Shown here: positions 1-64,000 of the stretch, piece by piece
How the letters are laid out: each line of letters begins with the position of its first letter
Position numbering within the stretch: the stretch's first letter is position 1
From: Pachysolen tannophilus NRRL Y-2460
Lineage: Eukaryota
Direction: 5' to 3'
NCBI GenBank assembly: GCA_001661245.1
Contig: KV454013.1
Coordinates: 1,024,502-1,088,501, forward strand
DNA: 64,000 nucleotides
The notes under the pieces: generated by a model
Databases searched by the model: none
Told to the model about the DNA's origin: nothing
Seen by the model: the letters and a program-made list of their open reading frames with translations, nothing else
Made by a program: the position numbers and the translations under genes

Positions 1-744
1 CAATGAAGGAAATAAAGGTTTATAATATCCATTTTTAACATCATAATCTTTGAGTCTAGGTTGTACCAAAGCACTTCCCAAGAATAAGCTATGTGGCATC
101 ACTGTAGCTCCTAATATTCCCAAACTCAAATACACAGCCTTTTGCTCCAACACCACTTTTGAACTTGGTAAAAATCCTAAAAATAATGCCTTCTTATCAT
201 CAATATGAATCTTAAACAACAAACTAATAAAACAGAAACATGTAAGTGCCACTAAGGAACTAACAAACAGTTCAAAAATTCTAACTTGTTTCATAGTACC
301 TTCATCTCTATAAGCAAATAGCACAATTACAACATCCAAAGCTGTTACTAAAATCCCAATTTTCAATGGAATATTAAACAAAAGCTCAAGAGAAATCGCA
401 GTACCAACAACTTCAGCTAAATCTGTTGCAACAATGGCAATTTCTGTCAATATATATATCAACAAACTAAGACGCTTATCCATATGTAGCCTGCACATTT
501 CAGCAAGGTTCAAACCTGTTACAGAACCCAATTTAATACATAAAGACTGAAGCAACACCGCAAAAAGATTCGAAATACATATAGTAAATAGTAAATGATA
601 TTGATAGTTCCCTCCTGCACTCACTGAAGTCGAATAATTTCCTGGGTCCAAATATGCAACACTAACTAATATTCCAGGACCAATAAACTTTACATATTTA
701 AATATTATTGCCTTAAAAGAAACCCATCTGTCTACTTGATTCAT
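1..744 (-). CDS. SMF3: NRAMP divalent metal transporter, Smf3-like (3' part runs off the window start; missing from the ORF track)
   Basis: Manual translation from ATG at 744 gives MNQVDRWVSFKAIILKYVKFIGPGILVSVAYLDPGNYSTSVSAGG...TDLAEVVGTAI...GATVMPHSLFLGS, in frame to base 1. It has the NRAMP DPGN and MPH motifs. The short N-terminus and GPGILVSVAY/FAVLLQ resemble Smf3 more than Smf1 or Smf2. Confidence 0.85.
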   Translation of the reverse strand, partial: MNQVDRWVSFKAIIFKYVKFIGPGILVSVAYLDPGNYSTSVSAGGNYQYHLLFTICISNLFAVLLQSLCIKLGSVTGLNLAEMCRLHMDKRLSLLIYILTEIAIVATDLAEVVGTAISLELLFNIPLKIGILVTALDVVIVLFAYRDEGTMKQVRIFELFVSSLVALTCFCFISLLFKIHIDDKKALFLGFLPSSKVVLEQKAVYLSLGILGATVMPHSLFLGSALVQPRLKDYDVKNGYYKPLFPSL

Positions 745-1316
745 GACAACTTTCTTTAACGTTCTAATTTCTCTTTATCTAGTCTACTCTAGTCTAGTCT
801 AGTCCAGTCCAATACCCAATCTACTACTCCTTAAAACTTAAACCCTTCACTGTTCTTTACAGCTTTTAATCAATATATAAAGTAATAGAAAGAAATGTTT
901 TTGTCTCTTCACCAACTTAACGTGTATTATACTTTAGGCATCCAGTGCGGCTCATTTCTAAAGAAAGTTCACATTCTTTTTGAGCGGTCTTCACCAGGTG
1001 ATGGAGGTCAATAGAACTAGACATAGGATTAGGAAAAGGTAGATATAAAAGTGTGTTTTTCGATCAGATGTTTGATAGATTGTCTATAGAGAGATATTTT
1101 AGTAGAATTTGGAAGAACTTTAGCAGAAACTTAACAGCTCTGGTCATTTTTTTAACCACAAAGCCATATACATTATTACATTTGAAGAAAAAAAAAGAAA
1201 GCAAAAAGCAAAATCATTAAAAGAACAAGAAACTCCAAAGCAAATGACGACAGACCACCCAGGCGGAATAAGAAAAAAAAAACAGTGATTTCAACCAGTT
1301 AGCATGATTGTTTTAA

Positions 1317-3134
1317 TTAGATACCGTCTCTAGCGACTTGGACTATGGCATATATGTTCAACATACTGATGAATATCCATACCAGGGTTGCAATGACAGT
1401 AGTTACCCAATTGTTTGCTACGATTTTATATTTCTTATCTGTTACCTCGTTTTCATTTTCGGAGTATCTTCTGTGAGTGTAATTATTTGTGATGGTAGTT
1501 TCTGGATGTTGCGTATCAACATTGCTATTATTAGTTTCATTTTCTAAATCATTTAATTCAATTTCATGGAAAATGTTATCAGAATTTTTATTTTTATTGT
1601 CGTTATCGTTATCATTATTTGGTCTATGGAAATCATTATTTGAAATATCAACTCTCATAATTTTTTTACTGCTTGTAAAATATATTAAAGGTGCAATCAA
1701 AAATGGTAATAATATGGATAATACAACCTGACTTGCATTTAAAGCATTACTCAATCCACTTTTACCAATACATAGAGTAATAATTAAACAAGGTACAATT
1801 GCTATTGATCGAGTTGCTAATCTTCTTTGCCAAGGTTTTAAATTCCAATTAATGTGACCTTCAGAGACAATTTGACCTGCAATTGTACAAACAATACCGG
1901 CCGATTGTCCCGAACAAAGTAATGCTAACATGAAAACAGTTGATACTGCTGGAGATATAGTTTGTGCTAATAACGTATGAATAGTATACAAGTCTGCATC
2001 AATTGCTTGTTCTGTACCATATAACGTAGATCCTGCAACTATTAATATTGCTGAATTAACGAAAAGAGCAAATGTAAATAAATTTAAAGCCAATTCTATA
2101 ATTGAAAATTTTAATGCATATTTGATAGCTTTAAGACTTGGTTTATAATCAAAATATGATTCTTCATTTTCTTCTGCATTTTCTGATAATTGTATATACC
2201 CATTTTGTAAATCGTATTCTCTTAATCTTGGTTGTACCAAACCAGAACCCAAGAATAGAGAATGAGGCATAACCGTTGCACCCAAGATAGAAGCTGCAGT
2301 ATATATCCCACCATTTTGAAGTATTTCACTTGAAGGTAAATAACCTCTAAAGATTTTCCCAACTGATTGTTGAGGGATATATGATAATTCAATACAAAAG
2401 CAAACCACAACGGCAAGAACTAATACTGCAACAGCGTATTCAAACATTTTAACAAATTTCAAAGAAGATCCTGGTCTATATGCCATCAACACAAATAACA
2501 CATCTGTTATTGTCAATATTACACCAGCAGGTAACGGAACTTTTATCAATACGTTAAGAGCAATGGCAGTTCCTATAACTTCAGCAATATCTGTTGCAAC
2601 AATAGCACATTCGGCAAATGCATAAATTGTATAGTTCAACCAATTTGGTAAATATAATCGACATGCTCTTGAAAGGTCTAACCCAGTAACTGAACCTAAT
2701 TTAATACATAAAGTCTGTAAGAAAATAGCAATAATATTAGACAACAAGATAACAAATAATAATGAAAACTTATTTGAAGCACCACCAGAGATATCTGTAG
2801 AATAATTTCCAGGATCCATATAAGCAACACTAATCATTAATCCTGGACCAACAAATGAAATATACTTGCCCAAAATTTTCTTCAACGTAGCCCATTTTCC
2901 ACCACCATTCTGATTTCCAGTTTGACATCCATCTTGGTTCTTAGTTTCTTCATTTAATCCTTGATTCTGGTTATTCTCATGTTCTTCTTTACTAATAGTC
3001 GTATTATGTGAAGGTTTCCTATTCACCGGACTAGACCCACTAATCCCCCCATATAATGTGTGTGTTAACATTTCATTTGGAGGAAGATCAACAGAGTGAT
3101 TATAATGGTCATTATGATGATTATGGATACTCAT
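1317..3134 (-). CDS. SMF1: NRAMP manganese/divalent metal transporter Smf1
   Basis: GPGLMISVAYMDPGNY, GASNKFSLL, LGSVTGLDLSRACR, AECAIVATDIAEVIGTAIALN, GATVMPHSLFLGS and GQIVSEGHINW match recalled Smf1 motifs. Long hydrophilic N-terminal tail. Confidence 0.92.
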   Translation of the reverse strand: MSIHNHHNDHYNHSVDLPPNEMLTHTLYGGISGSSPVNRKPSHNTTISKEEHENNQNQGLNEETKNQDGCQTGNQNGGGKWATLKKILGKYISFVGPGLMISVAYMDPGNYSTDISGGASNKFSLLFVILLSNIIAIFLQTLCIKLGSVTGLDLSRACRLYLPNWLNYTIYAFAECAIVATDIAEVIGTAIALNVLIKVPLPAGVILTITDVLFVLMAYRPGSSLKFVKMFEYAVAVLVLAVVVCFCIELSYIPQQSVGKIFRGYLPSSEILQNGGIYTAASILGATVMPHSLFLGSGLVQPRLREYDLQNGYIQLSENAEENEESYFDYKPSLKAIKYALKFSIIELALNLFTFALFVNSAILIVAGSTLYGTEQAIDADLYTIHTLLAQTISPAVSTVFMLALLCSGQSAGIVCTIAGQIVSEGHINWNLKPWQRRLATRSIAIVPCLIITLCIGKSGLSNALNASQVVLSILLPFLIAPLIYFTSSKKIMRVDISNNDFHRPNNDNDNDNKNKNSDNIFHEIELNDLENETNNSNVDTQHPETTITNNYTHRRYSENENEVTDKKYKIVANNWVTTVIATLVWIFISMLNIYAIVQVARDGI

Positions 3135-3327
3135 TCTGATTTATTAAGAAAGTACCCATAGTATCAGTTTTTTAATAAAAAGATAACTTGAACATGGTTT
3201 ATTTATCACCGCCGAATTTTTCATCACCATTTTACCAATTTACTGGCTCCTAACAAATTTGAACAGAATCCACGTCAGAACAAATTTTATAAGAAAACCT
3301 CATCATCATCTATGTTAGCAAAGATCG

Positions 3328-3357
3328 ATGCTACAATGCTACAATGCTACAATGCTA
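3328..3357. repeat. 8-bp tandem repeat (ATGCTACA)n upstream of SMF1
   Basis: atgctacaatgctacaatgctacaatgcta read directly. Confidence 0.85.
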
Positions 3358-3890
3358 GAGGGGAAACAGGGTCTGTGATTATGAAGAGAGATTGAGTTTA
3401 ACGTATACAGTTTCTTCAAAACATTTGCTCGGTGAGTTCGGATCTTAAATGCTCATAGAATTATTTAATAAACTGTGACCTCTCCAACATTCAGAAAGAG
3501 AATTCTTACTGAACAACAAACCAAACACTAGTTTGCGATCAAAAGATTTAACCATGGAACGTACGGTCCAGTCTGGAGATTTTTTTTCTTTTCTTTTTCT
3601 TTTGAACTTGTTCAATTGTGATATTGCAAATACAAGTCATCGTTACGTATTACATAGTTTTGTTCTTTTTTTTTATATATTTTATTTTCAAGTGCAGGCA
3701 TCATTCATGAAATATGTATGTAGAGTATGCGAACATAATTCAACTACGATAAAAAGAAAACCCAAAACAAGGTTGAAAACTCAGCAATTTTTGGTCATTG
3801 TAAATCTTCAAGAGAAACAGATTTTAATATAAATGTTCAGGGTCTCTTTTTTTATTACTTAAAATCAATCATTCTTAACTTTTTTTTATT

Positions 3891-3928
<38 letters not shown>

Positions 3929-4207
3929 AAAGTCCTAAGGGGTACAGTATAGTGTAGAGTATATAGTTCACCCTGTTTGTTTCTGATCTTGATCTCAGTG
4001 ATGTGAGTCAATTGCTCTTGGTCATCAATTGCGTCTCATCATACCTTTTAGCCTCTCTCACATAAACCTTACAAGCCAATGTTATCGAGGAGGCGAGTTT
4101 AAAAGATTTCCCAGTTTAGGATTCATGAAAACATAGTTGCTATGGAGAAACAAGGAAACTAAAAAAAAAGATTTCTTTAATATTGACTGCGGATTACATC
4201 TGATCCG

Positions 4208-4238
4208 GATCAATGATCAATGATCAATGATTGATCAA
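4208..4238. repeat. 7-bp tandem repeat (GATCAAT)n in the SMF1/PIR divergent intergenic region
   Basis: gatcaatgatcaatgatcaatgattgatcaa read directly. Confidence 0.8.
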
Positions 4239-4493
4239 AACCCATTAGGCTTATAGTGAAAGAAGGCTGGTCTAAAAGATATTCCATGCATTGCTGGAAA
4301 ATCTTGATTTTGTAGGGACCTTGGGCCCAGTGGGCCCTGGCCTTAAAAGGCCGGGAGCAACCCAAAATTGATAGTTTTTTTTTTCAACCATGGTGATCAG
4401 TTAGTCTCTTGGCATCGCCTCTGTTATTCCCACTTGTACTGGTACACTGGTATGACTATTTCCCGATTGGGTTTAATTGACAATGTTTACAAC

Positions 4494-4509
4494 TTTCCTA
4501 AACAGGAAA
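4494..4509. promoter_or_regulatory. Mcm1/ECB-like site upstream of the PIR gene
   Basis: TTTCCTAAACAGGAAA resembles TTWCC-N6-GGAAA. A similar TTTCCCGATTGGGTTT lies at 4459-4474. Confidence 0.5.
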
Positions 4510-4592
4510 AGTACCTTAATGGTAAGATGCATCTACATCTTTAATACCAGTAAAAAGACTATAATTTTACCGAGAGACTATTTTAAGATTTT

Positions 4593-4602
4593 CTATTTTT
4601 AG
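4593..4602. promoter_or_regulatory. Rlm1 (MEF2-type MADS) site upstream of the PIR gene
   Basis: CTATTTTTAG is an exact match to CTA(A/T)4TAG. PIR genes are cell-wall-integrity/Rlm1 targets in S. cerevisiae. Confidence 0.55.
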
Positions 4603-4912
4603 TGCTTTTTCGTCAAGAAGATGGAGGGGGACTGGTTGGGCTGAATCAGTTTTTAGTTGAATAATGATCTTCAAGATGTGCTTTGGAAGTTATTATAAAA
4701 AGACCGTGAATCCACTTTTTCATCTTCTTACTTTTAGTTCATTTTTTCAACAGTTAAACTTAAGATTTTTTCAAAAGTAAGAAAGTAAGAAAGAATAATA
4801 ATAATAACAATAATATCATATATAATTAAAGAAAAGAAAAAAAAAGTTCAAAACAATTCAAATCAAATCATAAGAGATTTTATTTTAAAGAATTTAATTT
4901 AAATAAAAGAAA

Positions 4913-5890
4913 ATGCAATACAGATTATCAACTTTAGCTGCTTTAGGTTTCGCTGGTCAAGCTCTTGCTGCTTATATTCCATCTGAACCATGGACCACTT
5001 TGACGCCATCGGCTTCAGCTCCAAGTGGTGCTGTTACCGACTACGCTTCTTCATTCGGTATTGCTGTTCAACCAGTTTCTACTAGCAGTTCATCAGGTGC
5101 TGCTTCTACAACTGCTGCTCTTGTCAAGAGAGCTGTTGTTACACAAATTGCTGATGGTCAAATTCAAGCTACAACAGGGACAAGTAGTACTACCAGCACT
5201 AAATCCTCTTCAAGCACTAAAACCATTATAACAACCACTGCAAATGTTGTCACTCAAATTGGTGACGGTCAAATTCAAGCCGCTACCACCACAACAACAC
5301 CATCAAGTACTAGTACCAGTTCAACTAGTACATTAACAACTGCTAACGTTGTTACTCAAATTGGTGATGGTCAAATCCAGGCTGCTACAACAACATCAAC
5401 AGCTTCATCATCATCATCATCATCAAAAACTACTAGTACTGCTGAAGTTGTCACTCAAATTGGTGATGGTCAAATTCAAGCTACCACTTCTACTTCAACA
5501 GGTTCAGAAACTTCTACATCAGAAACATCAGCAGCTGCTTCAGCAACTTCGAGTCTGTCTTCAAACTCAACATCTTATGCTACTTCAGTTGCATGTGAAA
5601 CAAGTGATACTTTAACTTTAAGTTTAAACAATTCTATCTTGACTGATATAAAGGGAAGAATTGGTTCTATTGTTGCAAACAGACAATTCCAATTTGATGG
5701 TCCACCTCCACAAGCCGGTGCTATTTACGCTGCTGGATGGTCCATTACTGAAGATGGTTACTTAGCCATCGGTAACAGCACTATTTTCTACCAATGTTTA
5801 TCCGGAGATTTCTACAACTTATACGATGAATCAATTGGTGCTCAATGTACTGAAGTCTACTTAGGTATTGTTGACCTTATCTCATGTTAG
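4913..5890 (+). CDS. PIR-family cell wall mannoprotein (protein with internal repeats)
   Basis: Signal peptide, then [12 protein letters not shown] and a Kex2 site LVKR. Four VVTQI(A/G)DGQIQA repeats are separated by S/T linkers. The C-terminal four-Cys domain contains [31 protein letters not shown] and [14 protein letters not shown]. Confidence 0.97.
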
Positions 5891-6139
5891 ATTTCATGAT
5901 TACATTTTAAAACAAAAAGGCAAAATGGTTTCGTTTGCTATTGTGGTTTGCATTTAAATAAATAAAATTTTATCTTCTCTTTTATTCTCGTGGTTTTACA
6001 AAAATATCAATTTCTTCGGATTTTGCATGTGTTATTAGATATGGGTTAGCTGTTACTTACTTTTTACTTTAGACTTTCATCAGATACGAACGTTTATTTT
6101 TATATTTCATACATAAACGTATATAGTTTTCATTATTAC

Positions 6140-6172
<33 letters not shown>

Positions 6173-6311
6173 CATTTTTATATAAAAGATATATATATTT
6201 GAGTTGAATTGAAAAAAAAGAAAAAAAAAAAAAAAATAAAAACATATTTGTGATTCTATGAAATAATGTAGAAGATGTAGAAATTGTGAAAAAAATAGGC
6301 AAATTAATTAA

Positions 6312-6971
6312 TTACCTGATGATTCTAGTAATTGGAGTTTGATAATGGTTTTTTCTTGTATTTCTCGATATTGGAGTAGAAGATAAATCACTCGCAGTGC
6401 TAGCACTTCTCATGACTATATCGTTTGCTTCATCGGTCTTGGTATTTAGCGGAACGCCATTATTATCGCCATCATCATCACTGTCATCACCATCAAAGTC
6501 AAAAGAATCATCATTAGTACCACTGGTATCGTTGTTATTATGATCATTATCTACAGACAATGCTTGCTTATTTAAATGTTTCAAAATCGTATTATCTCGT
6601 ATATCACCACTGCTATTATTATTGTTGGCCTCATTCAAAAAAATTTGTAAATCTAAATCTTGCCATATATTATTTGTCAATAATTTCTTACCAAGTCCAT
6701 TCAATCCATTGATATTGGCGCTTCCTCCAAACTGTTGATTCAAATATGGCCGATTGCTGGCTAATTCTTCTTCATCCTCCTCATCTATCAATATCGCATT
6801 CTTCAAGAAATTAGAATTTTGAAACTGCATCGATTGTTGCTGCTGTAACAAGATAGCATTAAAATCTATATCATTAAATGGTAATTTATCGTTGATCCAT
6901 CTCTCCAAATATAATACATGATGAGAGTTCGACATATGTATATAGTTCTTCTGAGAATCCCTTGCCGGCAT
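6312..6971 (-). CDS. SWM1: Anaphase-promoting complex subunit Apc13/Swm1-like
   Basis: The N-terminal RDS...H...HHVLY.E.W..D.LP..D and the downstream WQDLDL motif resemble the Apc13 family. The rest is low-complexity and acidic. Confidence 0.7.
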   Translation of the reverse strand: MPARDSQKNYIHMSNSHHVLYLERWINDKLPFNDIDFNAILLQQQQSMQFQNSNFLKNAILIDEEDEEELASNRPYLNQQFGGSANINGLNGLGKKLLTNNIWQDLDLQIFLNEANNNNSSGDIRDNTILKHLNKQALSVDNDHNNNDTSGTNDDSFDFDGDDSDDDGDNNGVPLNTKTDEANDIVMRSASTASDLSSTPISRNTRKNHYQTPITRIIR

Positions 6972-7215
6972 CGCTAATATTCACTATCAAGAACTTATAA
7001 AATTAATGTATTCATCATATAGTTAAACTAAACATCTTTATATTTTTGTTTTTTTTAATTTTTTAAACTGCTTTTAAAATGTTTGTGCTGCGTTTAATTG
7101 TCCAAAAGTAAACAAACAAATCAGATAACACTAAAGAAAGAAGAGGTGAAATAGAAAAAGAATATATATATATATATATATATATAGATATAGATTATAG
7201 AATGAGTCTGAGATA

Positions 7216-8760
7216 ATGCCAATCAAGAGGATTTCGCAACAAACAGTTAGTTCTTTAAGTTCTATAGCTTCTGTGTTCAATGTAACTTCAGTGGTGAAAG
7301 AATTAATTGATAATTCATTAGACGCTGATTCAAGCCATATTAATATAGAAGTGGATTATGAAACTGGTGGATTAAGGCATTGTCTTGTGAGGGATAACGG
7401 TTGTGGTGTGACGAAATTGGATCGGCCATTAATGTGTTGCAATTGTACTACATCGAAACTATCATCTAATTCTGAAATAACAAAGAAATCTATATTTGCA
7501 AATGTTTCAACATTGGGGTTTAGAGGTGAAGCGTTATTTTTCATTTCTCAATTAATTTCAGTAAGTGATAACAGAAGTGGATCCAGAAGTGGATCTAGAA
7601 ATGGTTCAATGACCATTACCACAAGGACTGCAAAGGATCAGATGGGAGAAATGTGGAGCATCATGGGCCAAGGTTTACCAGATGGTTTACCAAAATCTGT
7701 AGCGGCGGCTATTGGAACGTGTATTACTTTGGAAGGATTATTCAGTAGTTCCGTAGTAAGAAAGAAATTGTTAATGAGGCAATCAAGGAAAACTATAGAA
7801 GATATTAGAAAATTAATAATTAGTTATGCTATGACTTACCCAGAACTAAGATTTACCTTTAAATTGATGGAAGTTAAAACCAACGGAGAAATTTGTATTT
7901 CAAGTCATAACAATAAGAATGGATTAATTATAAACCCATGCAGCTCGCAATTATCGTTATTATCGCAACAGTATCAAATACGAAATCCAAAAAATTCATT
8001 CTTTGAAGGAGAAATAGAAACGGAAACAAAAAATTGTCATAACATCCAAGGTGAAGAGGAAGAAGTCGAGTACAAGTTATCTTATGTACTTCCTTTGATG
8101 AATGGGACTTCCGAGGCTTCATCTAAAAACTCCAACACTTTTCTCGCTGTTAATAATAGGCCTTTAGATTTAAAGTCTTCGGTATTATTCAAAGAAATTA
8201 GGAATATGTTGAATTCAGTTTACGAAAAACTCAATTTACTAAGACCAAATATTTGGATTTTAAATATTATTATATTAAATAATGAAAACTTGGATGTTAA
8301 TATTGAGCCTCTGAAAAATGATGTTTTAATTTTCAAACAAAAGGAATTTTTAAGAATTTTGGAAAATGAATTACATGTTATTGTAGCTAATAATCATGGC
8401 TTAAATTATTCTGATGAATTCTCAAACAGAATTGGCAAAAATAAAATTAAAGAAACTGAAAATGAAGAACTGTTAGACGATTCAAAATATGTTGTTTTTC
8501 GTGGTTCAGATTCGGGTTCAGCAAACTCTTTGAAAGGTCCCAATGATGAATTTGAAATCAGCAATGAAATTGCTGATGATGAAACTTCAAATTTGAATGC
8601 AATTGAGATATCAAATGATCAAGACGGCAAAGATTGGAGTTTTCATACTCATGATTTTTTTTCACAAGAATTAATTGGAAACGGGGATGAAATTCACAGT
8701 GAAGCTAGAGATGGAACCAATGGACTGAACACTGATGATTATATCTTTTATAAAAAATAA
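7216..8760 (+). CDS. MLH2: MutL-family mismatch-repair protein, Mlh2-like; N-terminal GHKL ATPase and transducer part only (apparently truncated by an inversion near 8740)
   Basis: VKELIDNSLDA, DNGCGV, TSK, TLGFRGEAL, VNNRP and DVNIEP(CTG=A)K are MutL motifs. The ORF stops abruptly in the linker. Subfamily assignment is an inference, supported by proximity to SMF3 as in S. cerevisiae. Confidence 0.8.
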   Translation: MPIKRISQQTVSSLSSIASVFNVTSVVKELIDNSLDADSSHINIEVDYETGGLRHCLVRDNGCGVTKLDRPLMCCNCTTSKLSSNSEITKKSIFANVSTLGFRGEALFFISQLISVSDNRSGSRSGSRNGSMTITTRTAKDQMGEMWSIMGQGLPDGLPKSVAAAIGTCITLEGLFSSSVVRKKLLMRQSRKTIEDIRKLIISYAMTYPELRFTFKLMEVKTNGEICISSHNNKNGLIINPCSSQLSLLSQQYQIRNPKNSFFEGEIETETKNCHNIQGEEEEVEYKLSYVLPLMNGTSEASSKNSNTFLAVNNRPLDLKSSVLFKEIRNMLNSVYEKLNLLRPNIWILNIIILNNENLDVNIEPLKNDVLIFKQKEFLRILENELHVIVANNHGLNYSDEFSNRIGKNKIKETENEELLDDSKYVVFRGSDSGSANSLKGPNDEFEISNEIADDETSNLNAIEISNDQDGKDWSFHTHDFFSQELIGNGDEIHSEARDGTNGLNTDDYIFYKK

Positions 8761-8985
8761 TAAACTCTTCACCTAGTCGAAATCTAAGCTTGGTTTGAAT
8801 TTCTTCTCTTTCTTCTTTTTCTTTTTCTTTTTTTTTTTTTTGCCAGATTTGAAGTCGCCGTTGCACGACATTTGGCGGATCAAGAGAACTATGACCAACT
8901 ACGATGAGCTACGATGAACTGAAGCAATCTACGAAGGAAGTGGAATAGATAATGGTGAAAGATGAAAAGTGGAGCTATAGTATAT

Positions 8986-9723
8986 TCAGTGAAGATGCAT
9001 GTGAGTGATTCCTCCTTTCTTCTTTTCGAAAATGAAATCTTGCTTACTGTATGTAATATCGGTAATAGTGCTGTTTCCAGAAACTAGACTTTTATAGTTT
9101 TCAATAACCCAATTTGATATACTCTCATTTACTGGATTTTTTTCCTGTCCCAACCATGCTTCTTCCTGTTGGAAAACGCAAAGAGTTTTCTTTGTAATCT
9201 CATTTTCCTTGAGGGCTAAAAGTGTGGTTGCCAAGTTAAATGTGTTTTCTGAAAACTTATCCAAGGGAAATTGATTATAATCAGAATTGGCAATATTCAG
9301 GCCAATATTTGTACCAATATTTGTACTAATATTTGAAGTGATTGAGTTTGAATTTTCTTTTTTGTAAAATGGTCTATGAGAAGTTTTTTTATTCTTTGAT
9401 TTTGCAACATTATTTTTTGTTATAGATTTGGGCCTGCCATTCAAAACATTTCTCCAAGACTTGTTGAATAAAGTATCATCATTGAGGTTCACCTCGTTTA
9501 ATATCTCTATATCGTCATCCTGACCTTCAGAATCAACCGTAGTCGACTCTTCATTATGATTATGAGTACTGAAAATACTAGTGTTTGGTGTTGTTAATAT
9601 TGCTGATAAATTATCTTCATCTACTACTCTTCTATTTGATTTCAAAAGTGCAAATGGATTCGATAAGGAAATATCATTAGCAATTGTTAAGTCTTCATGT
9701 TCCGGAGATGATAAGCTGGTATA
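8986..9723 (-). pseudogene. Displaced C-terminal third of the MLH2-like gene, on the opposite strand (no start ATG of its own)
   Basis: The open frame YTSLSSPEHEDLTIANDISLSNPFALLKSNRR...HMHLH* has no initiating ATG (the track start is TTG 9645). It joins in frame to codon 508 of the 7216 ORF if ~8740-9723 is reverse-complemented. Confidence 0.65.
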
Positions 9724-9734
9724 TTTGAGCTTGA

Positions 9735-12700
9735 ATGGATTATTTTGGGTGAGTGAATTGATTTTTGCAAGTTTTGATTTTATATTTTTTTTTTAGCGAG
9801 GAGAGGAATACTAACATATAGATTGATTATTGGTGAAATTATAGTGTTCCTTATGGCACTATACGTGCTAAAGCATTGGATAAATTGACAACGTTATCGG
9901 TATCTAAATCACAGTTTATCAATAATGAGGATGATTCTTTGAAAAGAATTGCTTCTGTCATTACTGTGGCAAAGCAATCGGAGATATCATCGGTTCCGGT
10001 TGCTTTTAAGGAAGTTCAAATTTTATTAGGGTTAAGTAAATGTTGTTCAACAGTTGAAGATTACGAAAAAGCGGATTTAATATTTCGTAAAATAATACCA
10101 TATTTTTTGGAAATACCGAATCATCAAGAGTTTACAAATGCTTCAATATTGAGGTTAGAACCAAATCCGTGGAATTTGTTGACAAAAAATTTGACTAATG
10201 GAATAATTGAATTAAGTGCCAAATTTCCAAAAATTTCATCTGAAACCATTGATTTATTCTTGAGCTTTTTATCACAATTTGATCCTTCCAATAGAAGTGA
10301 ATATAAATTTTTCAATTTTTTCTCCTTATGTGGTTTCTTGGAGGCCATTACTGAGAATCCAAAAATTTTCAAACAAAGTACTGGTAGTAAAATTTTAGAA
10401 TCTGTGATTTCACTTTTTAGTGACGATTTTTTGAATATTATAGAACAAACTTCAGAACATGAATCTGCTGTATTATCTGTACAATTTACAGATTTAGTCC
10501 AAAGAATAATTATCAGTTATTATGGTGTATTAGTGAACTGTGATAAAGAAAACTTGAGTGAATTTTTGTTGGAGCAAACTGCAAGGAAAATTGATAGAAT
10601 ACGGGATGAAAACAATGATATTATCGAGGATGGATCGATATTAACTGAAAATATCGAACTTAGTGACAAACAGATTGGATTAATAACAAAATTAACAAAC
10701 TTTAGTTTATCTCAAATTGAATCTATAGAAGAAGGTGCACAGTACATATCTTTATCAACAGACTCTCGTCTCTATATGGTTTATTGTACAAAAGCTCATG
10801 CTTTACAGTCACTCAGTTTTAGTTTCCACATGAATATATTACCATTCAATGATGAAAGATTATCAAATATATTGTTCAACAGTTTTTCTCACCCACATGG
10901 GTTGAAAAATCATCTTTTATGTTCTACATTAGTTTCAGTTGCATCATTATTATGCTTTAAAGATCCTGTAAATGCTGGAGAAATGTTATCAAGATTTTAT
11001 CCCTTATTAATCGTCTCTCCAGATTTACAGGAAAATATTGCTAAAGATACCGCCAAATCATTGGCATTAGGTTCAAAAGCCTTACCTCAAGAAAACGTTA
11101 TAAGTACAGTGTATTCACTTATTAATTTAATCACCGTAAATCAAGATGGTACACCAACAAAGCCAATTTTAAAATCATCAGGTACTCATGTTTCAGTTTA
11201 TACTCCACCTCAAACACATAGCTCAAATCATCCTTCTAACGGCAATGCATTCACTAATGGACTTAGATCTTATACAATCAACTCCGCCATTTCAATTAAT
11301 GATTATATTCCACCACAGACCGAGTCTGATTTAATTGCCGTTTGTATTCATATTTTTAAAAATGTTGTAAATGCTTGTTCTCAACTTGTGCGTTATTATG
11401 ATAATGACAATATTACAGCTTTGGTCATCACTTTGCTATCTCAAAAAATGAACCAATCTCTTTTAGTTCCTTTGTTAGTTGACGGTTTAGCAAAGTGTGC
11501 TCCATATTCTCAAGAAAGACAATTTAAAATTTTGATGAGACTTTATCGTGATTTGGCCAATCAATCATTCCCAAAGAAAAAACCAGAAATATTGACTGCT
11601 GTTACTAATGCTAGAATATTGATTTCAAAATTGCTTGGTGATGATCATCCGTTGTACCAAGTTTATCTTCATGAGTTATTAACAGGTATCATAAGCAAAG
11701 GTGATGTGCAAAAGGATGAACATCATAGGTCTCATTCAGAAATTTCTCGTGTCGCCACTGAAATTTCTCAATTCTTGAAACCATTAGCACATTTATTACC
11801 AGATGTTTCTGATCCTTCGAAGGACTTCTCAAGTGACCTTCCAACAGTTGAATATTTTAAGAATGTTTGGTATAATATGGTTGTTCATGGATACTCATTG
11901 AACTCTGAATTGAAAGCTCAGTATTCTGATGAACTAGAAAGAATTGCCCACAGTTCTCCTCCATTAGCTTCAGAATCATCCTGGAATAGAACAGAAACTT
12001 CTTTAGAACTTAATTCAGTGCTACGTCGTGGCTCTTCAAGCCATAATATTAGGCATCAAAAAGAATTTGTAGATGATATTTGTGATACAAACCTTATTCA
12101 AATTCATGCCATTTCAACAGCAAAGGTTATGTTTTTAGCCGCAGCAGTTTTCTTGGAGAGCTTAAGGGTTAAAAGCGGTAATTGTTCAACGGCTTTAATT
12201 TATTTCTCCGATCCTAGTATTAAAATATCACAAGTTGAAGAATATATTGGCTCCTTAGCTGTTAAAATCACTTCAAAATTTGTAGATTTAATAGCTTACG
12301 GAGGAAATAATGCTTATTCTATTGAAAACATTGCTATTGAATTAAAAAAAATGTTAGTTTTATGTTGTCACAGAGAGAAAGATTTACAAGCTTCTGCTTT
12401 CCAATGTTGTGAGATTCTAATCAGTCGTATCCCATCATCACTTTGCCATCATAAAAGTTTGTTTACTATGCTAGATATATTAACATTATTATTTCAAAGT
12501 ATTGTTGATGCAGATGCAGATGAATACGAGCCACGCTTTACATTTAGATTGAAGAACTCAGATACAACAATTACTGTATCAGATTCTTTAAAATGGAGGA
12601 AGAAAACTTTTCAAAAATTTTATGAAAAAGCTAGAAAATGGGTTAGATTAAGTTTGTTGAGATGTAACCAAGATATGAAGTCCCTTTTGCAATCTTATAT

Positions 12701-15503
12701 TTCAACTGTCGATAAATTCAAGAGAGTAAGCCAAGTTGAGTTGGGTATCTCCTTTGCACTTGAAATGGCTGGAACAATTTTACCAAGTGATAAGGAGTTA
12801 TCGAACATTCCGCAGCTGAGTAACGTAAACACTGTTTCTGGATTTTTATCACAATTTAGTTGGACTAGTAGCTTTAAAAATGATATTATTGAAAAGCTTA
12901 CTTCGCATAGCGTACCAGACGCTGAAAGGCTTTCAAGAGGTATACGTTCACAACTATTGTTAATCAAGGATAAGTTAGCCAATCATGAAAAAGTGTCAGA
13001 AGCTGCATTCATTAGTTCTTTGGAGGATTCAACTGAATTAGTTATTTTATCGTCTAAAAATAATGCTGAGCTAGTCCGTCTCCTAGTTCATATTCCTTTT
13101 GCAATCTTTACTTCCGACTCAATGAAAGTGGGTGTTGGTCTTTGGTTAACTCTTATCAAGGAAAAACCAGGTCTATCTTCGTTTTTGTTATCTCACATTG
13201 CTGCAGAGTGGGAAGTTTCAATAAGACAGCGCAAAGGTTTATTTTCGAATAAGTTTGATCTTGCTAAGCCTGAATTTTGCTATATGAAATATTTGCCAAG
13301 TGATAAGAATGCTATTAATCATTCGTCCCATATTGCCATAGAATACTTAGAGCCCCATCTGCAATTAATCCATATGTTACAATCACATTTTCAAGCCACT
13401 ATGTATCAGAGTGACCATTTGCTAAAAATTTTCACTAGAATTGTTTTAGTCGGATTGAGGAATTTTCTGACAGCAAGTTTACATCCTTTTTCAAGATTAG
13501 TGAGATTTGAGTTGATTAAGTTATCCATTGACATATTGAACGTTCACATCAAATTAGGTTCTAGGTATAATTATGTACTTATGAAAAATATTTTATTAGC
13601 AAGTTTGAGTTGGTTCAAGAGAAGAGGTTCATTTCCATACGGTGGTAATCAAATCAGGACAAAAACAGATTACGATTTACTTCAAGAAATTCTGAGTTCT
13701 GTATCTAATATGAGGCCGCCTAATTCATTGGTAGATTCCAAGTTGTTATTGTTAACTTTTCTTCATGATGAGTTAAATAATATCGCATGCTGGTTGAATC
13801 CTCTTGATCCTCTGGAAGCTGAAGGTATACACTCAAAGTTTGGTTTTGATGAAAAATTATTGACTGCTGCTTACAAATTAGATCCATTATTGGCTATTAA
13901 TTTTACGTTGCGCTTTAAAACGAAATCATTGAATGAAGGACTAAGACGTTTACTTTTGGAAGATCCAATCAGCTCCATAAATTACCCAGATGCTATCCAA
14001 TATTTGGTAAGTCCTGAGACTAAAAGTATTAACATGTATCAACTTCTCTTTTGGAAGCCCTCATCTGTTATTGATTGTATCAATTTATTATTACTATTTT
14101 CATCCAACCCTTATATCATCCAATATAGCTTTAGATCGTTGGAAATTCACGACGTTAACTTGACATTTTTCTATGTTCCTCAAATAGTTCAGGCTTTAAG
14201 ATATGATTCAAATGGTTATGTTGAAAGGTTTATTTTAGAGACTGCAAAAGTGTCACAGCTTTTTGCTCACCAAATCATTTGGAATATGAAAGCCAACAGT
14301 TATAAAGATGATGAGGCAACTATTCCTGATACGTTAAAGCCAGCATTAGATCGTATTCTCAAAAGTATGTTAAGCTCTTTTGACAAAGAAGATCTACAGT
14401 TTTTCAAAAGAGAATTTTCATTTTTTGAAGATATAACTGGTATTTCAGGAAAGTTGAAGCCATATATTAAAAAAACTAAAGCAGAGAAGAAGGCTAAAAT
14501 TGATGAAGAAATGGCTAAAATTGTTATCCAGCCAGACGTCTATTTACCTAGTAATCCTGATGGTGTTATAGTAAATATCAATCGTCAATCAGGAAAACCG
14601 TTACAATCTCACGCCAAAGCTCCATTTATGGCAAGCTTTAAGATACGTAAAGAAGTTCATCGAATTGAGGAAGATGATGATCTCGAACAGCCTCTGAAAT
14701 GCGAACCAGAATATGAAGAGACATGGCTTGGAGCAATTTTTAAAGTTGGTGATGATTGTAGACAGGACGTTTTGGCTTTACAGTTGATATCTGTATTTCG
14801 AACTATTTGGGAGAACTCTGGCTTAGATTTGTTTGTATTCCCATATCGTGTTACAGCAACAGCCCCAGGATGTGGTGTCATTGATGTTTTGCCTAATTCG
14901 ATTTCTCGTGACATGTTAGGACGGGAAGCCGTCAACGGATTATATCAATATTTTATAACACGATTTGGTCCAGAAACTTCTATTGAATTTCAAGAAGCTA
15001 GGAATAACTTTGTCAAATCCTTAGCAGCCTATTCTGTGATTTCATATCTATTGCAATTTAAAGATCGTCACAATGGTAATATCATGTATGACGATAAAGG
15101 TCACATTTTACATATTGATTTTGGTTTTTGCTTTGATATTGTTCCTGGAGGGGTCAAATTTGAGCAGTCACCATTTAAATTAACAAGAGAAATGATTGAT
15201 GTGCTTGGTGGAGGAAGAGACACCCAGGCCTTTCGTTGGTTTGAAGAATTATGTGTCAAAGGGTTTTTAGCTGCTAGACCTTATATGGAGATTATTGTTA
15301 GATGTACAATTCCAATGTTGGATAGTGGATTACCATGCTTTAAACCTTCAACTATTAAAAATTTAAGAAGTAGATTTATTCCTAACAAATCCGAGAAAGA
15401 GGCAGCTCGTCATATGAAACGTTTGATCAACAAATCTTATGAGAGTCTTGCTACCAAAGGTTATGATGAATTTCAACGTCTTACCAATGGTATTCCCTAC
15501 TGA
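9735..15503 (+). CDS. STT4: Phosphatidylinositol 4-kinase type III-alpha Stt4; exons 9735-9748 and 9845-15503
   Basis: The spliced N-terminus reads MDYFGVPYGTIRAKALDKL. The C-terminal PI4K domain has FFYVPQIVQALRYD, LQSHAKAPF, FKVGDDCRQDVLALQ, KDRHNGNI, HIDFGF and FQRLTNGIPY. Confidence 0.96.
9749..9844 (+). other. Spliceosomal intron of STT4 (96 nt)
   Basis: 5' GTGAGT at 9749, branch point TACTAAC at 9809-9815, 3' TAG ending at 9844. Splicing joins ATG 9735 in frame to the long ORF. Confidence 0.9.
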
Positions 15504-15912
15504 ATTGATCCGTAAAGTATTTTAATTAAAAATTTTTTTAGCTTTTTTCTATTTTTGCTCTTTACATTTAATAAAACTTAGTAATTCCTATCTGAACATA
15601 TATTAAAGAATTTAAAACATTATTTCACAAGATTTCTTGAATTAACTATAAATCCATCTAAGAAGATGTACAAGAGTCAAATAAAATAGAAAAAAGACAC
15701 TTCAAAAATAAATAAACTAAAAAAAAAAAGATTAAATCAAAAATATTAGACAAAAAATTAGTTGAGCTTCCATGAACCTTGAAATACCCATTTCCCTCCC
15801 AAAAAAAAGTTAAACCAATTTACCAGATTAAATATTAAAACAAGAAAAAAATCAAATGTCAAATTATAGCCTTGAGCTTTAAATTACAATTCTTCAAGTG
15901 CACTTGAAGTCA

Positions 15913-18003
15913 TTAGATGAATGAAGGGTTATAACTAAAGTTATAGTCAAAGTTTTGACTGGTTAGGTAACCTTCACTCACCTCATTGATTTGATTCTCT
16001 ATTCCTTGCATCACAAAATTTTCATTTTCGTAATTATTTATCTGTTCAGTTGTTTCCTCTGGATAGAAATCTTCATAAGTGTTCAAGTCATCTAGTATCT
16101 TATCCTTCACAGAAGATGGCATGTCTCCTTTTAAAGGCCTTCCTCTTTTCTTCAAAGGTTTTGAGATCATAGTTCTTTGCTTTTCTGGGGATTTGTCGTC
16201 TTCAATGCCTCCAACACAAATTTGCCTGATTCTATGTCTCTTCAATGCATCTTGTCTCGGGAATTTTTTACCACAGAGACAAGAAAATGAAAACTCCTGA
16301 TGACTTTTTTCGTGACGACGTAAATCGTGTTGTCTTACAAATCTCTTGTTGCAGTAGTTACATGGGAAGGGCCTATCACTTAGATGCGTTTGTATATGGG
16401 CTCTGGTGTTTGAAATTCTGGAGAAAGTCTTTCCACAGTTATGATAAACGCAAGTGAATCTTTTACTTTCATCTGGACCAACAAAATATTGATCTAAATG
16501 ACCTTTTGGTAAGGTGGAAGTAATCTTAGTTTCTTTCCTTATTGGAGAGCTGATCTTCTTCTTTTGATCTTTAATAATTTGTGCGCTCTGAGGATCACCT
16601 TTCGTAACAAAAACTGGTGTCCAGACCACTTTCTCTTGGTCACTGATAACTTGTTTTTTAGGTGTGTTTTCAACATCTTGGATATACCTATAATCTTTGG
16701 CAATTGTCAGTTGATCCTTAGCTATTATCTTGAACTTTGTTGGTGTTGCAGATAAGTCTGCTTCTAACTTTGGAGCAGCAGGAAGTTTCAACTTTGTTTG
16801 AGGTGTTTGAAGAGTTGGAACATGTGGTGGTTGATGTTGTGGTGAAATGAACTGTTGGTCATCATGCTCGGGAGAAAATATCTGATTGTTCAAAATTGGT
16901 GAACAATTTCCTGACGATGTTTGATCTTCTGGTGAAGAATAATTTAATTCCGTATTTGATAATAGCAAATTTGTCTTACTACTTTGATTATCATTTAATA
17001 AATAAAATTTTGGAGCTTGTGCAAGCACCATTTTACCATTTTCGACTCTATGAATTCCAAGACCAATCGCCTGGCTCTCCATCACATCGTTCATGTCACC
17101 AAAGTGATTTAGCAGATCATTTGACGAACTTTCAACTTCGTCAACATATTTCCTCGAACCTGGCTCACCATATTGTTCTTGTTTTTGTTGAAGATTATTG
17201 GCAAATTTTCCTTGCTGCTCCAAATATTGCTGATATCTAAGAGAATTAGATGCGGAATGCTTATTCTCATGATATCTGTTTGGCGTCGAAGGTACTTTCT
17301 TTGAAATTTGTGAATCTGAAGGAGTTAAAGGGAACTTGTATGCATTTGGACTCTTGGCAGTAATGAAAAAATCTTTCTCTGCATCTATTGATGATAATGA
17401 TTGAGTTTTCTCCGAAGAGTTGGTTTTCAAATGTTGTTGTTGTTGTTCTTGCTGCTCTTGCTGTTGCTGCTGCTGAGATTGTTGTTGCTTTTGAAAATTT
17501 CCAAGTTTTTGCATTTGCAGCAGCAGCAACTTGACATTTTGTGAAACTGTATTTCCAGTATAACAAGAATATTGTTCATTTAAAGCGTTACTATAATTGG
17601 TCTGTTCAATGTTCCCTTTCTTGAGATTTGAAGCTGAAATGCTGACCCCAGGAATGGACAATTCATGAGTGTGATTAATAAAACCAAATATTGCACTACC
17701 ACTTTCTTTTCTGGAATGTGTTTTACTACTGACATAACCGTTATAAGATGCTCCATCGGTAGAGTATTGTTGATGGTTACCTGCAGGGATACCTCCCAAT
17801 TGAACTGCACTCAATTCAGTTGCAAACAAGTCTTCCAAGTCATTTGAATTTAAGTATGGAGTAAAATCTTCGTCGGGAAGAGGAATTGCTTTAAATTCTT
17901 GATTTGATGAAGAATTCGCCAAGGATTCTGGATCATAAAATGGATCGTTTTGGAAATGTGATGGTGTAGTGAACCAGTTCCCTTCGTTGAAATTGGAATT
18001 CAT
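15913..18003 (-). CDS. ACE2: Ace2/Swi5-family C2H2 zinc-finger transcription factor
   Basis: HSRKESGSAIFGF matches the Ace2 Cbk1-site/NES region, and YKFP is a docking-like motif. Three fingers run ...HIQTHLSDRPFPC...FVRQHDLRRH...CGKKFPRQDALKRHRIRQICVGG, followed by a KKRGRP NLS. Confidence 0.9.
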   Translation of the reverse strand: MNSNFNEGNWFTTPSHFQNDPFYDPESLANSSSNQEFKAIPLPDEDFTPYLNSNDLEDLFATELSAVQLGGIPAGNHQQYSTDGASYNGYVSSKTHSRKESGSAIFGFINHTHELSIPGVSISASNLKKGNIEQTNYSNALNEQYSCYTGNTVSQNVKLLLLQMQKLGNFQKQQQSQQQQQQEQQEQQQQHLKTNSSEKTQSLSSIDAEKDFFITAKSPNAYKFPLTPSDSQISKKVPSTPNRYHENKHSASNSLRYQQYLEQQGKFANNLQQKQEQYGEPGSRKYVDEVESSSNDLLNHFGDMNDVMESQAIGLGIHRVENGKMVLAQAPKFYLLNDNQSSKTNLLLSNTELNYSSPEDQTSSGNCSPILNNQIFSPEHDDQQFISPQHQPPHVPTLQTPQTKLKLPAAPKLEADLSATPTKFKIIAKDQLTIAKDYRYIQDVENTPKKQVISDQEKVVWTPVFVTKGDPQSAQIIKDQKKKISSPIRKETKITSTLPKGHLDQYFVGPDESKRFTCVYHNCGKTFSRISNTRAHIQTHLSDRPFPCNYCNKRFVRQHDLRRHEKSHQEFSFSCLCGKKFPRQDALKRHRIRQICVGGIEDDKSPEKQRTMISKPLKKRGRPLKGDMPSSVKDKILDDLNTYEDFYPEETTEQINNYENENFVMQGIENQINEVSEGYLTSQNFDYNFSYNPSFI

Positions 18004-18533
18004 TTCTATATTTATCGCAAATAAAATTTGAGCTTTATTACCGTCTTATCTTTGGGGGGCTTTGAATCTTTTTACTTCTTTCTATGATCTTTTAATAATC
18101 TTGGGTGCCGTTGCAAGAAACTAACAATTTGAGAGATGGATAGGGACTTTATTTTCAAACAAAGAACCTCTTTAATTTCCACTCTAACAAATTATTTGAA
18201 AAGAAACCAAAAAAACTGAAAACCTTTTTCTTTAAAAAAAATTTTTCACTAAGATACCAGTTCTTCTTTAAACCTTTTTTACACTTGATCCTTAGACCAG
18301 TTCTAATTCACCAAAGCAATGGAAACACAACAATCGAGCACTATTTGCTTTGAAGAAAAGTTCAAAAATAAAAAAAAGAACTGGGATTCAAAATTAATAT
18401 AATCAAAAGCAAAAAAGGAATAAGATTTAGGATAAAGAAATCTTCCTCAACACCTACACATGTCTTCCATATCCATGAAAAGTAGGTAGAAAATCGTTTC
18501 ATTCAACTTTATGCACCTAAGAATCCAATATCA

Positions 18534-18595
18534 TTACCTCTTTAGGAAATATGTAAACAAGACTTATATAAAAGTTATATATCCTCTTTAGGAAA
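18534..18595. promoter_or_regulatory. Mcm1-forkhead (CLB2-cluster) element upstream of ACE2, with a second Mcm1 site
   Basis: TTACCTCTTTAGGAAA at 18534-18549 is followed by GTAAACAA at 18553-18560. CCTCTTTAGGAAA is repeated at 18583-18595. Confidence 0.7.
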
Positions 18596-18680
18596 CATTA
18601 GGTATATGTACACTACGATATAAACTCACTTCTTGCAGCCATTGTAATGCTCAATCTAGTAAGCGAAGGCAAGCGGTCAA

Positions 18681-18720
18681 GTCTAGTCTAGTCTAGTCTA
18701 AGTCTAAGGCTAGTCTAGTC
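18681..18720. repeat. Degenerate (GTCTA)n pentanucleotide repeat
   Basis: gtctagtctagtctagtctaagtctaaggctagtctagtc. The same unit occurs at ~779-810. Confidence 0.75.
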
Positions 18721-18786
18721 TTTTGATGTATTTCTTTAATAGCTTTTATTACCGAATTTTACATCTATCTATTTACACCGAACAAT

Positions 18787-21700
18787 TCATTTTTGTTCAT
18801 TTCTGACTTTACAGAAAGCGTCTTCCAACTCAACAGCTTCATATTCACCTTCTAAACTTTTCCAAGTTCTGTATTCATAACTCATAATGTCTTCTACAAC
18901 TTCCGTCCAAACAATTACATTACCTCTTTTACTAGTTGCTTTTCCTCTCCTGTGAGTTCTCCCATCATCGACTAAGGTTCTTGTATAAGTTAATTTGAAA
19001 GGAGGTTGTCCTTTGAAAGTAAACACTAATTCTGACTTCTCACCTTCATGAATATCTTCTTCCACAGTGAAACCTTGGGATATTTCAACGGAGGGTAAAT
19101 CGTATATTTGAATAGTATCATTTGTGGAACTTTCTTCTGACAAGTCAACAACACAATTCTTTGAGAAAGAATCACTTAATGTTGATAAAGATAGGCTCCC
19201 TGGCTTTGAAACTAATCTTTTGAATGTTTTGGAAGAGAAATTCTCCACCAAATGAGGATTGCCGTTGAACTGATAACCAATATTGAAAGGCTGAGATCCT
19301 TGTAATTCATACTTAACATGGTCACCAACACAATAATAGTCACTGTAATGAATCTTCTTGTCCGAGTTTATTTTGGAAAATTTTTTTCGATCAATTTTAT
19401 TGCTCTGTTCAAAATTATCTGTGACTCTTTTAATCTTTGGAAAATCATTGATGGTTAATACAGCTTGGTTACTATGTTCTTTTAAATTCTTATTAATACA
19501 TCCATTCCCACTCTCAATTTCCACCAAGGATACAATGTAGCTACCAACTTTTAAGTTAAACTTATTGTAGAATCCTCGAGATTGAATAAAATCTTTATCC
19601 ACATTTTTGATGTAAAATGTTTTGTTGAAGTTAGGTTTATCTCTGCTAACTAAGTTTAACTTCAAATTAAATGGAGGTTCTCCAAATAATTTAATTGGAA
19701 GAGGATCAACCGAAGCTCTATCGTATACATTAGAGTAACAAGTTTGAATGAAATAATTATCAAGCTTCTTATAGCTTGGAAGAGATTCGTTAGTAAACAA
19801 AGCGCTAGGTAAATCCCAAACTTCATTTCTTAAAACAATTTCTTCAAACTTATAGGAGCCTGCTGACTTCAATTTTGATAGTGTTTCACTATCATATAAT
19901 GAATCGTAAATTGAAGTTATAGTGTATTCATAAATACCACTCGCACTAGTTACTAACGGAATATAGAATTCATATTCATTAACCACTTCAGACTTGTGTT
20001 CAATCCCGTTGTTTGGATGTATAATGGAATATTCTAAGATAAACGGTGGTTTTCCAATTAGTTTTAAATTGAAACTATCATGAGAGTTAAGACATAATGA
20101 TTGGATATTATTCTCAATAATGTTGGAAGTCCGTACTAGTTCAACATGTGGCTTTTGCAAGTAATCAACTTCATTAATAGCTGCGCCAGCAATTTCTCCA
20201 GGACAGCCAGAATCGTAAAAATCCAATAATTTATAAACTCCTTTTCTATCGACTCTGAATCCCTTTGCAGGGCTAAAATTTTCTAATTTTTCTATACCAC
20301 TTTCAATGACATTATTATTATGATCCAATTGACTATACTCATAAGTTAAATCTAATAATTTATGATGAAGGTTATCATACTTTAGTGGAATGAATTTAGC
20401 ACGACCTTCTACAATGTCTATTGTTTCATTTTTGGAGAAGGATAAAGTTGGAATAGAACGTCTGACATTAATTTTAACCAGTTGATTTTCAAAATCAACG
20501 TCACAAAGTGAGCTGTCTTTAACATCTTTAATTTCTAAAACATAATTTCCTCCCTTTGTGAAATTAGGAGTTTCTATTATGAATTCATTTTCTGATATGG
20601 CATCAATTTCATAGTTTTTGATTATTCTTGAATTTTCAACAATATTATATTTTAAGTTGTATGGTGGTTTACCATCGAAATAGATTGGAATTAAAGCAGA
20701 AGCACCATTGCATAGTTCGTAATTGTATTTTTTGAAAAAACATTTTGGTCTTTGCTTGAAGTAAGTAACGTAATGGTATTTAAGCAGATCTAAACCAAGA
20801 GAATAATATTTATCTCTCAACCTGAAAAAGTCAATGGAATAATTACCTTCAGAAGGTGGATGATAAGAATGTTCAAAAGTATCAGAATCTGAAGTTACCG
20901 TCTTTATTGAAGAAGCTGCGATAAGGTTACCAGCATTATCTAATTTCAAAACTTTGTAATCAATTCGATATGGAGGTGTTCCCTTTTCTACTAAATTAAA
21001 CTTAAAAGTATAACCAACAGCTCCAACACATTTATCAATAATTGGTTCTGATTTAATTTGTAAAGTAGGTTTCTTGGCTGATGGAATATAGATTTTATTT
21101 CCTTTTGGAGCTGGACAAAATCTTGAATTGAAACTTGATAATTCATAATATCCCAGTTTATCGACTAGTATCGATAATTCTTTGTTTTTGTCATCATACT
21201 CAAAGGTTTGTTCAATTTTTTCATTAAATTCGTTTTGTTCATTATAATAGTTAATTTCGGCAGTATAAGGAGAATCACATTTGTGACATGAAATACCACC
21301 CAACCTTATTAATATTTTTTTAGTACCGTTATATAATAAAGGTTTTGCTGGATTCAAATCAATCAATTCTGCAAATGGTAATTGATGAGTTTCAAACTTA
21401 TAAATTAATTTATTTTCAATTGTAGGATTATCGAAAACTATTCTATTTCCAAAACCATCTTGTACTGTACTGATAGTATAAACATAAGATCCTGTTTTGG
21501 TCAAAGTTTTTTCTTGATCATTGTCAAACAATGATACACTAAGCAATCTTGGATTTGCCCAAGATGACAAATTTTCGACATCATAGGAACTAAATTTTGA
21601 ATTTCCAATACGTGAAATTGAAAGCAATGGAGATTTTAAATCTTGAGGAATAACTACTTTGTTAGGGGTATTTGTTAAAACGCCATTGATTTCTTCATTA

Positions 21701-22803
21701 TAAGTTAAAGTCAAAGGAGGTACACCAAGCACGTCAATTGAAATATCATCATTTTTAATTTTATCTTTGAAACATCTATCTTTTTCTTTTAAATGATTAT
21801 TTTTATCAAAATTGAAATTTACCAAGGGACATTGGGGCACAATAGAATATTTATTTAAAATTCTCAAATTTACTGCTTTATCATCCAACACTTGAACAAT
21901 CTTGTATAAACCTGGTAAATGAATTGATAAATCAATGAAAAAGACTTTATCATCTTCCAGTTCCAGTTCAGTAATTTCATAATTAAATTTATTGTTTATT
22001 TTCATCATTTTTTTTAAATCTCTTTGAGTATAATTTAAATAACTTTTCATGTTATTTTCTAAATTTATATGCTCCAATTGTAAAAACAGTAGGCCATTAT
22101 TTGTAGAATTAAATTTTATGGGTAAATCAATAAAATTATGAACATTCTCATCAATACACCAATGATTATTAAATGGATTTAATTCCACTGAGGAATCTGG
22201 TAAAAATTTAATTATTTTTTTACCTTTAAAATATTGACTTCTATCAATAAATTCTTTTCTATTTACAGTCTCACCCATTATTGTTAACTCATTTTGATTA
22301 AATTTTAAAAAATTCAGTAAAAATTGAATGAAAATAGTTAAAAATGGGAATCTAATATACCCAGCTAATATTAAATTCAAAGTTGTTAAAACTGATATTT
22401 GAAACAAACTTGTTAATTTTTTAAAATTTAACAATGGAATATTGAAAAATGGTATAATCCATAAAAATAAATTATCAACTATCAAATATTTTATCAAAAA
22501 ATTCAACTTATCATCATGAAAATCTATAAAGATTAATGTATTTATCTTTTGTGGTGCCGCCAACTTCTTTGCACTGTACAAATTAATATCCTTATTGCTC
22601 AATATTATTAAATCATAAAGCTTGTAAGACTGAATCAACACAAACAATGAAATGATAACTAATCTCTGTGATGCAGTATCAATTAAACTCGACGGTATTA
22701 ATGGGTTCTCATGATAAACATATTTTTTAAGTTTACTTTTCCCTGTTGTTTCTCCTGCTATTTTCCTTTTAACATTACTAGGCCCTCTATTAAAGACCTG
22801 CAT
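18787..22803 (-). CDS. POM152: Nuclear pore membrane glycoprotein Pom152
   Basis: 1338 aa. N-terminal PLIP..LID..SQRL motif and TM segments, then repeated lumenal Ig-like units with C...G.PP(F/Y).L.Y motifs. Ends EGEYEAVELEDAFC. Confidence 0.92.
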   Translation of the reverse strand: MQVFNRGPSNVKRKIAGETTGKSKLKKYVYHENPLIPSSLIDTASQRLVIISLFVLIQSYKLYDLIILSNKDINLYSAKKLAAPQKINTLIFIDFHDDKLNFLIKYLIVDNLFLWIIPFFNIPLLNFKKLTSLFQISVLTTLNLILAGYIRFPFLTIFIQFLLNFLKFNQNELTIMGETVNRKEFIDRSQYFKGKKIIKFLPDSSVELNPFNNHWCIDENVHNFIDLPIKFNSTNNGLLFLQLEHINLENNMKSYLNYTQRDLKKMMKINNKFNYEITELELEDDKVFFIDLSIHLPGLYKIVQVLDDKAVNLRILNKYSIVPQCPLVNFNFDKNNHLKEKDRCFKDKIKNDDISIDVLGVPPLTLTYNEEINGVLTNTPNKVVIPQDLKSPLLSISRIGNSKFSSYDVENLSSWANPRLLSVSLFDNDQEKTLTKTGSYVYTISTVQDGFGNRIVFDNPTIENKLIYKFETHQLPFAELIDLNPAKPLLYNGTKKILIRLGGISCHKCDSPYTAEINYYNEQNEFNEKIEQTFEYDDKNKELSILVDKLGYYELSSFNSRFCPAPKGNKIYIPSAKKPTLQIKSEPIIDKCVGAVGYTFKFNLVEKGTPPYRIDYKVLKLDNAGNLIAASSIKTVTSDSDTFEHSYHPPSEGNYSIDFFRLRDKYYSLGLDLLKYHYVTYFKQRPKCFFKKYNYELCNGASALIPIYFDGKPPYNLKYNIVENSRIIKNYEIDAISENEFIIETPNFTKGGNYVLEIKDVKDSSLCDVDFENQLVKINVRRSIPTLSFSKNETIDIVEGRAKFIPLKYDNLHHKLLDLTYEYSQLDHNNNVIESGIEKLENFSPAKGFRVDRKGVYKLLDFYDSGCPGEIAGAAINEVDYLQKPHVELVRTSNIIENNIQSLCLNSHDSFNLKLIGKPPFILEYSIIHPNNGIEHKSEVVNEYEFYIPLVTSASGIYEYTITSIYDSLYDSETLSKLKSAGSYKFEEIVLRNEVWDLPSALFTNESLPSYKKLDNYFIQTCYSNVYDRASVDPLPIKLFGEPPFNLKLNLVSRDKPNFNKTFYIKNVDKDFIQSRGFYNKFNLKVGSYIVSLVEIESGNGCINKNLKEHSNQAVLTINDFPKIKRVTDNFEQSNKIDRKKFSKINSDKKIHYSDYYCVGDHVKYELQGSQPFNIGYQFNGNPHLVENFSSKTFKRLVSKPGSLSLSTLSDSFSKNCVVDLSEESSTNDTIQIYDLPSVEISQGFTVEEDIHEGEKSELVFTFKGQPPFKLTYTRTLVDDGRTHRRGKATSKRGNVIVWTEVVEDIMSYEYRTWKSLEGEYEAVELEDAFCKVRNEQK

Positions 22804-23091
22804 CCTCTCTTAATACCAATCAACCTGAAAGCTAGAAACAATCCTCCAACTGATTTCGTACGTTTATTTATATTTATATATATATATATAATGATATCAA
22901 GTTTTATATATTTGTTTCATATATTTAACTAATTAAATGTTTGAATCGTGTTTACCTTTTTTTCATCACCCAAAAAAAAAATTAAAAAAAAAAATTTCAA
23001 CTTTTCCGTCTTTTTACAACTTCTACAACTGTTACAATTGAAAAGAGTATTTGTAGTATTATATTATGGCAGGCACTATGAAATGGAGTCT

Positions 23092-25056
23092 CTATGCCTG
23101 TATAGGAGGAGCATTAGCAACTTGTTGAGTTTCATTTTCATTTTCGTCTGTTTCTGTATCTGCATCTGCTTCATTTCGCATCTTTGCAGCTTCTACAATT
23201 TTGTTCCAATTTGCCGTTAGGATGAACCAAGTTTCGGTATTACCAATCAAGATCATTCCGACACCTATTCCAATCCATAGACCGTAGAGTTGTAGATGTA
23301 GATGTTTTGCCAATACTAGAGATAGAGGGATTGCCACCACGTAGTATATGAATAAGTTAATAAGTCCACCTATATTTTGTCTTCCTTGAGCTCTAAGGAT
23401 ACCTGAAGCCACTGAGGAGATACCGTCAAATATCTGTATGACAGCGACTAATGGGAAGACTGATACAATCAATGAGATGACTGCTGGGTCCTTTGAGAAG
23501 AGGTTTGCAATAATTTTTCTGAAACAAAGTAAGATTAAACAGTTTAAAACTCCAACTACTAATGCTGAATATAAACCGATATGTGTTGCAACTTTAGCGC
23601 TGCTAATATTTTCTGCGCCAATGAAATTTGCAATTCTAGTTGAGGAAGCAATACCAACGGCAAAGGGAACCATGTAAGTTAACGATGCCACTGTTGAAAC
23701 AGCTGATTGAGCAGCTAATGTATTTGTACCAAAATATGAAGAGAAAAGCGTTAAAATTTCATATGCCAAATATTCAGCTTCCAACATTATTATCCCTGGC
23801 ACTGCTAGCTTGGATAAATCATAAAAATGAGTAAAAGCTTCCTTGGTAAAACCTCCCCAACATTTCTTACCATCAACAAATTCAACATATAAGATCATCA
23901 ATAAAAGCATTAACCAAAAATTAATACTTGCAGCAATTGGAGCACCAATAAAACCCAAACCTATTCTACTATCCCAAACCAACAAATAACTTAACAATAC
24001 ATTTATTGGTGCTGTGACAAATAATATCCCAGTACCAGCTTCAAATATTCCTTGAGCTTGTAAAAATCTTTTACCACATTCGAATATTATATAAGGTGGT
24101 GCACCCAAGAGTAACCATCTTAAAAATAATTCTGTTAATCTAATGACTTCTTTATCTTCAATAAGATGTTTCAAAAAAAATGAACTATGATACCAAAAAA
24201 TTCCAAATGGAATAAATAATATTAAAGAAAATGCACAACATCTTTGGAAATGTACACCAACTCCTGTAAAATTACCAGCACCATAAGCTTGAGGACATAA
24301 TGTATCAAGACTAGTAGCACACCCTTCAAATATAGCAAATACAATAGTTGAAGTCATTGACAGTAATGAAACTGCAGCCAATTCTGAAGTACCCAAATGG
24401 CTAACAGTTAATACACATACCACAGAAAAAACTTGTTCTAGTAAGAAAGTAATTACTAATGGAGATGCATATTTAAACATCATCTTCAATTCTGATTTCG
24501 GAGTCACCACCTCGTTTGCAAAATCTTCATCTTCATCCCCCATTGGTAGCGACATCAACGAAGGTCTTCTTCTTCTTCTTGATGATGATGGAGACTTAAC
24601 CATATCATCATCTTCATCTACACTATAACGGCTTCTTTGACTATCATTATCAAAAGTACCATAACGTTGTTCTACTTGTCGTACCACATCGTTGTCATCA
24701 TCTTCATCATAAACTGAAGATTCACCAGAAAATCTTCTTTGATGTTCTTCTATTAACCAACTAAGTTGGTCAGGTTCAGGAGAACCTTCTAATGTAGAAG
24801 GCAATGATCGGAAGGTACTTACGGATTCATTATCCCCACCAACATCTTCTCTTTCACTCTCAAGCTCAGACCCAAGTGATAAAAATGATCTTCGATCATC
24901 GTTATTAGACATTAAACCCCATGGTGTATTCTTACTTTGAGGTATAAATGTTAACGAAAGCTTTCGACGTCTACTATTTAATCCCACACCATTTGAATTT
25001 CTCAAATGCAGCGGCAACTGCGCTAACGTTTTAGATATGAAGTTCTGAGTAACCAT
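23092..25056 (-). CDS. MATE-family multidrug/ethionine-resistance transporter (Erc1/YDR338C-like)
   Basis: ELAAVSL(CTG=A)SMT, ATSLDTLCPQAYGAG, KRFLQAQGIF, STRIANFIGA and GILRAQGRQ. About 12 TM segments after a long acidic N-terminal tail. Confidence 0.93.
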   Translation of the reverse strand: MVTQNFISKTLAQLPLHLRNSNGVGLNSRRRKLSLTFIPQSKNTPWGLMSNNDDRRSFLSLGSELESEREDVGGDNESVSTFRSLPSTLEGSPEPDQLSWLIEEHQRRFSGESSVYDEDDDNDVVRQVEQRYGTFDNDSQRSRYSVDEDDDMVKSPSSSRRRRRPSLMSLPMGDEDEDFANEVVTPKSELKMMFKYASPLVITFLLEQVFSVVCVLTVSHLGTSELAAVSLLSMTSTIVFAIFEGCATSLDTLCPQAYGAGNFTGVGVHFQRCCAFSLILFIPFGIFWYHSSFFLKHLIEDKEVIRLTELFLRWLLLGAPPYIIFECGKRFLQAQGIFEAGTGILFVTAPINVLLSYLLVWDSRIGLGFIGAPIAASINFWLMLLLMILYVEFVDGKKCWGGFTKEAFTHFYDLSKLAVPGIIMLEAEYLAYEILTLFSSYFGTNTLAAQSAVSTVASLTYMVPFAVGIASSTRIANFIGAENISSAKVATHIGLYSALVVGVLNCLILLCFRKIIANLFSKDPAVISLIVSVFPLVAVIQIFDGISSVASGILRAQGRQNIGGLINLFIYYVVAIPLSLVLAKHLHLQLYGLWIGIGVGMILIGNTETWFILTANWNKIVEAAKMRNEADADTETDENENETQQVANAPPIQA

Positions 25057-25430
25057 AACTATCTATAACTTTCCCTGACTCGAAAAACTATTCCTTATAT
25101 CCATTTAGACCATATAATTTGATTCTTTTAAAAACCTTTAATACCCAATTTTTATATAATTTATATATAATATATATATATGGGTCGGTATTATTTACAG
25201 ATAACGAAAATAATTTTTTTTTTTTTTTTTTTGACTTTTTTTACTTTAAATTTCTACACCAAAGATAAAAAACTCATGATTCACACCTGATAATAGTTAG
25301 ATCCTATATAAATCCATATATTCCATATTTAATTGGGAAACCCCTCACCACATAAAAAATTAAGTAAAACCCTTTATACTTATATATTTTTTTTTAAAAA
25401 AGAAAAAAAAACCGATTTTCCATAAAAAAA

Positions 25431-26447
25431 TCAATTCATTTCTGGCCATTCCAAAGGTTGATCAATGATCACCAATGCACCATTATTAACGATTCTTATT
25501 TCTTTAACATTGGCAATATTACCGTCATTTCCGACAACTTGAACTGTAAAGTGGCCGTTATCATTTACCAATTCGAGCTGATGATTATTTAATGTTTGTA
25601 GTAATACACCATGTCTATTTTTTCTTTCATTTTTCAAATCTTCAAATTCAAATTTTGAATCAACAATATGAGATTTTAAGAAATTTTCAATATTTGCATT
25701 TGTTGATTCATCTTTTTGATTATTTGTTTCTGTTATCTTTATTGGGAACTCCCATGGTTTTTGAGTTAACGAAGCAATGGCAGAATCTAAAGGTGTAAAA
25801 ATAATCAACTGTGAATCTAATGACGAAAGTTTATCATTTATTGCAACGTTATTTCTAGCATAACTGGAAATAATAGTAATCAGGTTTTTCCTTTCAAGTA
25901 ATGCATTTGCCAAAGTATCTGTTTTTGGTGCCTCCAGAATATTTTGATTAATTTTATCCTTTTCACCCTTTTCACCCTTTTCATTTTTCCCATTTTTTCC
26001 ATTTTTTTCAAATACTTTCAATTGATCAGCATCACTTGGAATATAAATATTGCTTAACTTTGGCAAAAAACCTAATTTCTGTTTAATATATTCAAAAATC
26101 GATTGCTCCTTTTCTTGATGATGATATTCATGTTCTTGTTCTTGTTCTTGAACCCCATGGTGAGAATCATCTTTCTTACCACCTTTAATTTTTAAATTAG
26201 GATTAATAATTCTACCACCAACAATAATTGGTGCTGCATCTCTTTTACGGAAATTACCAGTTTCAAACATATGGGCTATATCTTCTTCAGAAAGCTTTAA
26301 ATCAAAAACTCTCTTAGGATCCCTTTTATTCAAATGAAGAGCTTCAACTTGTTGTTGATTCAACTCGAATTTGCTCTTATCTAAAACTCTTTTAGAAAGA
26401 ACAACACAAGAAAGAAACGAAACAATAAATAAACTTGATAACTTCAT
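25431..26447 (-). CDS. Secreted/vacuolar FAS1 (fasciclin)-domain protein, YDR262W-like
   Basis: Signal peptide. FTPLDSAI..L..KPWEFP, FLKSHIV and VNNGALVIIDQPL are FAS1 H1/H2-type motifs. Confidence 0.8.
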   Translation of the reverse strand: MKLSSLFIVSFLSCVVLSKRVLDKSKFELNQQQVEALHLNKRDPKRVFDLKLSEEDIAHMFETGNFRKRDAAPIIVGGRIINPNLKIKGGKKDDSHHGVQEQEQEHEYHHQEKEQSIFEYIKQKLGFLPKLSNIYIPSDADQLKVFEKNGKNGKNEKGEKGEKDKINQNILEAPKTDTLANALLERKNLITIISSYARNNVAINDKLSSLDSQLIIFTPLDSAIASLTQKPWEFPIKITETNNQKDESTNANIENFLKSHIVDSKFEFEDLKNERKNRHGVLLQTLNNHQLELVNDNGHFTVQVVGNDGNIANVKEIRIVNNGALVIIDQPLEWPEMN

Positions 26448-26663
26448 AGCTCAATAACGAAAAAAATCAACTAAAGATAAACCTGATTGATTTATCATAT
26501 ATTATGATAAAAGGAAAAATTCAATTTAATTTTTGTATAAAATTTATTCCTTTATTATACTTATCACGCTAGAATTTAAGTACTTTCTTTTCCCTTCCCT
26601 TCCCTTACTTTCCCTTTTCTTTTATAATATTTAAACTGCAAATTGAGAACTATAAAGAATAAA

Positions 26664-26717
26664 TTTCCTATTTAGGAATTTGCCTCCTTTTTTAAGTAAA
26701 CCTTCCTAATTTGGACA
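26664..26717. promoter_or_regulatory. Pair of Mcm1 CArG-like sites upstream of the FAS1 gene
   Basis: TTTCCTATTTAGGAAT (26664-26679) and CTTCCTAATTTGGACA (26702-26717) both contain CC(A/T)6GG. Confidence 0.5.
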
Positions 26718-26968
26718 ATGGATTTCCAAATACGTCATTTTGTCATTTTATCATTATCATTATCTTTATCACCTCCTGGAGAAGGAAGATTAATTTAATT
26801 AAATTAATATTACTATTTATACATATACAAAACAAGATTCCAAAAAAAAAAAAATTACAGCCTAAATTGTCTATCAATTTTTCAGTTATTTTTTCACAGT
26901 CCCTTAACTAATATTGTTTTATTTTTTTTTTTTTTTTTTTTTTTTTTCTTCTTTTTCTCTATCTCTCT

Positions 26969-29900
26969 TTAAAACATTCGAAGAAATTTGCTCAAAATTT
27001 TAGAATGCTTATCGGTATTCTTAACACCATTTTTAGCCTTTTCCTTCCTTGTCTTTTTTCTTGATAATGGTTTCGCATTAACTTCATCATCTAGCTGGAT
27101 GTCGTAAGATTGGTACGGTGGTGCACGTGGAGCTTCTCTCTGTGGAGTAGTCAAGTTAAAAAATCTCTTTAATTTCAATGATTTTCTTCTATTCAAAGTT
27201 TCGTCTTTATAGTTATTAGACTCGAACCTTGCAGTATCTTCAATAACTGGTGAGAGCTGTGTAAATCCAACACCATTTTGAAATTTTCTAAACAGTTTCG
27301 AAGGTGGTCTTAATGAATCTACTGTGTTTTCTTGAATATCTGTTGGAGTTATTGTAACAACATTTTCGTTATTTCTGTGATAATTAAAACTGCTATGCTT
27401 TATATGAACTAGATCATCACTTATATTAACCTGATCAATGAAACTTCCAGTATCATCTTCGTCGTGTGACTTTTCCATATCCCCTTCTTTTGCATGTGCA
27501 GGTTGAGTAAAACCAGAATCATCTGGATCTGCATAAATAGAAATTTTGGAAAAATTCTTATTCATCTTCAAAGAAGCATATATACTATCATCGAGAGCCA
27601 AATTGGTCAAACGTCTACTATCATCATTTAATTTAAAATCATTTTTCTTATTTGGTGTCGATTTCAGTGATTTCCTATTGGAGTTACTAACACTAGCAAC
27701 TGATGCAGAATTGCAAGATGTGGCAGTGGTAACATCCTGTGGGAAATCATAATTTTTATTAAACAATGAAGACCTTATATTTGGATAATATTGAACCACT
27801 TCACTTATATTGGAGTCATTGGTACTATTAGATTCCAGTTTCTTATGAACCATAATTGAAGACTCTGCATCATCCTTATTTTTCAAATTATTATCTTCAG
27901 CTAATCTATTCATTGAACCAATAATGTTACTTATAGACGAACTAGTTAAAAGGGTATCAAAAGTTGACTCTGCATCTGCAAACCTTTCATCAATTGTATT
28001 TGTAGTTGGTTCAATTGAATTAGCAATTTTATTTGTTTCAGCTAATTTCGGCTCATTAAAGGTAAATTTATCAACAGGTGATATTGGAATGGCTTCAGCT
28101 GTATTGATTGAAACCGTATAATCAACAGATAAATCCTCAGAAGGATTGTAAGTATGTCTCTTTGATAAAGTTGAAGTATTAAGTGAATGAGCATCATATG
28201 ATGAAGGTGCTGCATTTTTGGAAATAATACGATTTGGAGAAAGTGTAGCTTTATTTCTAAATTGAGTATTATTACTTCTGTTTGACAATTTTTTGTTATA
28301 CTGATCCAAAGTAAAATTTTTATTTCTTTGAGAATTTAAATAACTTGATAAATCAGTAGTTGATCCACTCTTGGATGTTACAAGACTTGATTTTCTACTT
28401 AAATTTGATGATGTTGGAAGTGGCGGTAATGGATGAGATTTAACATTATTCTTTAACTTTGAATCCAATTTAATATCTTCAACGACAGATTTATTATTGG
28501 TGCTATCTCCAGTGTTATTCCTAATATCTGAACTATAAATATCTCCAAATTTGCTCAATCTAACACCAAATTTGTCCAAGACAGCTTTTGCATATGCCTT
28601 ATTTTCATTATTTGCTGCATTCATCGATTTTAATTTTGGATCCAATGAGACAAAATTACTAATATTTCTTGAAGAAGGATGATATCTAGTGTTAGCAAGT
28701 GATCCACTATTTTTTGTCAGAGAAATAAATTTGAATTTCTCTTTTTCTCTCAAAAGTTCAAGAGCTTTCAATTCTTCCAGTGCTGCGCGTTGCCTTTCTA
28801 CTAATAGGTCTCGTTGTTTTGTTTCTTCTAATTCAAGTTCCTTCTGTCTGTTTCTTTGTTTTTGGACTATCAAATTCTTTTCTCTGATTTGGTCAAGATG
28901 AGATTTTAACTCTTCTTGTTCTTTCAATTGACGTTTTTTCTTTTCGTTTCCTTTCTCCTTTTTCTTAAAAACGTCTTTTGAATTATTTATTATCATTGGA
29001 ATTTCATTCTCATTTACTTTGTTTCCATTTTCTTGTTGTGGTTCATCTTCACCAAAAATTTCATCACAAAGATACATAAATTCTAAAACGTTTAACTTTG
29101 ATTCTCTAACTTCGGGCAACAGTGGGAATTCTCTTCTTTTCATTGGATTTTTACCAATACTATTGCTTCTGCTACGACTACTACTTTTAGAAGACTTGGA
29201 TGATTTGATAGATCTCTTACTTGAAGATGCACTGACAAGTGAGGATGATGATTTTTTGTGACCTTTAAATGAAATGTTTTTCCTATATGAATTTGATGCA
29301 GAAATGACTGGTTTTTTACGATCTAATGTTTTAGTCTTCTTTCGACTAACATTAGTATTTAAAGAGTTTTGATTTATTGTTCCTAATGCTTTCCTATTTT
29401 TGGAAGATAAATGTGGAGGAACTTCAGAATTTGGTATTTCTCTTGTAACAGTTCTTATCTTATTACCATTTTCATCTTGAATCACAGTAGTTACTACTGA
29501 AGTTGATCTTGGTATTGTCTTTCTAGAATCTTTTTTATTCAAAATGTTATTATTATTAATATCACCAGCTTGATAATTGGAATATTTAGAATGACTTTTC
29601 TTATAATTAATTAATAATTGATAAAAAATTTTTTCAGAATTTTTTTCTGAAGATTGTAATTTTCCAATTATTTTAGATTTATCAATTCCATGCCATAAAG
29701 TTTGTAAATTTTTAACAATTTGTTCATCAATTTCAGTAACTGGTGATAAATCCAAATTTTCAGTTGTATGATTAGCTTGTAATCTATCGTTAGAAAATGT
29801 ATTTTTCTTGGAAGGATATTTTTTCAATAATGGATGATTTATAATTTCATCTAACTTTGCTCTTTCTCTTGGATCAACTTTTAACATTTTCCAAATTAAA

Positions 29901-30931
29901 TCTTTTGCTTCACTTGATAAATTTGGTGGCATTTTAAATTTTCCAGTTTGTACTTTTAATAATAATTGTCTTATATTTGGATCATCAAATGGGAGATGCC
30001 CTGTAAGTAATGCAAATAAAATTATACCACAAGACCAAATATCACTTGGTCCACCATGATAATTTTTACCAGCTACAATTTCTGGAGAAGCATAATGTGG
30101 AGAACCACATGAAGTTTCTAATAAATTTTCAGTTGTTTCTAATGCAGCCATACCAAAATCAGCAATTTTAATATTTCTATATTTATCCAATAATAAATTT
30201 TCTGGTTTTAAATCTCTATGGCATATATTAAATTGATGACAATAATTAATTCCACTAATTATTTGTTTAAAATACATTACAGCTTCTTTTTCTTCTAATT
30301 TTCCTTTTCTAATAAGATAATCAAATAATTCTCCACCTTCAATATATTCCAAGACCAAATAAAGTTCATTTTTATTTTCCCAAACATCATAAAGCAGCAT
30401 TATATTTTGATGAGAAATTAATTTCATAACTATAATTTCTCTTTCTATACCATAAGGTAATCCATTATTATCAACTTTAACTCCATTTTTTAATCTTTTA
30501 TTGGCATTTTCATGATTTAATTTCGGCACTATTTTCACAGCAGCTAATTGACCAGTTATAGAATGTTTTGCCAACCTTACTCTCCCAGTTGAACCTCTAC
30601 CCAAAGTTCTACCTAGCCTCCAGGGTCCAACATGGTTTTGAGATTTCCTCTTTGATGAGTTGGTAGTATTTGTAGAAACTTGAGAAAGCCTCTTTGTAGC
30701 ATTAGCAACACTTTCTACAACTCTATCAAGCTGTTGAACATTTTCTTTATTTTGATCATTATAAGAACCACCATTGCCATTACTATTCCTACTACCATTA
30801 CTATGAGTGTACACCGAAGAAACCACATTTGAATGATAGTGTTGCTGACGCTGTTGCTGATGCATCTGGGATCGTTGGTAATCATCACTAGCGGCCTTCT
30901 TCGCCGCAATGGTTGCAATAGAAGACACCAT
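26969..30931 (-). CDS. HSL1: Nim1-family septin-associated Ser/Thr kinase Hsl1
   Basis: ATG at 30931 (the track starts at an upstream TTG). SVANATKRLSQ, VGPWRLGRTLGRGSTGRVRLAK, LPYGIEREI, HRDLKPEN, DFG, LETSCGSPHYASPE and a D-box-like RKALGTINQN. Confidence 0.9.
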   Translation of the reverse strand: MVSSIATIAAKKAASDDYQRSQMHQQQRQQHYHSNVVSSVYTHSNGSRNSNGNGGSYNDQNKENVQQLDRVVESVANATKRLSQVSTNTTNSSKRKSQNHVGPWRLGRTLGRGSTGRVRLAKHSITGQLAAVKIVPKLNHENANKRLKNGVKVDNNGLPYGIEREIIVMKLISHQNIMLLYDVWENKNELYLVLEYIEGGELFDYLIRKGKLEEKEAVMYFKQIISGINYCHQFNICHRDLKPENLLLDKYRNIKIADFGMAALETTENLLETSCGSPHYASPEIVAGKNYHGGPSDIWSCGIILFALLTGHLPFDDPNIRQLLLKVQTGKFKMPPNLSSEAKDLIWKMLKVDPRERAKLDEIINHPLLKKYPSKKNTFSNDRLQANHTTENLDLSPVTEIDEQIVKNLQTLWHGIDKSKIIGKLQSSEKNSEKIFYQLLINYKKSHSKYSNYQAGDINNNNILNKKDSRKTIPRSTSVVTTVIQDENGNKIRTVTREIPNSEVPPHLSSKNRKALGTINQNSLNTNVSRKKTKTLDRKKPVISASNSYRKNISFKGHKKSSSSLVSASSSKRSIKSSKSSKSSSRSRSNSIGKNPMKRREFPLLPEVRESKLNVLEFMYLCDEIFGEDEPQQENGNKVNENEIPMIINNSKDVFKKKEKGNEKKKRQLKEQEELKSHLDQIREKNLIVQKQRNRQKELELEETKQRDLLVERQRAALEELKALELLREKEKFKFISLTKNSGSLANTRYHPSSRNISNFVSLDPKLKSMNAANNENKAYAKAVLDKFGVRLSKFGDIYSSDIRNNTGDSTNNKSVVEDIKLDSKLKNNVKSHPLPPLPTSSNLSRKSSLVTSKSGSTTDLSSYLNSQRNKNFTLDQYNKKLSNRSNNTQFRNKATLSPNRIISKNAAPSSYDAHSLNTSTLSKRHTYNPSEDLSVDYTVSINTAEAIPISPVDKFTFNEPKLAETNKIANSIEPTTNTIDERFADAESTFDTLLTSSSISNIIGSMNRLAEDNNLKNKDDAESSIMVHKKLESNSTNDSNISEVVQYYPNIRSSLFNKNYDFPQDVTTATSCNSASVASVSNSNRKSLKSTPNKKNDFKLNDDSRRLTNLALDDSIYASLKMNKNFSKISIYADPDDSGFTQPAHAKEGDMEKSHDEDDTGSFIDQVNISDDLVHIKHSSFNYHRNNENVVTITPTDIQENTVDSLRPPSKLFRKFQNGVGFTQLSPVIEDTARFESNNYKDETLNRRKSLKLKRFFNLTTPQREAPRAPPYQSYDIQLDDEVNAKPLSRKKTRKEKAKNGVKNTDKHSKILSKFLRMF

Positions 30932-31788
30932 AATCAACTATAGTTTGTATATATTACCTCTTTATTCAATCCTCTGTAAATTTTATTTTATTTTAAAAAA
31001 AAAAATAATTCTCTTGTTAGTAATCATGTAACGGCGTTTAATCAAACAAAACAAATCAAACTTACAATCATATAAATCCACCACCTTACACTAGGCCAAA
31101 ATAAAAATTGTTTCTTACAATCAGCTAATAAGCAACTTCTTCTTAGCAATTTACACTCTTTGAATTATCCACTCAAACAATTTCTTCTTGTTCTTGTTCT
31201 TGTTCTACTTCTTCTATTATTATTATTGTTTTTTTTTTTGATTTAAAACTCAATTAGGTCTAGTATTAAAAAAAAAGGTACTTTTGTTTTGTTGTGATTT
31301 TTCCCTAAGTTTCCTACTTGTTTTAAAGAGAGAAAAAAAAATTTTTTGTTTTTTTTCCTCTCTTTTGTTTACGTCTCGGTATTTAAAGAAAAATTTCGCG
31401 TTGTAAAAAAAGATGTTTTTTTTTTGGCGTTTTTTTTTTCTTTTTTTTTCTTTTTTTACGTTTTCTCCGGTGTGTTTGCGGGAGAAGGCGGGAAGGAGGG
31501 CGGAAGGATAGTCATCGGCCCAGGGTTACTGGGCGGGATTAATGATGATTGAAACCTAACAATATCAATTACCATGCTCATATTGAGTTTTCTATCAAAC
31601 GTATAATTGATTTAATGATTTTATATTTATACACAAAACTAAAATAAAATAAAATAAACGAAAAGCTATAAAAAAAAACGATGAAAACTTATGACAAATT
31701 CGATTATCCAAAACTTCTCAAAAACAAAAAATAAAAAAAAAAATAAACAGTAATAGTTACAGATAAATAAAAAGAGTATATAAATAAA

Positions 31789-34700
31789 TTAGGCTTGTAA
31801 TGCCAATTCTTCCAATAATTTAAAGTTACGCTTTTCAATTGCACCATTACCTGGTAATCTTGAAGAGCCCAGTAAATACGTATCGACTTCACGAGCACAT
31901 TGACGACCTTCTTGGATACCCCAAACAACTAAAGATTGACCACGTCTACAATCACCTGCTGCAAACAAGTTATCATCTGCAGTGACACGATAGCCGTTAG
32001 GATTTGAAGTTGAAATGGTTCCACGCTTGGTACGAACGACTTCTAAATTTTCTGCTTCTGGTCCGACAAACCCCATGGAAAGTAAGACTATATCAGCTGG
32101 GAAAAATTCTTCTGAGCCTGGAACTTCAGCCATTTGCCATGCACCACTCTCGGATTTCTTCCATTCTACCCTAACTGTGTTGATACCTTTAACATTTCCA
32201 TTTCCATCATCTACAAATTCTTTAGAAAGAATGCAATATTCTCTTGGATCTTTACCATAATGGGCAGCAACTTCGGAATGACCATAATCTACACGGAAAA
32301 TACGTGGCCATTGAGGCCATGGATTATCCTTGGCACGAGTTGCAGGTGGATGAGGTAAAAGTTCAAAATTTATAACTGATTTTGCACCATGACGAGTAGC
32401 AGTACCTAAACAATCGTTACCAGTATCACCACCACCAATGACAATAACATGCTTGCCTTCTAATTGTTCCCTGATTTCTGGTAAATGATCATCCAACAAC
32501 GCTTGAGTATTAGACTTCAATAATTGCATTGCAAACATAATGTTGCTCAATTGACGACCAGGAATACGTAAATCTCTAGGAATAGTTGAACCGACAGAAA
32601 ATACAACTGCATCATTATCACTTTTTAATTCTTCAACAGTGATATCTTCACCAACAGTTGTGCTACAAATAAAATCAATTCCTTCCAGTTCCATTAAATC
32701 GGTACGACGTTTAACAACACGTTTATCCAATTTCATATTTGGAATACCATACATCAATAAACCACCTGGTCTGTCAGCACGTTCATAAACAGTAACTTTA
32801 TGGCCAGCTTTATTCAACTGATCAGCACAAGCCAAACCAGCAGGACCAGAACCAATGACTGCAATAGTTTTTCCTGTACGAAGTTTTGGAGCAATAGGCT
32901 TGATCCAACCTTGTTCAAAAGCATGGTCAATAATGGCTGCTTCAACAGATTTAATACCAACAGGATCTTCATTAATACCCAAGACACAGGCACCTTCACA
33001 TGGAGCAGGACAAATTCTACCTGTAAATTCAGGAAAGTTGTTTGTCATCAATAAACGTTGTAAAGCATCAAACCATCTATCTTTAAAAATCAATTCATTC
33101 CATTTTGGAATAACGTTACTAATTGGACAACCACTGTCACTAGTACAGAATGGAACACCACAATCCATACAACGAGCTGTTTGGTACTTCAATTCATCTT
33201 TTGTAAGACGTTGCGAAAGTTCAGCCCAATCTTTTGCTCTTTCCTTTGCTGGTCTATATTTTTCTGAACGACGTTTGTACTTCATGAAACCTCTAACTTT
33301 ATCTAAAGTTTCGACTTTCTTACCTTCGGCTTTAACATCGACGATAGTATCTTCGAGATCTAAAACTTTTGGCTCCTTTTCTGCATCTTTAGCTGAAACA
33401 ACTAATTTACCCTTCTTGCTACGCAAGATTTCACCATTAGTAATATCAGCTTCTGGATCTTCCTTGATTGACTTATAGAAAACACTAATCTCCTTCTTCT
33501 TAGCCTCTTCTTTTAATTTCTTTTCTTCCTCCAAGACACGTTTATAGTCTATAGGTAAAACTTTAACAAATCTTGGTAAGATTCTATTGAAATCATTCAA
33601 GATACGACTTGCCAATTCAGAAGCAGTATAGTGATGATGATCTTCAATTAATCCACGTAAGAAAGCAATTTCTACAGGATCAGTTAATCTTGATAATTCA
33701 ACCATCTCGGAGTTAACTTTGGTGTCGAATTCTTGACCCATATCGAGAACATAAGCAATACCACCAGACATACCAGCGGCAAAGTTACGACCTGTAGTAC
33801 CCAAAACAACAACACGACCACCAGTCATATATTCACATCCATGATCACCACAACCTTCTACAACAGCAGTGGCACCGGAGTTACGAACACAGAAACGTTC
33901 AGCAGCAATACCACGAATAAAAGCAGAACCAGAAGTAGCACCATACAAACAAGTGTTACCAATAATAATGTTCTCTTCTGCTTTAAATTTTGAGTCCTTT
34001 GGCGGATAAACAATAAGACGACCACCTGATAAGGACTTACCAAAATAATCGTTAGAATCACCGGTAAGTTCTAAAGTAATACCAGGAGCCAAGAAGGCAC
34101 CAAAAGATTGCCCTGCGCTACCTCTAACATTGACATGGACAGTGTCATGTGGTAAACCTTGTTCACCAAATTTCTTAGAAACACGATAAGATAAAGTAGC
34201 ACCCAATGCACGATCCGTATTAATAATGTCACAGTCAATGGTGACCGGTAATCCTTTTTCTAAAGTAACTTCTGCCTCATCGACCAACTTATTATCTAAG
34301 CGGACATGTAATCTGTGATCTTGTTTCTTGATACATCTAGTAGCAACTCCTGGACGAATTGTATGTGCAGGAGTTAAGATAGGTGAAAGATCGATATTTG
34401 CATTTTTAGTAGTACGCAAGTTTTCATTAACTTTTAACTTTTCTGCACGGCCTACCATTTCATCAATCGTTCTAAAACCTAATTGGGCCATAATTTGTCT
34501 CAACTCATTAGAAATGTAATAGAATAAATTTATGACATGTTCAGGGGTACCTTCAAATTTCTTTCTTAATTCAGGATCCTGAGTTGCAATACCAACTGGG
34601 CAACTATTCAAGTGACACTTACGCATCATGATACATCCTAATGAGATTAATGGTAATGTGGCTAAACAGAATTCTTCAGCGCCTAATAAACAGGCAATGG

Positions 34701-37700
34701 CAATATCTCTTCCTGTTCTCAAATTTCCGTCAGTTTGAACTGCAACTCTTCCACGTAAATCATTCAAGACCAAAGTTTGGTGAGTTTCAGCCAAACCTAA
34801 CTCCCATGGAAGACCTGCATATTTAATACCTGACCAACGAGCAGCACCAGTACCACCATCGTGACCAGAAATCAAGATATGATCTGCTTTTGCTTTAGCA
34901 ACACCTGAAGCAATAATACCAACACCAACTTCAGAAACTAACTTAACTGAGACACGAGCTCTTGGGTTAGCACATTTTAAGTCATAGATCAATTGTTTTA
35001 AATCTTCAATGGAATAAATATCGTGATGCGGTGGTGGGGAAATTAAACCAACACCTGGGGTAGAATGTCTTGTTTTTGCAATACTTTTAGAAACCTTGTG
35101 AGCTGGTAATTCTCCACCTTCACCTGGCTTAGCACCTTGTGCCATCTTGATTTGCAACTCATCAGCATCTGACAAATACCAAGATGTAACACCAAATCTT
35201 CCTGATGCAACTTGTTTAATCGCAGATCTCATAGTATCACCATTAGAATTGAAAGTGGAGCGCTCTTGGTCTTCACCACCTTCACCTGTATTTGATTTTC
35301 CTCCTAATCTATTCATCGCAACAGCCAAAGTTGAGTGTGCTTCCATAGAAATAGAACCATATGACATACCACCTGTGGCAAAACGTCTAACAATTTCAGT
35401 CCATGGCTCAACTTGGTCAATTGGTACCGGTATTGAGTTTTCATAATCAAAATCTAACAATCCTCTCAAAGTACAATTTTTAATGGCTTCATATTCCTTC
35501 TTAGCGTAAGCGTCATAAGCTTTTTCATTTTTATTACGAACAGCATCCTGAATATTGGCAATTGCTGCTGGTTCATTTATGTGGGCTTCTCCACCATCTC
35601 TCCAGTGATATTCACCCGTTTCCGGTAATCCAATTTCTTTGATGGTTTCTCTAGTTGGGTAACCACGTTCATGTAAAGAGAATGCATCCTGAGCAATATA
35701 TTCAAAAGTAACACCTTTAATTCTTGAAGCTGTACCGGCAAAACATTTATCAATGACTGAATTATCAATACCTAGAGCTTCAAAAATTTGAGCACCTTTA
35801 TAAGATGCTAATGTTGAAATACCCATCTTGGACATGATCTTGAGGATACCACCATCTATAGAGTGTTTATAATTCTCTATAATCTGCTGATCGGTCATGT
35901 CTTTTCTAATTAAACCTTCGTGGTTCAATCTAATTAAAGTTTCCATAACCAAGTATGGGTTAACGGCATCTGCACCATAACCAACTAAACAACAAATGTG
36001 ATGGACTTCTCTAGCTTCAGCTGTTTCTACAATAAGTGCAACTTTCGAACGTAATTTCTGTCTAACTAAATGATGATGAACTGCACCAATAGCCATTAGC
36101 GCAGATATAGCAACTCTATCAGCACAAACTGCACGATCAGTCAAGGTTATAATTTGACGATTTTCAGCAATTGCTTCTGTAGCCTCTTCACATATACGAT
36201 CAATAGTTTCTGCATAACCAGCTAATCCTTCAGATTTACGGAATGTGATATCAATTGTAGCTACTGTCCATTTTGGATAAACTTTACTTATATTTCCTAA
36301 AGCTTTAAATTCTTCGATTGAAAGGACAGGAGAAGGCATAAGTAATCTATTACATTGATCTGGTTTCATTTCCAAGATATTACCTTGTGGACCAATATAA
36401 CATTCTAAAGACATTACAATAGCTTCTCTTATTGGATCAATTGGAGGATTGGTAACTTGAGCAAATAATTCACGGAAATATTCATAAAGAATTTTTGGTT
36501 GTTCAGATAAACATGCCAATGCTGTGTCATTACCCATAGATCCCAATGCTTCTTTACCATCTACTGCCATTGGTCCCAAAATCAATAATAATTGTTCATG
36601 AGAATAACCAAAAGCCGGTAATCTTGAATCAGTTTCAACACTAACATTTGGATCTAAAACAGGTTTCAATTCTTCATATCCAAGACCTTTTGAGCTTAAT
36701 TTAGTAAATAATTCAGGCATTGTTATTAAATTTGCCAAGATCCATGATTTAAAATCTACTCTTGACGCAACTTTATTTTTCAATTCACGATCATCTACAA
36801 TTCTACCTTCTTTAGTATCAACTAATAACATACGACCAGGATGAAGTCTTCCCTTTTTAACAATTCTTTCAGGTTCGATATGAGGGATTACACCAACTTC
36901 TGAAGCACATATGATACGGTCATCATCTGTTATATAGTATCGACAAGGTCTTAAACCGTTACGGTCCAAATTAGCACCACAGTACCTTCCATCTGCAAAA
37001 GTGAATAAAGCAGGACCATCCCATGGTTCTGAAAGACAAGCTGCCCATTCGTAAAAAGCTCTTCTTTTCAGGTCTATATTTGGGTTATTTTGCCAAGCTT
37101 CTGGCACTAGGACCATTATAGCTTCTGGTAATGACAAGACACCATTAATGACCAACAATTCCAAGACGTTATCTAATGCAGCAGAATCGGAACCTCCTTC
37201 TTCAATGATTGGATATAATTTATCCAACTCATCACCAAATAATTTTGATGCCATAACACCTTCTCTTGCTCTCATCCAATTTTTATTTCCTCTTAAAGTA
37301 TTTATTTCACCATTATGAGCAGCCCATCTAAGTGGTTGAGCTCTATCCCAAGATGGGAAAGTATTCGTTGAAAATCTTGAATGAACCAAAGCAAAATGAG
37401 CTTCATATTCTGAATTAACCAAATCATGATAATAGTTATAAACTTGAGCTGGAACCAATTGACCTTTATATACAATATTTTTATTTGATAAAGAACAAAT
37501 ATAAAACCAATTATGTAATCCGATAGTATGTGTTGATTGTTTACGTAAGATGAATAATTGTCTTTCAAAATGTTTTTCATATTTATCTTCAAAAACTTCC
37601 ATTGTAATATCTTCACGTGGTTTATTACCATTTCCATAAGCTTCTTCTAATACAACTAAAGGTTGTAAAATTAAAGGTTCTCTTGAAAGAGAAGCTGGTC

Positions 37701-38211
37701 CTAATATAGCAGAATCATGTGGAACTTTTCTCCAACCTAATACTCTTAAACCTAAAGATTTTGCAATATTTTCAAAAGTAATTTTTGATTTTTCAAAAAC
37801 AATTTCATCATTTTTGAAAAAAACATTACCAACAGCATATTGACCTAACATAGGTATTTGAATTTTACATAAATATTCAAATTCTCTTTGCATAAATTTA
37901 TGAGGAATAGAAGTCATTACCCCTGCACCATCTCCATCTCTTGCATCTGATCCCACAGCACCTCTATGGGTCATATTACATAACAAGAAACCAGCATCAG
38001 AAACAATCTTATGAGAAACGCTTCCCTTTATATGACATGCAAAACCAACACCACAAGCATCTTTTTCTAGATCTGGATTATATAAACCTTTGGCCGTTGG
38101 AATAGAAGATGCCCATGACTTATTACTTGGAACTTCATCATAATCATAAACTGAATACTCTTCCTTCTCTTGCTGCTTCTCTTGCTGTTGCTGTTGCTGT
38201 TGCTGAACCAT
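31789..38211 (-). CDS. GLT1: NADH-dependent glutamate synthase (GOGAT), fused large and small subunits
   Basis: 2140 aa. EKDACGVGF (Ntn Cys), HSRFSTNTFP, KMAQGAKPGEGG, CIMMRKCHLNSCPVG, RCMDCGVPFC, GSGPAG and AGDCRRGQSLVVW. Confidence 0.99.
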   Translation of the reverse strand: MVQQQQQQQQEKQQEKEEYSVYDYDEVPSNKSWASSIPTAKGLYNPDLEKDACGVGFACHIKGSVSHKIVSDAGFLLCNMTHRGAVGSDARDGDGAGVMTSIPHKFMQREFEYLCKIQIPMLGQYAVGNVFFKNDEIVFEKSKITFENIAKSLGLRVLGWRKVPHDSAILGPASLSREPLILQPLVVLEEAYGNGNKPREDITMEVFEDKYEKHFERQLFILRKQSTHTIGLHNWFYICSLSNKNIVYKGQLVPAQVYNYYHDLVNSEYEAHFALVHSRFSTNTFPSWDRAQPLRWAAHNGEINTLRGNKNWMRAREGVMASKLFGDELDKLYPIIEEGGSDSAALDNVLELLVINGVLSLPEAIMVLVPEAWQNNPNIDLKRRAFYEWAACLSEPWDGPALFTFADGRYCGANLDRNGLRPCRYYITDDDRIICASEVGVIPHIEPERIVKKGRLHPGRMLLVDTKEGRIVDDRELKNKVASRVDFKSWILANLITMPELFTKLSSKGLGYEELKPVLDPNVSVETDSRLPAFGYSHEQLLLILGPMAVDGKEALGSMGNDTALACLSEQPKILYEYFRELFAQVTNPPIDPIREAIVMSLECYIGPQGNILEMKPDQCNRLLMPSPVLSIEEFKALGNISKVYPKWTVATIDITFRKSEGLAGYAETIDRICEEATEAIAENRQIITLTDRAVCADRVAISALMAIGAVHHHLVRQKLRSKVALIVETAEAREVHHICCLVGYGADAVNPYLVMETLIRLNHEGLIRKDMTDQQIIENYKHSIDGGILKIMSKMGISTLASYKGAQIFEALGIDNSVIDKCFAGTASRIKGVTFEYIAQDAFSLHERGYPTRETIKEIGLPETGEYHWRDGGEAHINEPAAIANIQDAVRNKNEKAYDAYAKKEYEAIKNCTLRGLLDFDYENSIPVPIDQVEPWTEIVRRFATGGMSYGSISMEAHSTLAVAMNRLGGKSNTGEGGEDQERSTFNSNGDTMRSAIKQVASGRFGVTSWYLSDADELQIKMAQGAKPGEGGELPAHKVSKSIAKTRHSTPGVGLISPPPHHDIYSIEDLKQLIYDLKCANPRARVSVKLVSEVGVGIIASGVAKAKADHILISGHDGGTGAARWSGIKYAGLPWELGLAETHQTLVLNDLRGRVAVQTDGNLRTGRDIAIACLLGAEEFCLATLPLISLGCIMMRKCHLNSCPVGIATQDPELRKKFEGTPEHVINLFYYISNELRQIMAQLGFRTIDEMVGRAEKLKVNENLRTTKNANIDLSPILTPAHTIRPGVATRCIKKQDHRLHVRLDNKLVDEAEVTLEKGLPVTIDCDIINTDRALGATLSYRVSKKFGEQGLPHDTVHVNVRGSAGQSFGAFLAPGITLELTGDSNDYFGKSLSGGRLIVYPPKDSKFKAEENIIIGNTCLYGATSGSAFIRGIAAERFCVRNSGATAVVEGCGDHGCEYMTGGRVVVLGTTGRNFAAGMSGGIAYVLDMGQEFDTKVNSEMVELSRLTDPVEIAFLRGLIEDHHHYTASELASRILNDFNRILPRFVKVLPIDYKRVLEEEKKLKEEAKKKEISVFYKSIKEDPEADITNGEILRSKKGKLVVSAKDAEKEPKVLDLEDTIVDVKAEGKKVETLDKVRGFMKYKRRSEKYRPAKERAKDWAELSQRLTKDELKYQTARCMDCGVPFCTSDSGCPISNVIPKWNELIFKDRWFDALQRLLMTNNFPEFTGRICPAPCEGACVLGINEDPVGIKSVEAAIIDHAFEQGWIKPIAPKLRTGKTIAVIGSGPAGLACADQLNKAGHKVTVYERADRPGGLLMYGIPNMKLDKRVVKRRTDLMELEGIDFICSTTVGEDITVEELKSDNDAVVFSVGSTIPRDLRIPGRQLSNIMFAMQLLKSNTQALLDDHLPEIREQLEGKHVIVIGGGDTGNDCLGTATRHGAKSVINFELLPHPPATRAKDNPWPQWPRIFRVDYGHSEVAAHYGKDPREYCILSKEFVDDGNGNVKGINTVRVEWKKSESGAWQMAEVPGSEEFFPADIVLLSMGFVGPEAENLEVVRTKRGTISTSNPNGYRVTADDNLFAAGDCRRGQSLVVWGIQEGRQCAREVDTYLLGSSRLPGNGAIEKRNFKLLEELALQA

Positions 38212-39424
38212 TATTCAGTGAGATCCAATAATATTAAGTACCCAACAATAATTACGTTAATAAATACACTACGCTAAATAATTATATATGTATATGACTA
38301 ACAACAACAGAGATAGTAGCTTTATTAGCACTAGTAGCGGTAGTAAATAAATAAAATAGGTATTTTTGATTTTATATATAAACTGAAAAAAAAAAGGAAA
38401 AAGGAAGAAGAAAAAGAAAATAAAACTTAATATAAGATTGATTGATTTATTATATTAAATTATTGAATAAATTAATTATTTATTTATTTAGTGGATAAAT
38501 TTTTTCTTTTTGGACACTTATGAAAGGTAGGTAAAAAGGAGGGGTTCTTACACATATAACAAACATCAACTTAGTTTTAAAAAGAATACTTTCTCGCTTT
38601 ATTTGTTTGTTTCCGGTACGACGGCCTATAAGTTTTTAACTTTTTACATTTACATTTACATTTACAAGTACATTTTCATGCGTTGCGCCGCCCTGGAACC
38701 CTCATATCTCCCACGCTTGATCAGTGGTCTAATCTCGTATCGCGGGCCAATAAAAGATTTTTAATTATTAAACACTACTACTAATTGTAAATAGTATGAT
38801 ATATATAGTACAATAATAGTATGTTATGGTATGCCGGATTCGGGCCTGAATCCGAATGAAAAAAAAAGAAAAAAAAAAAAAAACAAACCTGCACCACTCA
38901 CACCACTTGCTTTTTTTGTACGCCACTCTTACTTGCCACTCATTCTACTCTCGCCACTAACTTAATTTGAGGTATTTGGTATTTGAGCTTAACCAACCTT
39001 TGCACCACATGTATAACAGAACATAACAAGCACCGCTCATAATTGACACGTGATGCACTTTTTCAAATTTCAAAATTTTCTATCTGTCACTCAGCTCACT
39101 CACTACTACTACCAACCATCACCACCAAAGAAAAGAGAGAAGAAGGAAAAACCCTGCATAATCTATACTACAACGTTATAAATAAAAGATGAAAAATTTT
39201 ACGCTTCTATGGTAAAAATATGCTACCAAAAGGTGATGGCAAGAATATATATATATTACTATATAATTTAAATTTTTTTAAGTGATGACAAAACCAAAAA
39301 CTAACCAAGAAAAATTTTTTTTTNTTTTTTTTTTTTTTTTTTCTTTTAACAGCGGCAAGAAAAAAGAAAAGAAAAAGAAAAAAAAAAAAACACAGCACAA
39401 AAATTATATGGTAGTGCACGTTTG

Positions 39425-39450
39425 TCCGTATATATATATATATATACGGA
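39425..39450. repeat. Perfect 26-bp palindrome TCCG(TA)9CGGA
   Basis: tccgtatatatatatatatatacgga read directly. Confidence 0.85.
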
Positions 39451-40214
39451 AACAAAGCTATTTGTTTTATATATATTAATATATTATTATATATATATAA
39501 TATACATATATATATATGTATATAAATCAAAAAAAATATAAAATTTTCTCTTTTTCCTTTTTTTGTTTTTCATTATCAGTTTGATTAAAACAAAAATCGA
39601 AATAGAAATTTTATTTGGTTTGTAATAGAAATAATATTAATTATTTTCTATTTCTAACTCAAACATAGCAAAAGAAAGAAAGAAAGAGAAAAAAAAATAA
39701 GGAAAAAAATTTTTTTTTTCTTGTTAACTTCTTATTATACAATAGTAGGAGGGAGAACTTTTCGAAATATTCTTTTCTTTTGTTTGTTTTTTTGGAGGTA
39801 TTAAGTTATCGTTCAAAGTCAGTTTCTTATCAATACTTTTACCGCTACTTAAACTCACAAGGTTTTGTGTGTTTTTTATTATCGATTAAGTAATAATATT
39901 ATTGTTTTGATTATTTTATCAGCGATATAAGAGAAGAGCAAAAATATAACCAGTCAAGTTTTATGTTATTCATTTTGATTGATTGATTGATTGATTGACA
40001 TATAATATTGATAATTAACCAAAGACAAAAGCTTTTTTTCCTAAAGAAAAAACAAGAAAAAAAAAGAAAAAAAGAAAAACTTTTTAAACAAGGCAAATAC
40101 AAGAGAAGGAAAAATCGAGCTTTTAATTAAGTCATCGGTTTATTAGTATATTTTCATAAAAACGAGTTCACTCTTTTTTCACTCTTTTTTTTTCATATAA
40201 AGGTTTGTTTAGAA

Positions 40215-41660
40215 ATGTCGGTTTATCCACAAGATTACTATTCAAATAATTTTCAAAACGGTGCTTACCCGTTACCGCTGCTGCACCAGCAACAGCACCA
40301 GCATCAACACGCACGTCAGTATTCTTCGTACCATCCAACGCAGTATCAACATCCACTTTCTGCGCCTTTTATTCAACAGCACCAGGGGAACTATCCCACT
40401 GCAGCCAATACTGCTAATCACACTGCCAATGCTGCTGCTTCTGCTGCTGCCACTGCACCTTATTTTCTGCCACCACTGGCATCAAACAACTGTGGCTACT
40501 TGGGCACTGGGTTTAACACCGCTGGTACATCTACAACAGCTGTTTCTGCTGTTTCTACCGCTCCATCGTTCCATAGTTTTCAATTGCAGCCTCCGCCAAT
40601 GCTGCCTGCTGCTCATGCTCAGCAGCCACAGCCACAGCCACAGCAACAACAGCAACAACAGCAACAACAGGAGAACCTGCAACAGGAAGATCAGCCTGTT
40701 GTCACTGGTGGGGTTTCAGCAATACTTGATTACGATATGGATCAAATTACAAAATTTTTAACTTTACTCAGTATAAACATGTTGAAACAAGATCAAATGG
40801 ATTCAACAAGTTTAGAGATAAAATTGAAAAATGTGTTGAAGGCAACAAGATTATTAAGATCCACTATATTATTAGCAATTATTTATCTTTCAAACAAGAT
40901 CGAAAGTGATAACAGTAACAGTTGCAATAATACAGAAGACGTTTTCACAAACGTTATCATGTCGTTGTTAATTTCAAATAAATTCAATGATGATTCAACT
41001 TTTACAAATAAATCATGGTCACAAGCAAGTGGATTAAATTTAAATATAATTAATAAATTGGAAATAAAATATTTACAAAAATTGAATTATAACTTGCAAA
41101 TTAAAAATGATGCATCAATCAATAGTATTGAAACATCATACAAGAACTGGAGTTTAAATGGTATCCAGAAGACAGAGGCTACTACCAAGAGCAATGGCAA
41201 TGCTCAACTGCAACAGTTATCATCGTTGCCAATGCCATCAAATAATCCTGCCACTGCTTTTTACCCATCTCCGATTTTAGAAGATGGTTTTCCTCCATCT
41301 TCTCCTCCATACGTTACTTATCCATATGGCAACCCAGATGTTTATAGTACTCCTCCACTTCAAGGATCGGGATTTTATGATTACACTGGCCAAACTACTC
41401 CTTACATGACTTCATCTCCATCAGTTGTCACCAACACTAGTGGTAACAGCAATGGCAGCGATAATACGTTTGCCGGCTATTACCAGCAACCGATTCAAGA
41501 TAATACAAGGTATTCTCAGCAGCTGCAACAGCTGCAACAACTGCAACAACAACAACAACAACAACAGGCTGCTGCCGCAGCTGCTATGGCTGGTGGGTAT
41601 TATTCTACTTACCCTGGATTAAGGGATCATTATTATTATTCGCACATTCCGTGCTACTGA
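40215..41660 (+). CDS. CLG1: Pho85-type cyclin-like protein Clg1
   Basis: GGVSAILDYDMDQ, ATRL.RSTILLAIIYL and SNKFNDDSTFTNKSWSQASGL...INKLE...L..LNYNL form the cyclin box. Flanks are rich in Q, A and Y. Confidence 0.85.
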   Translation: MSVYPQDYYSNNFQNGAYPLPLLHQQQHQHQHARQYSSYHPTQYQHPLSAPFIQQHQGNYPTAANTANHTANAAASAAATAPYFLPPLASNNCGYLGTGFNTAGTSTTAVSAVSTAPSFHSFQLQPPPMLPAAHAQQPQPQPQQQQQQQQQQENLQQEDQPVVTGGVSAILDYDMDQITKFLTLLSINMLKQDQMDSTSLEIKLKNVLKATRLLRSTILLAIIYLSNKIESDNSNSCNNTEDVFTNVIMSLLISNKFNDDSTFTNKSWSQASGLNLNIINKLEIKYLQKLNYNLQIKNDASINSIETSYKNWSLNGIQKTEATTKSNGNAQLQQLSSLPMPSNNPATAFYPSPILEDGFPPSSPPYVTYPYGNPDVYSTPPLQGSGFYDYTGQTTPYMTSSPSVVTNTSGNSNGSDNTFAGYYQQPIQDNTRYSQQLQQLQQLQQQQQQQQAAAAAAMAGGYYSTYPGLRDHYYYSHIPCY

Positions 41661-42261
41661 GGGTTTTTTAAAAAAAAAGAAAAAGTAACAGGTGTGTTAC
41701 TTAAAGAGTGGTGGTTATTTTTTGTGTTTTGTGTTCTTTTTTTTTTTTTTTTTCGTATTTTATTTTATTTTATTTTACTGTTTGATTTTCGTGTGTTAAT
41801 TGCGTTGTCTCCGGTACTTGGTACTATTTGTTAGTTTTTTTATTTTTTATTCAATTTTATTTTCATTTCGTGTGCTTTTTTTTTTTTTTTTTTTTTTTAA
41901 ATTATTTCTATAAAAAAAAAAATTATTGAAAATGCAAAAAACAAAAAAAATAAAAAATAAAAAAAAAAGAGATTAAAAATTGAAATCATATTAAAAAAAA
42001 AAAAAAAAAAAATATGTAGGGAAAGAAAGTTATTTACTCCTTTTCCTAATCAAGAGTCTTTAATGTATATTCATATAAAGTTCTTATTATCAGAGAGATG
42101 CTAGTGTTAAGTTTCTAAATTGCTTGAAAGTGTATACGACGAAAATAGAAAAAGAAAAAAAAAAGGAAGAAGAAAAGAAAGAGAATAAAACAATGATTTA
42201 GCTATTATTTTATTTTTGTTCTTTCTCTATTTTTCCTAATTGTTTTTTTTTTTTTTTTTTT

Positions 42262-42868
42262 NNNNNNNNNNNNNNNNNNNNNNNNNNNNNNNNNNNNNNN
42301 NNNNNNNNNNNNNNNNNNNNNNNNNNNNNNNNNNNNNNNNNNNNNNNNNNNNNNNNNNNNNNNNNNNNNNNNNNNNNNNNNNNNNNNNNNNNNNNNNNNN
42401 NNNNNNNNNNNNNNNNNNNNNNNNNNNNNNNNNNNNNNNNNNNNNNNNNNNNNNNNNNNNNNNNNNNNNNNNNNNNNNNNNNNNNNNNNNNNNNNNNNNN
42501 NNNNNNNNNNNNNNNNNNNNNNNNNNNNNNNNNNNNNNNNNNNNNNNNNNNNNNNNNNNNNNNNNNNNNNNNNNNNNNNNNNNNNNNNNNNNNNNNNNNN
42601 NNNNNNNNNNNNNNNNNNNNNNNNNNNNNNNNNNNNNNNNNNNNNNNNNNNNNNNNNNNNNNNNNNNNNNNNNNNNNNNNNNNNNNNNNNNNNNNNNNNN
42701 NNNNNNNNNNNNNNNNNNNNNNNNNNNNNNNNNNNNNNNNNNNNNNNNNNNNNNNNNNNNNNNNNNNNNNNNNNNNNNNNNNNNNNNNNNNNNNNNNNNN
42801 NNNNNNNNNNNNNNNNNNNNNNNNNNNNNNNNNNNNNNNNNNNNNNNNNNNNNNNNNNNNNNNNNNNN
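42262..42868. other. Assembly gap (607 N) flanked by poly-T tracts
   Basis: Run of N in the sequence. Confidence 0.99.
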
Positions 42869-43329
42869 TTTTTTATTTTATTTTTNTTTTTTTTTTTTAT
42901 ATTTGAAATTGAATTATTCAACTGAGAGATGGGTGATTTTTTTTAACTTACGAAGCAATTAATAAGTAAATAAGTAATTGATCTTGCTTGATTTTTTTTT
43001 TTTTTTCTTAATTACCGAGTTTTTTGTATTGTAGTTTTATTATCTGCATAATCAGTAATCAGTCGTGCTAGATCATACAAACTGTCTCTTTTTAGAAATG
43101 CGGCAGTTTTTGTTTTTTTTTTCAGAGTCTCGGTCTTTTCCACCATCATACTAAAGCCTATAAAACGGCGACGTTACTACATGTATGCACCTAAAATAGG
43201 TGGTTCAAATTGTCTTGTAGCGATAACTAACTATAGATTAACTTCTATATTCCGTATTGGAAAAATTTCATCGGGGCATTAGAATTTTTTTTTTTTTTGC
43301 TTATTACTTATTAGTTATTACCTTGAGCA

Positions 43330-43368
43330 TTGAAAATTGAGAATTGAAAATTGAAAATTGAAAATTGA
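43330..43368. repeat. 7-bp tandem repeat (TTGAAAA)n
   Basis: ttgaaaattgagaattgaaaattgaaaattgaaaattga. Confidence 0.8.
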
Positions 43369-44053
43369 GTAATGGCAATCGCCGATTGTACTTGAGAAGG
43401 AAAGAAACGAAAAAAACAAGACAAACTGCAAATATGGCTCAATATTTATTTATGTCCTCATGAGTTTATTTCAAAGTACGGATTTATCCTGGTTTTTTAC
43501 TTTTTTATTTTTTCTCTCGTCTATATACTAATTTAAAACTTAATCAAGATTTTATTGCGGTTGCAGATCTAAGATATCTTAAACCCACTCCCATTTTAGC
43601 GATGAGATGACATTAGCCAATAATAAGATACGTACCTACCTACTAAAAGAAGATTTACAATGTTAGGTCTGATGATATCACGTACAACAACAACAAAAAG
43701 AAAGAAAAAGAAAGCAAAAAAAAAAAGAGGTATCATCCTATCTATCTGTTATCTTTAAAGGACGTAATTGTTTTAAAAAATCTTTATAGTAATAACAATA
43801 GCAATGTTCCTGACATTTTGTTAATATGGAAATGCAAAAAAAAAAAAAAAAAAAAAACTCTATTAAGGCTTCTACGCCGATTAATTTAAAGACCTTTTAA
43901 CCCCAAATTCATCTCCATTTCCCTTTTATTTTTTATTTTTTTATTATCTTTTTGCTTTTTGCTTTTTATTACAGTTTTAGTTTAAAATGCGGTGAAAGCC
44001 TTTTAATATTTTACTGCATTTTAGGATTCCACCGAATCAAAAAAAATTTTCTT

Positions 44054-44240
44054 GATAACGCACATAATATTCGCGTGCTGCTAAAAAANAAAAAAAAAAG
44101 CTAAATAGTGTTGTAACAGTCATAAAGATAATACTAACTTTATAGGTACTTTTGCTGACTTGCAGCTATAGCAAAAAGCCGCTATCGATAAATGTAACTA
44201 TCATGCATAAGAGATGATAATGTCTGTTATTTTGTTATCA
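44054..44240. promoter_or_regulatory. Cluster of GATAA/TTATC elements (putative nitrogen-catabolite GATA-factor sites)
   Basis: GATAA at 44054, 44127, 44187 and 44216, and TTATC at 44235, all upstream of a purine permease. Confidence 0.45.
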
Positions 44241-44549
44241 TCATGTAGAATTTTGATTGTTAATTGTCTTTTCTTTTTTTTTTTTTTTTTTTTTTTTTTG
44301 ATCTTAATTTATTTTAAATAGGAAAAAGAAAAGAGAGAGAACCGAAAGGTAAAATAAATAGATCAGAGAGAGTAAGTTATAAAATAGATCAAATCCTCTC
44401 TGCAAAGTGAATTAAAAAATATTCATTCTGTATTAATTTTTTTTTTTCATTCAATTTTACCTTTTTCTTTTTCTGATTAATTTTCATAATATATTCAGTT
44501 AGAGAAACTATTAAGAGTTTTTTTTTGCTTTTAAATATTTTTAATAGTA

Positions 44550-46280
44550 ATGGTTGAACAAATTGGACAAGTTGCCTCGGATAAGGCTAGACATATTCTC
44601 CATAAATGGACTACTAAAGAAGGTATATTTGGTGATTATGATTATAAGTACCTTTTCACACCAACTTTACCATTTATTAAAAAGACAAGAACAGTTCAAC
44701 CTTTTTTCGGGTTGAATTCCGAGATGCCATTATTTTTAGGGTTTTTATTAGGTTTTCAACATGCTTTAGCGATGTTAGCAGGTGTTGTATCTCCACCTTT
44801 AATTATATCTGCTGCTGCAAATCTTTCTGAAGAACATGAACAATATTTGGTTAGTTGTTCTTTAATTGTTTCAGGTATATTATCAGCAATTCAAATTACT
44901 AGGTTTCATATTCCAAAAACACCTTATTATATTGGTACTGGATTAGTTTCTGTTGTTGGTACTTCATTTGCTACAATTACAATTACTGGTAAAGCGTTCC
45001 CATTGATGTACCTGAATGGAGAATGTCCAGTTAGTTCTGATGGTACAGAACTTGCTTGTCCCGATGGATATGGTGGAATTTTAGCTACTGGTTGTGTTTG
45101 TGCTTTATTAGAAATTGCATTATCCTTTTTACCTCCAGCTGTTTTACAAAAAGTTTTCCCACCTTTAGTTACTGGGCCTGTTGTATTATTAATTGGTATT
45201 TCATTAGTTGAAAGTGGATTTGAAGATTGGTTAGGTGGTTCTGGTTGTATTGATTCTATATGTCCAGATTCAAGTGCACCTCATCCATTAGAATATGGAT
45301 CAGCATCTTTTATTGGTTTAGGTTTTTTAGTTTTTTTCGTTATTATTCTTTGTGAAAAATGGGGGTCACCAATAATGAAATCATGTGCTGTTATTGTTGG
45401 ATTATTAGTTGGTTGTATTGTTGCTGCTGCATGTAATTATTTTGAAAGTTCAGGAATTAGTTCTGCGCCAGTTGCTACATTCATGTGGGTTCATACTTTT
45501 AAATTAAAAGTTTATGGACCTGCAGTTTTACCTATGTTAGCATTGTATATAGTTTTAATGATGGAAGCTATTGGTGATATTACTGCAACTTCTGATGTTT
45601 CAAGAGTAGAAGTTGAAGGTCCATTATATGAATCAAGAATCCAAGGTGGTGTTCTTGCAGATGGTTTCAATGGATTATTATCTTGTTTAATGACATGTAC
45701 ACCAATGTCAACATTTGCTCAAAATAATGGTGTTATTTCAATTACTAAATGTGCTAATAGAACTGCTGGTTATTGGTGTTGTTTCTTCTTAATAGTAATG
45801 GGGATTTTCAGTAAATTTGCTGCTGCATTAGTGGCAATTCCAAAAGCAGTCTTGGGTGGAATGACAAGTTTTTTATTTACATCTGTTGCAGTTTCTGGAT
45901 TACGTATTATTTCAACTGTAGAATTTACAAGAAGAGATAGATTTGTATTTACTGCATCATTAGTCATTGGTTTAGGTGCTACCTTGATTACAGATTGGTT
46001 TGATGGAGTTTTCACATATGATGGATCTAATAATGGGTTAAAAGGTTTTTATGATGCAATAATCTTGGTATGTGAAACAGGTTTTGCAATTACAGGTTTA
46101 ATAGGTGTAATTTTAAATTTATTCATTCCACAAGAATCAGAAGAAGATGACGTTGCTGGTGGCATCATTGAAGAACATATCATGTCTGAAGGACCTGTGG
46201 AAGTTATTGGTGAATCAACTGTATCAACAACAAAATCTTTCCATGATAGTGATAATAAAGATGCAGAAAAAGTTGCCTAA
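44550..46280 (+). CDS. NAT/NCS2-family xanthine/uric acid permease (UapA/UapC/Xut1-like)
   Basis: GFQHALAML (TM1 QH), VVGTSF, FPPLVTGPVV, EAIGDITATSDVS, IQGGVLADG and the NAT signature FAQNNGVISITKCANRTAG. Confidence 0.95.
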   Translation: MVEQIGQVASDKARHILHKWTTKEGIFGDYDYKYLFTPTLPFIKKTRTVQPFFGLNSEMPLFLGFLLGFQHALAMLAGVVSPPLIISAAANLSEEHEQYLVSCSLIVSGILSAIQITRFHIPKTPYYIGTGLVSVVGTSFATITITGKAFPLMYLNGECPVSSDGTELACPDGYGGILATGCVCALLEIALSFLPPAVLQKVFPPLVTGPVVLLIGISLVESGFEDWLGGSGCIDSICPDSSAPHPLEYGSASFIGLGFLVFFVIILCEKWGSPIMKSCAVIVGLLVGCIVAAACNYFESSGISSAPVATFMWVHTFKLKVYGPAVLPMLALYIVLMMEAIGDITATSDVSRVEVEGPLYESRIQGGVLADGFNGLLSCLMTCTPMSTFAQNNGVISITKCANRTAGYWCCFFLIVMGIFSKFAAALVAIPKAVLGGMTSFLFTSVAVSGLRIISTVEFTRRDRFVFTASLVIGLGATLITDWFDGVFTYDGSNNGLKGFYDAIILVCETGFAITGLIGVILNLFIPQESEEDDVAGGIIEEHIMSEGPVEVIGESTVSTTKSFHDSDNKDAEKVA

Positions 46281-46985
46281 TGCGGCTTCTTTCCCAATAA
46301 ATAATAATAATAATATATTATTATTATTATATGAAGCATATATGTAATAGAGTCTCTTTTTTTTTTCTTTTCTTTTTTTCATTTTTTTCTTTTCTCCTCT
46401 CGTTTTTTAACCAAGTTTAATTTTTGTATAATTTTTTTCCTTTTTTAGTCATTTGATATTGTAGACACGTAATGTAAGATACATACTGATTAATTTTGCT
46501 ATTATCTTTTATTTTTTTTAAACACGACTTTTATAAATGGTTCTGTCAACAAATAAGAAAAACAAAACACGGGTTTTATAATGAGGGGCTTTTTCATTTG
46601 TTCAATTCTTCTTCTTCTTTTTGATTTTTTTGATTTGTAAATGCACGACTCTGTTTTATTTTAAGTTTCTTTCCTGAAGTGGAAACAAAGTATTTTTCTC
46701 TTAATAATAATTTCTTCACCAGCGAAAAAAAAAATCCAAAAAAAACCAAAAAAAAACGCTTTTTCTCTCTTAGTATTATTATACACACACACACATAACA
46801 AAAGGTGTTGAACAAATGGGTAAATGTCTCTCTATACTGAAATGTACCTAAAAAAAAAAACTCTCGCTCAAACTCTTTACACAATTAAATTTATAAAATA
46901 AAACGCTGATTATAAAATTAATCTCTAAAATCTAATTATAGAGGGAAAAAAAAAAAAAAAGAGAGAGTGAGAAAGAGAGAAAGAG

Positions 46986-49900
46986 ATGAGTGATCAGGTT
47001 AGCGCTATAGAGCGGTCGCCTTCTACTGGAACGAGTAAGCAGAATAATGGTACGAGTACTGGTTTTGGAATTGGTTTTGAAATTGGTGGTGGTGATTTAA
47101 ATGTTGACGGCGGCGGCAATGGTAGTTTGGGCAGTGGATCCAGTGGATCCACTGGATCCATGTCTTTGAAAACAATGCTTGCAAGTGCAAATACAAACAA
47201 TATAGGTGATTCAGACCATCATGCTAATGTATCGGATACGGATCATGGTCATAACAGTAATAGTAATAATAATAATAGCGGTAGAATGTCTATTTCTGCC
47301 ATGTTATCTTCACCTGTTGATCAATCTCATTTAGAAAATAATGTTGGTGTTGGGAATCAAAGGCAATTACAACAAAGAAAAATTGATACTAAATCAAAAA
47401 ATTTAATGGATGTTGTTGATACAACAACAGATTTTTTCTTAAATTCACAACAACAAAAATTACAAAAAGAAAATTTTTTAAAATTAGCTGTTGATGGATC
47501 ACTGATGGCTTTTTTCGAAAATTTTCAACAAAAAATTACTGGTTTAGTAGAATTGGATTCATCATTTACAAATAAATTTAATGTATTAAAATATTTAGAA
47601 AATGAACTGAAATTATTAAATAATGATAATGATGTCACTGTTAGTGTTGATGGTTCATCATTAGTTGCAAAGAAATTAATCGAATTTCTTAAAAAAGATC
47701 TCTTATCAAAGGATAATAAAATAATGGATAAAGCTGTCAAGAGAGAAAAATTGGTAAAACAAGAATTGGAAATGAGAATGTTAGAAAGTCAACAACAGCT
47801 GTTATATGAGCTGGAAGCTTCCAAGTTGGATGGCGAACATCATGATGCAAAAAATTCAAACAACAACGTTGCTGGGGAAGGGAAAAGAAAGCGTGGTGGA
47901 TCCCAAGCTTCTTCTTCTGCAGCAGCAGCAGCAGCCGGTGGATCAGGTACTACTTCTACTTCTACTTCCACTGCTGACAACCTGATGAATGGACCTCCTC
48001 CAAAGAGAAGAAGAGGAGGTCCAAGAGGTGGTAACTCAAGCTTACAAAACTCAACAGTACCAGAAGAAGATGTAAATTCACAAAAAGATATTAAAAAGAG
48101 AAGACCTGGTGGTGGAAGGAAAAGAACTGCTGCAGGTACTTTGAAAACTGATCTGTCTAATGGTGATGATATACTGGGAGAAGATCTGGATAATAATAAT
48201 AATAATAATACTTACTCAACAATTGCATCAAGAAGAAGACGTGGTGGACCAAGAAGAAAGGCAAGTACAGTGGCTGAAGAAGAAATAGACAAACAGATTA
48301 ATAGTCAAAATTCCACTTCGGGAACAGGCTCAACTAAAGTAAAGTTGAAATTGAACTTGGCTGCTGGGCCACCAACAGAAGAACAACTGCAACTGCAACT
48401 GCAACTGAATAAAAATAAGGACCAACATCAAAAAGAAAACCTGTCTGAACAACAACAGCCAAAGAAAAACACTAAAGAACAAAGAGCAATTGATAAACAA
48501 TATGATAATGTATACTTGTCAATATGGAAAGATTTATCTAGAAAAGATGGTCCAAAGATATATAGAGTTTATCAACAATCTCAACAGGCAAAACAATTAA
48601 ATTTAAAGAAAACTGCAATGTTGGCAGCAAGAGAATCGAAAAGATGGCAATTACAGACAAATAAATCTCAAAAAGATTTACAAACTAAGGCAAGAAGATC
48701 CATGAGAGAAATGTTTAGTTTCTGGAAAAAGAATGAAAGAGAGGAAAGAGATTTACGTAAGAAAGCAGAAAAGGAAGCATTAGACCAGGCAAAACGTGAA
48801 GAAGATGAAAGAGAAGCAAAGAGACAATCTAAAAAATTAAACTTTTTAATTACTCAAACAGAATTGTATTCACATTTTATTGGTAAAAAAATTAAAACAG
48901 ATGAAATTGAAGGTTCAATGTCGGATAAAGCTTTAGCATTAAAATCTCAACATCATGGTACAGATCCTGAACTGGTTAATTTGAAAGATGCAATTAATGA
49001 TATTAGTTCCATTGATTTTGATGCTCAAAATGATGACGAATTAAAGAAAGCTGCTGCTGCAAATGCACAAACAGCATTATTAAAAGCACAACAAAAGGCT
49101 AAACAATTCAATAACGACGTTAAAGATATCAACATTGATGATGATGAAATGAATTTCCAAAATCCAACTTCATTTGGTGATATCACTATTGAACAACCAA
49201 AATCTTTGACATGTACTTTGAAAGAATATCAATTGAAAGGTTTAAATTGGTTGGCCAATTTATACGATCAAGGTATTAACGGTATCTTGGCAGATGAAAT
49301 GGGTTTAGGTAAAACTGTTCAAAGTATATCTGTCTTGGCTTACTTGGCTGAAACTCATAATATTTGGGGCCCATTTTTGGTTGTAACTCCAGCTTCAACA
49401 TTACATAATTGGCAACAGGAAATTTCCAAATTTCTTCCAAATTTTAAAGTTTTACCATATTGGGGTAATTCAAAAGATCGTAAAGTTTTAAGAAAATTTT
49501 GGGATAGAAAAAAAATTGTTTACGATAAAGATTCTCCTTTCCATGTTTTAGTTACTTCTTATCAATTAGTTGTTGCTGATGTTCAATATTTTCAAAGAGT
49601 TAAATGGCAATATATGATTTTGGATGAAGCACAAGCTATCAAGTCTTCTCAATCCTCTAGATGGAAGTCTTTGTTGAGTTTCCAGTGCCGTAATAGATTG
49701 TTATTGACTGGTACACCAATTCAGAATTCTATGCAAGAATTATGGGCTTTATTACATTTTATCATGCCATCATTATTCGATTCTCATGATGAATTTAGCG
49801 AATGGTTCTCAAAGGATATCGAGTCTCATGCACAATCAAATACCCAATTAAATGAACAACAATTGAGAAGATTACATGTTATCTTGAAGCCTTTCATGTT

Positions 49901-51557
49901 GCGTCGTATCAAGAAAAATGTTCAAAGTGAATTGGGTGATAAGATTGAAATTGATCTTTATTGTAATTTGACCAATAGACAAAAGAAGTTATATCAGATG
50001 TTGAAAAGTCAAATATCTGTTATGGATTTAATGGATAAATTGAAAGGTGATACTACAACCAGCAAGAATCTAGATGAAAATACAGATTCTTTAATGAATT
50101 TAGTTATGCAATTTAGAAAAGTTTGTAACCATCCTGATTTGTTTGAAAGAGCTGACACAAAATCAGCTTTTACATTTAGTAAATACGCTGTTACTGCTTC
50201 ATTTTTGAAAGAGTCCCATAAGAAGGAGTTGGATTTTTATTATTCAACTCGTAATGAAATTGAATATAAGCTTCCTAAGCTTATTTATGATGATTTATTA
50301 AGACCTCATGAAAATAATACAATTTTTGATAAAGATTTCAATAGTAACCATTTGTTGAATATTTGGTCTCCAAATTATATCAAGGAAAATAATAACAATG
50401 ATGATGTGTTTACTTGGTTAAAATTCATTTCTATGACAGCGAACGAAATTATTAGAATAGCAAGATCAAATTTACTTGAGAATGCTATCAACCTTAGGAA
50501 TTATAATGATGAATATCCTGGTGATTATTTGAATCGATTTAAGACCGTCTACAATGAAGAGAAGAATTTCAATTTGAAAGATGATAAATTTTTCTTGATC
50601 AATGAATTAAATCCAATCAACAAAGTGAACACTAACATGAACTGTGAATTGAAAGAGTTATTTACTGTTAGAAAGAAAGTTTATACTGACATGTATTTGA
50701 ATGTTGCTGAACCTTCAGCTTTTGATCCAGTAGTTGCACCACCTATTGAAATTTCATGTTCAAGGCAGAATTTCAATTTTGACAAAGAGAATTCATTATT
50801 CAATAGTAAAATCCAGACAGCGTTAATGCCATTAAGTTTGGATTACCAATATGAATTAATGTCGAAAAATATCCCTATAGATCAGTTCCCTAAAGCGGAA
50901 ATGTTGCCACTGTCTATCAGTAATAAGATTGGGTTCTCAACGATCCATTTACCATCTATGAAAAGATTTGTCATTGAATCAGGTAAATTAGCTAAATTAG
51001 ATCAGTTATTAGTAGGATTGAAAAAACACGATCATAAAGTTTTGATTTATTTCCAGATGACAAGAATGATGGATCTTATGGAAGAATATTTGAAGTATAA
51101 GCAATACAAGTATATTAGATTAGATGGTTCTTCTAAATTGAGTGATAGGAGAGACTTGGTCCACGATTGGCAGACCCGTCCAGAGTTATTCATCTTTTTG
51201 TTATCTACGAGAGCCGGTGGTTTAGGTATCAACTTAACAGCTGCGGATACGGTTGTCTTTTATGATTCTGACTGGAACCCAACAATTGACTCACAAGCAA
51301 TGGACAGAGCACATAGATTAGGACAAACAAGGCAAGTCACTGTTTACAGGTTATTGGTTAAAGGCACAATAGAGGAGAGAATGAGAGACAGGGCTAAACA
51401 GAAAGAACATGTCCAACAAGTGGTCATGGAAGGTAAGGCCAATACTGATGACGAAGTTAGCTCCAACAATAATTCAAAGGGTAAAAATAGTGCAGTCATT
51501 GAGAAGAAAAAGGAGGTAGCCATGTTGTTGTTGGGTAAGGATGAAGATGATATATAG
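46986..51557 (+). CDS. INO80: Chromatin-remodelling ATPase Ino80
   Basis: HSA/DBINO region [10 protein letters not shown]...[35 protein letters not shown], a split ATPase insertion, and [11 protein letters not shown]. Confidence 0.97.
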
Positions 51558-51824
51558 ATTTTGATTGTCGTACGCTTATTTGATTTATGATTTTTTAGTT
51601 AGTTAATTTAGGCATTAGTTTTGGAAAATGTACGTTCATTTTTGAATTTAAATTATTTTATAACTATATTAAAACAACTCTTATACTCAGTACCAGTACG
51701 GAGAAATGAATGCGAACTTGTGAAATAAATAAGAAACAAATTTTTTGAATAAAAAAAAAAAAAAAAAAAAAGGAACGAAGAAGAATTAAAAGCAAATCAC
51801 GAATATCTAAGTTTGTATGATGAT

Positions 51825-54329
51825 CTAGCACCAAGTAAAAACAGGCGGTTTACTATTAACAGTCTGCAATCTTTCGATGATGACTCTCTTTGAAGCAAGT
51901 GAAGATTCATGTATTTGAAACCCAAGATTCTCACTATTTATATTACTGCTGTTATTATTACTATTAACTTTTTTATTTGCATTATTATTGACATTATTCT
52001 TCAAAACTCCAATGCTGTTTTTATTTTTGCTTCCGCTTCCAATGCTTCCACTGTAATTTGTGTTAGGATCAGTGGTAATTACTGAATCCATTCCCGAAAC
52101 AGATGCCAAACCCGTATAACATTGATCCTCATGTGTTGGCAATGTAGGAGAATATTGAGTTGAAGACATTGCCTGTTGTATTGAATTATTAAATTCATCT
52201 TCGTTTATACCACCATTTACTAGTTCACTCCATTTATTTTGAAAGTTTTCATTAAACTGCTCATTTGATATTGGCGAGGAAGAATTGTTAAAATAATCAT
52301 ATTTATTGGGTGTTATCTTTGCAGAGCTGGCGATGATATTATTATCATTACTCTTGAATGGATTTAAAGATGGTTCTGCAGCGTCTTCATTTTCACTAAT
52401 GGTTTCAATAGTTTCTCGCTTTCTAGCAATCGCTGTTTTCACGGGAGATTGCCTTAAACTCTCATCAAATAATTTAGCTTTGTTTCCTAACGTCAGTTGC
52501 TTATTCCATGTTTCATTGTTATTGGATGTTCCAAAGCTGTTGTTTTTATGATTGTTAATATTGATACCAGTTGTAGCACTTCCTTGTTGCTGCAGTTGAT
52601 CCCAAATTGGTGTTTCAATAGCGCTAGTCATTATTGAAACTGGAACTTTGACGGGTACGTCCATTTCATCATCCCAAACCATCATTCTAGTTCTCCTAGC
52701 TAGTTCTAAAGGACCCTGACCTGGTGTTTTCAATGTTTCTACAACGTTAAAAGTTTGTCCCTTCATAACTGCCCACTGTTTTCTCCACATTCTTTCCTTG
52801 AATTCGGTATCTCTTGAAAACATTTCTCTAAACAAGATGGAACTTTCTTCCCACCATGCTGTAGAAGTTAGTAGAGGTAAATAGTGACGTCTCGTCTTTT
52901 CAGTAAATGGTTGTCCTATAATCGATATAGGCAAAAACAACCAACCAAATGGGAAAGACCTCCATTCATCGGGATGTTTCCAGGGCCATGAAAGACCTGA
53001 ATCTATTGCACCAATTTTAACGATTGGCTTTTTTTTATAATTTCCACTTGCCGTGTCGTGGCATAACTTCCACTCAACTTTAATCATCCAATTATCCAAT
53101 CCTCTATCGGTATTTCTCATTATATAGTCTAGAATGACTAACTTTTCTAGTTCCTCACGAAACTGTTCCAAAGTATCCGGTGTCCATTCAAAAACAGGAT
53201 CATCAGTATCATATGAGACCGGCTCATCTGAGTATGATGAAAATGTAGGGTTCAGTACCTTTGGTGTCACCACATTTTTTTGAGGAAATAAGTCTCTCCA
53301 AGATCTAGTTCCAGGAAGAGGGTGCTCTCTTAAGAATTGATCTGCTTCCTGATAACCTTTCAAAAAAAGTTGAAATGAACCAACTTTTTTCGGTAATGGT
53401 TTTCTATTAAGCTTGATGGCAAGTTGATCAAAAAAGGAATAATAAAAAGTCTCCGATGATAAGAAAACTGTATCAGTAAAAGGAACAATGTATGATTGTA
53501 ATTGCCTATCTAACAAGCACGCTGCTGATTCACAAATGTAGCCCAAGTTCGGAATCAAGCAACTTCTTCCAAAGAAACAAGGAAACAAATTTCTATGAAT
53601 GAATTTTGACCATTTTGGAGTCAATGGACCATAAGGTTCTTCATCTTTTGGCTTGAAAACAGCAACAACTTCTTTGTTGCAATTGTAAACAAAATAACAT
53701 CCAGAAGATCCCGTTGCAATCCTTTTGGGCAATATTCCTCTTTCAATAGCTTCAACGGCATCATCCACAACAACATCAAACAGCGCTTTAGTTGCATGAC
53801 CACTATTTGCAGTATTTACAAGCTCTTCTTTTGTGATAGGCTCAATATCAGGAGGTGCCTTAAAAACCGAATATTGAATTTCTGTTGGCTTTCCTTCCAA
53901 GTTTTTAGAGGAAACAACAACCCATTTGGGCAAATGAACAAGGCTCTTTGTCCATTTACCGACTTTACTATTTATCAGCTCAAATGACATATTCGAATGA
54001 TTTCTCGAAGGTCTCTTTGGTGAATTCTTCTTGGGAAATGATACCAAATTACCACCAGATCCATCATTACCTTGATCAGAAATCGTCAGTCTAGAGATGA
54101 TCATAGGTTCCTCAGCTTTTGGTTCCGTTTTGATCACCTTATTTGGTAAAATTGCATTGTTGGGTTGGTTATCATTAGCAGCTAAATAGTCTAAACCAGA
54201 AACGTTATTGTTATTACCCTTATCACTTCCGCCATTAAGGCCATCACCATCATTTCCGTCAGAGTAACCGCCAACCCAGTCACCGCCTTCTGCTTCATTA
54301 CGCTTCTTGTGCTTCTTCGTGCTATGCAT
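51825..54329 (-). CDS. LSB6: Type II phosphatidylinositol 4-kinase Lsb6
   Basis: GSSGCYFV, VFKPKDEEPYG, PCFFGRSCLIPN, LDYIMRNTDRGLDNW and AIDSGL. Ends KPPVFTWC. Confidence 0.94.
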   Translation of the reverse strand: MHSTKKHKKRNEAEGGDWVGGYSDGNDGDGLNGGSDKGNNNNVSGLDYLAANDNQPNNAILPNKVIKTEPKAEEPMIISRLTISDQGNDGSGGNLVSFPKKNSPKRPSRNHSNMSFELINSKVGKWTKSLVHLPKWVVVSSKNLEGKPTEIQYSVFKAPPDIEPITKEELVNTANSGHATKALFDVVVDDAVEAIERGILPKRIATGSSGCYFVYNCNKEVVAVFKPKDEEPYGPLTPKWSKFIHRNLFPCFFGRSCLIPNLGYICESAACLLDRQLQSYIVPFTDTVFLSSETFYYSFFDQLAIKLNRKPLPKKVGSFQLFLKGYQEADQFLREHPLPGTRSWRDLFPQKNVVTPKVLNPTFSSYSDEPVSYDTDDPVFEWTPDTLEQFREELEKLVILDYIMRNTDRGLDNWMIKVEWKLCHDTASGNYKKKPIVKIGAIDSGLSWPWKHPDEWRSFPFGWLFLPISIIGQPFTEKTRRHYLPLLTSTAWWEESSILFREMFSRDTEFKERMWRKQWAVMKGQTFNVVETLKTPGQGPLELARRTRMMVWDDEMDVPVKVPVSIMTSAIETPIWDQLQQQGSATTGININNHKNNSFGTSNNNETWNKQLTLGNKAKLFDESLRQSPVKTAIARKRETIETISENEDAAEPSLNPFKSNDNNIIASSAKITPNKYDYFNNSSSPISNEQFNENFQNKWSELVNGGINEDEFNNSIQQAMSSTQYSPTLPTHEDQCYTGLASVSGMDSVITTDPNTNYSGSIGSGSKNKNSIGVLKNNVNNNANKKVNSNNNSSNINSENLGFQIHESSLASKRVIIERLQTVNSKPPVFTWC

Positions 54330-54489
54330 TTCTCAAAGGCCCAGCTATTTCAATTAGCAGTGGTCCTGCACAAATTTTTGTAAATGATTTTTAAAGAGGA
54401 AAACTTTTTTAATTTTATAATTGATATCACAATAAATACAAAAGAATTTTATTATCGAATTACATGTTTCAGGTTCATATTTGGAGGTT

Positions 54490-57400
54490 ATGTCTTCTAT
54501 GGATCCAGAATTGTACTTATATAACCTTACTTTAAATAAACCTTTTGCTTCTATTGGGTCAATTGTGGGTTATTTTACAAATGTTGATAAAAATTCACAA
54601 AAGAAGAGAAAATATCAAGAGTTGATAATTGCAACGAATTCTAGTTTACACTTGTACCGGTTGAATCCGAATGAAGGGAAGCTTATAAAGATATTGGAGC
54701 ATGATTGCTTTAGTGTGATTAGAGCTATTGATGTGTTTAGAGTACCAGGAGGTTCAAAAGATTGTGTGGTGTTAACATCTGATAGCGGTAATTTAACTTT
54801 ATTGACATTGAATCAAAGTAATACTAAATTTGAAATTATACATAATGAACCTTATGCTAAGACTGGATTGAGAAGGATTACTCCTGGGGAATATATTTCT
54901 GTTGATGGTAAAAATAGAGCGATGATGATATCCGCTATTGAAAAAAACAAGTTAATTTATATTTTGAACCGGGACAGTGATGATTCAATATTGATTTCAT
55001 CTCCATTAGAGGCAAATAAATCAAAGAATTTGACATTTTTCACTTGTGGTTTGGATGTAGGATATGATAATCCTTTATTTGTATCAATTGAATGCAATTA
55101 TGAAGATGATACAAATCAAGGTAAAAAATTTTTAAATTATTATCAATTAGATCTTGGTTTAAACCATGTTTTAAAGAAATATTCTGAACAAATTCCAGAT
55201 ACTTCAAACTATTTATTATCAATACCCGGAGGTGCTGATGGACCTTCTGGTGTATTACTATGTTCAAAAAATCTTATTCAATACAAGTTTTTAAATAAGA
55301 AAAATCATTCAATTCCATTACCAAGAAGAAGAAATCTGAATTTAGAAAGTTTTATTATAAGTGGTATAGTTCATAAGATGAAAGGTTCTTTCTTCATACT
55401 ACTACAAAATAACTTGGGAGATTTGTTCAAAATAACAATAGATTACAATTCAGAAACAATTGATAATCCAGGTGATGTTAATTCAATTGAAATTCAATAT
55501 TTTGATACATTGCCAATAACTAAAAAATTGTTAATTTTTAAATCTGGATTTTTGTTTGCTGATAGTGAAAATTCTGATAAATATTTATATCAGTTTGAAA
55601 AATTGGGCGATGATGATGAAAATGCGAAAAGTTGGAATTCTACTAATTATCCTGATGAAGAATCTGTGTTTGAAGATGAAGATGTAACTTTTGACATTAA
55701 GAGTTTGGATAATTTGGGGTTGGTAGATATCTTGGAGTCTATCAATCCAGTCGTTGATACAAAGTTATTAAAGTTGCCAAAGACAAGAGACGATAGCGAT
55801 TTAGAAGATATACCTACATTATACTCGCTTTGTGGAACAGGCGCAAGATCTTCCTTAAAAATTTTAAATCATGAAATCTTAACTAATGAATTGGTTTCAT
55901 CTGAATTACCAGCTGATGCTCAGAAAGTTTTTACCACAAAATTATCTTCTTCTGATGAATTTGATAAATACTTGGTTTTATCATTTGTAGATGGAACATT
56001 GGTGTTGAGTATAGGTGAGACCGTTGAAGAAGTTACAAATAGTGGGTTCTCATTAGCTTCTCCAACAGTTGGAGTTCAGCAACTAGGAACTAATTCAGTA
56101 GCACAGATTCATTCAAATGGCATTAGATATTTGACTTATGATAAGAATAATCAAGCAGCAGAACCTAACTTAACTGAATGGTTTCCTCCAGCAGGTATTA
56201 AAATTCAATCATGTTCATCAACGAGTACACAAATCATATTAGGGTTATCAAATAGAGAACTAGTTTATTTTGAGCTTGATGAGAAAGACGAGTTAATTGA
56301 ATTTAATCAAAGAGTTGAGATGTCAGCACAGATTTTGTCATTATCTTTAGGTGATTTGAACCTGAAAAATAAATTACGATCTAAATTTTTAGCTGTTGGT
56401 ACTGCAGATGAAATGATCAGCATATTGAGTTGTGACCCTGATGATTGTTTAGAAGTTTTATCTACTCAATTACTTAGTTCTCAACCATCTGATTTGATGA
56501 TTATGGAAATGCTGAATCAATATAGCTCTGGTATTAATTCTGAAGCCATTCCTTCTTCATCATCTTTGTATCTTCATATTGGTATGAAGGATGGTATATA
56601 TGCGAGAGTATTGTTAGATGAACGCTCTGGAGAGGTTTCAGATTCTAGAAGATGTGTGATCGGAACAAAACCTGTTAAATTAGCTCATGTAAATATATCA
56701 AATCAAAATATGATTATGATTTTTTCATCAAGGACTTTCATTGGTTTCAACAGTAAAATGTCGTCTTTAGCAAATGATTTCAAAGTCTTACCTTTAAAGG
56801 ATAAAATTTTTACTTATTCCTTTAATTTTAAAAGTGAAGATTGTCAGGAAAATGGTTGTGTTGGTGTTTATAGAAATAATTTGACAATCTTCACCATTAA
56901 CGAAGTGGCGAATGATTTATTAATCGAAAGCATTGGGCTAAGATATACTCCTAAGAAGATGTGTGAATCTAATAAAGACAATGGAATTATGTATGTTATT
57001 GAAAGTGATTACAATATCACTTCACCTTTTGTCAAAGAAGATGTAGCTGAAGAAGATTTAAAGAATGGTCAACAAATAGAACATGATGAAAACGAGGATG
57101 TTGAAATTTATCAGCAATTTGGATATCCTCAAGAACAGAATAAGTGGGGGTCTTGTATTCAAGTTGTATCTACGATTGACAAGTCAATTTTACAAACTGT
57201 GGAGTTGATTAATGGGAACCAAGCTGCTTTTAGTTTAACCCAATGTACTTTTAAGAAGGAAGATAATGGCGATGAAAGTGAAGGAGAAGACTATTTGATA
57301 GTTGGTGTATCATCAAATCAAACTTTTTTACCAAATGGATCAACGGAAAATTGCTTGTTATGTTTCAAAATATTGTCCAATGGTTTATTGAAATTTATCC

Positions 57401-58254
57401 ACAAGACCAAGACAGACTCGTTACCTTTAGCGATGACTAGTTTCCAAAATAAACTATTAATTGGGTTGCAAAATAATTTAATTTTGTATGATTTAGGTTT
57501 GAAACAATTATTAAGAAAGTCTTTTGCATCTTTAAATTGTAAGCAAATAGTTAAGATTGAGGTGATGAAAGATAGGGTTGTCATTGGTGATATCAGGAAC
57601 AGTATAATTTTTTTAACGTATACACTGCTTGATAACAAGTTTATACCTTTCATTGAGGATGTGATGTCCAGACATATAACTACGTTCAAGATGATTGATT
57701 ATGACACCGTTATAGGAGGTGATAAATTTGGTAATATCTTTTTGTTGAGATGTAGTTCGGAAGCTTCCGATATGACAGTTGAAGATAATCATGGAACATA
57801 CTTACTGACAAAGGAGAAATTTTTAAATGGTGCTCCTTATAGATTAAACAATCTTTGTAATTTTTACTTACAAGATATTCCTACATCATTTAATAAAGGG
57901 CAGCTAAGTTTAAATAGCTATAGTGGTTCTGATTCTCTCATATATACGGGATTACAAGGAACCATAGGTATATTATTACCAATGGTTTTCAAATCAGAGA
58001 TTACATTTTTTGTTAAACTTCAAAATCTTTTAAGAGAAGAGTTACTGGAGTATGGATATTTGATTACAGGAAGAGATAATTTAAAGTATAGGAGTTATTA
58101 CTCCCCTACAAAGGGAGTAATTGATGGAGATTTGATTGAAAAATTTTCTATGTTAAATTACAGTGGTAAATCCAAGATTTCTAAGATATTGGATAGGACT
58201 CCAAAAGAAGTGGAAAAGAAAATCATTGAGATGAGGTTAAGAGTTTACTTTTGA
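54490..58254 (+). CDS. RSE1: U2 snRNP SF3b subunit Rse1 (SF3B3)
   Basis: ATG at 54490. LYLYNLTL, LTSDSG, KTGLRRITPGEY, ISSPLEA, LDLGLNHV, GGDKFGN and YRSYYSP.KGVIDGDL.E.F. Confidence 0.96.
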   Translation: MSSMDPELYLYNLTLNKPFASIGSIVGYFTNVDKNSQKKRKYQELIIATNSSLHLYRLNPNEGKLIKILEHDCFSVIRAIDVFRVPGGSKDCVVLTSDSGNLTLLTLNQSNTKFEIIHNEPYAKTGLRRITPGEYISVDGKNRAMMISAIEKNKLIYILNRDSDDSILISSPLEANKSKNLTFFTCGLDVGYDNPLFVSIECNYEDDTNQGKKFLNYYQLDLGLNHVLKKYSEQIPDTSNYLLSIPGGADGPSGVLLCSKNLIQYKFLNKKNHSIPLPRRRNLNLESFIISGIVHKMKGSFFILLQNNLGDLFKITIDYNSETIDNPGDVNSIEIQYFDTLPITKKLLIFKSGFLFADSENSDKYLYQFEKLGDDDENAKSWNSTNYPDEESVFEDEDVTFDIKSLDNLGLVDILESINPVVDTKLLKLPKTRDDSDLEDIPTLYSLCGTGARSSLKILNHEILTNELVSSELPADAQKVFTTKLSSSDEFDKYLVLSFVDGTLVLSIGETVEEVTNSGFSLASPTVGVQQLGTNSVAQIHSNGIRYLTYDKNNQAAEPNLTEWFPPAGIKIQSCSSTSTQIILGLSNRELVYFELDEKDELIEFNQRVEMSAQILSLSLGDLNLKNKLRSKFLAVGTADEMISILSCDPDDCLEVLSTQLLSSQPSDLMIMEMLNQYSSGINSEAIPSSSSLYLHIGMKDGIYARVLLDERSGEVSDSRRCVIGTKPVKLAHVNISNQNMIMIFSSRTFIGFNSKMSSLANDFKVLPLKDKIFTYSFNFKSEDCQENGCVGVYRNNLTIFTINEVANDLLIESIGLRYTPKKMCESNKDNGIMYVIESDYNITSPFVKEDVAEEDLKNGQQIEHDENEDVEIYQQFGYPQEQNKWGSCIQVVSTIDKSILQTVELINGNQAAFSLTQCTFKKEDNGDESEGEDYLIVGVSSNQTFLPNGSTENCLLCFKILSNGLLKFIHKTKTDSLPLAMTSFQNKLLIGLQNNLILYDLGLKQLLRKSFASLNCKQIVKIEVMKDRVVIGDIRNSIIFLTYTLLDNKFIPFIEDVMSRHITTFKMIDYDTVIGGDKFGNIFLLRCSSEASDMTVEDNHGTYLLTKEKFLNGAPYRLNNLCNFYLQDIPTSFNKGQLSLNSYSGSDSLIYTGLQGTIGILLPMVFKSEITFFVKLQNLLREELLEYGYLITGRDNLKYRSYYSPTKGVIDGDLIEKFSMLNYSGKSKISKILDRTPKEVEKKIIEMRLRVYF

Positions 58255-58401
58255 ATAAAAAAATTTTTTATAGATATTAATTTGTAATATTAGAATAAAT
58301 AAATAAGAAAAAAGACAATAGTTTTAAAATAATAATAAAAAAAAAAGGAAAAGAATTTACAAGAATTTTGTTCTATAGCTCATATATCCAAGAATAACTT
58401 T

Positions 58402-59322
58402 TTAGCTTCCTCTATACAATTCTTTAATGATTCTACCGTTGAAGACAGTTTCGGTAACAATTCCCTCACAGTTAACAGGGAAAACTCTTCCATACCAAAT
58501 ACTTTCACCTTTTTCATTGAAATAAATAACATTTCCGGCAAATGCGTGACCACCAATATGTGAGATAATACCAACTTTAATATCTTTGTTGGTCAATTGC
58601 TTTGATTTTAAAATTTTATGAAATTCATCACAAAGAGCTGGTCCCAATATTCCACATCGCACATCTCTTTTCATGTGACCACAAGCTAATAATAATTTAC
58701 TAGTATTATCATAATTCTCAAAAGATTCTTGTAATTGCAATCTTTCAGCTTCTGTTTCAGCATCCAATGGATATAAGAAAGCGTTTATAAAGTTTTTCAA
58801 TGTTTGTTCATCTTTCATTAAATTTTTGGGAAATTTAATTAATTTATTATCCGGATATAACAATAGTTGAATATAATCTTCAAAATCATTTTCAATATCA
58901 TTGAAAAAATTTTGATTTTCCTTCAAGGAAACGTTAGATATCAGTACTGGATGATATGGAGAAGTCAAACTTCTTTTAAATTTAGAAAATTGTGAAAGTA
59001 AACTCTCTGTATCTGACTCAATTCTCGATTCCCAATCTTTTGGAGATTTCTCTTTATCTAATATCAACAAGTGTTTCCAAATATTAGCCTTTGATGAAGC
59101 CAATGGCCTACTGGTATCTATCTGCTTTGAAGGTGGAAACTCGAAATCTGATATACAAGCACATGAAGCTTCAACTTCAGGAGTTATTGGGCATTTTTCA
59201 ACAAATACTGGATTCAATGGATTTAACGATTTTTGAAAATTGATCATGATTGAAAAACCTCTTTTAAAATTATTTACAAAACACAATTTTCTTACTGCAC
59301 CCATCATTTTCATCCTTAACAT
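58402..59322 (-). CDS. AIM32: Mitochondrial thioredoxin-like [2Fe-2S] protein Aim32/Apd1 family
   Basis: Basic presequence-like N-terminus, CGHMKRDVRCG, SHIGGHAFAGN and WYGRV. Convergent with RSE1 as in S. cerevisiae. The exact start Met is uncertain. Confidence 0.87.
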   Translation of the reverse strand: MLRMKMMGAVRKLCFVNNFKRGFSIMINFQKSLNPLNPVFVEKCPITPEVEASCACISDFEFPPSKQIDTSRPLASSKANIWKHLLILDKEKSPKDWESRIESDTESLLSQFSKFKRSLTSPYHPVLISNVSLKENQNFFNDIENDFEDYIQLLLYPDNKLIKFPKNLMKDEQTLKNFINAFLYPLDAETEAERLQLQESFENYDNTSKLLLACGHMKRDVRCGILGPALCDEFHKILKSKQLTNKDIKVGIISHIGGHAFAGNVIYFNEKGESIWYGRVFPVNCEGIVTETVFNGRIIKELYRGS

Positions 59323-59826
59323 TTCCTCAACCTCTTTGACTTCTCCATTATCTTATTTTTTCAAACTATTTGAACAAAACTCTCAATGTGATCTCTAACC
59401 ATCATAATATATATACAAAATTATTAGGAAAAGAGAGAGAGAGAGAGAGAAAAAGGAGATAAGAGCCATTACTCCTTTTGGAAATAATATTTTTTTTTTA
59501 ATTTTCTTTATCTCCGGCAAATTCCTCTTTAAGAAATTGAGTTATTGGTGCACACCTTTAGTAATATTGTATAATAAAAATTACTCTTTTGGGAACTCTT
59601 TGGTGGGTTGGGACACGACTAGAAATTTGATAAATTTTTTTTTAAGTGATAAATTAGTAAATTGGGGAACGACCTAAATTTCTTATCAAATCAATGGCAG
59701 AAAGTAGGCGGAAAGTAGAAGGTAAGCACCGCAGGAGATTTCAAGGGTCTGGCGGAAAAAAATAGTGGGAAGCGAGGGAGAGATGGTACTCAGAGATTGC
59801 GGGTTCGGCTGGTGGGAGGAAAACAG

Positions 59827-59946
59827 GCCAGAGATCCCACTAGGGAGCCGGCGCGAGAGTTGGCCAGAGAGTTGGCTAAGGCCCCGGCTAGAGAGCCCGC
59901 TAGAGAACAGGGAAAAGAGCAGGAGGAACAACAGGAGAAAGAGCTG
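59827..59946 (+). repeat. Degenerate 12-bp tandem repeat (10 units) within a GC-rich island
   Basis: gccagagatccc/actagggagccg/gcgcgagagttg/gccagagagttg/gctaaggccccg/gctagagagccc/gctagagaacag/ggaaaagagcag/gaggaacaacag/gagaaagagctg. Confidence 0.7.
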
Positions 59947-60103
59947 GACCAATCCGCCTTTTCCTGAATCAATTGGAATAGTTTTAATTTAATTTATAAT
60001 TGCTCTTCAACACAAGAGAATTACCACACAATTAATTAATTTCTAATCCTATTTTCATGATTTTAGTATTCTTTTATAGACCAAGAAGGATTTTCCCATA
60101 AAA

Positions 60104-61069
60104 ATGTTCAAAGTTTACTTGAAAGTTGGTATTCAAAAAAGAGGATTTTCATGTTTTAGACCTTTATCCATAAGCAATAAAGATGACCCATATTCATTAG
60201 AGATAGATACAGTACCGTTAGCATATGATCTTTATGAGCCAACAAGCTCTTTCAGTTCAAGTTTTAATAATTCTCCAATTATTTTTTTACATGGACTTTT
60301 TGGGAACAAATTAAATAATAGAGCTTCTTCAAGACAATTATCTAAATTATTGAATAAATCTGTTTATGCATTGGATTTAAGAAATCATGGTCTTTCACCA
60401 CATGCAAATAGAAATGATACACCATCTTTAGCAGCAGATGTAGAAAATTTCATAATTGAAAATAAGTTGAACAAACCAATAGTTATTGGTCATTCAATGG
60501 GTGCTAAGCTGGCAATGGCAATTTCTTTAAGAAGACCAAATTTATTAAGTCAAGTAATTTCTGTTGATAATGTTCCAGCAATTAATACCAAGACTATCGA
60601 TGAATTTGAAAAATTTGCCAAATATATTCATCAATTGAAAAAAATTACTACACAAATCACTCCAAAACCTGTAGAGTCTTTAGAAGAAGCTGATCATGTA
60701 TTAAGTTCTGTTGAAAGTGATAGATTAATTAGACAATTTGTATTAACAAATATTAAAAGAGATTATAGTAAGAAAAATATCGGTCATACACCTTTGGTAT
60801 TACACAGTAGAATCCCTTTGGAAATCATCTTGAAAAATTTGGAGAATATTAGAAGTTGGGAATTCGATTCCAAAAAATCTACTTGGAATGGTCCAACGTT
60901 ATTAGTTAGAGGTTTGAAATCTAAATTTGTCCCCAATGAAGATTTACCTAAAATGAAACAATTCTTCCCCAATTATGACTTGGCTAGTATTGATTCTGGA
61001 CATTGGATCATCAGCGAGAAGCACCAGGAATTCATCAACGTTGTAGGTAAATGGATAAAAGAGCATTAA
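60104..61069 (+). CDS. Mitochondrial alpha/beta hydrolase, ABHD11/Imo32(Eat1)-like esterase or alcohol acyltransferase
   Basis: Presequence-like N-terminus, LAYD, FLHGLFG, DLRNHGLSP, the GHSMG nucleophile elbow, and SGHW. Confidence 0.9.
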   Translation: MFKVYLKVGIQKRGFSCFRPLSISNKDDPYSLEIDTVPLAYDLYEPTSSFSSSFNNSPIIFLHGLFGNKLNNRASSRQLSKLLNKSVYALDLRNHGLSPHANRNDTPSLAADVENFIIENKLNKPIVIGHSMGAKLAMAISLRRPNLLSQVISVDNVPAINTKTIDEFEKFAKYIHQLKKITTQITPKPVESLEEADHVLSSVESDRLIRQFVLTNIKRDYSKKNIGHTPLVLHSRIPLEIILKNLENIRSWEFDSKKSTWNGPTLLVRGLKSKFVPNEDLPKMKQFFPNYDLASIDSGHWIISEKHQEFINVVGKWIKEH

Positions 61070-61233
61070 TTTATATAATTTATAGACATAAGAAACAGTT
61101 TATTTATAATGGGTGAAAAAAAAAATAGATAAAATTAAAATAAAATCAACTTGTAAAAATATACAAATAACCTTTTAATTCAAAGCAAGTGTGTGAAGCA
61201 AGAACTCTTTTCTTCTTTACTATCTTTAAAGAT

Positions 61234-61809
61234 ATGAGTAGCAAGTTATGTGGAATATGTAATTCCAATGAGTCAAGATATAAATGTCCTAAATGTGGAA
61301 TAAAATAGTATGTTAATTCCATAATATATCTTTTTAACAATACAATTTTTTTACTAACTTTGGTATATAATTATAGTTGTTCGGTGACTTGTTTTAAATC
61401 TGAACTGCACATCCATGATCATACCAAAGAGACCGATGTTAATGGGGAAAATGTTATTAGCTTAGAGCCTCAAGAGGATCATGATGTTGAAAGTGGTTCT
61501 GGTACTAGTGTTGATGATGATGATAAATTATTTCAAAAACTTTTAAATGATCCAAAAATTAAGCTGTTATTACAAGAAAAGACATTAAGATTCCACCTAA
61601 CGGTATTATTCAAGATTTTAAATGATCCAAAAATTCTTTCTAAAGAATATGATAAGGAAAATAGATTAGAAATTGCCAATAAGAAATTGGTGAATCTTAG
61701 AGTTAAAGGTATAGAAGAAAATGAATTAGTTGAAGAATTTTGCTGTCGAGTAATTGAACTATTGGAAGAAGATGATAAAAGAGACAAGAATGATAATTTA
61801 CGGATATGA
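61234..61809 (+). CDS. HIT1: zf-HIT box C/D snoRNP assembly factor Hit1; exons 61234-61307 and 61377-61809 (168 aa)
   Basis: The spliced product MSSKLCGICNSNESRYKCPKCGIKY|CSVTCFK completes a HIT zinc finger. The C-terminus has L..LR..G.EENELVEEFC. Confidence 0.9.
61308..61376 (+). other. Spliceosomal intron of HIT1 (69 nt)
   Basis: GTATGT at 61308, TACTAAC at 61352-61358, TAG ending at 61376. Confidence 0.93.
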
Positions 61810-61941
61810 ATTTATGTAATAATACAATTAAATAAGTTTTTAGCAAAGCAAAAAGACAAAAAAAAAAAAGCAAATAAAATGAAAATTAAGGATTAAATAG
61901 CTATGTTATTGATAAATATTGATTATTTAATTTAATTTAAT

Positions 61942-62931
61942 TTAATTAATTAAATCTTCAACATTCCCTCCCCAGATATTTTTAGGTAAACCACGAACAT
62001 CTGAATCCAAAACCACTTTGAAAATGGCACCACCTAAATCTCCAGGTTCACTTGCAAGTTTATCAACATCATCTAGATGTAAATCAGCGCTTGTAACAAA
62101 CAACTCATTAAAATTTTTACCTCCAATTATTGGACAAGTTACTCTTTTTGCAGGAAAGATAAATTTTTCCATTAATTTTCCTTCAAGATTGAATCTTAAA
62201 ACTTTCCCTGTAGACCAGACAGCTGTATAAATATCACCATTCAGTGCCATGGCAAATCCATCTGGTTCTGGAGATTCATCTTCTGGGCAAAAATCTTTCA
62301 TATTTATAAGAGGTTGCTTATTAGAAATTTCCCCAGTATTGGAATCATAATCAAATTTCCAAATTGTATAAGTACCACTATCAGTCCAATAAAACTTATT
62401 ATCTTTCCAAGCCATACCATTTGGTATATAACAATTTTTAATTAAAGTATCAATTGAAAAATCTTTATGATTAACTCTATATTGAAATCCATTTGGTCCA
62501 ACAGAAGGTTGATCAAAATTGTCCATTGTTCCAACCCAAAAATTCCCCTTATCATCAATTGATCCATCATTTGATCTTAAACTAATATTATATGTTTCAG
62601 AGGGGAAAAATAATTTGTATTTAAATTCTTTTGTCTTAAAATTAACAAAACCAACTCCCTTTTGACAACCAACTATATAAATATCATTATCTGAAGTAAG
62701 ACCAATCACACCACAAGAATCCTCAACTTTGACAACTTCATGAGTTGATAACATCTCTTTAACATTTTCTTCATCATTCAGCGGTAAAAAAACTCTATGT
62801 ACTTCACCAGCTATAATATCAACCCATAGAAAAGAATGATTTAAATGATTATAAGTTGCACCTTCAGGTAATCTCGAACCTTTTAAACTAATAAATGGAA
62901 CTTCAACTTTAACCAACTTGACTGAAGACAT
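61942..62931 (-). CDS. SMP-30/regucalcin/gluconolactonase-family six-bladed beta-propeller
   Basis: ATG at 62931. LPEG, WVDI, RSNDGSID..G.FWVGTM, IPNGMAW, YWTDS, PDG and TCP..GG....LFVTSA. Confidence 0.92.
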   Translation of the reverse strand: MSSVKLVKVEVPFISLKGSRLPEGATYNHLNHSFLWVDIIAGEVHRVFLPLNDEENVKEMLSTHEVVKVEDSCGVIGLTSDNDIYIVGCQKGVGFVNFKTKEFKYKLFFPSETYNISLRSNDGSIDDKGNFWVGTMDNFDQPSVGPNGFQYRVNHKDFSIDTLIKNCYIPNGMAWKDNKFYWTDSGTYTIWKFDYDSNTGEISNKQPLINMKDFCPEDESPEPDGFAMALNGDIYTAVWSTGKVLRFNLEGKLMEKFIFPAKRVTCPIIGGKNFNELFVTSADLHLDDVDKLASEPGDLGGAIFKVVLDSDVRGLPKNIWGGNVEDLIN

Positions 62932-63366
62932 CCTTCCCTTCTCAAACAAACTGATATTACAATTACAATTGGTAAATTCAAATGATTAAATTAAATAACT
63001 TTTACAAAAGATTTGATCCTTTATCTTTTACGCCTAAAAACAAAAAAAAAAATTATTTTAATTATTTACAACCAATTTGAAGATATAATAATAAGTTTTA
63101 ATACTAAAAGCTAATAATTGAAAATATGGAAACTAATTAAACTGAACGATATAGTAAATACGGATATGGAGTTAATCGATAGTAAACCCAAAGAAACAGC
63201 TAATAAAAGATATAAAGAAAGAAAAGAAAAGAAAAGAAAAGAAAAAAAAAACGAAAAGTATTAGTTAATTGTAATTAATTAAATTTTGATGAATGAAAAA
63301 AAAAAAAAAACACACACACAGATCACTTGTGATGGTGTCTTTTGTTAGTACTGTTTGAAGACCTAT

Positions 63367-64000
63367 TTATTCTTCTTCAATATCACCATCTCCTCTTTCG
63401 AGTCTTTGTTGGACGATTTCTTTTATTTCGTCATTACTTTCTAAAGGACCAAATTTTCTAAACAATTTAATATCTTGAGCAACGTTACTTGAACCTTTAG
63501 ATATTTTATTTTGGAAAATTGATTCAATTTTAGAAATATAATCATAATTTAATTTGAATTTGTTTAACTTTCTCATTTTTTCTAAAGTTAAAGCATTTTT
63601 TTCTTCTTGAGTTGTTGGGATTTTTGTATTAAAACCTTCATCTTTACCTAAATCAACACCTGTTCTTCTTAATCTTCTCAATAAACCAGATTTGTTGGCC
63701 TCAACAACACCACCAGCTTGTTTAATTTTTAATTCTCTATAATATTCCTTATATTCATCAATAGTTCCCTTTTTCGATCCAGTCCATCCAATTGATAATA
63801 ATTCATCTTTTGTAACATCCAGCTTTTTACCTATAATATCTAAAGGATTTAAAGAATAAGGATTAAATATACCAGAATACAAGAAACCAAACACAAATAA
63901 AACTTTTAATAAATGCAATGCAAAGAAAAAGCATTGTCTCGGTATTGAAATTATTTCAATAGTTTCCAGATATAAAGATTCACTTAATCCTTTATTATCC
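63367..64000 (-). CDS. 3' part of an unidentified, probably membrane-anchored protein (5' end beyond the window)
   Basis: The frame stays open to the window edge (…DNKGLSESLYAETIEIISIPRQCFFFALHLLKVLFVFGFLYSG…). A hydrophobic segment is followed by a soluble C-terminus. Family not recognised. Confidence 0.7.
   Translation of the reverse strand, partial: DNKGLSESLYLETIEIISIPRQCFFFALHLLKVLFVFGFLYSGIFNPYSLNPLDIIGKKLDVTKDELLSIGWTGSKKGTIDEYKEYYRELKIKQAGGVVEANKSGLLRRLRRTGVDLGKDEGFNTKIPTTQEEKNALTLEKMRKLNKFKLNYDYISKIESIFQNKISKGSSNVAQDIKLFRKFGPLESNDEIKEIVQQRLERGDGDIEEE

What the first reader, a model, noticed from the sequence alone, without database searches (positions are those of the whole stretch)
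8740..9723. Apparent ~980-bp inversion splits the MLH2-like gene and flips the STT4 promoter
Seen in sequence: the MutL ORF on + ends abruptly (…NTDDYIFYKK*). A coding-like frame with no start ATG lies on the minus strand from ~9723 to 8986 and runs right up to the STT4 ATG (9735), leaving STT4 with no obvious promoter. Reverse-complementing the segment between the palindromic TATA at 8740-8743 and the TATA at 9720-9723 gives one uninterrupted ORF, …NTDD-YTSLSSPEHEDLTIANDISLSNPFALLK…HMHLH* (508+245 = 753 aa). The same flip places the non-coding stretch 8744-8985 (poly-A, A-rich leader-like sequence) directly upstream of the STT4 ATG. Inference: DISLSNPF resembles a linker motif I recall from fungal Mlh2/PMS1-like proteins. 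Other in-frame breakpoints a few bases away are possible. There are no long inverted repeats, so a programmed recombinase switch is unlikely. It is either a real micro-inversion, which would inactivate a mismatch-repair/meiotic gene and rewire a normally essential lipid kinase, or a mis-assembly.
Basis: partly seen in the sequence, partly recalled or inferred. Interest (0 to 1): 0.85.

Follow-up and report, generated by a model that had tools for sequence, protein, structure and literature searches.

The report
Assembly flip, not a broken gene
A 1-kb piece of this yeast genome assembly is written backwards and seems to cut a DNA-repair gene (MLH2) in two, but public sequencing data from two samples show the piece the right way round and the gene whole, so this is most likely an assembly error rather than biology.

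Summary
The split is in the window, but almost certainly not in the yeast. The minus-strand frame is the missing C-terminal third of an Mlh2-family protein: a profile from 60 homologue tails ranks it first of 463 window frames (E 5e-12; 0 of 1000 shuffles). Contigs from 3 of 3 informative public runs (two samples, two studies) cross both junctions in the opposite orientation, at flanking depth, and none shows the window's order. The true breakpoints are 8716|8717 and 9707|9708: flush, 1 bp of ambiguity, no repeat. Re-oriented, the gene encodes 740 aa (not 753) and STT4 regains a 296-bp upstream region. The same runs also correct a homopolymer length nearby. The scan noted similar 0.5-1.1-kb gene-splitting flips at four other loci of this genome (RPS22, REG1, ADE2, an HxnR-like gene; unchecked notes). 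Best reading: a misoriented short segment in a draft assembly (about 0.88). A private inversion in the sequenced culture (0.09) or a rare switch (0.03) cannot be excluded, because contigs drop rare variants. The value is a correction: the public 514-aa protein is truncated.

The parts
7216..8716 (+). MLH2-like gene, 5' part (codons 1-500 plus one base): GHKL ATPase domain, S5/transducer domain, start of the linker
   Evidence: Pfam HATPase_c_3 and DNA_mis_repair; homologues; tree with a named MLH2; one contig per run covers 7201-8716/8717
8717..9707 (.). 991-bp segment that lies reversed in the window relative to read-derived contigs (equivalently 8718-9706; C8717 pairs with G9707)
   Evidence: Opposite-strand joints 8716/8717-9707/9706 and 8718/8717-9707/9708 in runs X1, X3, X5, with no letters between; the two descriptions give the same sequence
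8986..9707 (-). MLH2-like gene, 3' part (rest of codon 501 to the stop; 239 whole codons, 8989-9705): SNPF linker motif and C-terminal domain
   Evidence: Top of 463 window frames against a profile of 60 homologue tails, E 5.1e-12, 0 of 1000 shuffles; coding-like codon use
8717..8985 (-). MLH2 3' end and STT4 upstream region (269 bp; 14-nt A run; TATAWAWR match 63 nt before the STT4 ATG in the read-supported order). In the window it supplies the last 14 residues of the truncated 514-aa product on the + strand
   Evidence: promoter function is inferred, not shown
9708..9734 (+). 27 bp of STT4 leader outside the flipped segment; begins with a 6-codon upstream ORF (9708-9728)
   Evidence: Read from the sequence
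9735..15503 (+). STT4 (PI 4-kinase): 14-nt first exon 9735-9748, intron 9749-9844, long second exon; coding sequence untouched by the flip
   Evidence: Pfam PI4K_N, PI3Ka, PI3_PI4_kinase; public model P0124, 1890 aa; splice signals
9784..9794 (+). Poly-T run in the STT4 intron that is one T shorter in the window than in all three informative runs
   Evidence: table 4

Best explanation
The locus is ordinary: an intact MLH2 gene (740 aa, MutL homologue without endonuclease motif) lies head-to-tail with STT4, 296 bp apart. The draft assembly carries 991 bp of it in the wrong orientation, joined flush at both ends. Shown: the two pieces belong to one Mlh2-family protein; the majority DNA in two sequenced samples has the intact order; the breakpoints carry no repeat. 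Inferred: the reversed order exists only in the assembly. Also inferred, and untested: it arose when a short contig or block was placed between its neighbours with the wrong strand sign, which would give flush, loss-free joints and the 0.5-1.1-kb size seen at the other flagged loci.
For: (1) X1, X3 (sample S1, study P1) and X5 (sample S2, study P2) each have one 2433-nt contig running 7201-8716/8717 straight into 9707/9706 on the other strand, and a second contig joining 8718/8717 to 9707/9708. Depths are 126/129, 171/190 and 67/74, the same as over the flanks, with at least 82 letters on the short side. (2) The two listed contigs per run account for the reported depth in both junction bins to within 0.1, so no further record covers either window-type junction; a 61-nt contig of depth 2 would have added 0.7. 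(3) The argument does not depend on where the window came from: if S1 is its source, the assembly contradicts its own reads; if not, two other samples with no substitution over about 4.2 kb are intact. (4) The same three runs differ from the window at a homopolymer (one more T behind 9784), a second discrepancy of a kind typical of assembly or base-calling error ('typical' is general knowledge). (5) The 3' piece has no stop and keeps family motifs, so it has not decayed. The re-oriented tail scores 49.4 bits against the family profile; the window's own tail scores 6.1. (6) Lead only: earlier notes of the scan describe four more small gene-splitting flips in this genome, including ADE2 and RPS22 (not checked here).
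Against: All runs laid are contigs, which drop rare variants, so a minority of reversed molecules is not excluded. I cannot show that any of these runs is the DNA the window was built from. A flush join without repeats is not what a k-mer assembler makes (general knowledge), and I found no paper describing this exact artefact, so the route by which the error arose is a guess. No single record spans the whole segment; the two contigs meet in the poly-T run at 8800-8846, which the tool skipped.
Confidence: 0.88

Rival explanations
1. A real, private inversion: two breaks 991 bp apart were rejoined blunt in the opposite order in the one culture used for the assembly. That would truncate Mlh2 to 514 aa and put MLH2 coding sequence in front of the last 27 bp of the STT4 leader.
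For: The joints are balanced and flush, as end-joining of two breaks would leave them. Loss of MLH2 alone is nearly silent for mutation rate in S. cerevisiae (PMC4014439, passages), so the truncation could be tolerated. The source DNA of the window is not identified.
Against: Absent from 3 of 3 informative runs of two samples that match the window without a substitution. It would also remove the upstream region of STT4, normally an important gene (own knowledge). If the other noted flips are of the same kind, one culture would need several such events, including in ADE2 and RPS22 (unchecked notes).
Confidence: 0.09
2. A reversible or recurrent inversion that is present in a minority of cells, which the assembler happened to follow: a repeat-free switch that controls MLH2 integrity and STT4 expression together.
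For: Contigs drop rare variants. This species has a real programmed inversion at its mating-type locus (PMC6692504, passages).
Against: That known switch is 8 kb long with 2-kb inverted repeats. Here the inverted homology is 1 bp and no repeat family or inverted repeat sits at the joints. No extra depth in the junction bins. An assembler would normally follow the majority form.
Confidence: 0.03
3. The minus-strand frame is an independent gene or exon, and MLH2 naturally ends at 514 aa.
For: Some relatives are short (553-592 aa). The frame alone had no hit in a word-indexed search of longer proteins or in Pfam.
Against: The frame has no start codon and matches the tails of Mlh2-family proteins along profile positions 116-289 of 308. 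Read-derived contigs join it in frame to the 5' part.
Confidence: 0.005

Closest known systems
Fungal Mlh2 / metazoan PMS1 (MutL-beta subunit), as defined in PMC4014439 (section 12 and passages read)
   Same: MutL N-terminal ATPase and transducer domains, no endonuclease motif, a 740-aa length within the 553-790 range of 60 homologues (floor of 540 aa applied), shared W...SNPF linker motifs, and a 100/99 clade with the MLH2 named for Huiozyma naganishii.
   Different: Nothing unusual once re-oriented, apart from short repeat insertions. The public record holds only the truncated 514-aa form. That paper notes that some fungal MLH2 records carry stops or frameshifts that may be sequence errors.
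Misoriented short segment in a draft genome assembly
   Same: Assembly order contradicted at both junctions by read-derived contigs at full depth; pieces perfectly preserved; a homopolymer discrepancy close by.
   Different: No gap, no N and no repeat at the joints, so it is not the usual repeat-induced or gap-flanked scaffolding inversion (general knowledge). I found no paper on this exact form (listings only).
Flip/flop (FF1) mating-type inversion of Pachysolen tannophilus (PMC6692504, passages)
   Same: An inversion in the same species that changes which sequence lies next to a gene.
   Different: That one is 8 kb, flanked by 2-kb inverted repeats and inducible. This one is 1 kb, has 1 bp of inverted homology, cuts through a coding sequence and is seen in one orientation only in the runs.

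Membership tests
Fungal Mlh2 / PMS1-like MutL homologue | N-terminal GHKL ATPase and S5-like transducer domains | tested here: met
   PF13589 E 4.9e-10, PF01119 E 1.9e-09; MutL, Mlh1 and PMS2 structures hit by sequence
Fungal Mlh2 / PMS1-like MutL homologue | No C-terminal endonuclease motif and no Mlh1-type C-terminus | tested here: met
   No DQHA-type, CxHGRP or FERC motif in the 740-aa re-oriented product (motif letters recalled); no Pfam hit in the 3' part; 62 of 62 top homologues also lack the DQHA-type motif
Fungal Mlh2 / PMS1-like MutL homologue | Groups with Mlh2 in a tree of N-terminal domains | tested here: met
   100/99 clade of 19 of 34 rows that includes the named MLH2 P0156, apart from an Mlh1-domain protein and prokaryotic MutL. 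Limit: no named Pms1 or Mlh3 row was available
Fungal Mlh2 / PMS1-like MutL homologue | Forms a heterodimer with Mlh1 and acts as accessory mismatch-repair factor | not tested
   Known for S. cerevisiae (PMC4014439); no test here
Fungal Mlh2 / PMS1-like MutL homologue | Conserved gene order with other yeast MLH2 loci | not tested
   No yeast genomes with context were available to the tools
Programmed flip/flop inversion | Long inverted repeats flanking the invertible segment | tested here: not met
   1 bp of inverted homology at the read-defined joints; none of the listed repeats lies at them
Programmed flip/flop inversion | Both orientations present in DNA of the organism | tested here: inconclusive
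   Only the intact order in 3 of 3 informative runs, but contigs drop rare variants
Real fixed micro-inversion | Reversed order present in sequencing data of the organism | tested here: not met
   0 of 3 informative runs, two samples
Assembly misorientation | Both junctions crossed in the other order by read-derived sequence at flanking depth | tested here: met
   tables 5 and 8; depth arithmetic
Assembly misorientation | The assembly's own raw reads lack the assembled junctions | not testable with these tools
   Runs are coded and held as contigs; the source of the window is not known

The most novel reading that the evidence does not exclude
The window's junctions came from real molecules. 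This yeast would then make repeat-free, blunt inversions of 0.5-1.1 kb at many loci in a minority of cells (here breaking MLH2 and swapping the STT4 upstream region), and the assembly captured several of them while majority contigs hide them.
Probability: 0.03. Interest if true: 0.7.

Novelty: not a real feature. Interest (0 to 1): 0.12.

Why it matters
As biology it does not: the gene pair is ordinary. As a correction it has modest use. The protein held in NCBI, UniRef, nr and MetaClust for this gene is the 514-aa truncated form, so comparative work on mismatch-repair gene loss would misread it; the read-supported product is 740 aa. It also gives a read-based answer for one of at least five small gene-splitting flips that the scan has flagged in this assembly, and suggests that the others (including the trans-splicing and split-snoRNA ideas at RPS22) should be laid against the same runs before any biology is built on them. 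If the minority-molecule reading were true, it would be an undescribed source of gene-breaking inversions in a yeast.

Tried and rejected
TATA-palindrome breakpoints: rejected by the read-derived joints; in-frame rejoining does not select them (10,160 of 40,000 pairs work). First C-terminal profile from 9 homologues gave only E 0.003; the larger set was needed. Word-indexed search with the 3' piece among longer proteins: no hit, weak evidence by the tool's own note. Cluster look-up as a control (is the truncated protein on fewer contigs than its neighbours?): uninformative, since 3 of 9 neighbours were found, each on one contig as well, and 6 were not in the collection as given. Run X6: one 301-nt contig at depth 4 inside the segment, crossing no joint, uninformative. 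No RNA holder listed. No cover at 6667-7000 in the lay: the tool filters records, so a hole proves nothing; two loose ends near 6620-6650 do not occur elsewhere in the window and come from short partial matches. Metagenome contigs: no exact match to a 31-mer of the segment. No whole genome held, so the other noted flips could not be checked. Scan of the window for further orphan coding frames: none that looks like a second flip among the 15 best-scoring frames shown (codon score only). Literature: 'Pachysolen + MLH2' 0 papers; 'Pachysolen + misassembl + inverted' 1 paper, about mating type; 'Pachysolen tannophilus + inversion + assembly' 8 of 9 listed, none on this by title or abstract start; searches for this artefact type gave nothing specific in the listings. 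No supplements were read; Table S2 of PMC4014439 (MLH2 records with stops or frameshifts) was not seen.

Full report
What is in the window. A MutL-family ORF runs from 7216 to 8760 on the + strand and stops after 514 aa. It has the ATPase and transducer domains and its nearest named relatives come from Kuraishia, Candida arabinofermentans, C. boidinii and Martiniozyma. An open frame of 268 codons lies at 8986-9792 on the - strand, without a usable start, with coding-like codon use (38 bits over intergenic). STT4 begins at 9735, has a 14-nt first exon and a 96-nt intron with GTGAGT, TACTAAC and TAG signals; the public model P0124 starts the same way and carries the label Pachysolen tannophilus. 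The public record of the MutL protein has Ala at 3 of 3 CTG codons, so I translated with table 26.

The two pieces are one gene. I collected homologues with a profile of the 514-aa product and eight relatives, took the 62 best plus first-round hits, dropped 2 shorter than 540 aa, and built a profile from the tails of the remaining 60, without any window sequence. Among 463 stop-to-stop frames of the window, the minus-strand frame ranked first (E 5.1e-12; next best 0.37), aligned over profile positions 116-289 of 308, and 0 of 1000 shuffles reached its score. The set includes a protein named MLH2 (Huiozyma naganishii), and the window's N-terminal domain falls in a 100/99 clade with it (no named Pms1 or Mlh3 row was at hand). 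The product lacks endonuclease and Mlh1-type motifs (motif letters recalled), which is how PMC4014439 characterises Mlh2 (section 12 read).

Where the breaks are. Sequence alone cannot place them: 10,160 of 40,000 breakpoint pairs restore more than 650 aa, and motif spacing is too variable (37-56). Sequencing data can. Six runs hold the stretch or part of it; I could lay four. In X1 and X3 (one sample) and X5 (another sample and study, 2023), one 2433-nt contig runs from 7201 to 8716/8717 and continues without extra letters into 9707/9706 on the other strand. A second contig joins 8718/8717 to 9707/9708 and goes on into STT4. The record coordinates are contiguous across both joints. The reversed block is thus 8717-9707, or equally 8718-9706, because one base pairs across. 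In this order the ORF is 740 aa, MLH2 and STT4 are 296 bp apart, and that spacer holds a 14-nt A run and a TATA-box match 63 nt before the STT4 ATG (promoter role inferred). X6 gave one short contig inside the block and says nothing.

Does the window's order exist anywhere else? Not in what I could see. The junction-crossing contigs have the depth of their flanks, and the two listed contigs per run explain the depth of both junction bins to within 0.1, whereas a 61-nt contig of depth 2 would add 0.7. There is no substitution between the runs and the window over the covered stretch, and one length difference: all three have one more T in the intron's poly-T run. The tool warns that the best holder may be the window's own source. 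Either case points the same way: if so, the assembly disagrees with its own reads; if not, two near-identical samples are intact. Limits: contigs drop rare variants, there are only two samples, no single record spans the whole block, and the source DNA of the window is not identified.

How it most likely arose. Shown: flush, balanced joints with 1 bp of ambiguity and no flanking repeat; no decay of either piece. Inferred: a short block was inserted between its neighbours with the wrong strand sign during assembly or gap filling. I found no paper on this exact artefact (listings only), so the route is a guess. Earlier notes of this scan describe four more flips of 0.5-1.1 kb that split RPS22 and its intronic snoRNA, REG1, ADE2 and an HxnR-like gene in the same genome, one of them said to be missing from independent data. 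I could not check them (no genome held); as leads they fit a recurrent fault of the assembly better than several gene-breaking events in one viable culture.

Rivals. A private real inversion remains possible because MLH2 loss is nearly silent in S. cerevisiae (PMC4014439, passages) and the source culture is unknown; it is absent from 3 of 3 informative runs (0.09). A switch is unlikely: the species' known invertible locus has 2-kb inverted repeats around 8 kb (PMC6692504, passages), and this block has none (0.03). An independent minus-strand gene is refuted.

Verdict. No paper in the library holds both 'Pachysolen' and 'MLH2'. What remains is a correction of a truncated public protein and a way to settle the other flips in this genome. 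Interest 0.12.

Noticed in passing
window 9735-9844 (+): STT4 has a 14-nt first exon and a 96-nt intron with a GTGAGT donor; it agrees with the public model P0124.
   Followed up: yes
window 9784-9794: The poly-T run in the STT4 intron is one T shorter than in all three informative runs.
   Followed up: yes
window 9708-9728 (+): A 6-codon upstream ORF, in frame with and 6 nt before the STT4 ATG, begins exactly at the right breakpoint; it is present in either orientation. Whether it lies in the transcript is unknown.
   Followed up: no
window 7216-8757, codons 366, 419, 504: CTG is given as Ala in the public protein (3 of 3), the known CUG-Ala code (table 26).
   Followed up: partly
window 1-774 (-) and 1317-3134 (-): Two NRAMP-type transporter genes in tandem; the second runs off the window's left end.
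   Followed up: no
window 61171-61806 (+): A small gene that begins with a CxxC...CxxC zinc-finger-like peptide and continues after an in-frame stop, probably across an intron; missed by the ATG-based ORF list.
   Followed up: no
window 7569-7600 and 9291-9335: Short in-frame 12-nt tandem repeats inside the MLH2-like gene (two copies in the ATPase domain, three in the C-terminal part).
   Followed up: no
window 7161-7196: (TA)n tract just upstream of the MLH2-like start; read-derived contigs break there.
   Followed up: no
window 42262-42868, also single N at 39324, 42886, 44089: An assembly gap of 607 N and three isolated N, showing that this is a draft scaffold.
   Followed up: no
window 59719-59964 (+): A purine-rich repeated stretch between two divergent genes that reads as an 82-codon low-complexity frame.
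   Followed up: no

What the first reader, a model, noticed from the sequence alone, without database searches (positions are those of the whole stretch)
8311..45014. Non-standard genetic code: CUG is decoded as alanine
In-frame CTG codons sit where homologues have Ala. Examples: MutL DVNIEP[CTG]K (8311-8313; EPAK); MATE ELAAVSL[CTG]SMT (24361-24363, minus; Erc1 SLASMT); Hsl1 NIM[CTG]LYDVW (30395-30397, minus; S. cerevisiae NVMALFEVW); Glt1 ME[CTG]EGIDF (32686-32688, minus; AEGIDF); purine permease MY[CTG]NG.CP (45012-45014; MYANG). Ala fits these columns better than Leu or Ser. CUG=Ala (translation table 26) is established for Pachysolen tannophilus and relatives such as Nakazawaea and Peterozyma. 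It is rare but not new. It identifies the clade and means all CTG-derived L residues in the ORF track should read A. Homologue residues are recalled from memory.
Basis: partly seen in the sequence, partly recalled or inferred. Interest (0 to 1): 0.7.

Follow-up and report, generated by a model that had tools for sequence, protein, structure and literature searches.

The report
Known yeast CUG-to-alanine genetic code
This stretch of budding-yeast chromosome comes from a genome that almost certainly reads the codon CUG as alanine instead of leucine, a real but already described change of the genetic code.

Summary
All five CTG codons are at the stated positions and in frame. The purine-permease column is weak (Lys 40, Ala 21, Leu 17 of 119). 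Leu is firmly rejected: Pfam scores favour Ala over Leu in 27 of 36 proteins, Leu in 7. Protein data separate Ala from Ser only weakly, and a paralogue test was inconclusive. The tRNA decides it: the genome holds a single 72-nt tRNA-CAG (G000:C6:217831-217902, minus) with G3:U70, A73, a short variable loop and 67-73% identity to its tRNA-Ala genes. No Leu- or Ser-type tRNA-CAG turned up. This is NCBI table 26 of the Alaninales, shown by mass spectrometry in 2016 (PMC4937558). Public records of three window genes already read CTG as Ala, and this scan noted the same code on other DNA of this genome. Real, but already known.

The parts
8311..8313 (+). In-frame CTG, codon 366 of a MutL-family ORF (7216-8760); read as Ala
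   Evidence: column has A in bacterial MutL and T in MLH1
24361..24363 (-). In-frame CTG, codon 232 of a MATE transporter (23092-25056); read as Ala
   Evidence: A 70, G 40, S 23, L 0 of 150 homologues
30395..30397 (-). In-frame CTG, codon 179 of an Hsl1-like kinase (26969-30931); read as Ala
   Evidence: A in PDB 8a3t chain S (HSL1), K in BRSK2 and Snf1
32686..32688 (-). In-frame CTG, codon 1842 of glutamate synthase Glt1 (31789-38211); read as Ala
   Evidence: A 88, D 20, S 2, L 0 of 119 homologues
45012..45014 (+). In-frame CTG, codon 155 of a purine (UapA-like) permease (44550-46280); variable column, weak evidence
   Evidence: K 40, A 21, L 17, S 10 of 119; A in the 5 nearest homologues
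56512..56514 (+).
   Evidence: A 71, P 15, S 12 of 119 homologues, but mixed among the 13 nearest
1..64000 (.). The code applies to all nuclear ORFs of the window: 82 in-frame CTG in 21 ORFs. The decoding tRNA lies outside the window, at G000:C6:217831-217902 minus (L055:1465-1536).

Best explanation
Nuclear genes of this budding yeast read CUG as alanine (NCBI table 26). One intron-less tRNA gene, a tRNA-Ala whose anticodon has changed to CAG, carries the alanine identity marks: G3:U70 in an acceptor stem starting G1-G2-G3-C4, discriminator A73, short variable loop. Alanyl-tRNA synthetase reads the acceptor stem, not the anticodon, so it charges this tRNA with Ala, and the CAG anticodon delivers it to CUG. 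The ancestral tRNA-Leu(CAG) is gone. Shown here: the codons, their avoidance of conserved Leu columns, the tRNA gene and its features. Inferred from the literature: charging by AlaRS and Ala in the peptides. Not shown for this genome: expression of the tRNA and peptide-level decoding.
For: tRNA-CAG, 72 nt, with G1-C72, G2-C71, G3:U70, C4-G69, A73, G37 and no long variable arm; one match to its own sequence in G000. It matches 52 of 73, 54 of 74 and 49 of 73 columns of this genome's tRNA-Ala genes, against 47 of 84 for Leu(TAA) and 39-41 of 82 for Ser; of the 13 tRNAs compared, only the three Ala genes share both G3 and U70. A Leu/Ser-type CAG pattern has 0 matches. Orthologue columns with at least 50% consensus: CTG sits in 3 Ala, 2 Pro, 1 Met, 0 Leu, 0 Ser of 6, against 296 Leu of 392 for other Leu codons (p=0.0003) and 146 Ser of 246 for Ser codons (p=0.005); compatible with GCN codons, 187 Ala of 234 (p=0.11). 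Pooled column likelihood over 9 CTG columns: A -1.6, P -4.1, S -4.3, L -14.6, with 60 of 60 control codons right. Pfam bit scores: Ala above Leu in 27, below in 7, tied in 2 of 36 proteins, +48.5 bits, sign test p=0.0008. The same tRNA features and 97.2% Ala by LC-MS/MS are reported for Pachysolen (PMC4937558 Results).
Against: Ala versus Ser is not resolved by Pfam scores (17 versus 14, 5 ties, +5.0 bits). The paralogue test (54 CTG columns, controls 59 of 60) ranked I -19.3, S -19.4, L -23.7, A -24.9; Ala won 303 of 2000 bootstraps, and CTG sat in Ala-consensus columns less often than GCN codons do (3 of 16 versus 389 of 633, p=0.001). The tRNA searches are incomplete: the Rfam scan scored 63 of 1003 candidates and missed the CAG tRNA itself. 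Database records reading Ala (P0001, P0121, P0241) reflect the annotators' choice of table and are not independent evidence. No peptide or RNA data were examined.
Confidence: 0.95

Rival explanations
1. CUG is read as serine (table 12; Ser1 or Ser2 clade), and the Ala columns reflect the usual Ala/Ser interchange.
For: Pfam scores do not separate Ser from Ala. Ser ranks above Ala in the paralogue test and wins 754 of 2000 bootstraps. Ser fills 23 of 150 rows of the MATE column.
Against: The only tRNA-CAG found has no long variable arm, has A73 and G3:U70, and is 39-41 of 82 identical to Ser tRNAs. No Ser-type CAG gene by pattern. 0 of 6 conserved orthologue columns and 1 of 16 conserved paralogue columns (p=0.003) are Ser.
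Confidence: 0.02
2. Standard code: CUG is leucine, read by a Leu tRNA or by wobble, and the Ala-type tRNA-CAG is silent.
For: The CAG tRNA keeps A35, G37 and A73, named as yeast Leu identity elements (PMC8629427 passage). G3:U70 also occurs in some true tRNA-Leu(CAG) genes (PMC4937558). A tRNA-Leu(TAG) gene exists. Some CTG columns hold Leu (permease 17 of 119; 2 kinase columns).
Against: CTG avoids conserved Leu columns: 0 of 6 versus 296 of 392 and 2 of 16 versus 765 of 1134 (p=1e-5). Leu lowers Pfam scores in 27 of 36 proteins. The tRNA lacks the long variable arm of Leu tRNAs.
Confidence: 0.01
3. Mixed decoding: mostly Ala, with a real share of Leu from mischarging of the CAG tRNA or from wobble by tRNA-Leu(UAG).
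For: CTG is depleted from strongly conserved columns of any kind in paralogues (1 of 54 sites at 70% consensus or more, against 317 of 1590 for GCN). The tRNA keeps A35/G37/A73.
Against: Published proteomics of a CUG-Ala yeast found 97.2% Ala, with exceptions as rare as for AUG (PMC4937558). The depletion is also expected for a rare codon used in weakly constrained sites. PMC5951914 notes that its LC-MS/MS does not exclude low-level other residues.
Confidence: 0.04

Closest known systems
CUG-Ala nuclear code (NCBI table 26) of Pachysolen tannophilus, with its anticodon-mutated tRNA-Ala(CAG) (PMC4937558)
   Same: Same reassignment; a tRNA-CAG with 5' G1-G2-G3-C4, G3:U70, A73, G37 and no long variable loop; identity to GCN-reading tRNAs (67-73% here) within the published range of 62-77%.
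   Different: No difference found. I could not compare the tRNA letter by letter with the published one (figures are not held, supplements not seen) and did not determine species or strain.
CUG-Ala clade / order Alaninales: Pachysolen, Nakazawaea, Peterozyma (PMC5951914, PMC11182611)
   Same: CUG=Ala is part of the order's formal diagnosis. The best named homologues of Rse1, Glt1 and the permease are from Kuraishia capsulata, a member of the Leu2 clade that PMC5951914 places next to the Ala clade.
   Different: The order's marker family OG0016373, rDNA phylogeny and morphology were not tested.
CUG-Ser1 (Candida, table 12) and CUG-Ser2 (Ascoidea, Saccharomycopsis) codes
   Same: Same codon reassigned by an anticodon-shifted tRNA after or during loss of tRNA-Leu(CAG).
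   Different: Their tRNA-CAG derives from tRNA-Ser and has a long variable arm; most Ser2 species keep a second, Leu-type tRNA-CAG. Neither was found here.

Membership tests
CUG-Ala code (table 26) | A tRNA with CAG anticodon and Ala identity (G3:U70, 5' GGGC, A73) | tested here: met
   G000:C6:217831-217902 minus
CUG-Ala code (table 26) | tRNA-CAG has a short variable loop and is closest to tRNA-Ala genes | tested here: met
   72 nt; 49-54 of 73-74 columns identical to the three Ala genes compared; next best Val 48 of 74, Gln 47 of 72, Leu 47 of 84. Pairwise identity only, no tree.
CUG-Ala code (table 26) | No tRNA-Leu(CAG) or tRNA-Ser(CAG) in the genome | tested here: inconclusive
   0 matches to a Leu/Ser-type CAG pattern and none among the tRNAs read, but the Rfam scan scored 63 of 1003 candidates, I read loci for 50 of those 63, and it missed the CAG tRNA itself
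CUG-Ala code (table 26) | CTG codons do not sit at conserved Leu positions | tested here: met
CUG-Ala code (table 26) | CTG codons prefer Ala over Ser columns | tested here: inconclusive
   Orthologues favour Ala (3 Ala, 0 Ser of 6); Pfam ties; paralogues favour Ser or Ile
CUG-Ala code (table 26) | Peptides carry Ala at CUG (LC-MS/MS) | not testable with these tools
   Published for Pachysolen: 97.2% of 907 fully supported positions (PMC4937558)
Order Alaninales | Order-specific protein family OG0016373 and rDNA/EF-1alpha phylogeny | not tested
   Diagnosis read in PMC11182611; only nearest-homologue names seen here
CUG-Ser codes (Ser1, Ser2) | tRNA-CAG derived from tRNA-Ser, with long variable arm | tested here: not met

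The most novel reading that the evidence does not exclude
CUG is not a clean fifth Ala codon here. Because it lies two or three base changes from GCN but one change from Pro, Met, Gln, Val, Arg and Leu codons, it works mainly as a new one-step mutational route into Ala, and may be decoded with a condition-dependent share of Leu (the tRNA keeps A35, G37, A73). Post hoc support for the first part: 3 of 6 conserved orthologue columns at CTG are Pro or Met, against 11 of 234 one-step-neighbour columns for GCN codons (p=0.003); in paralogues the share is 0.35 versus 0.29 (p=0.04, sites not independent); Gln makes up 10% of CTG's neighbours against 3-4% for Ala, Leu and Ser codons. No evidence here for the Leu share, and published proteomics argues against it. 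The probability given is for real mixed Ala/Leu decoding.
Probability: 0.05. Interest if true: 0.5.

Novelty: already known. Interest (0 to 1): 0.1.

Why it matters
Practical only: every CTG in nuclear ORFs of this genome should be translated as Ala (82 sites in 21 ORFs of the window; 790 of 140,618 codons in a 664-kb sample), and genes moved into or out of this yeast need those codons checked. The biology is striking, as one of three nuclear CUG reassignments in yeasts, but it was published in 2016, has its own NCBI table, names an order, and is already applied in public records of these genes.

Tried and rejected
1) Homology-free context classifier on 228 ORFs from 61 sources (664 kb): it called CTG 'Gln', with Leu above Ser above Ala among the three, but got only 33 of 58 held-out control codons right. 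After removing regional composition it got 5 of 58, and 8 of 15 in the Ala/Leu/Ser choice, misclassifying all four Ala codons. Rejected as a method; its CTG result is not used either way. 2) Paralogue columns (30 kinases, 9 sugar transporters, 24 of 30 fetched DEAD loci, 12 of 19 amino-acid permeases; 54 of 58 CTG scored): inconclusive between Ile, Ser, Leu and Ala; kept as evidence against Leu only. 3) ARAGORN on the window: 0 tRNA genes. 4) Rfam tRNA scan of G000 missed the CAG tRNA; a first CAG pattern gave 3 matches, none a tRNA; a DNA search with tRNA-Ala(AGC) found 6 Ala genes but not the CAG gene. 5) Rse1 alone was weak: 2 of its 6 CTG columns are mostly gaps. 6) Agreement of database records P0001, P0121 and P0241 with table 26 was rejected as proof (circular) and used only to show the code is already applied. 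7) In the Pfam test, 46 CTG-rich ORFs were scanned and 10 with no family at E<=1e-10 were dropped; no control swapping an ordinary Leu codon was run.
Full report
Observation. The window is AT-rich (31.6% G+C) budding-yeast DNA, G000:C3:1024502-1088501 in a 12.6-Mb assembly. All five cited codons are CTG, in frame, at the stated places, in ORFs that Pfam names MutL-like, MatE, protein kinase, glutamate synthase and xanthine/uracil permease. The 21 ORFs examined hold 82 in-frame CTG among 16,139 codons.

The five sites against real homologues. I aligned with X at CTG. The Glt1, permease, Hsl1 and MutL searches also used X; the MATE and Rse1 searches used table 26. Glt1 1842: A 88, D 20, S 2, L 0 of 119. 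MATE 232: A 70, G 40, S 23, L 0 of 150. MutL 366: A in bacterial MutL, T in MLH1. Permease 155: K 40, A 21, L 17, S 10 of 119, with A in the five nearest homologues. So four sites fit and one is weak. Homologues from yeasts with other CUG codes may be mistranslated in the database, which could add Leu or Ser to these columns.

The cited sites are a favourable pick. Other CTG columns in the same alignments are Pro (Glt1 381, 92 of 119; Rse1 283, 103 of 119), Met (Glt1 2114, 94 of 119), Ala (Rse1 675, 71 of 119), mixed, or gapped. Pooled over the 9 scorable columns the likelihoods are A -1.6, P -4.1, S -4.3, L -14.6, and the method called 60 of 60 control codons correctly. Among columns with at least 50% consensus, CTG has 3 Ala, 2 Pro, 1 Met, no Leu and no Ser of 6. 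That differs from other Leu codons (296 of 392 Leu, p=0.0003) and from Ser codons (146 of 246 Ser, p=0.005) and is compatible with GCN codons (187 of 234 Ala, p=0.11).

Wider tests. From 60 stretches of 10 kb elsewhere in G000 I chose 46 CTG-rich ORFs and scanned each against Pfam under tables 26, 12 and 1. Ten had no family and were dropped. In the other 36, Ala beat Leu in 27, lost in 7 and tied in 2 (+48.5 bits, p=0.0008). Ser beat Leu by the same count (+43.5 bits). Ala against Ser was 17 to 14 with 5 ties (+5.0 bits, p=0.72). A paralogue test on four gene families (54 CTG columns, controls 59 of 60) did not favour Ala: I -19.3, S -19.4, L -23.7, A -24.9. It showed CTG avoiding Leu-consensus columns (2 of 16 versus 765 of 1134, p=1e-5), but also Ala-consensus (3 of 16 versus 389 of 633, p=0.001) and Ser-consensus columns (1 of 16 versus 260 of 606, p=0.003). 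The one CTG in a column with 70% consensus or more was in an Ala column. A context-only classifier failed its controls and was discarded. Net result from proteins: Leu is out; Ala over Ser is suggested by orthologues but not established.

The tRNA. The window has none. A pattern built on the 5' half of tRNA-Ala plus a CAG anticodon found 3 matches, one of them a tRNA gene, at G000:C6:217831-217902 minus. It is 72 nt, without intron, scores 57.6 bits against Rfam RF00005, and folds with G1-C72, G2-C71, G3:U70, C4-G69, discriminator A73, G37 and a short variable loop. A DNA search with it finds only itself. It matches the genome's tRNA-Ala genes at 49-54 of 73-74 columns, Leu(TAA) at 47 of 84 and Ser at 39-41 of 82; of 13 tRNAs compared, only the Ala genes share G3 and U70. 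A pattern for Leu- or Ser-type tRNAs with CAG, which by inspection fits the 5' halves of this genome's Leu and Ser tRNAs, found nothing. Absence is not proven, because the Rfam scan scored only 63 of 1003 candidates and missed the CAG gene.

Mechanism. A tRNA-Ala gene copy changed its anticodon to CAG. AlaRS recognises G3:U70 and A73 rather than the anticodon (identity elements as stated in PMC4937558), so the tRNA stays Ala-charged and puts Ala at CUG; the old tRNA-Leu(CAG) was lost. The gene and its features are shown here. Charging, expression and peptide identity are inferred from published work. The order of events is debated: tRNA loss first (PMC4937558) or an ambiguous phase under selection against tRNA-Leu(CAG), possibly by a killer toxin (PMC5951914). 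My data do not bear on that.

Comparison with what is known. PMC4937558 (abstract, Results part 1 of 2, Discussion part 1 of 2) describes this code and a tRNA with the same features, 62-77% identical to GCN-reading tRNAs, and reports Ala at 97.2% of 907 fully supported CUG positions. PMC5951914 (parts 1 and 2 of 5) extends the Ala clade to Nakazawaea and Peterozyma. PMC11182611 (passages) makes CUG=Ala part of the diagnosis of the order Alaninales. PMC8629427 (passages) recovers the known yeast CUG codes with Codetta and lists Leu identity elements. PMC9154068 (passages) was read for the mitochondrial side note. Figures and supplements were not seen, so the tRNA was not compared letter by letter with the published one. 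Database proteins identical to the window's Rse1, Glt1 and permease carry Ala at all 10 CTG positions, so the public annotation already uses table 26. The scan's own notes list 108 entries fitting this topic in this genome; the 8 shown all agree. They were read after my tRNA and orthologue results and are not counted as support.

What remains of possible novelty. CTG sites are enriched in columns whose consensus is one base change from CTG (3 of 6 versus 11 of 234; paralogues 0.35 versus 0.29), and CTG often sits beside Gln (10% of neighbours). This suggests many CTG-Ala sites arise by single changes from Pro, Met or Gln codons. It is post hoc, rests on few sites, and I did not search the literature for it. 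Low-level Leu at CUG is not excluded but is unlikely given the published proteomics.

Verdict. Observation confirmed, interpretation supported at about 95%, already known. Interest 0.1.

Noticed in passing
window 9735-9844 (+): The Stt4-like PI4-kinase ORF is open from 9837 but its first ATG is at 10776. A 14-nt first exon (ATG at 9735), a GTGAGT donor at 9749, a TACTAAC branch site at 9809 and an acceptor ending at 9844 restore the frame, so the gene probably has a 96-nt 5' intron.
   Followed up: partly
L010:1791-1863 (G000:C10, 28-kb mitochondrial-like contig): A 73-nt tRNA with AAG anticodon and no long variable arm. Mitochondrial CTT aligns with Leu or Ile in cytochrome b (3 sites) and Cox2 (1 site), so the organelle seems to keep CUN=Leu. 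PMC9154068 lists code 3 (CUN=Thr, recalled meaning) for the Pachysolen mitochondrion and code 4 for the rest of the clade; these few sites fit code 4.
   Followed up: partly
window 40278-41543 (+) and 48387-48407 (+): CTG clusters in Gln-rich tracts of the cyclin-like ORF (10 CTG) and Ino80 (15 CTG), giving Gln-Ala repeats under table 26. In the genome sample CTG neighbours another CTG in 3.7% of cases against about 0.5% for other codon groups.
   Followed up: partly
window 40213-40758 (+): An alternative frame of 182 codons with 19 CTG overlaps the cyclin-like ORF; probably a by-product of GCT runs, which read as Ala in two frames under table 26.
   Followed up: no
window 1-3134 (-): Two Nramp (Smf-like) metal transporter genes in tandem on the same strand; the first runs off the window edge.
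   Followed up: no
window 7216-8760 (+): The MutL-family ORF is 514 aa and matches only the N-terminal ATPase and middle domains; it looks like a short, divergent MutL paralogue, or it is incomplete.
   Followed up: no
window 42262-42868: Assembly gap of 607 N, plus single N at 39324, 42886 and 44089.
   Followed up: no
L053:98-234 (G000:C8:422116-422249, -): tRNA-Leu(TAG) gene with a 52-nt intron, long for a yeast tRNA intron.
   Followed up: no
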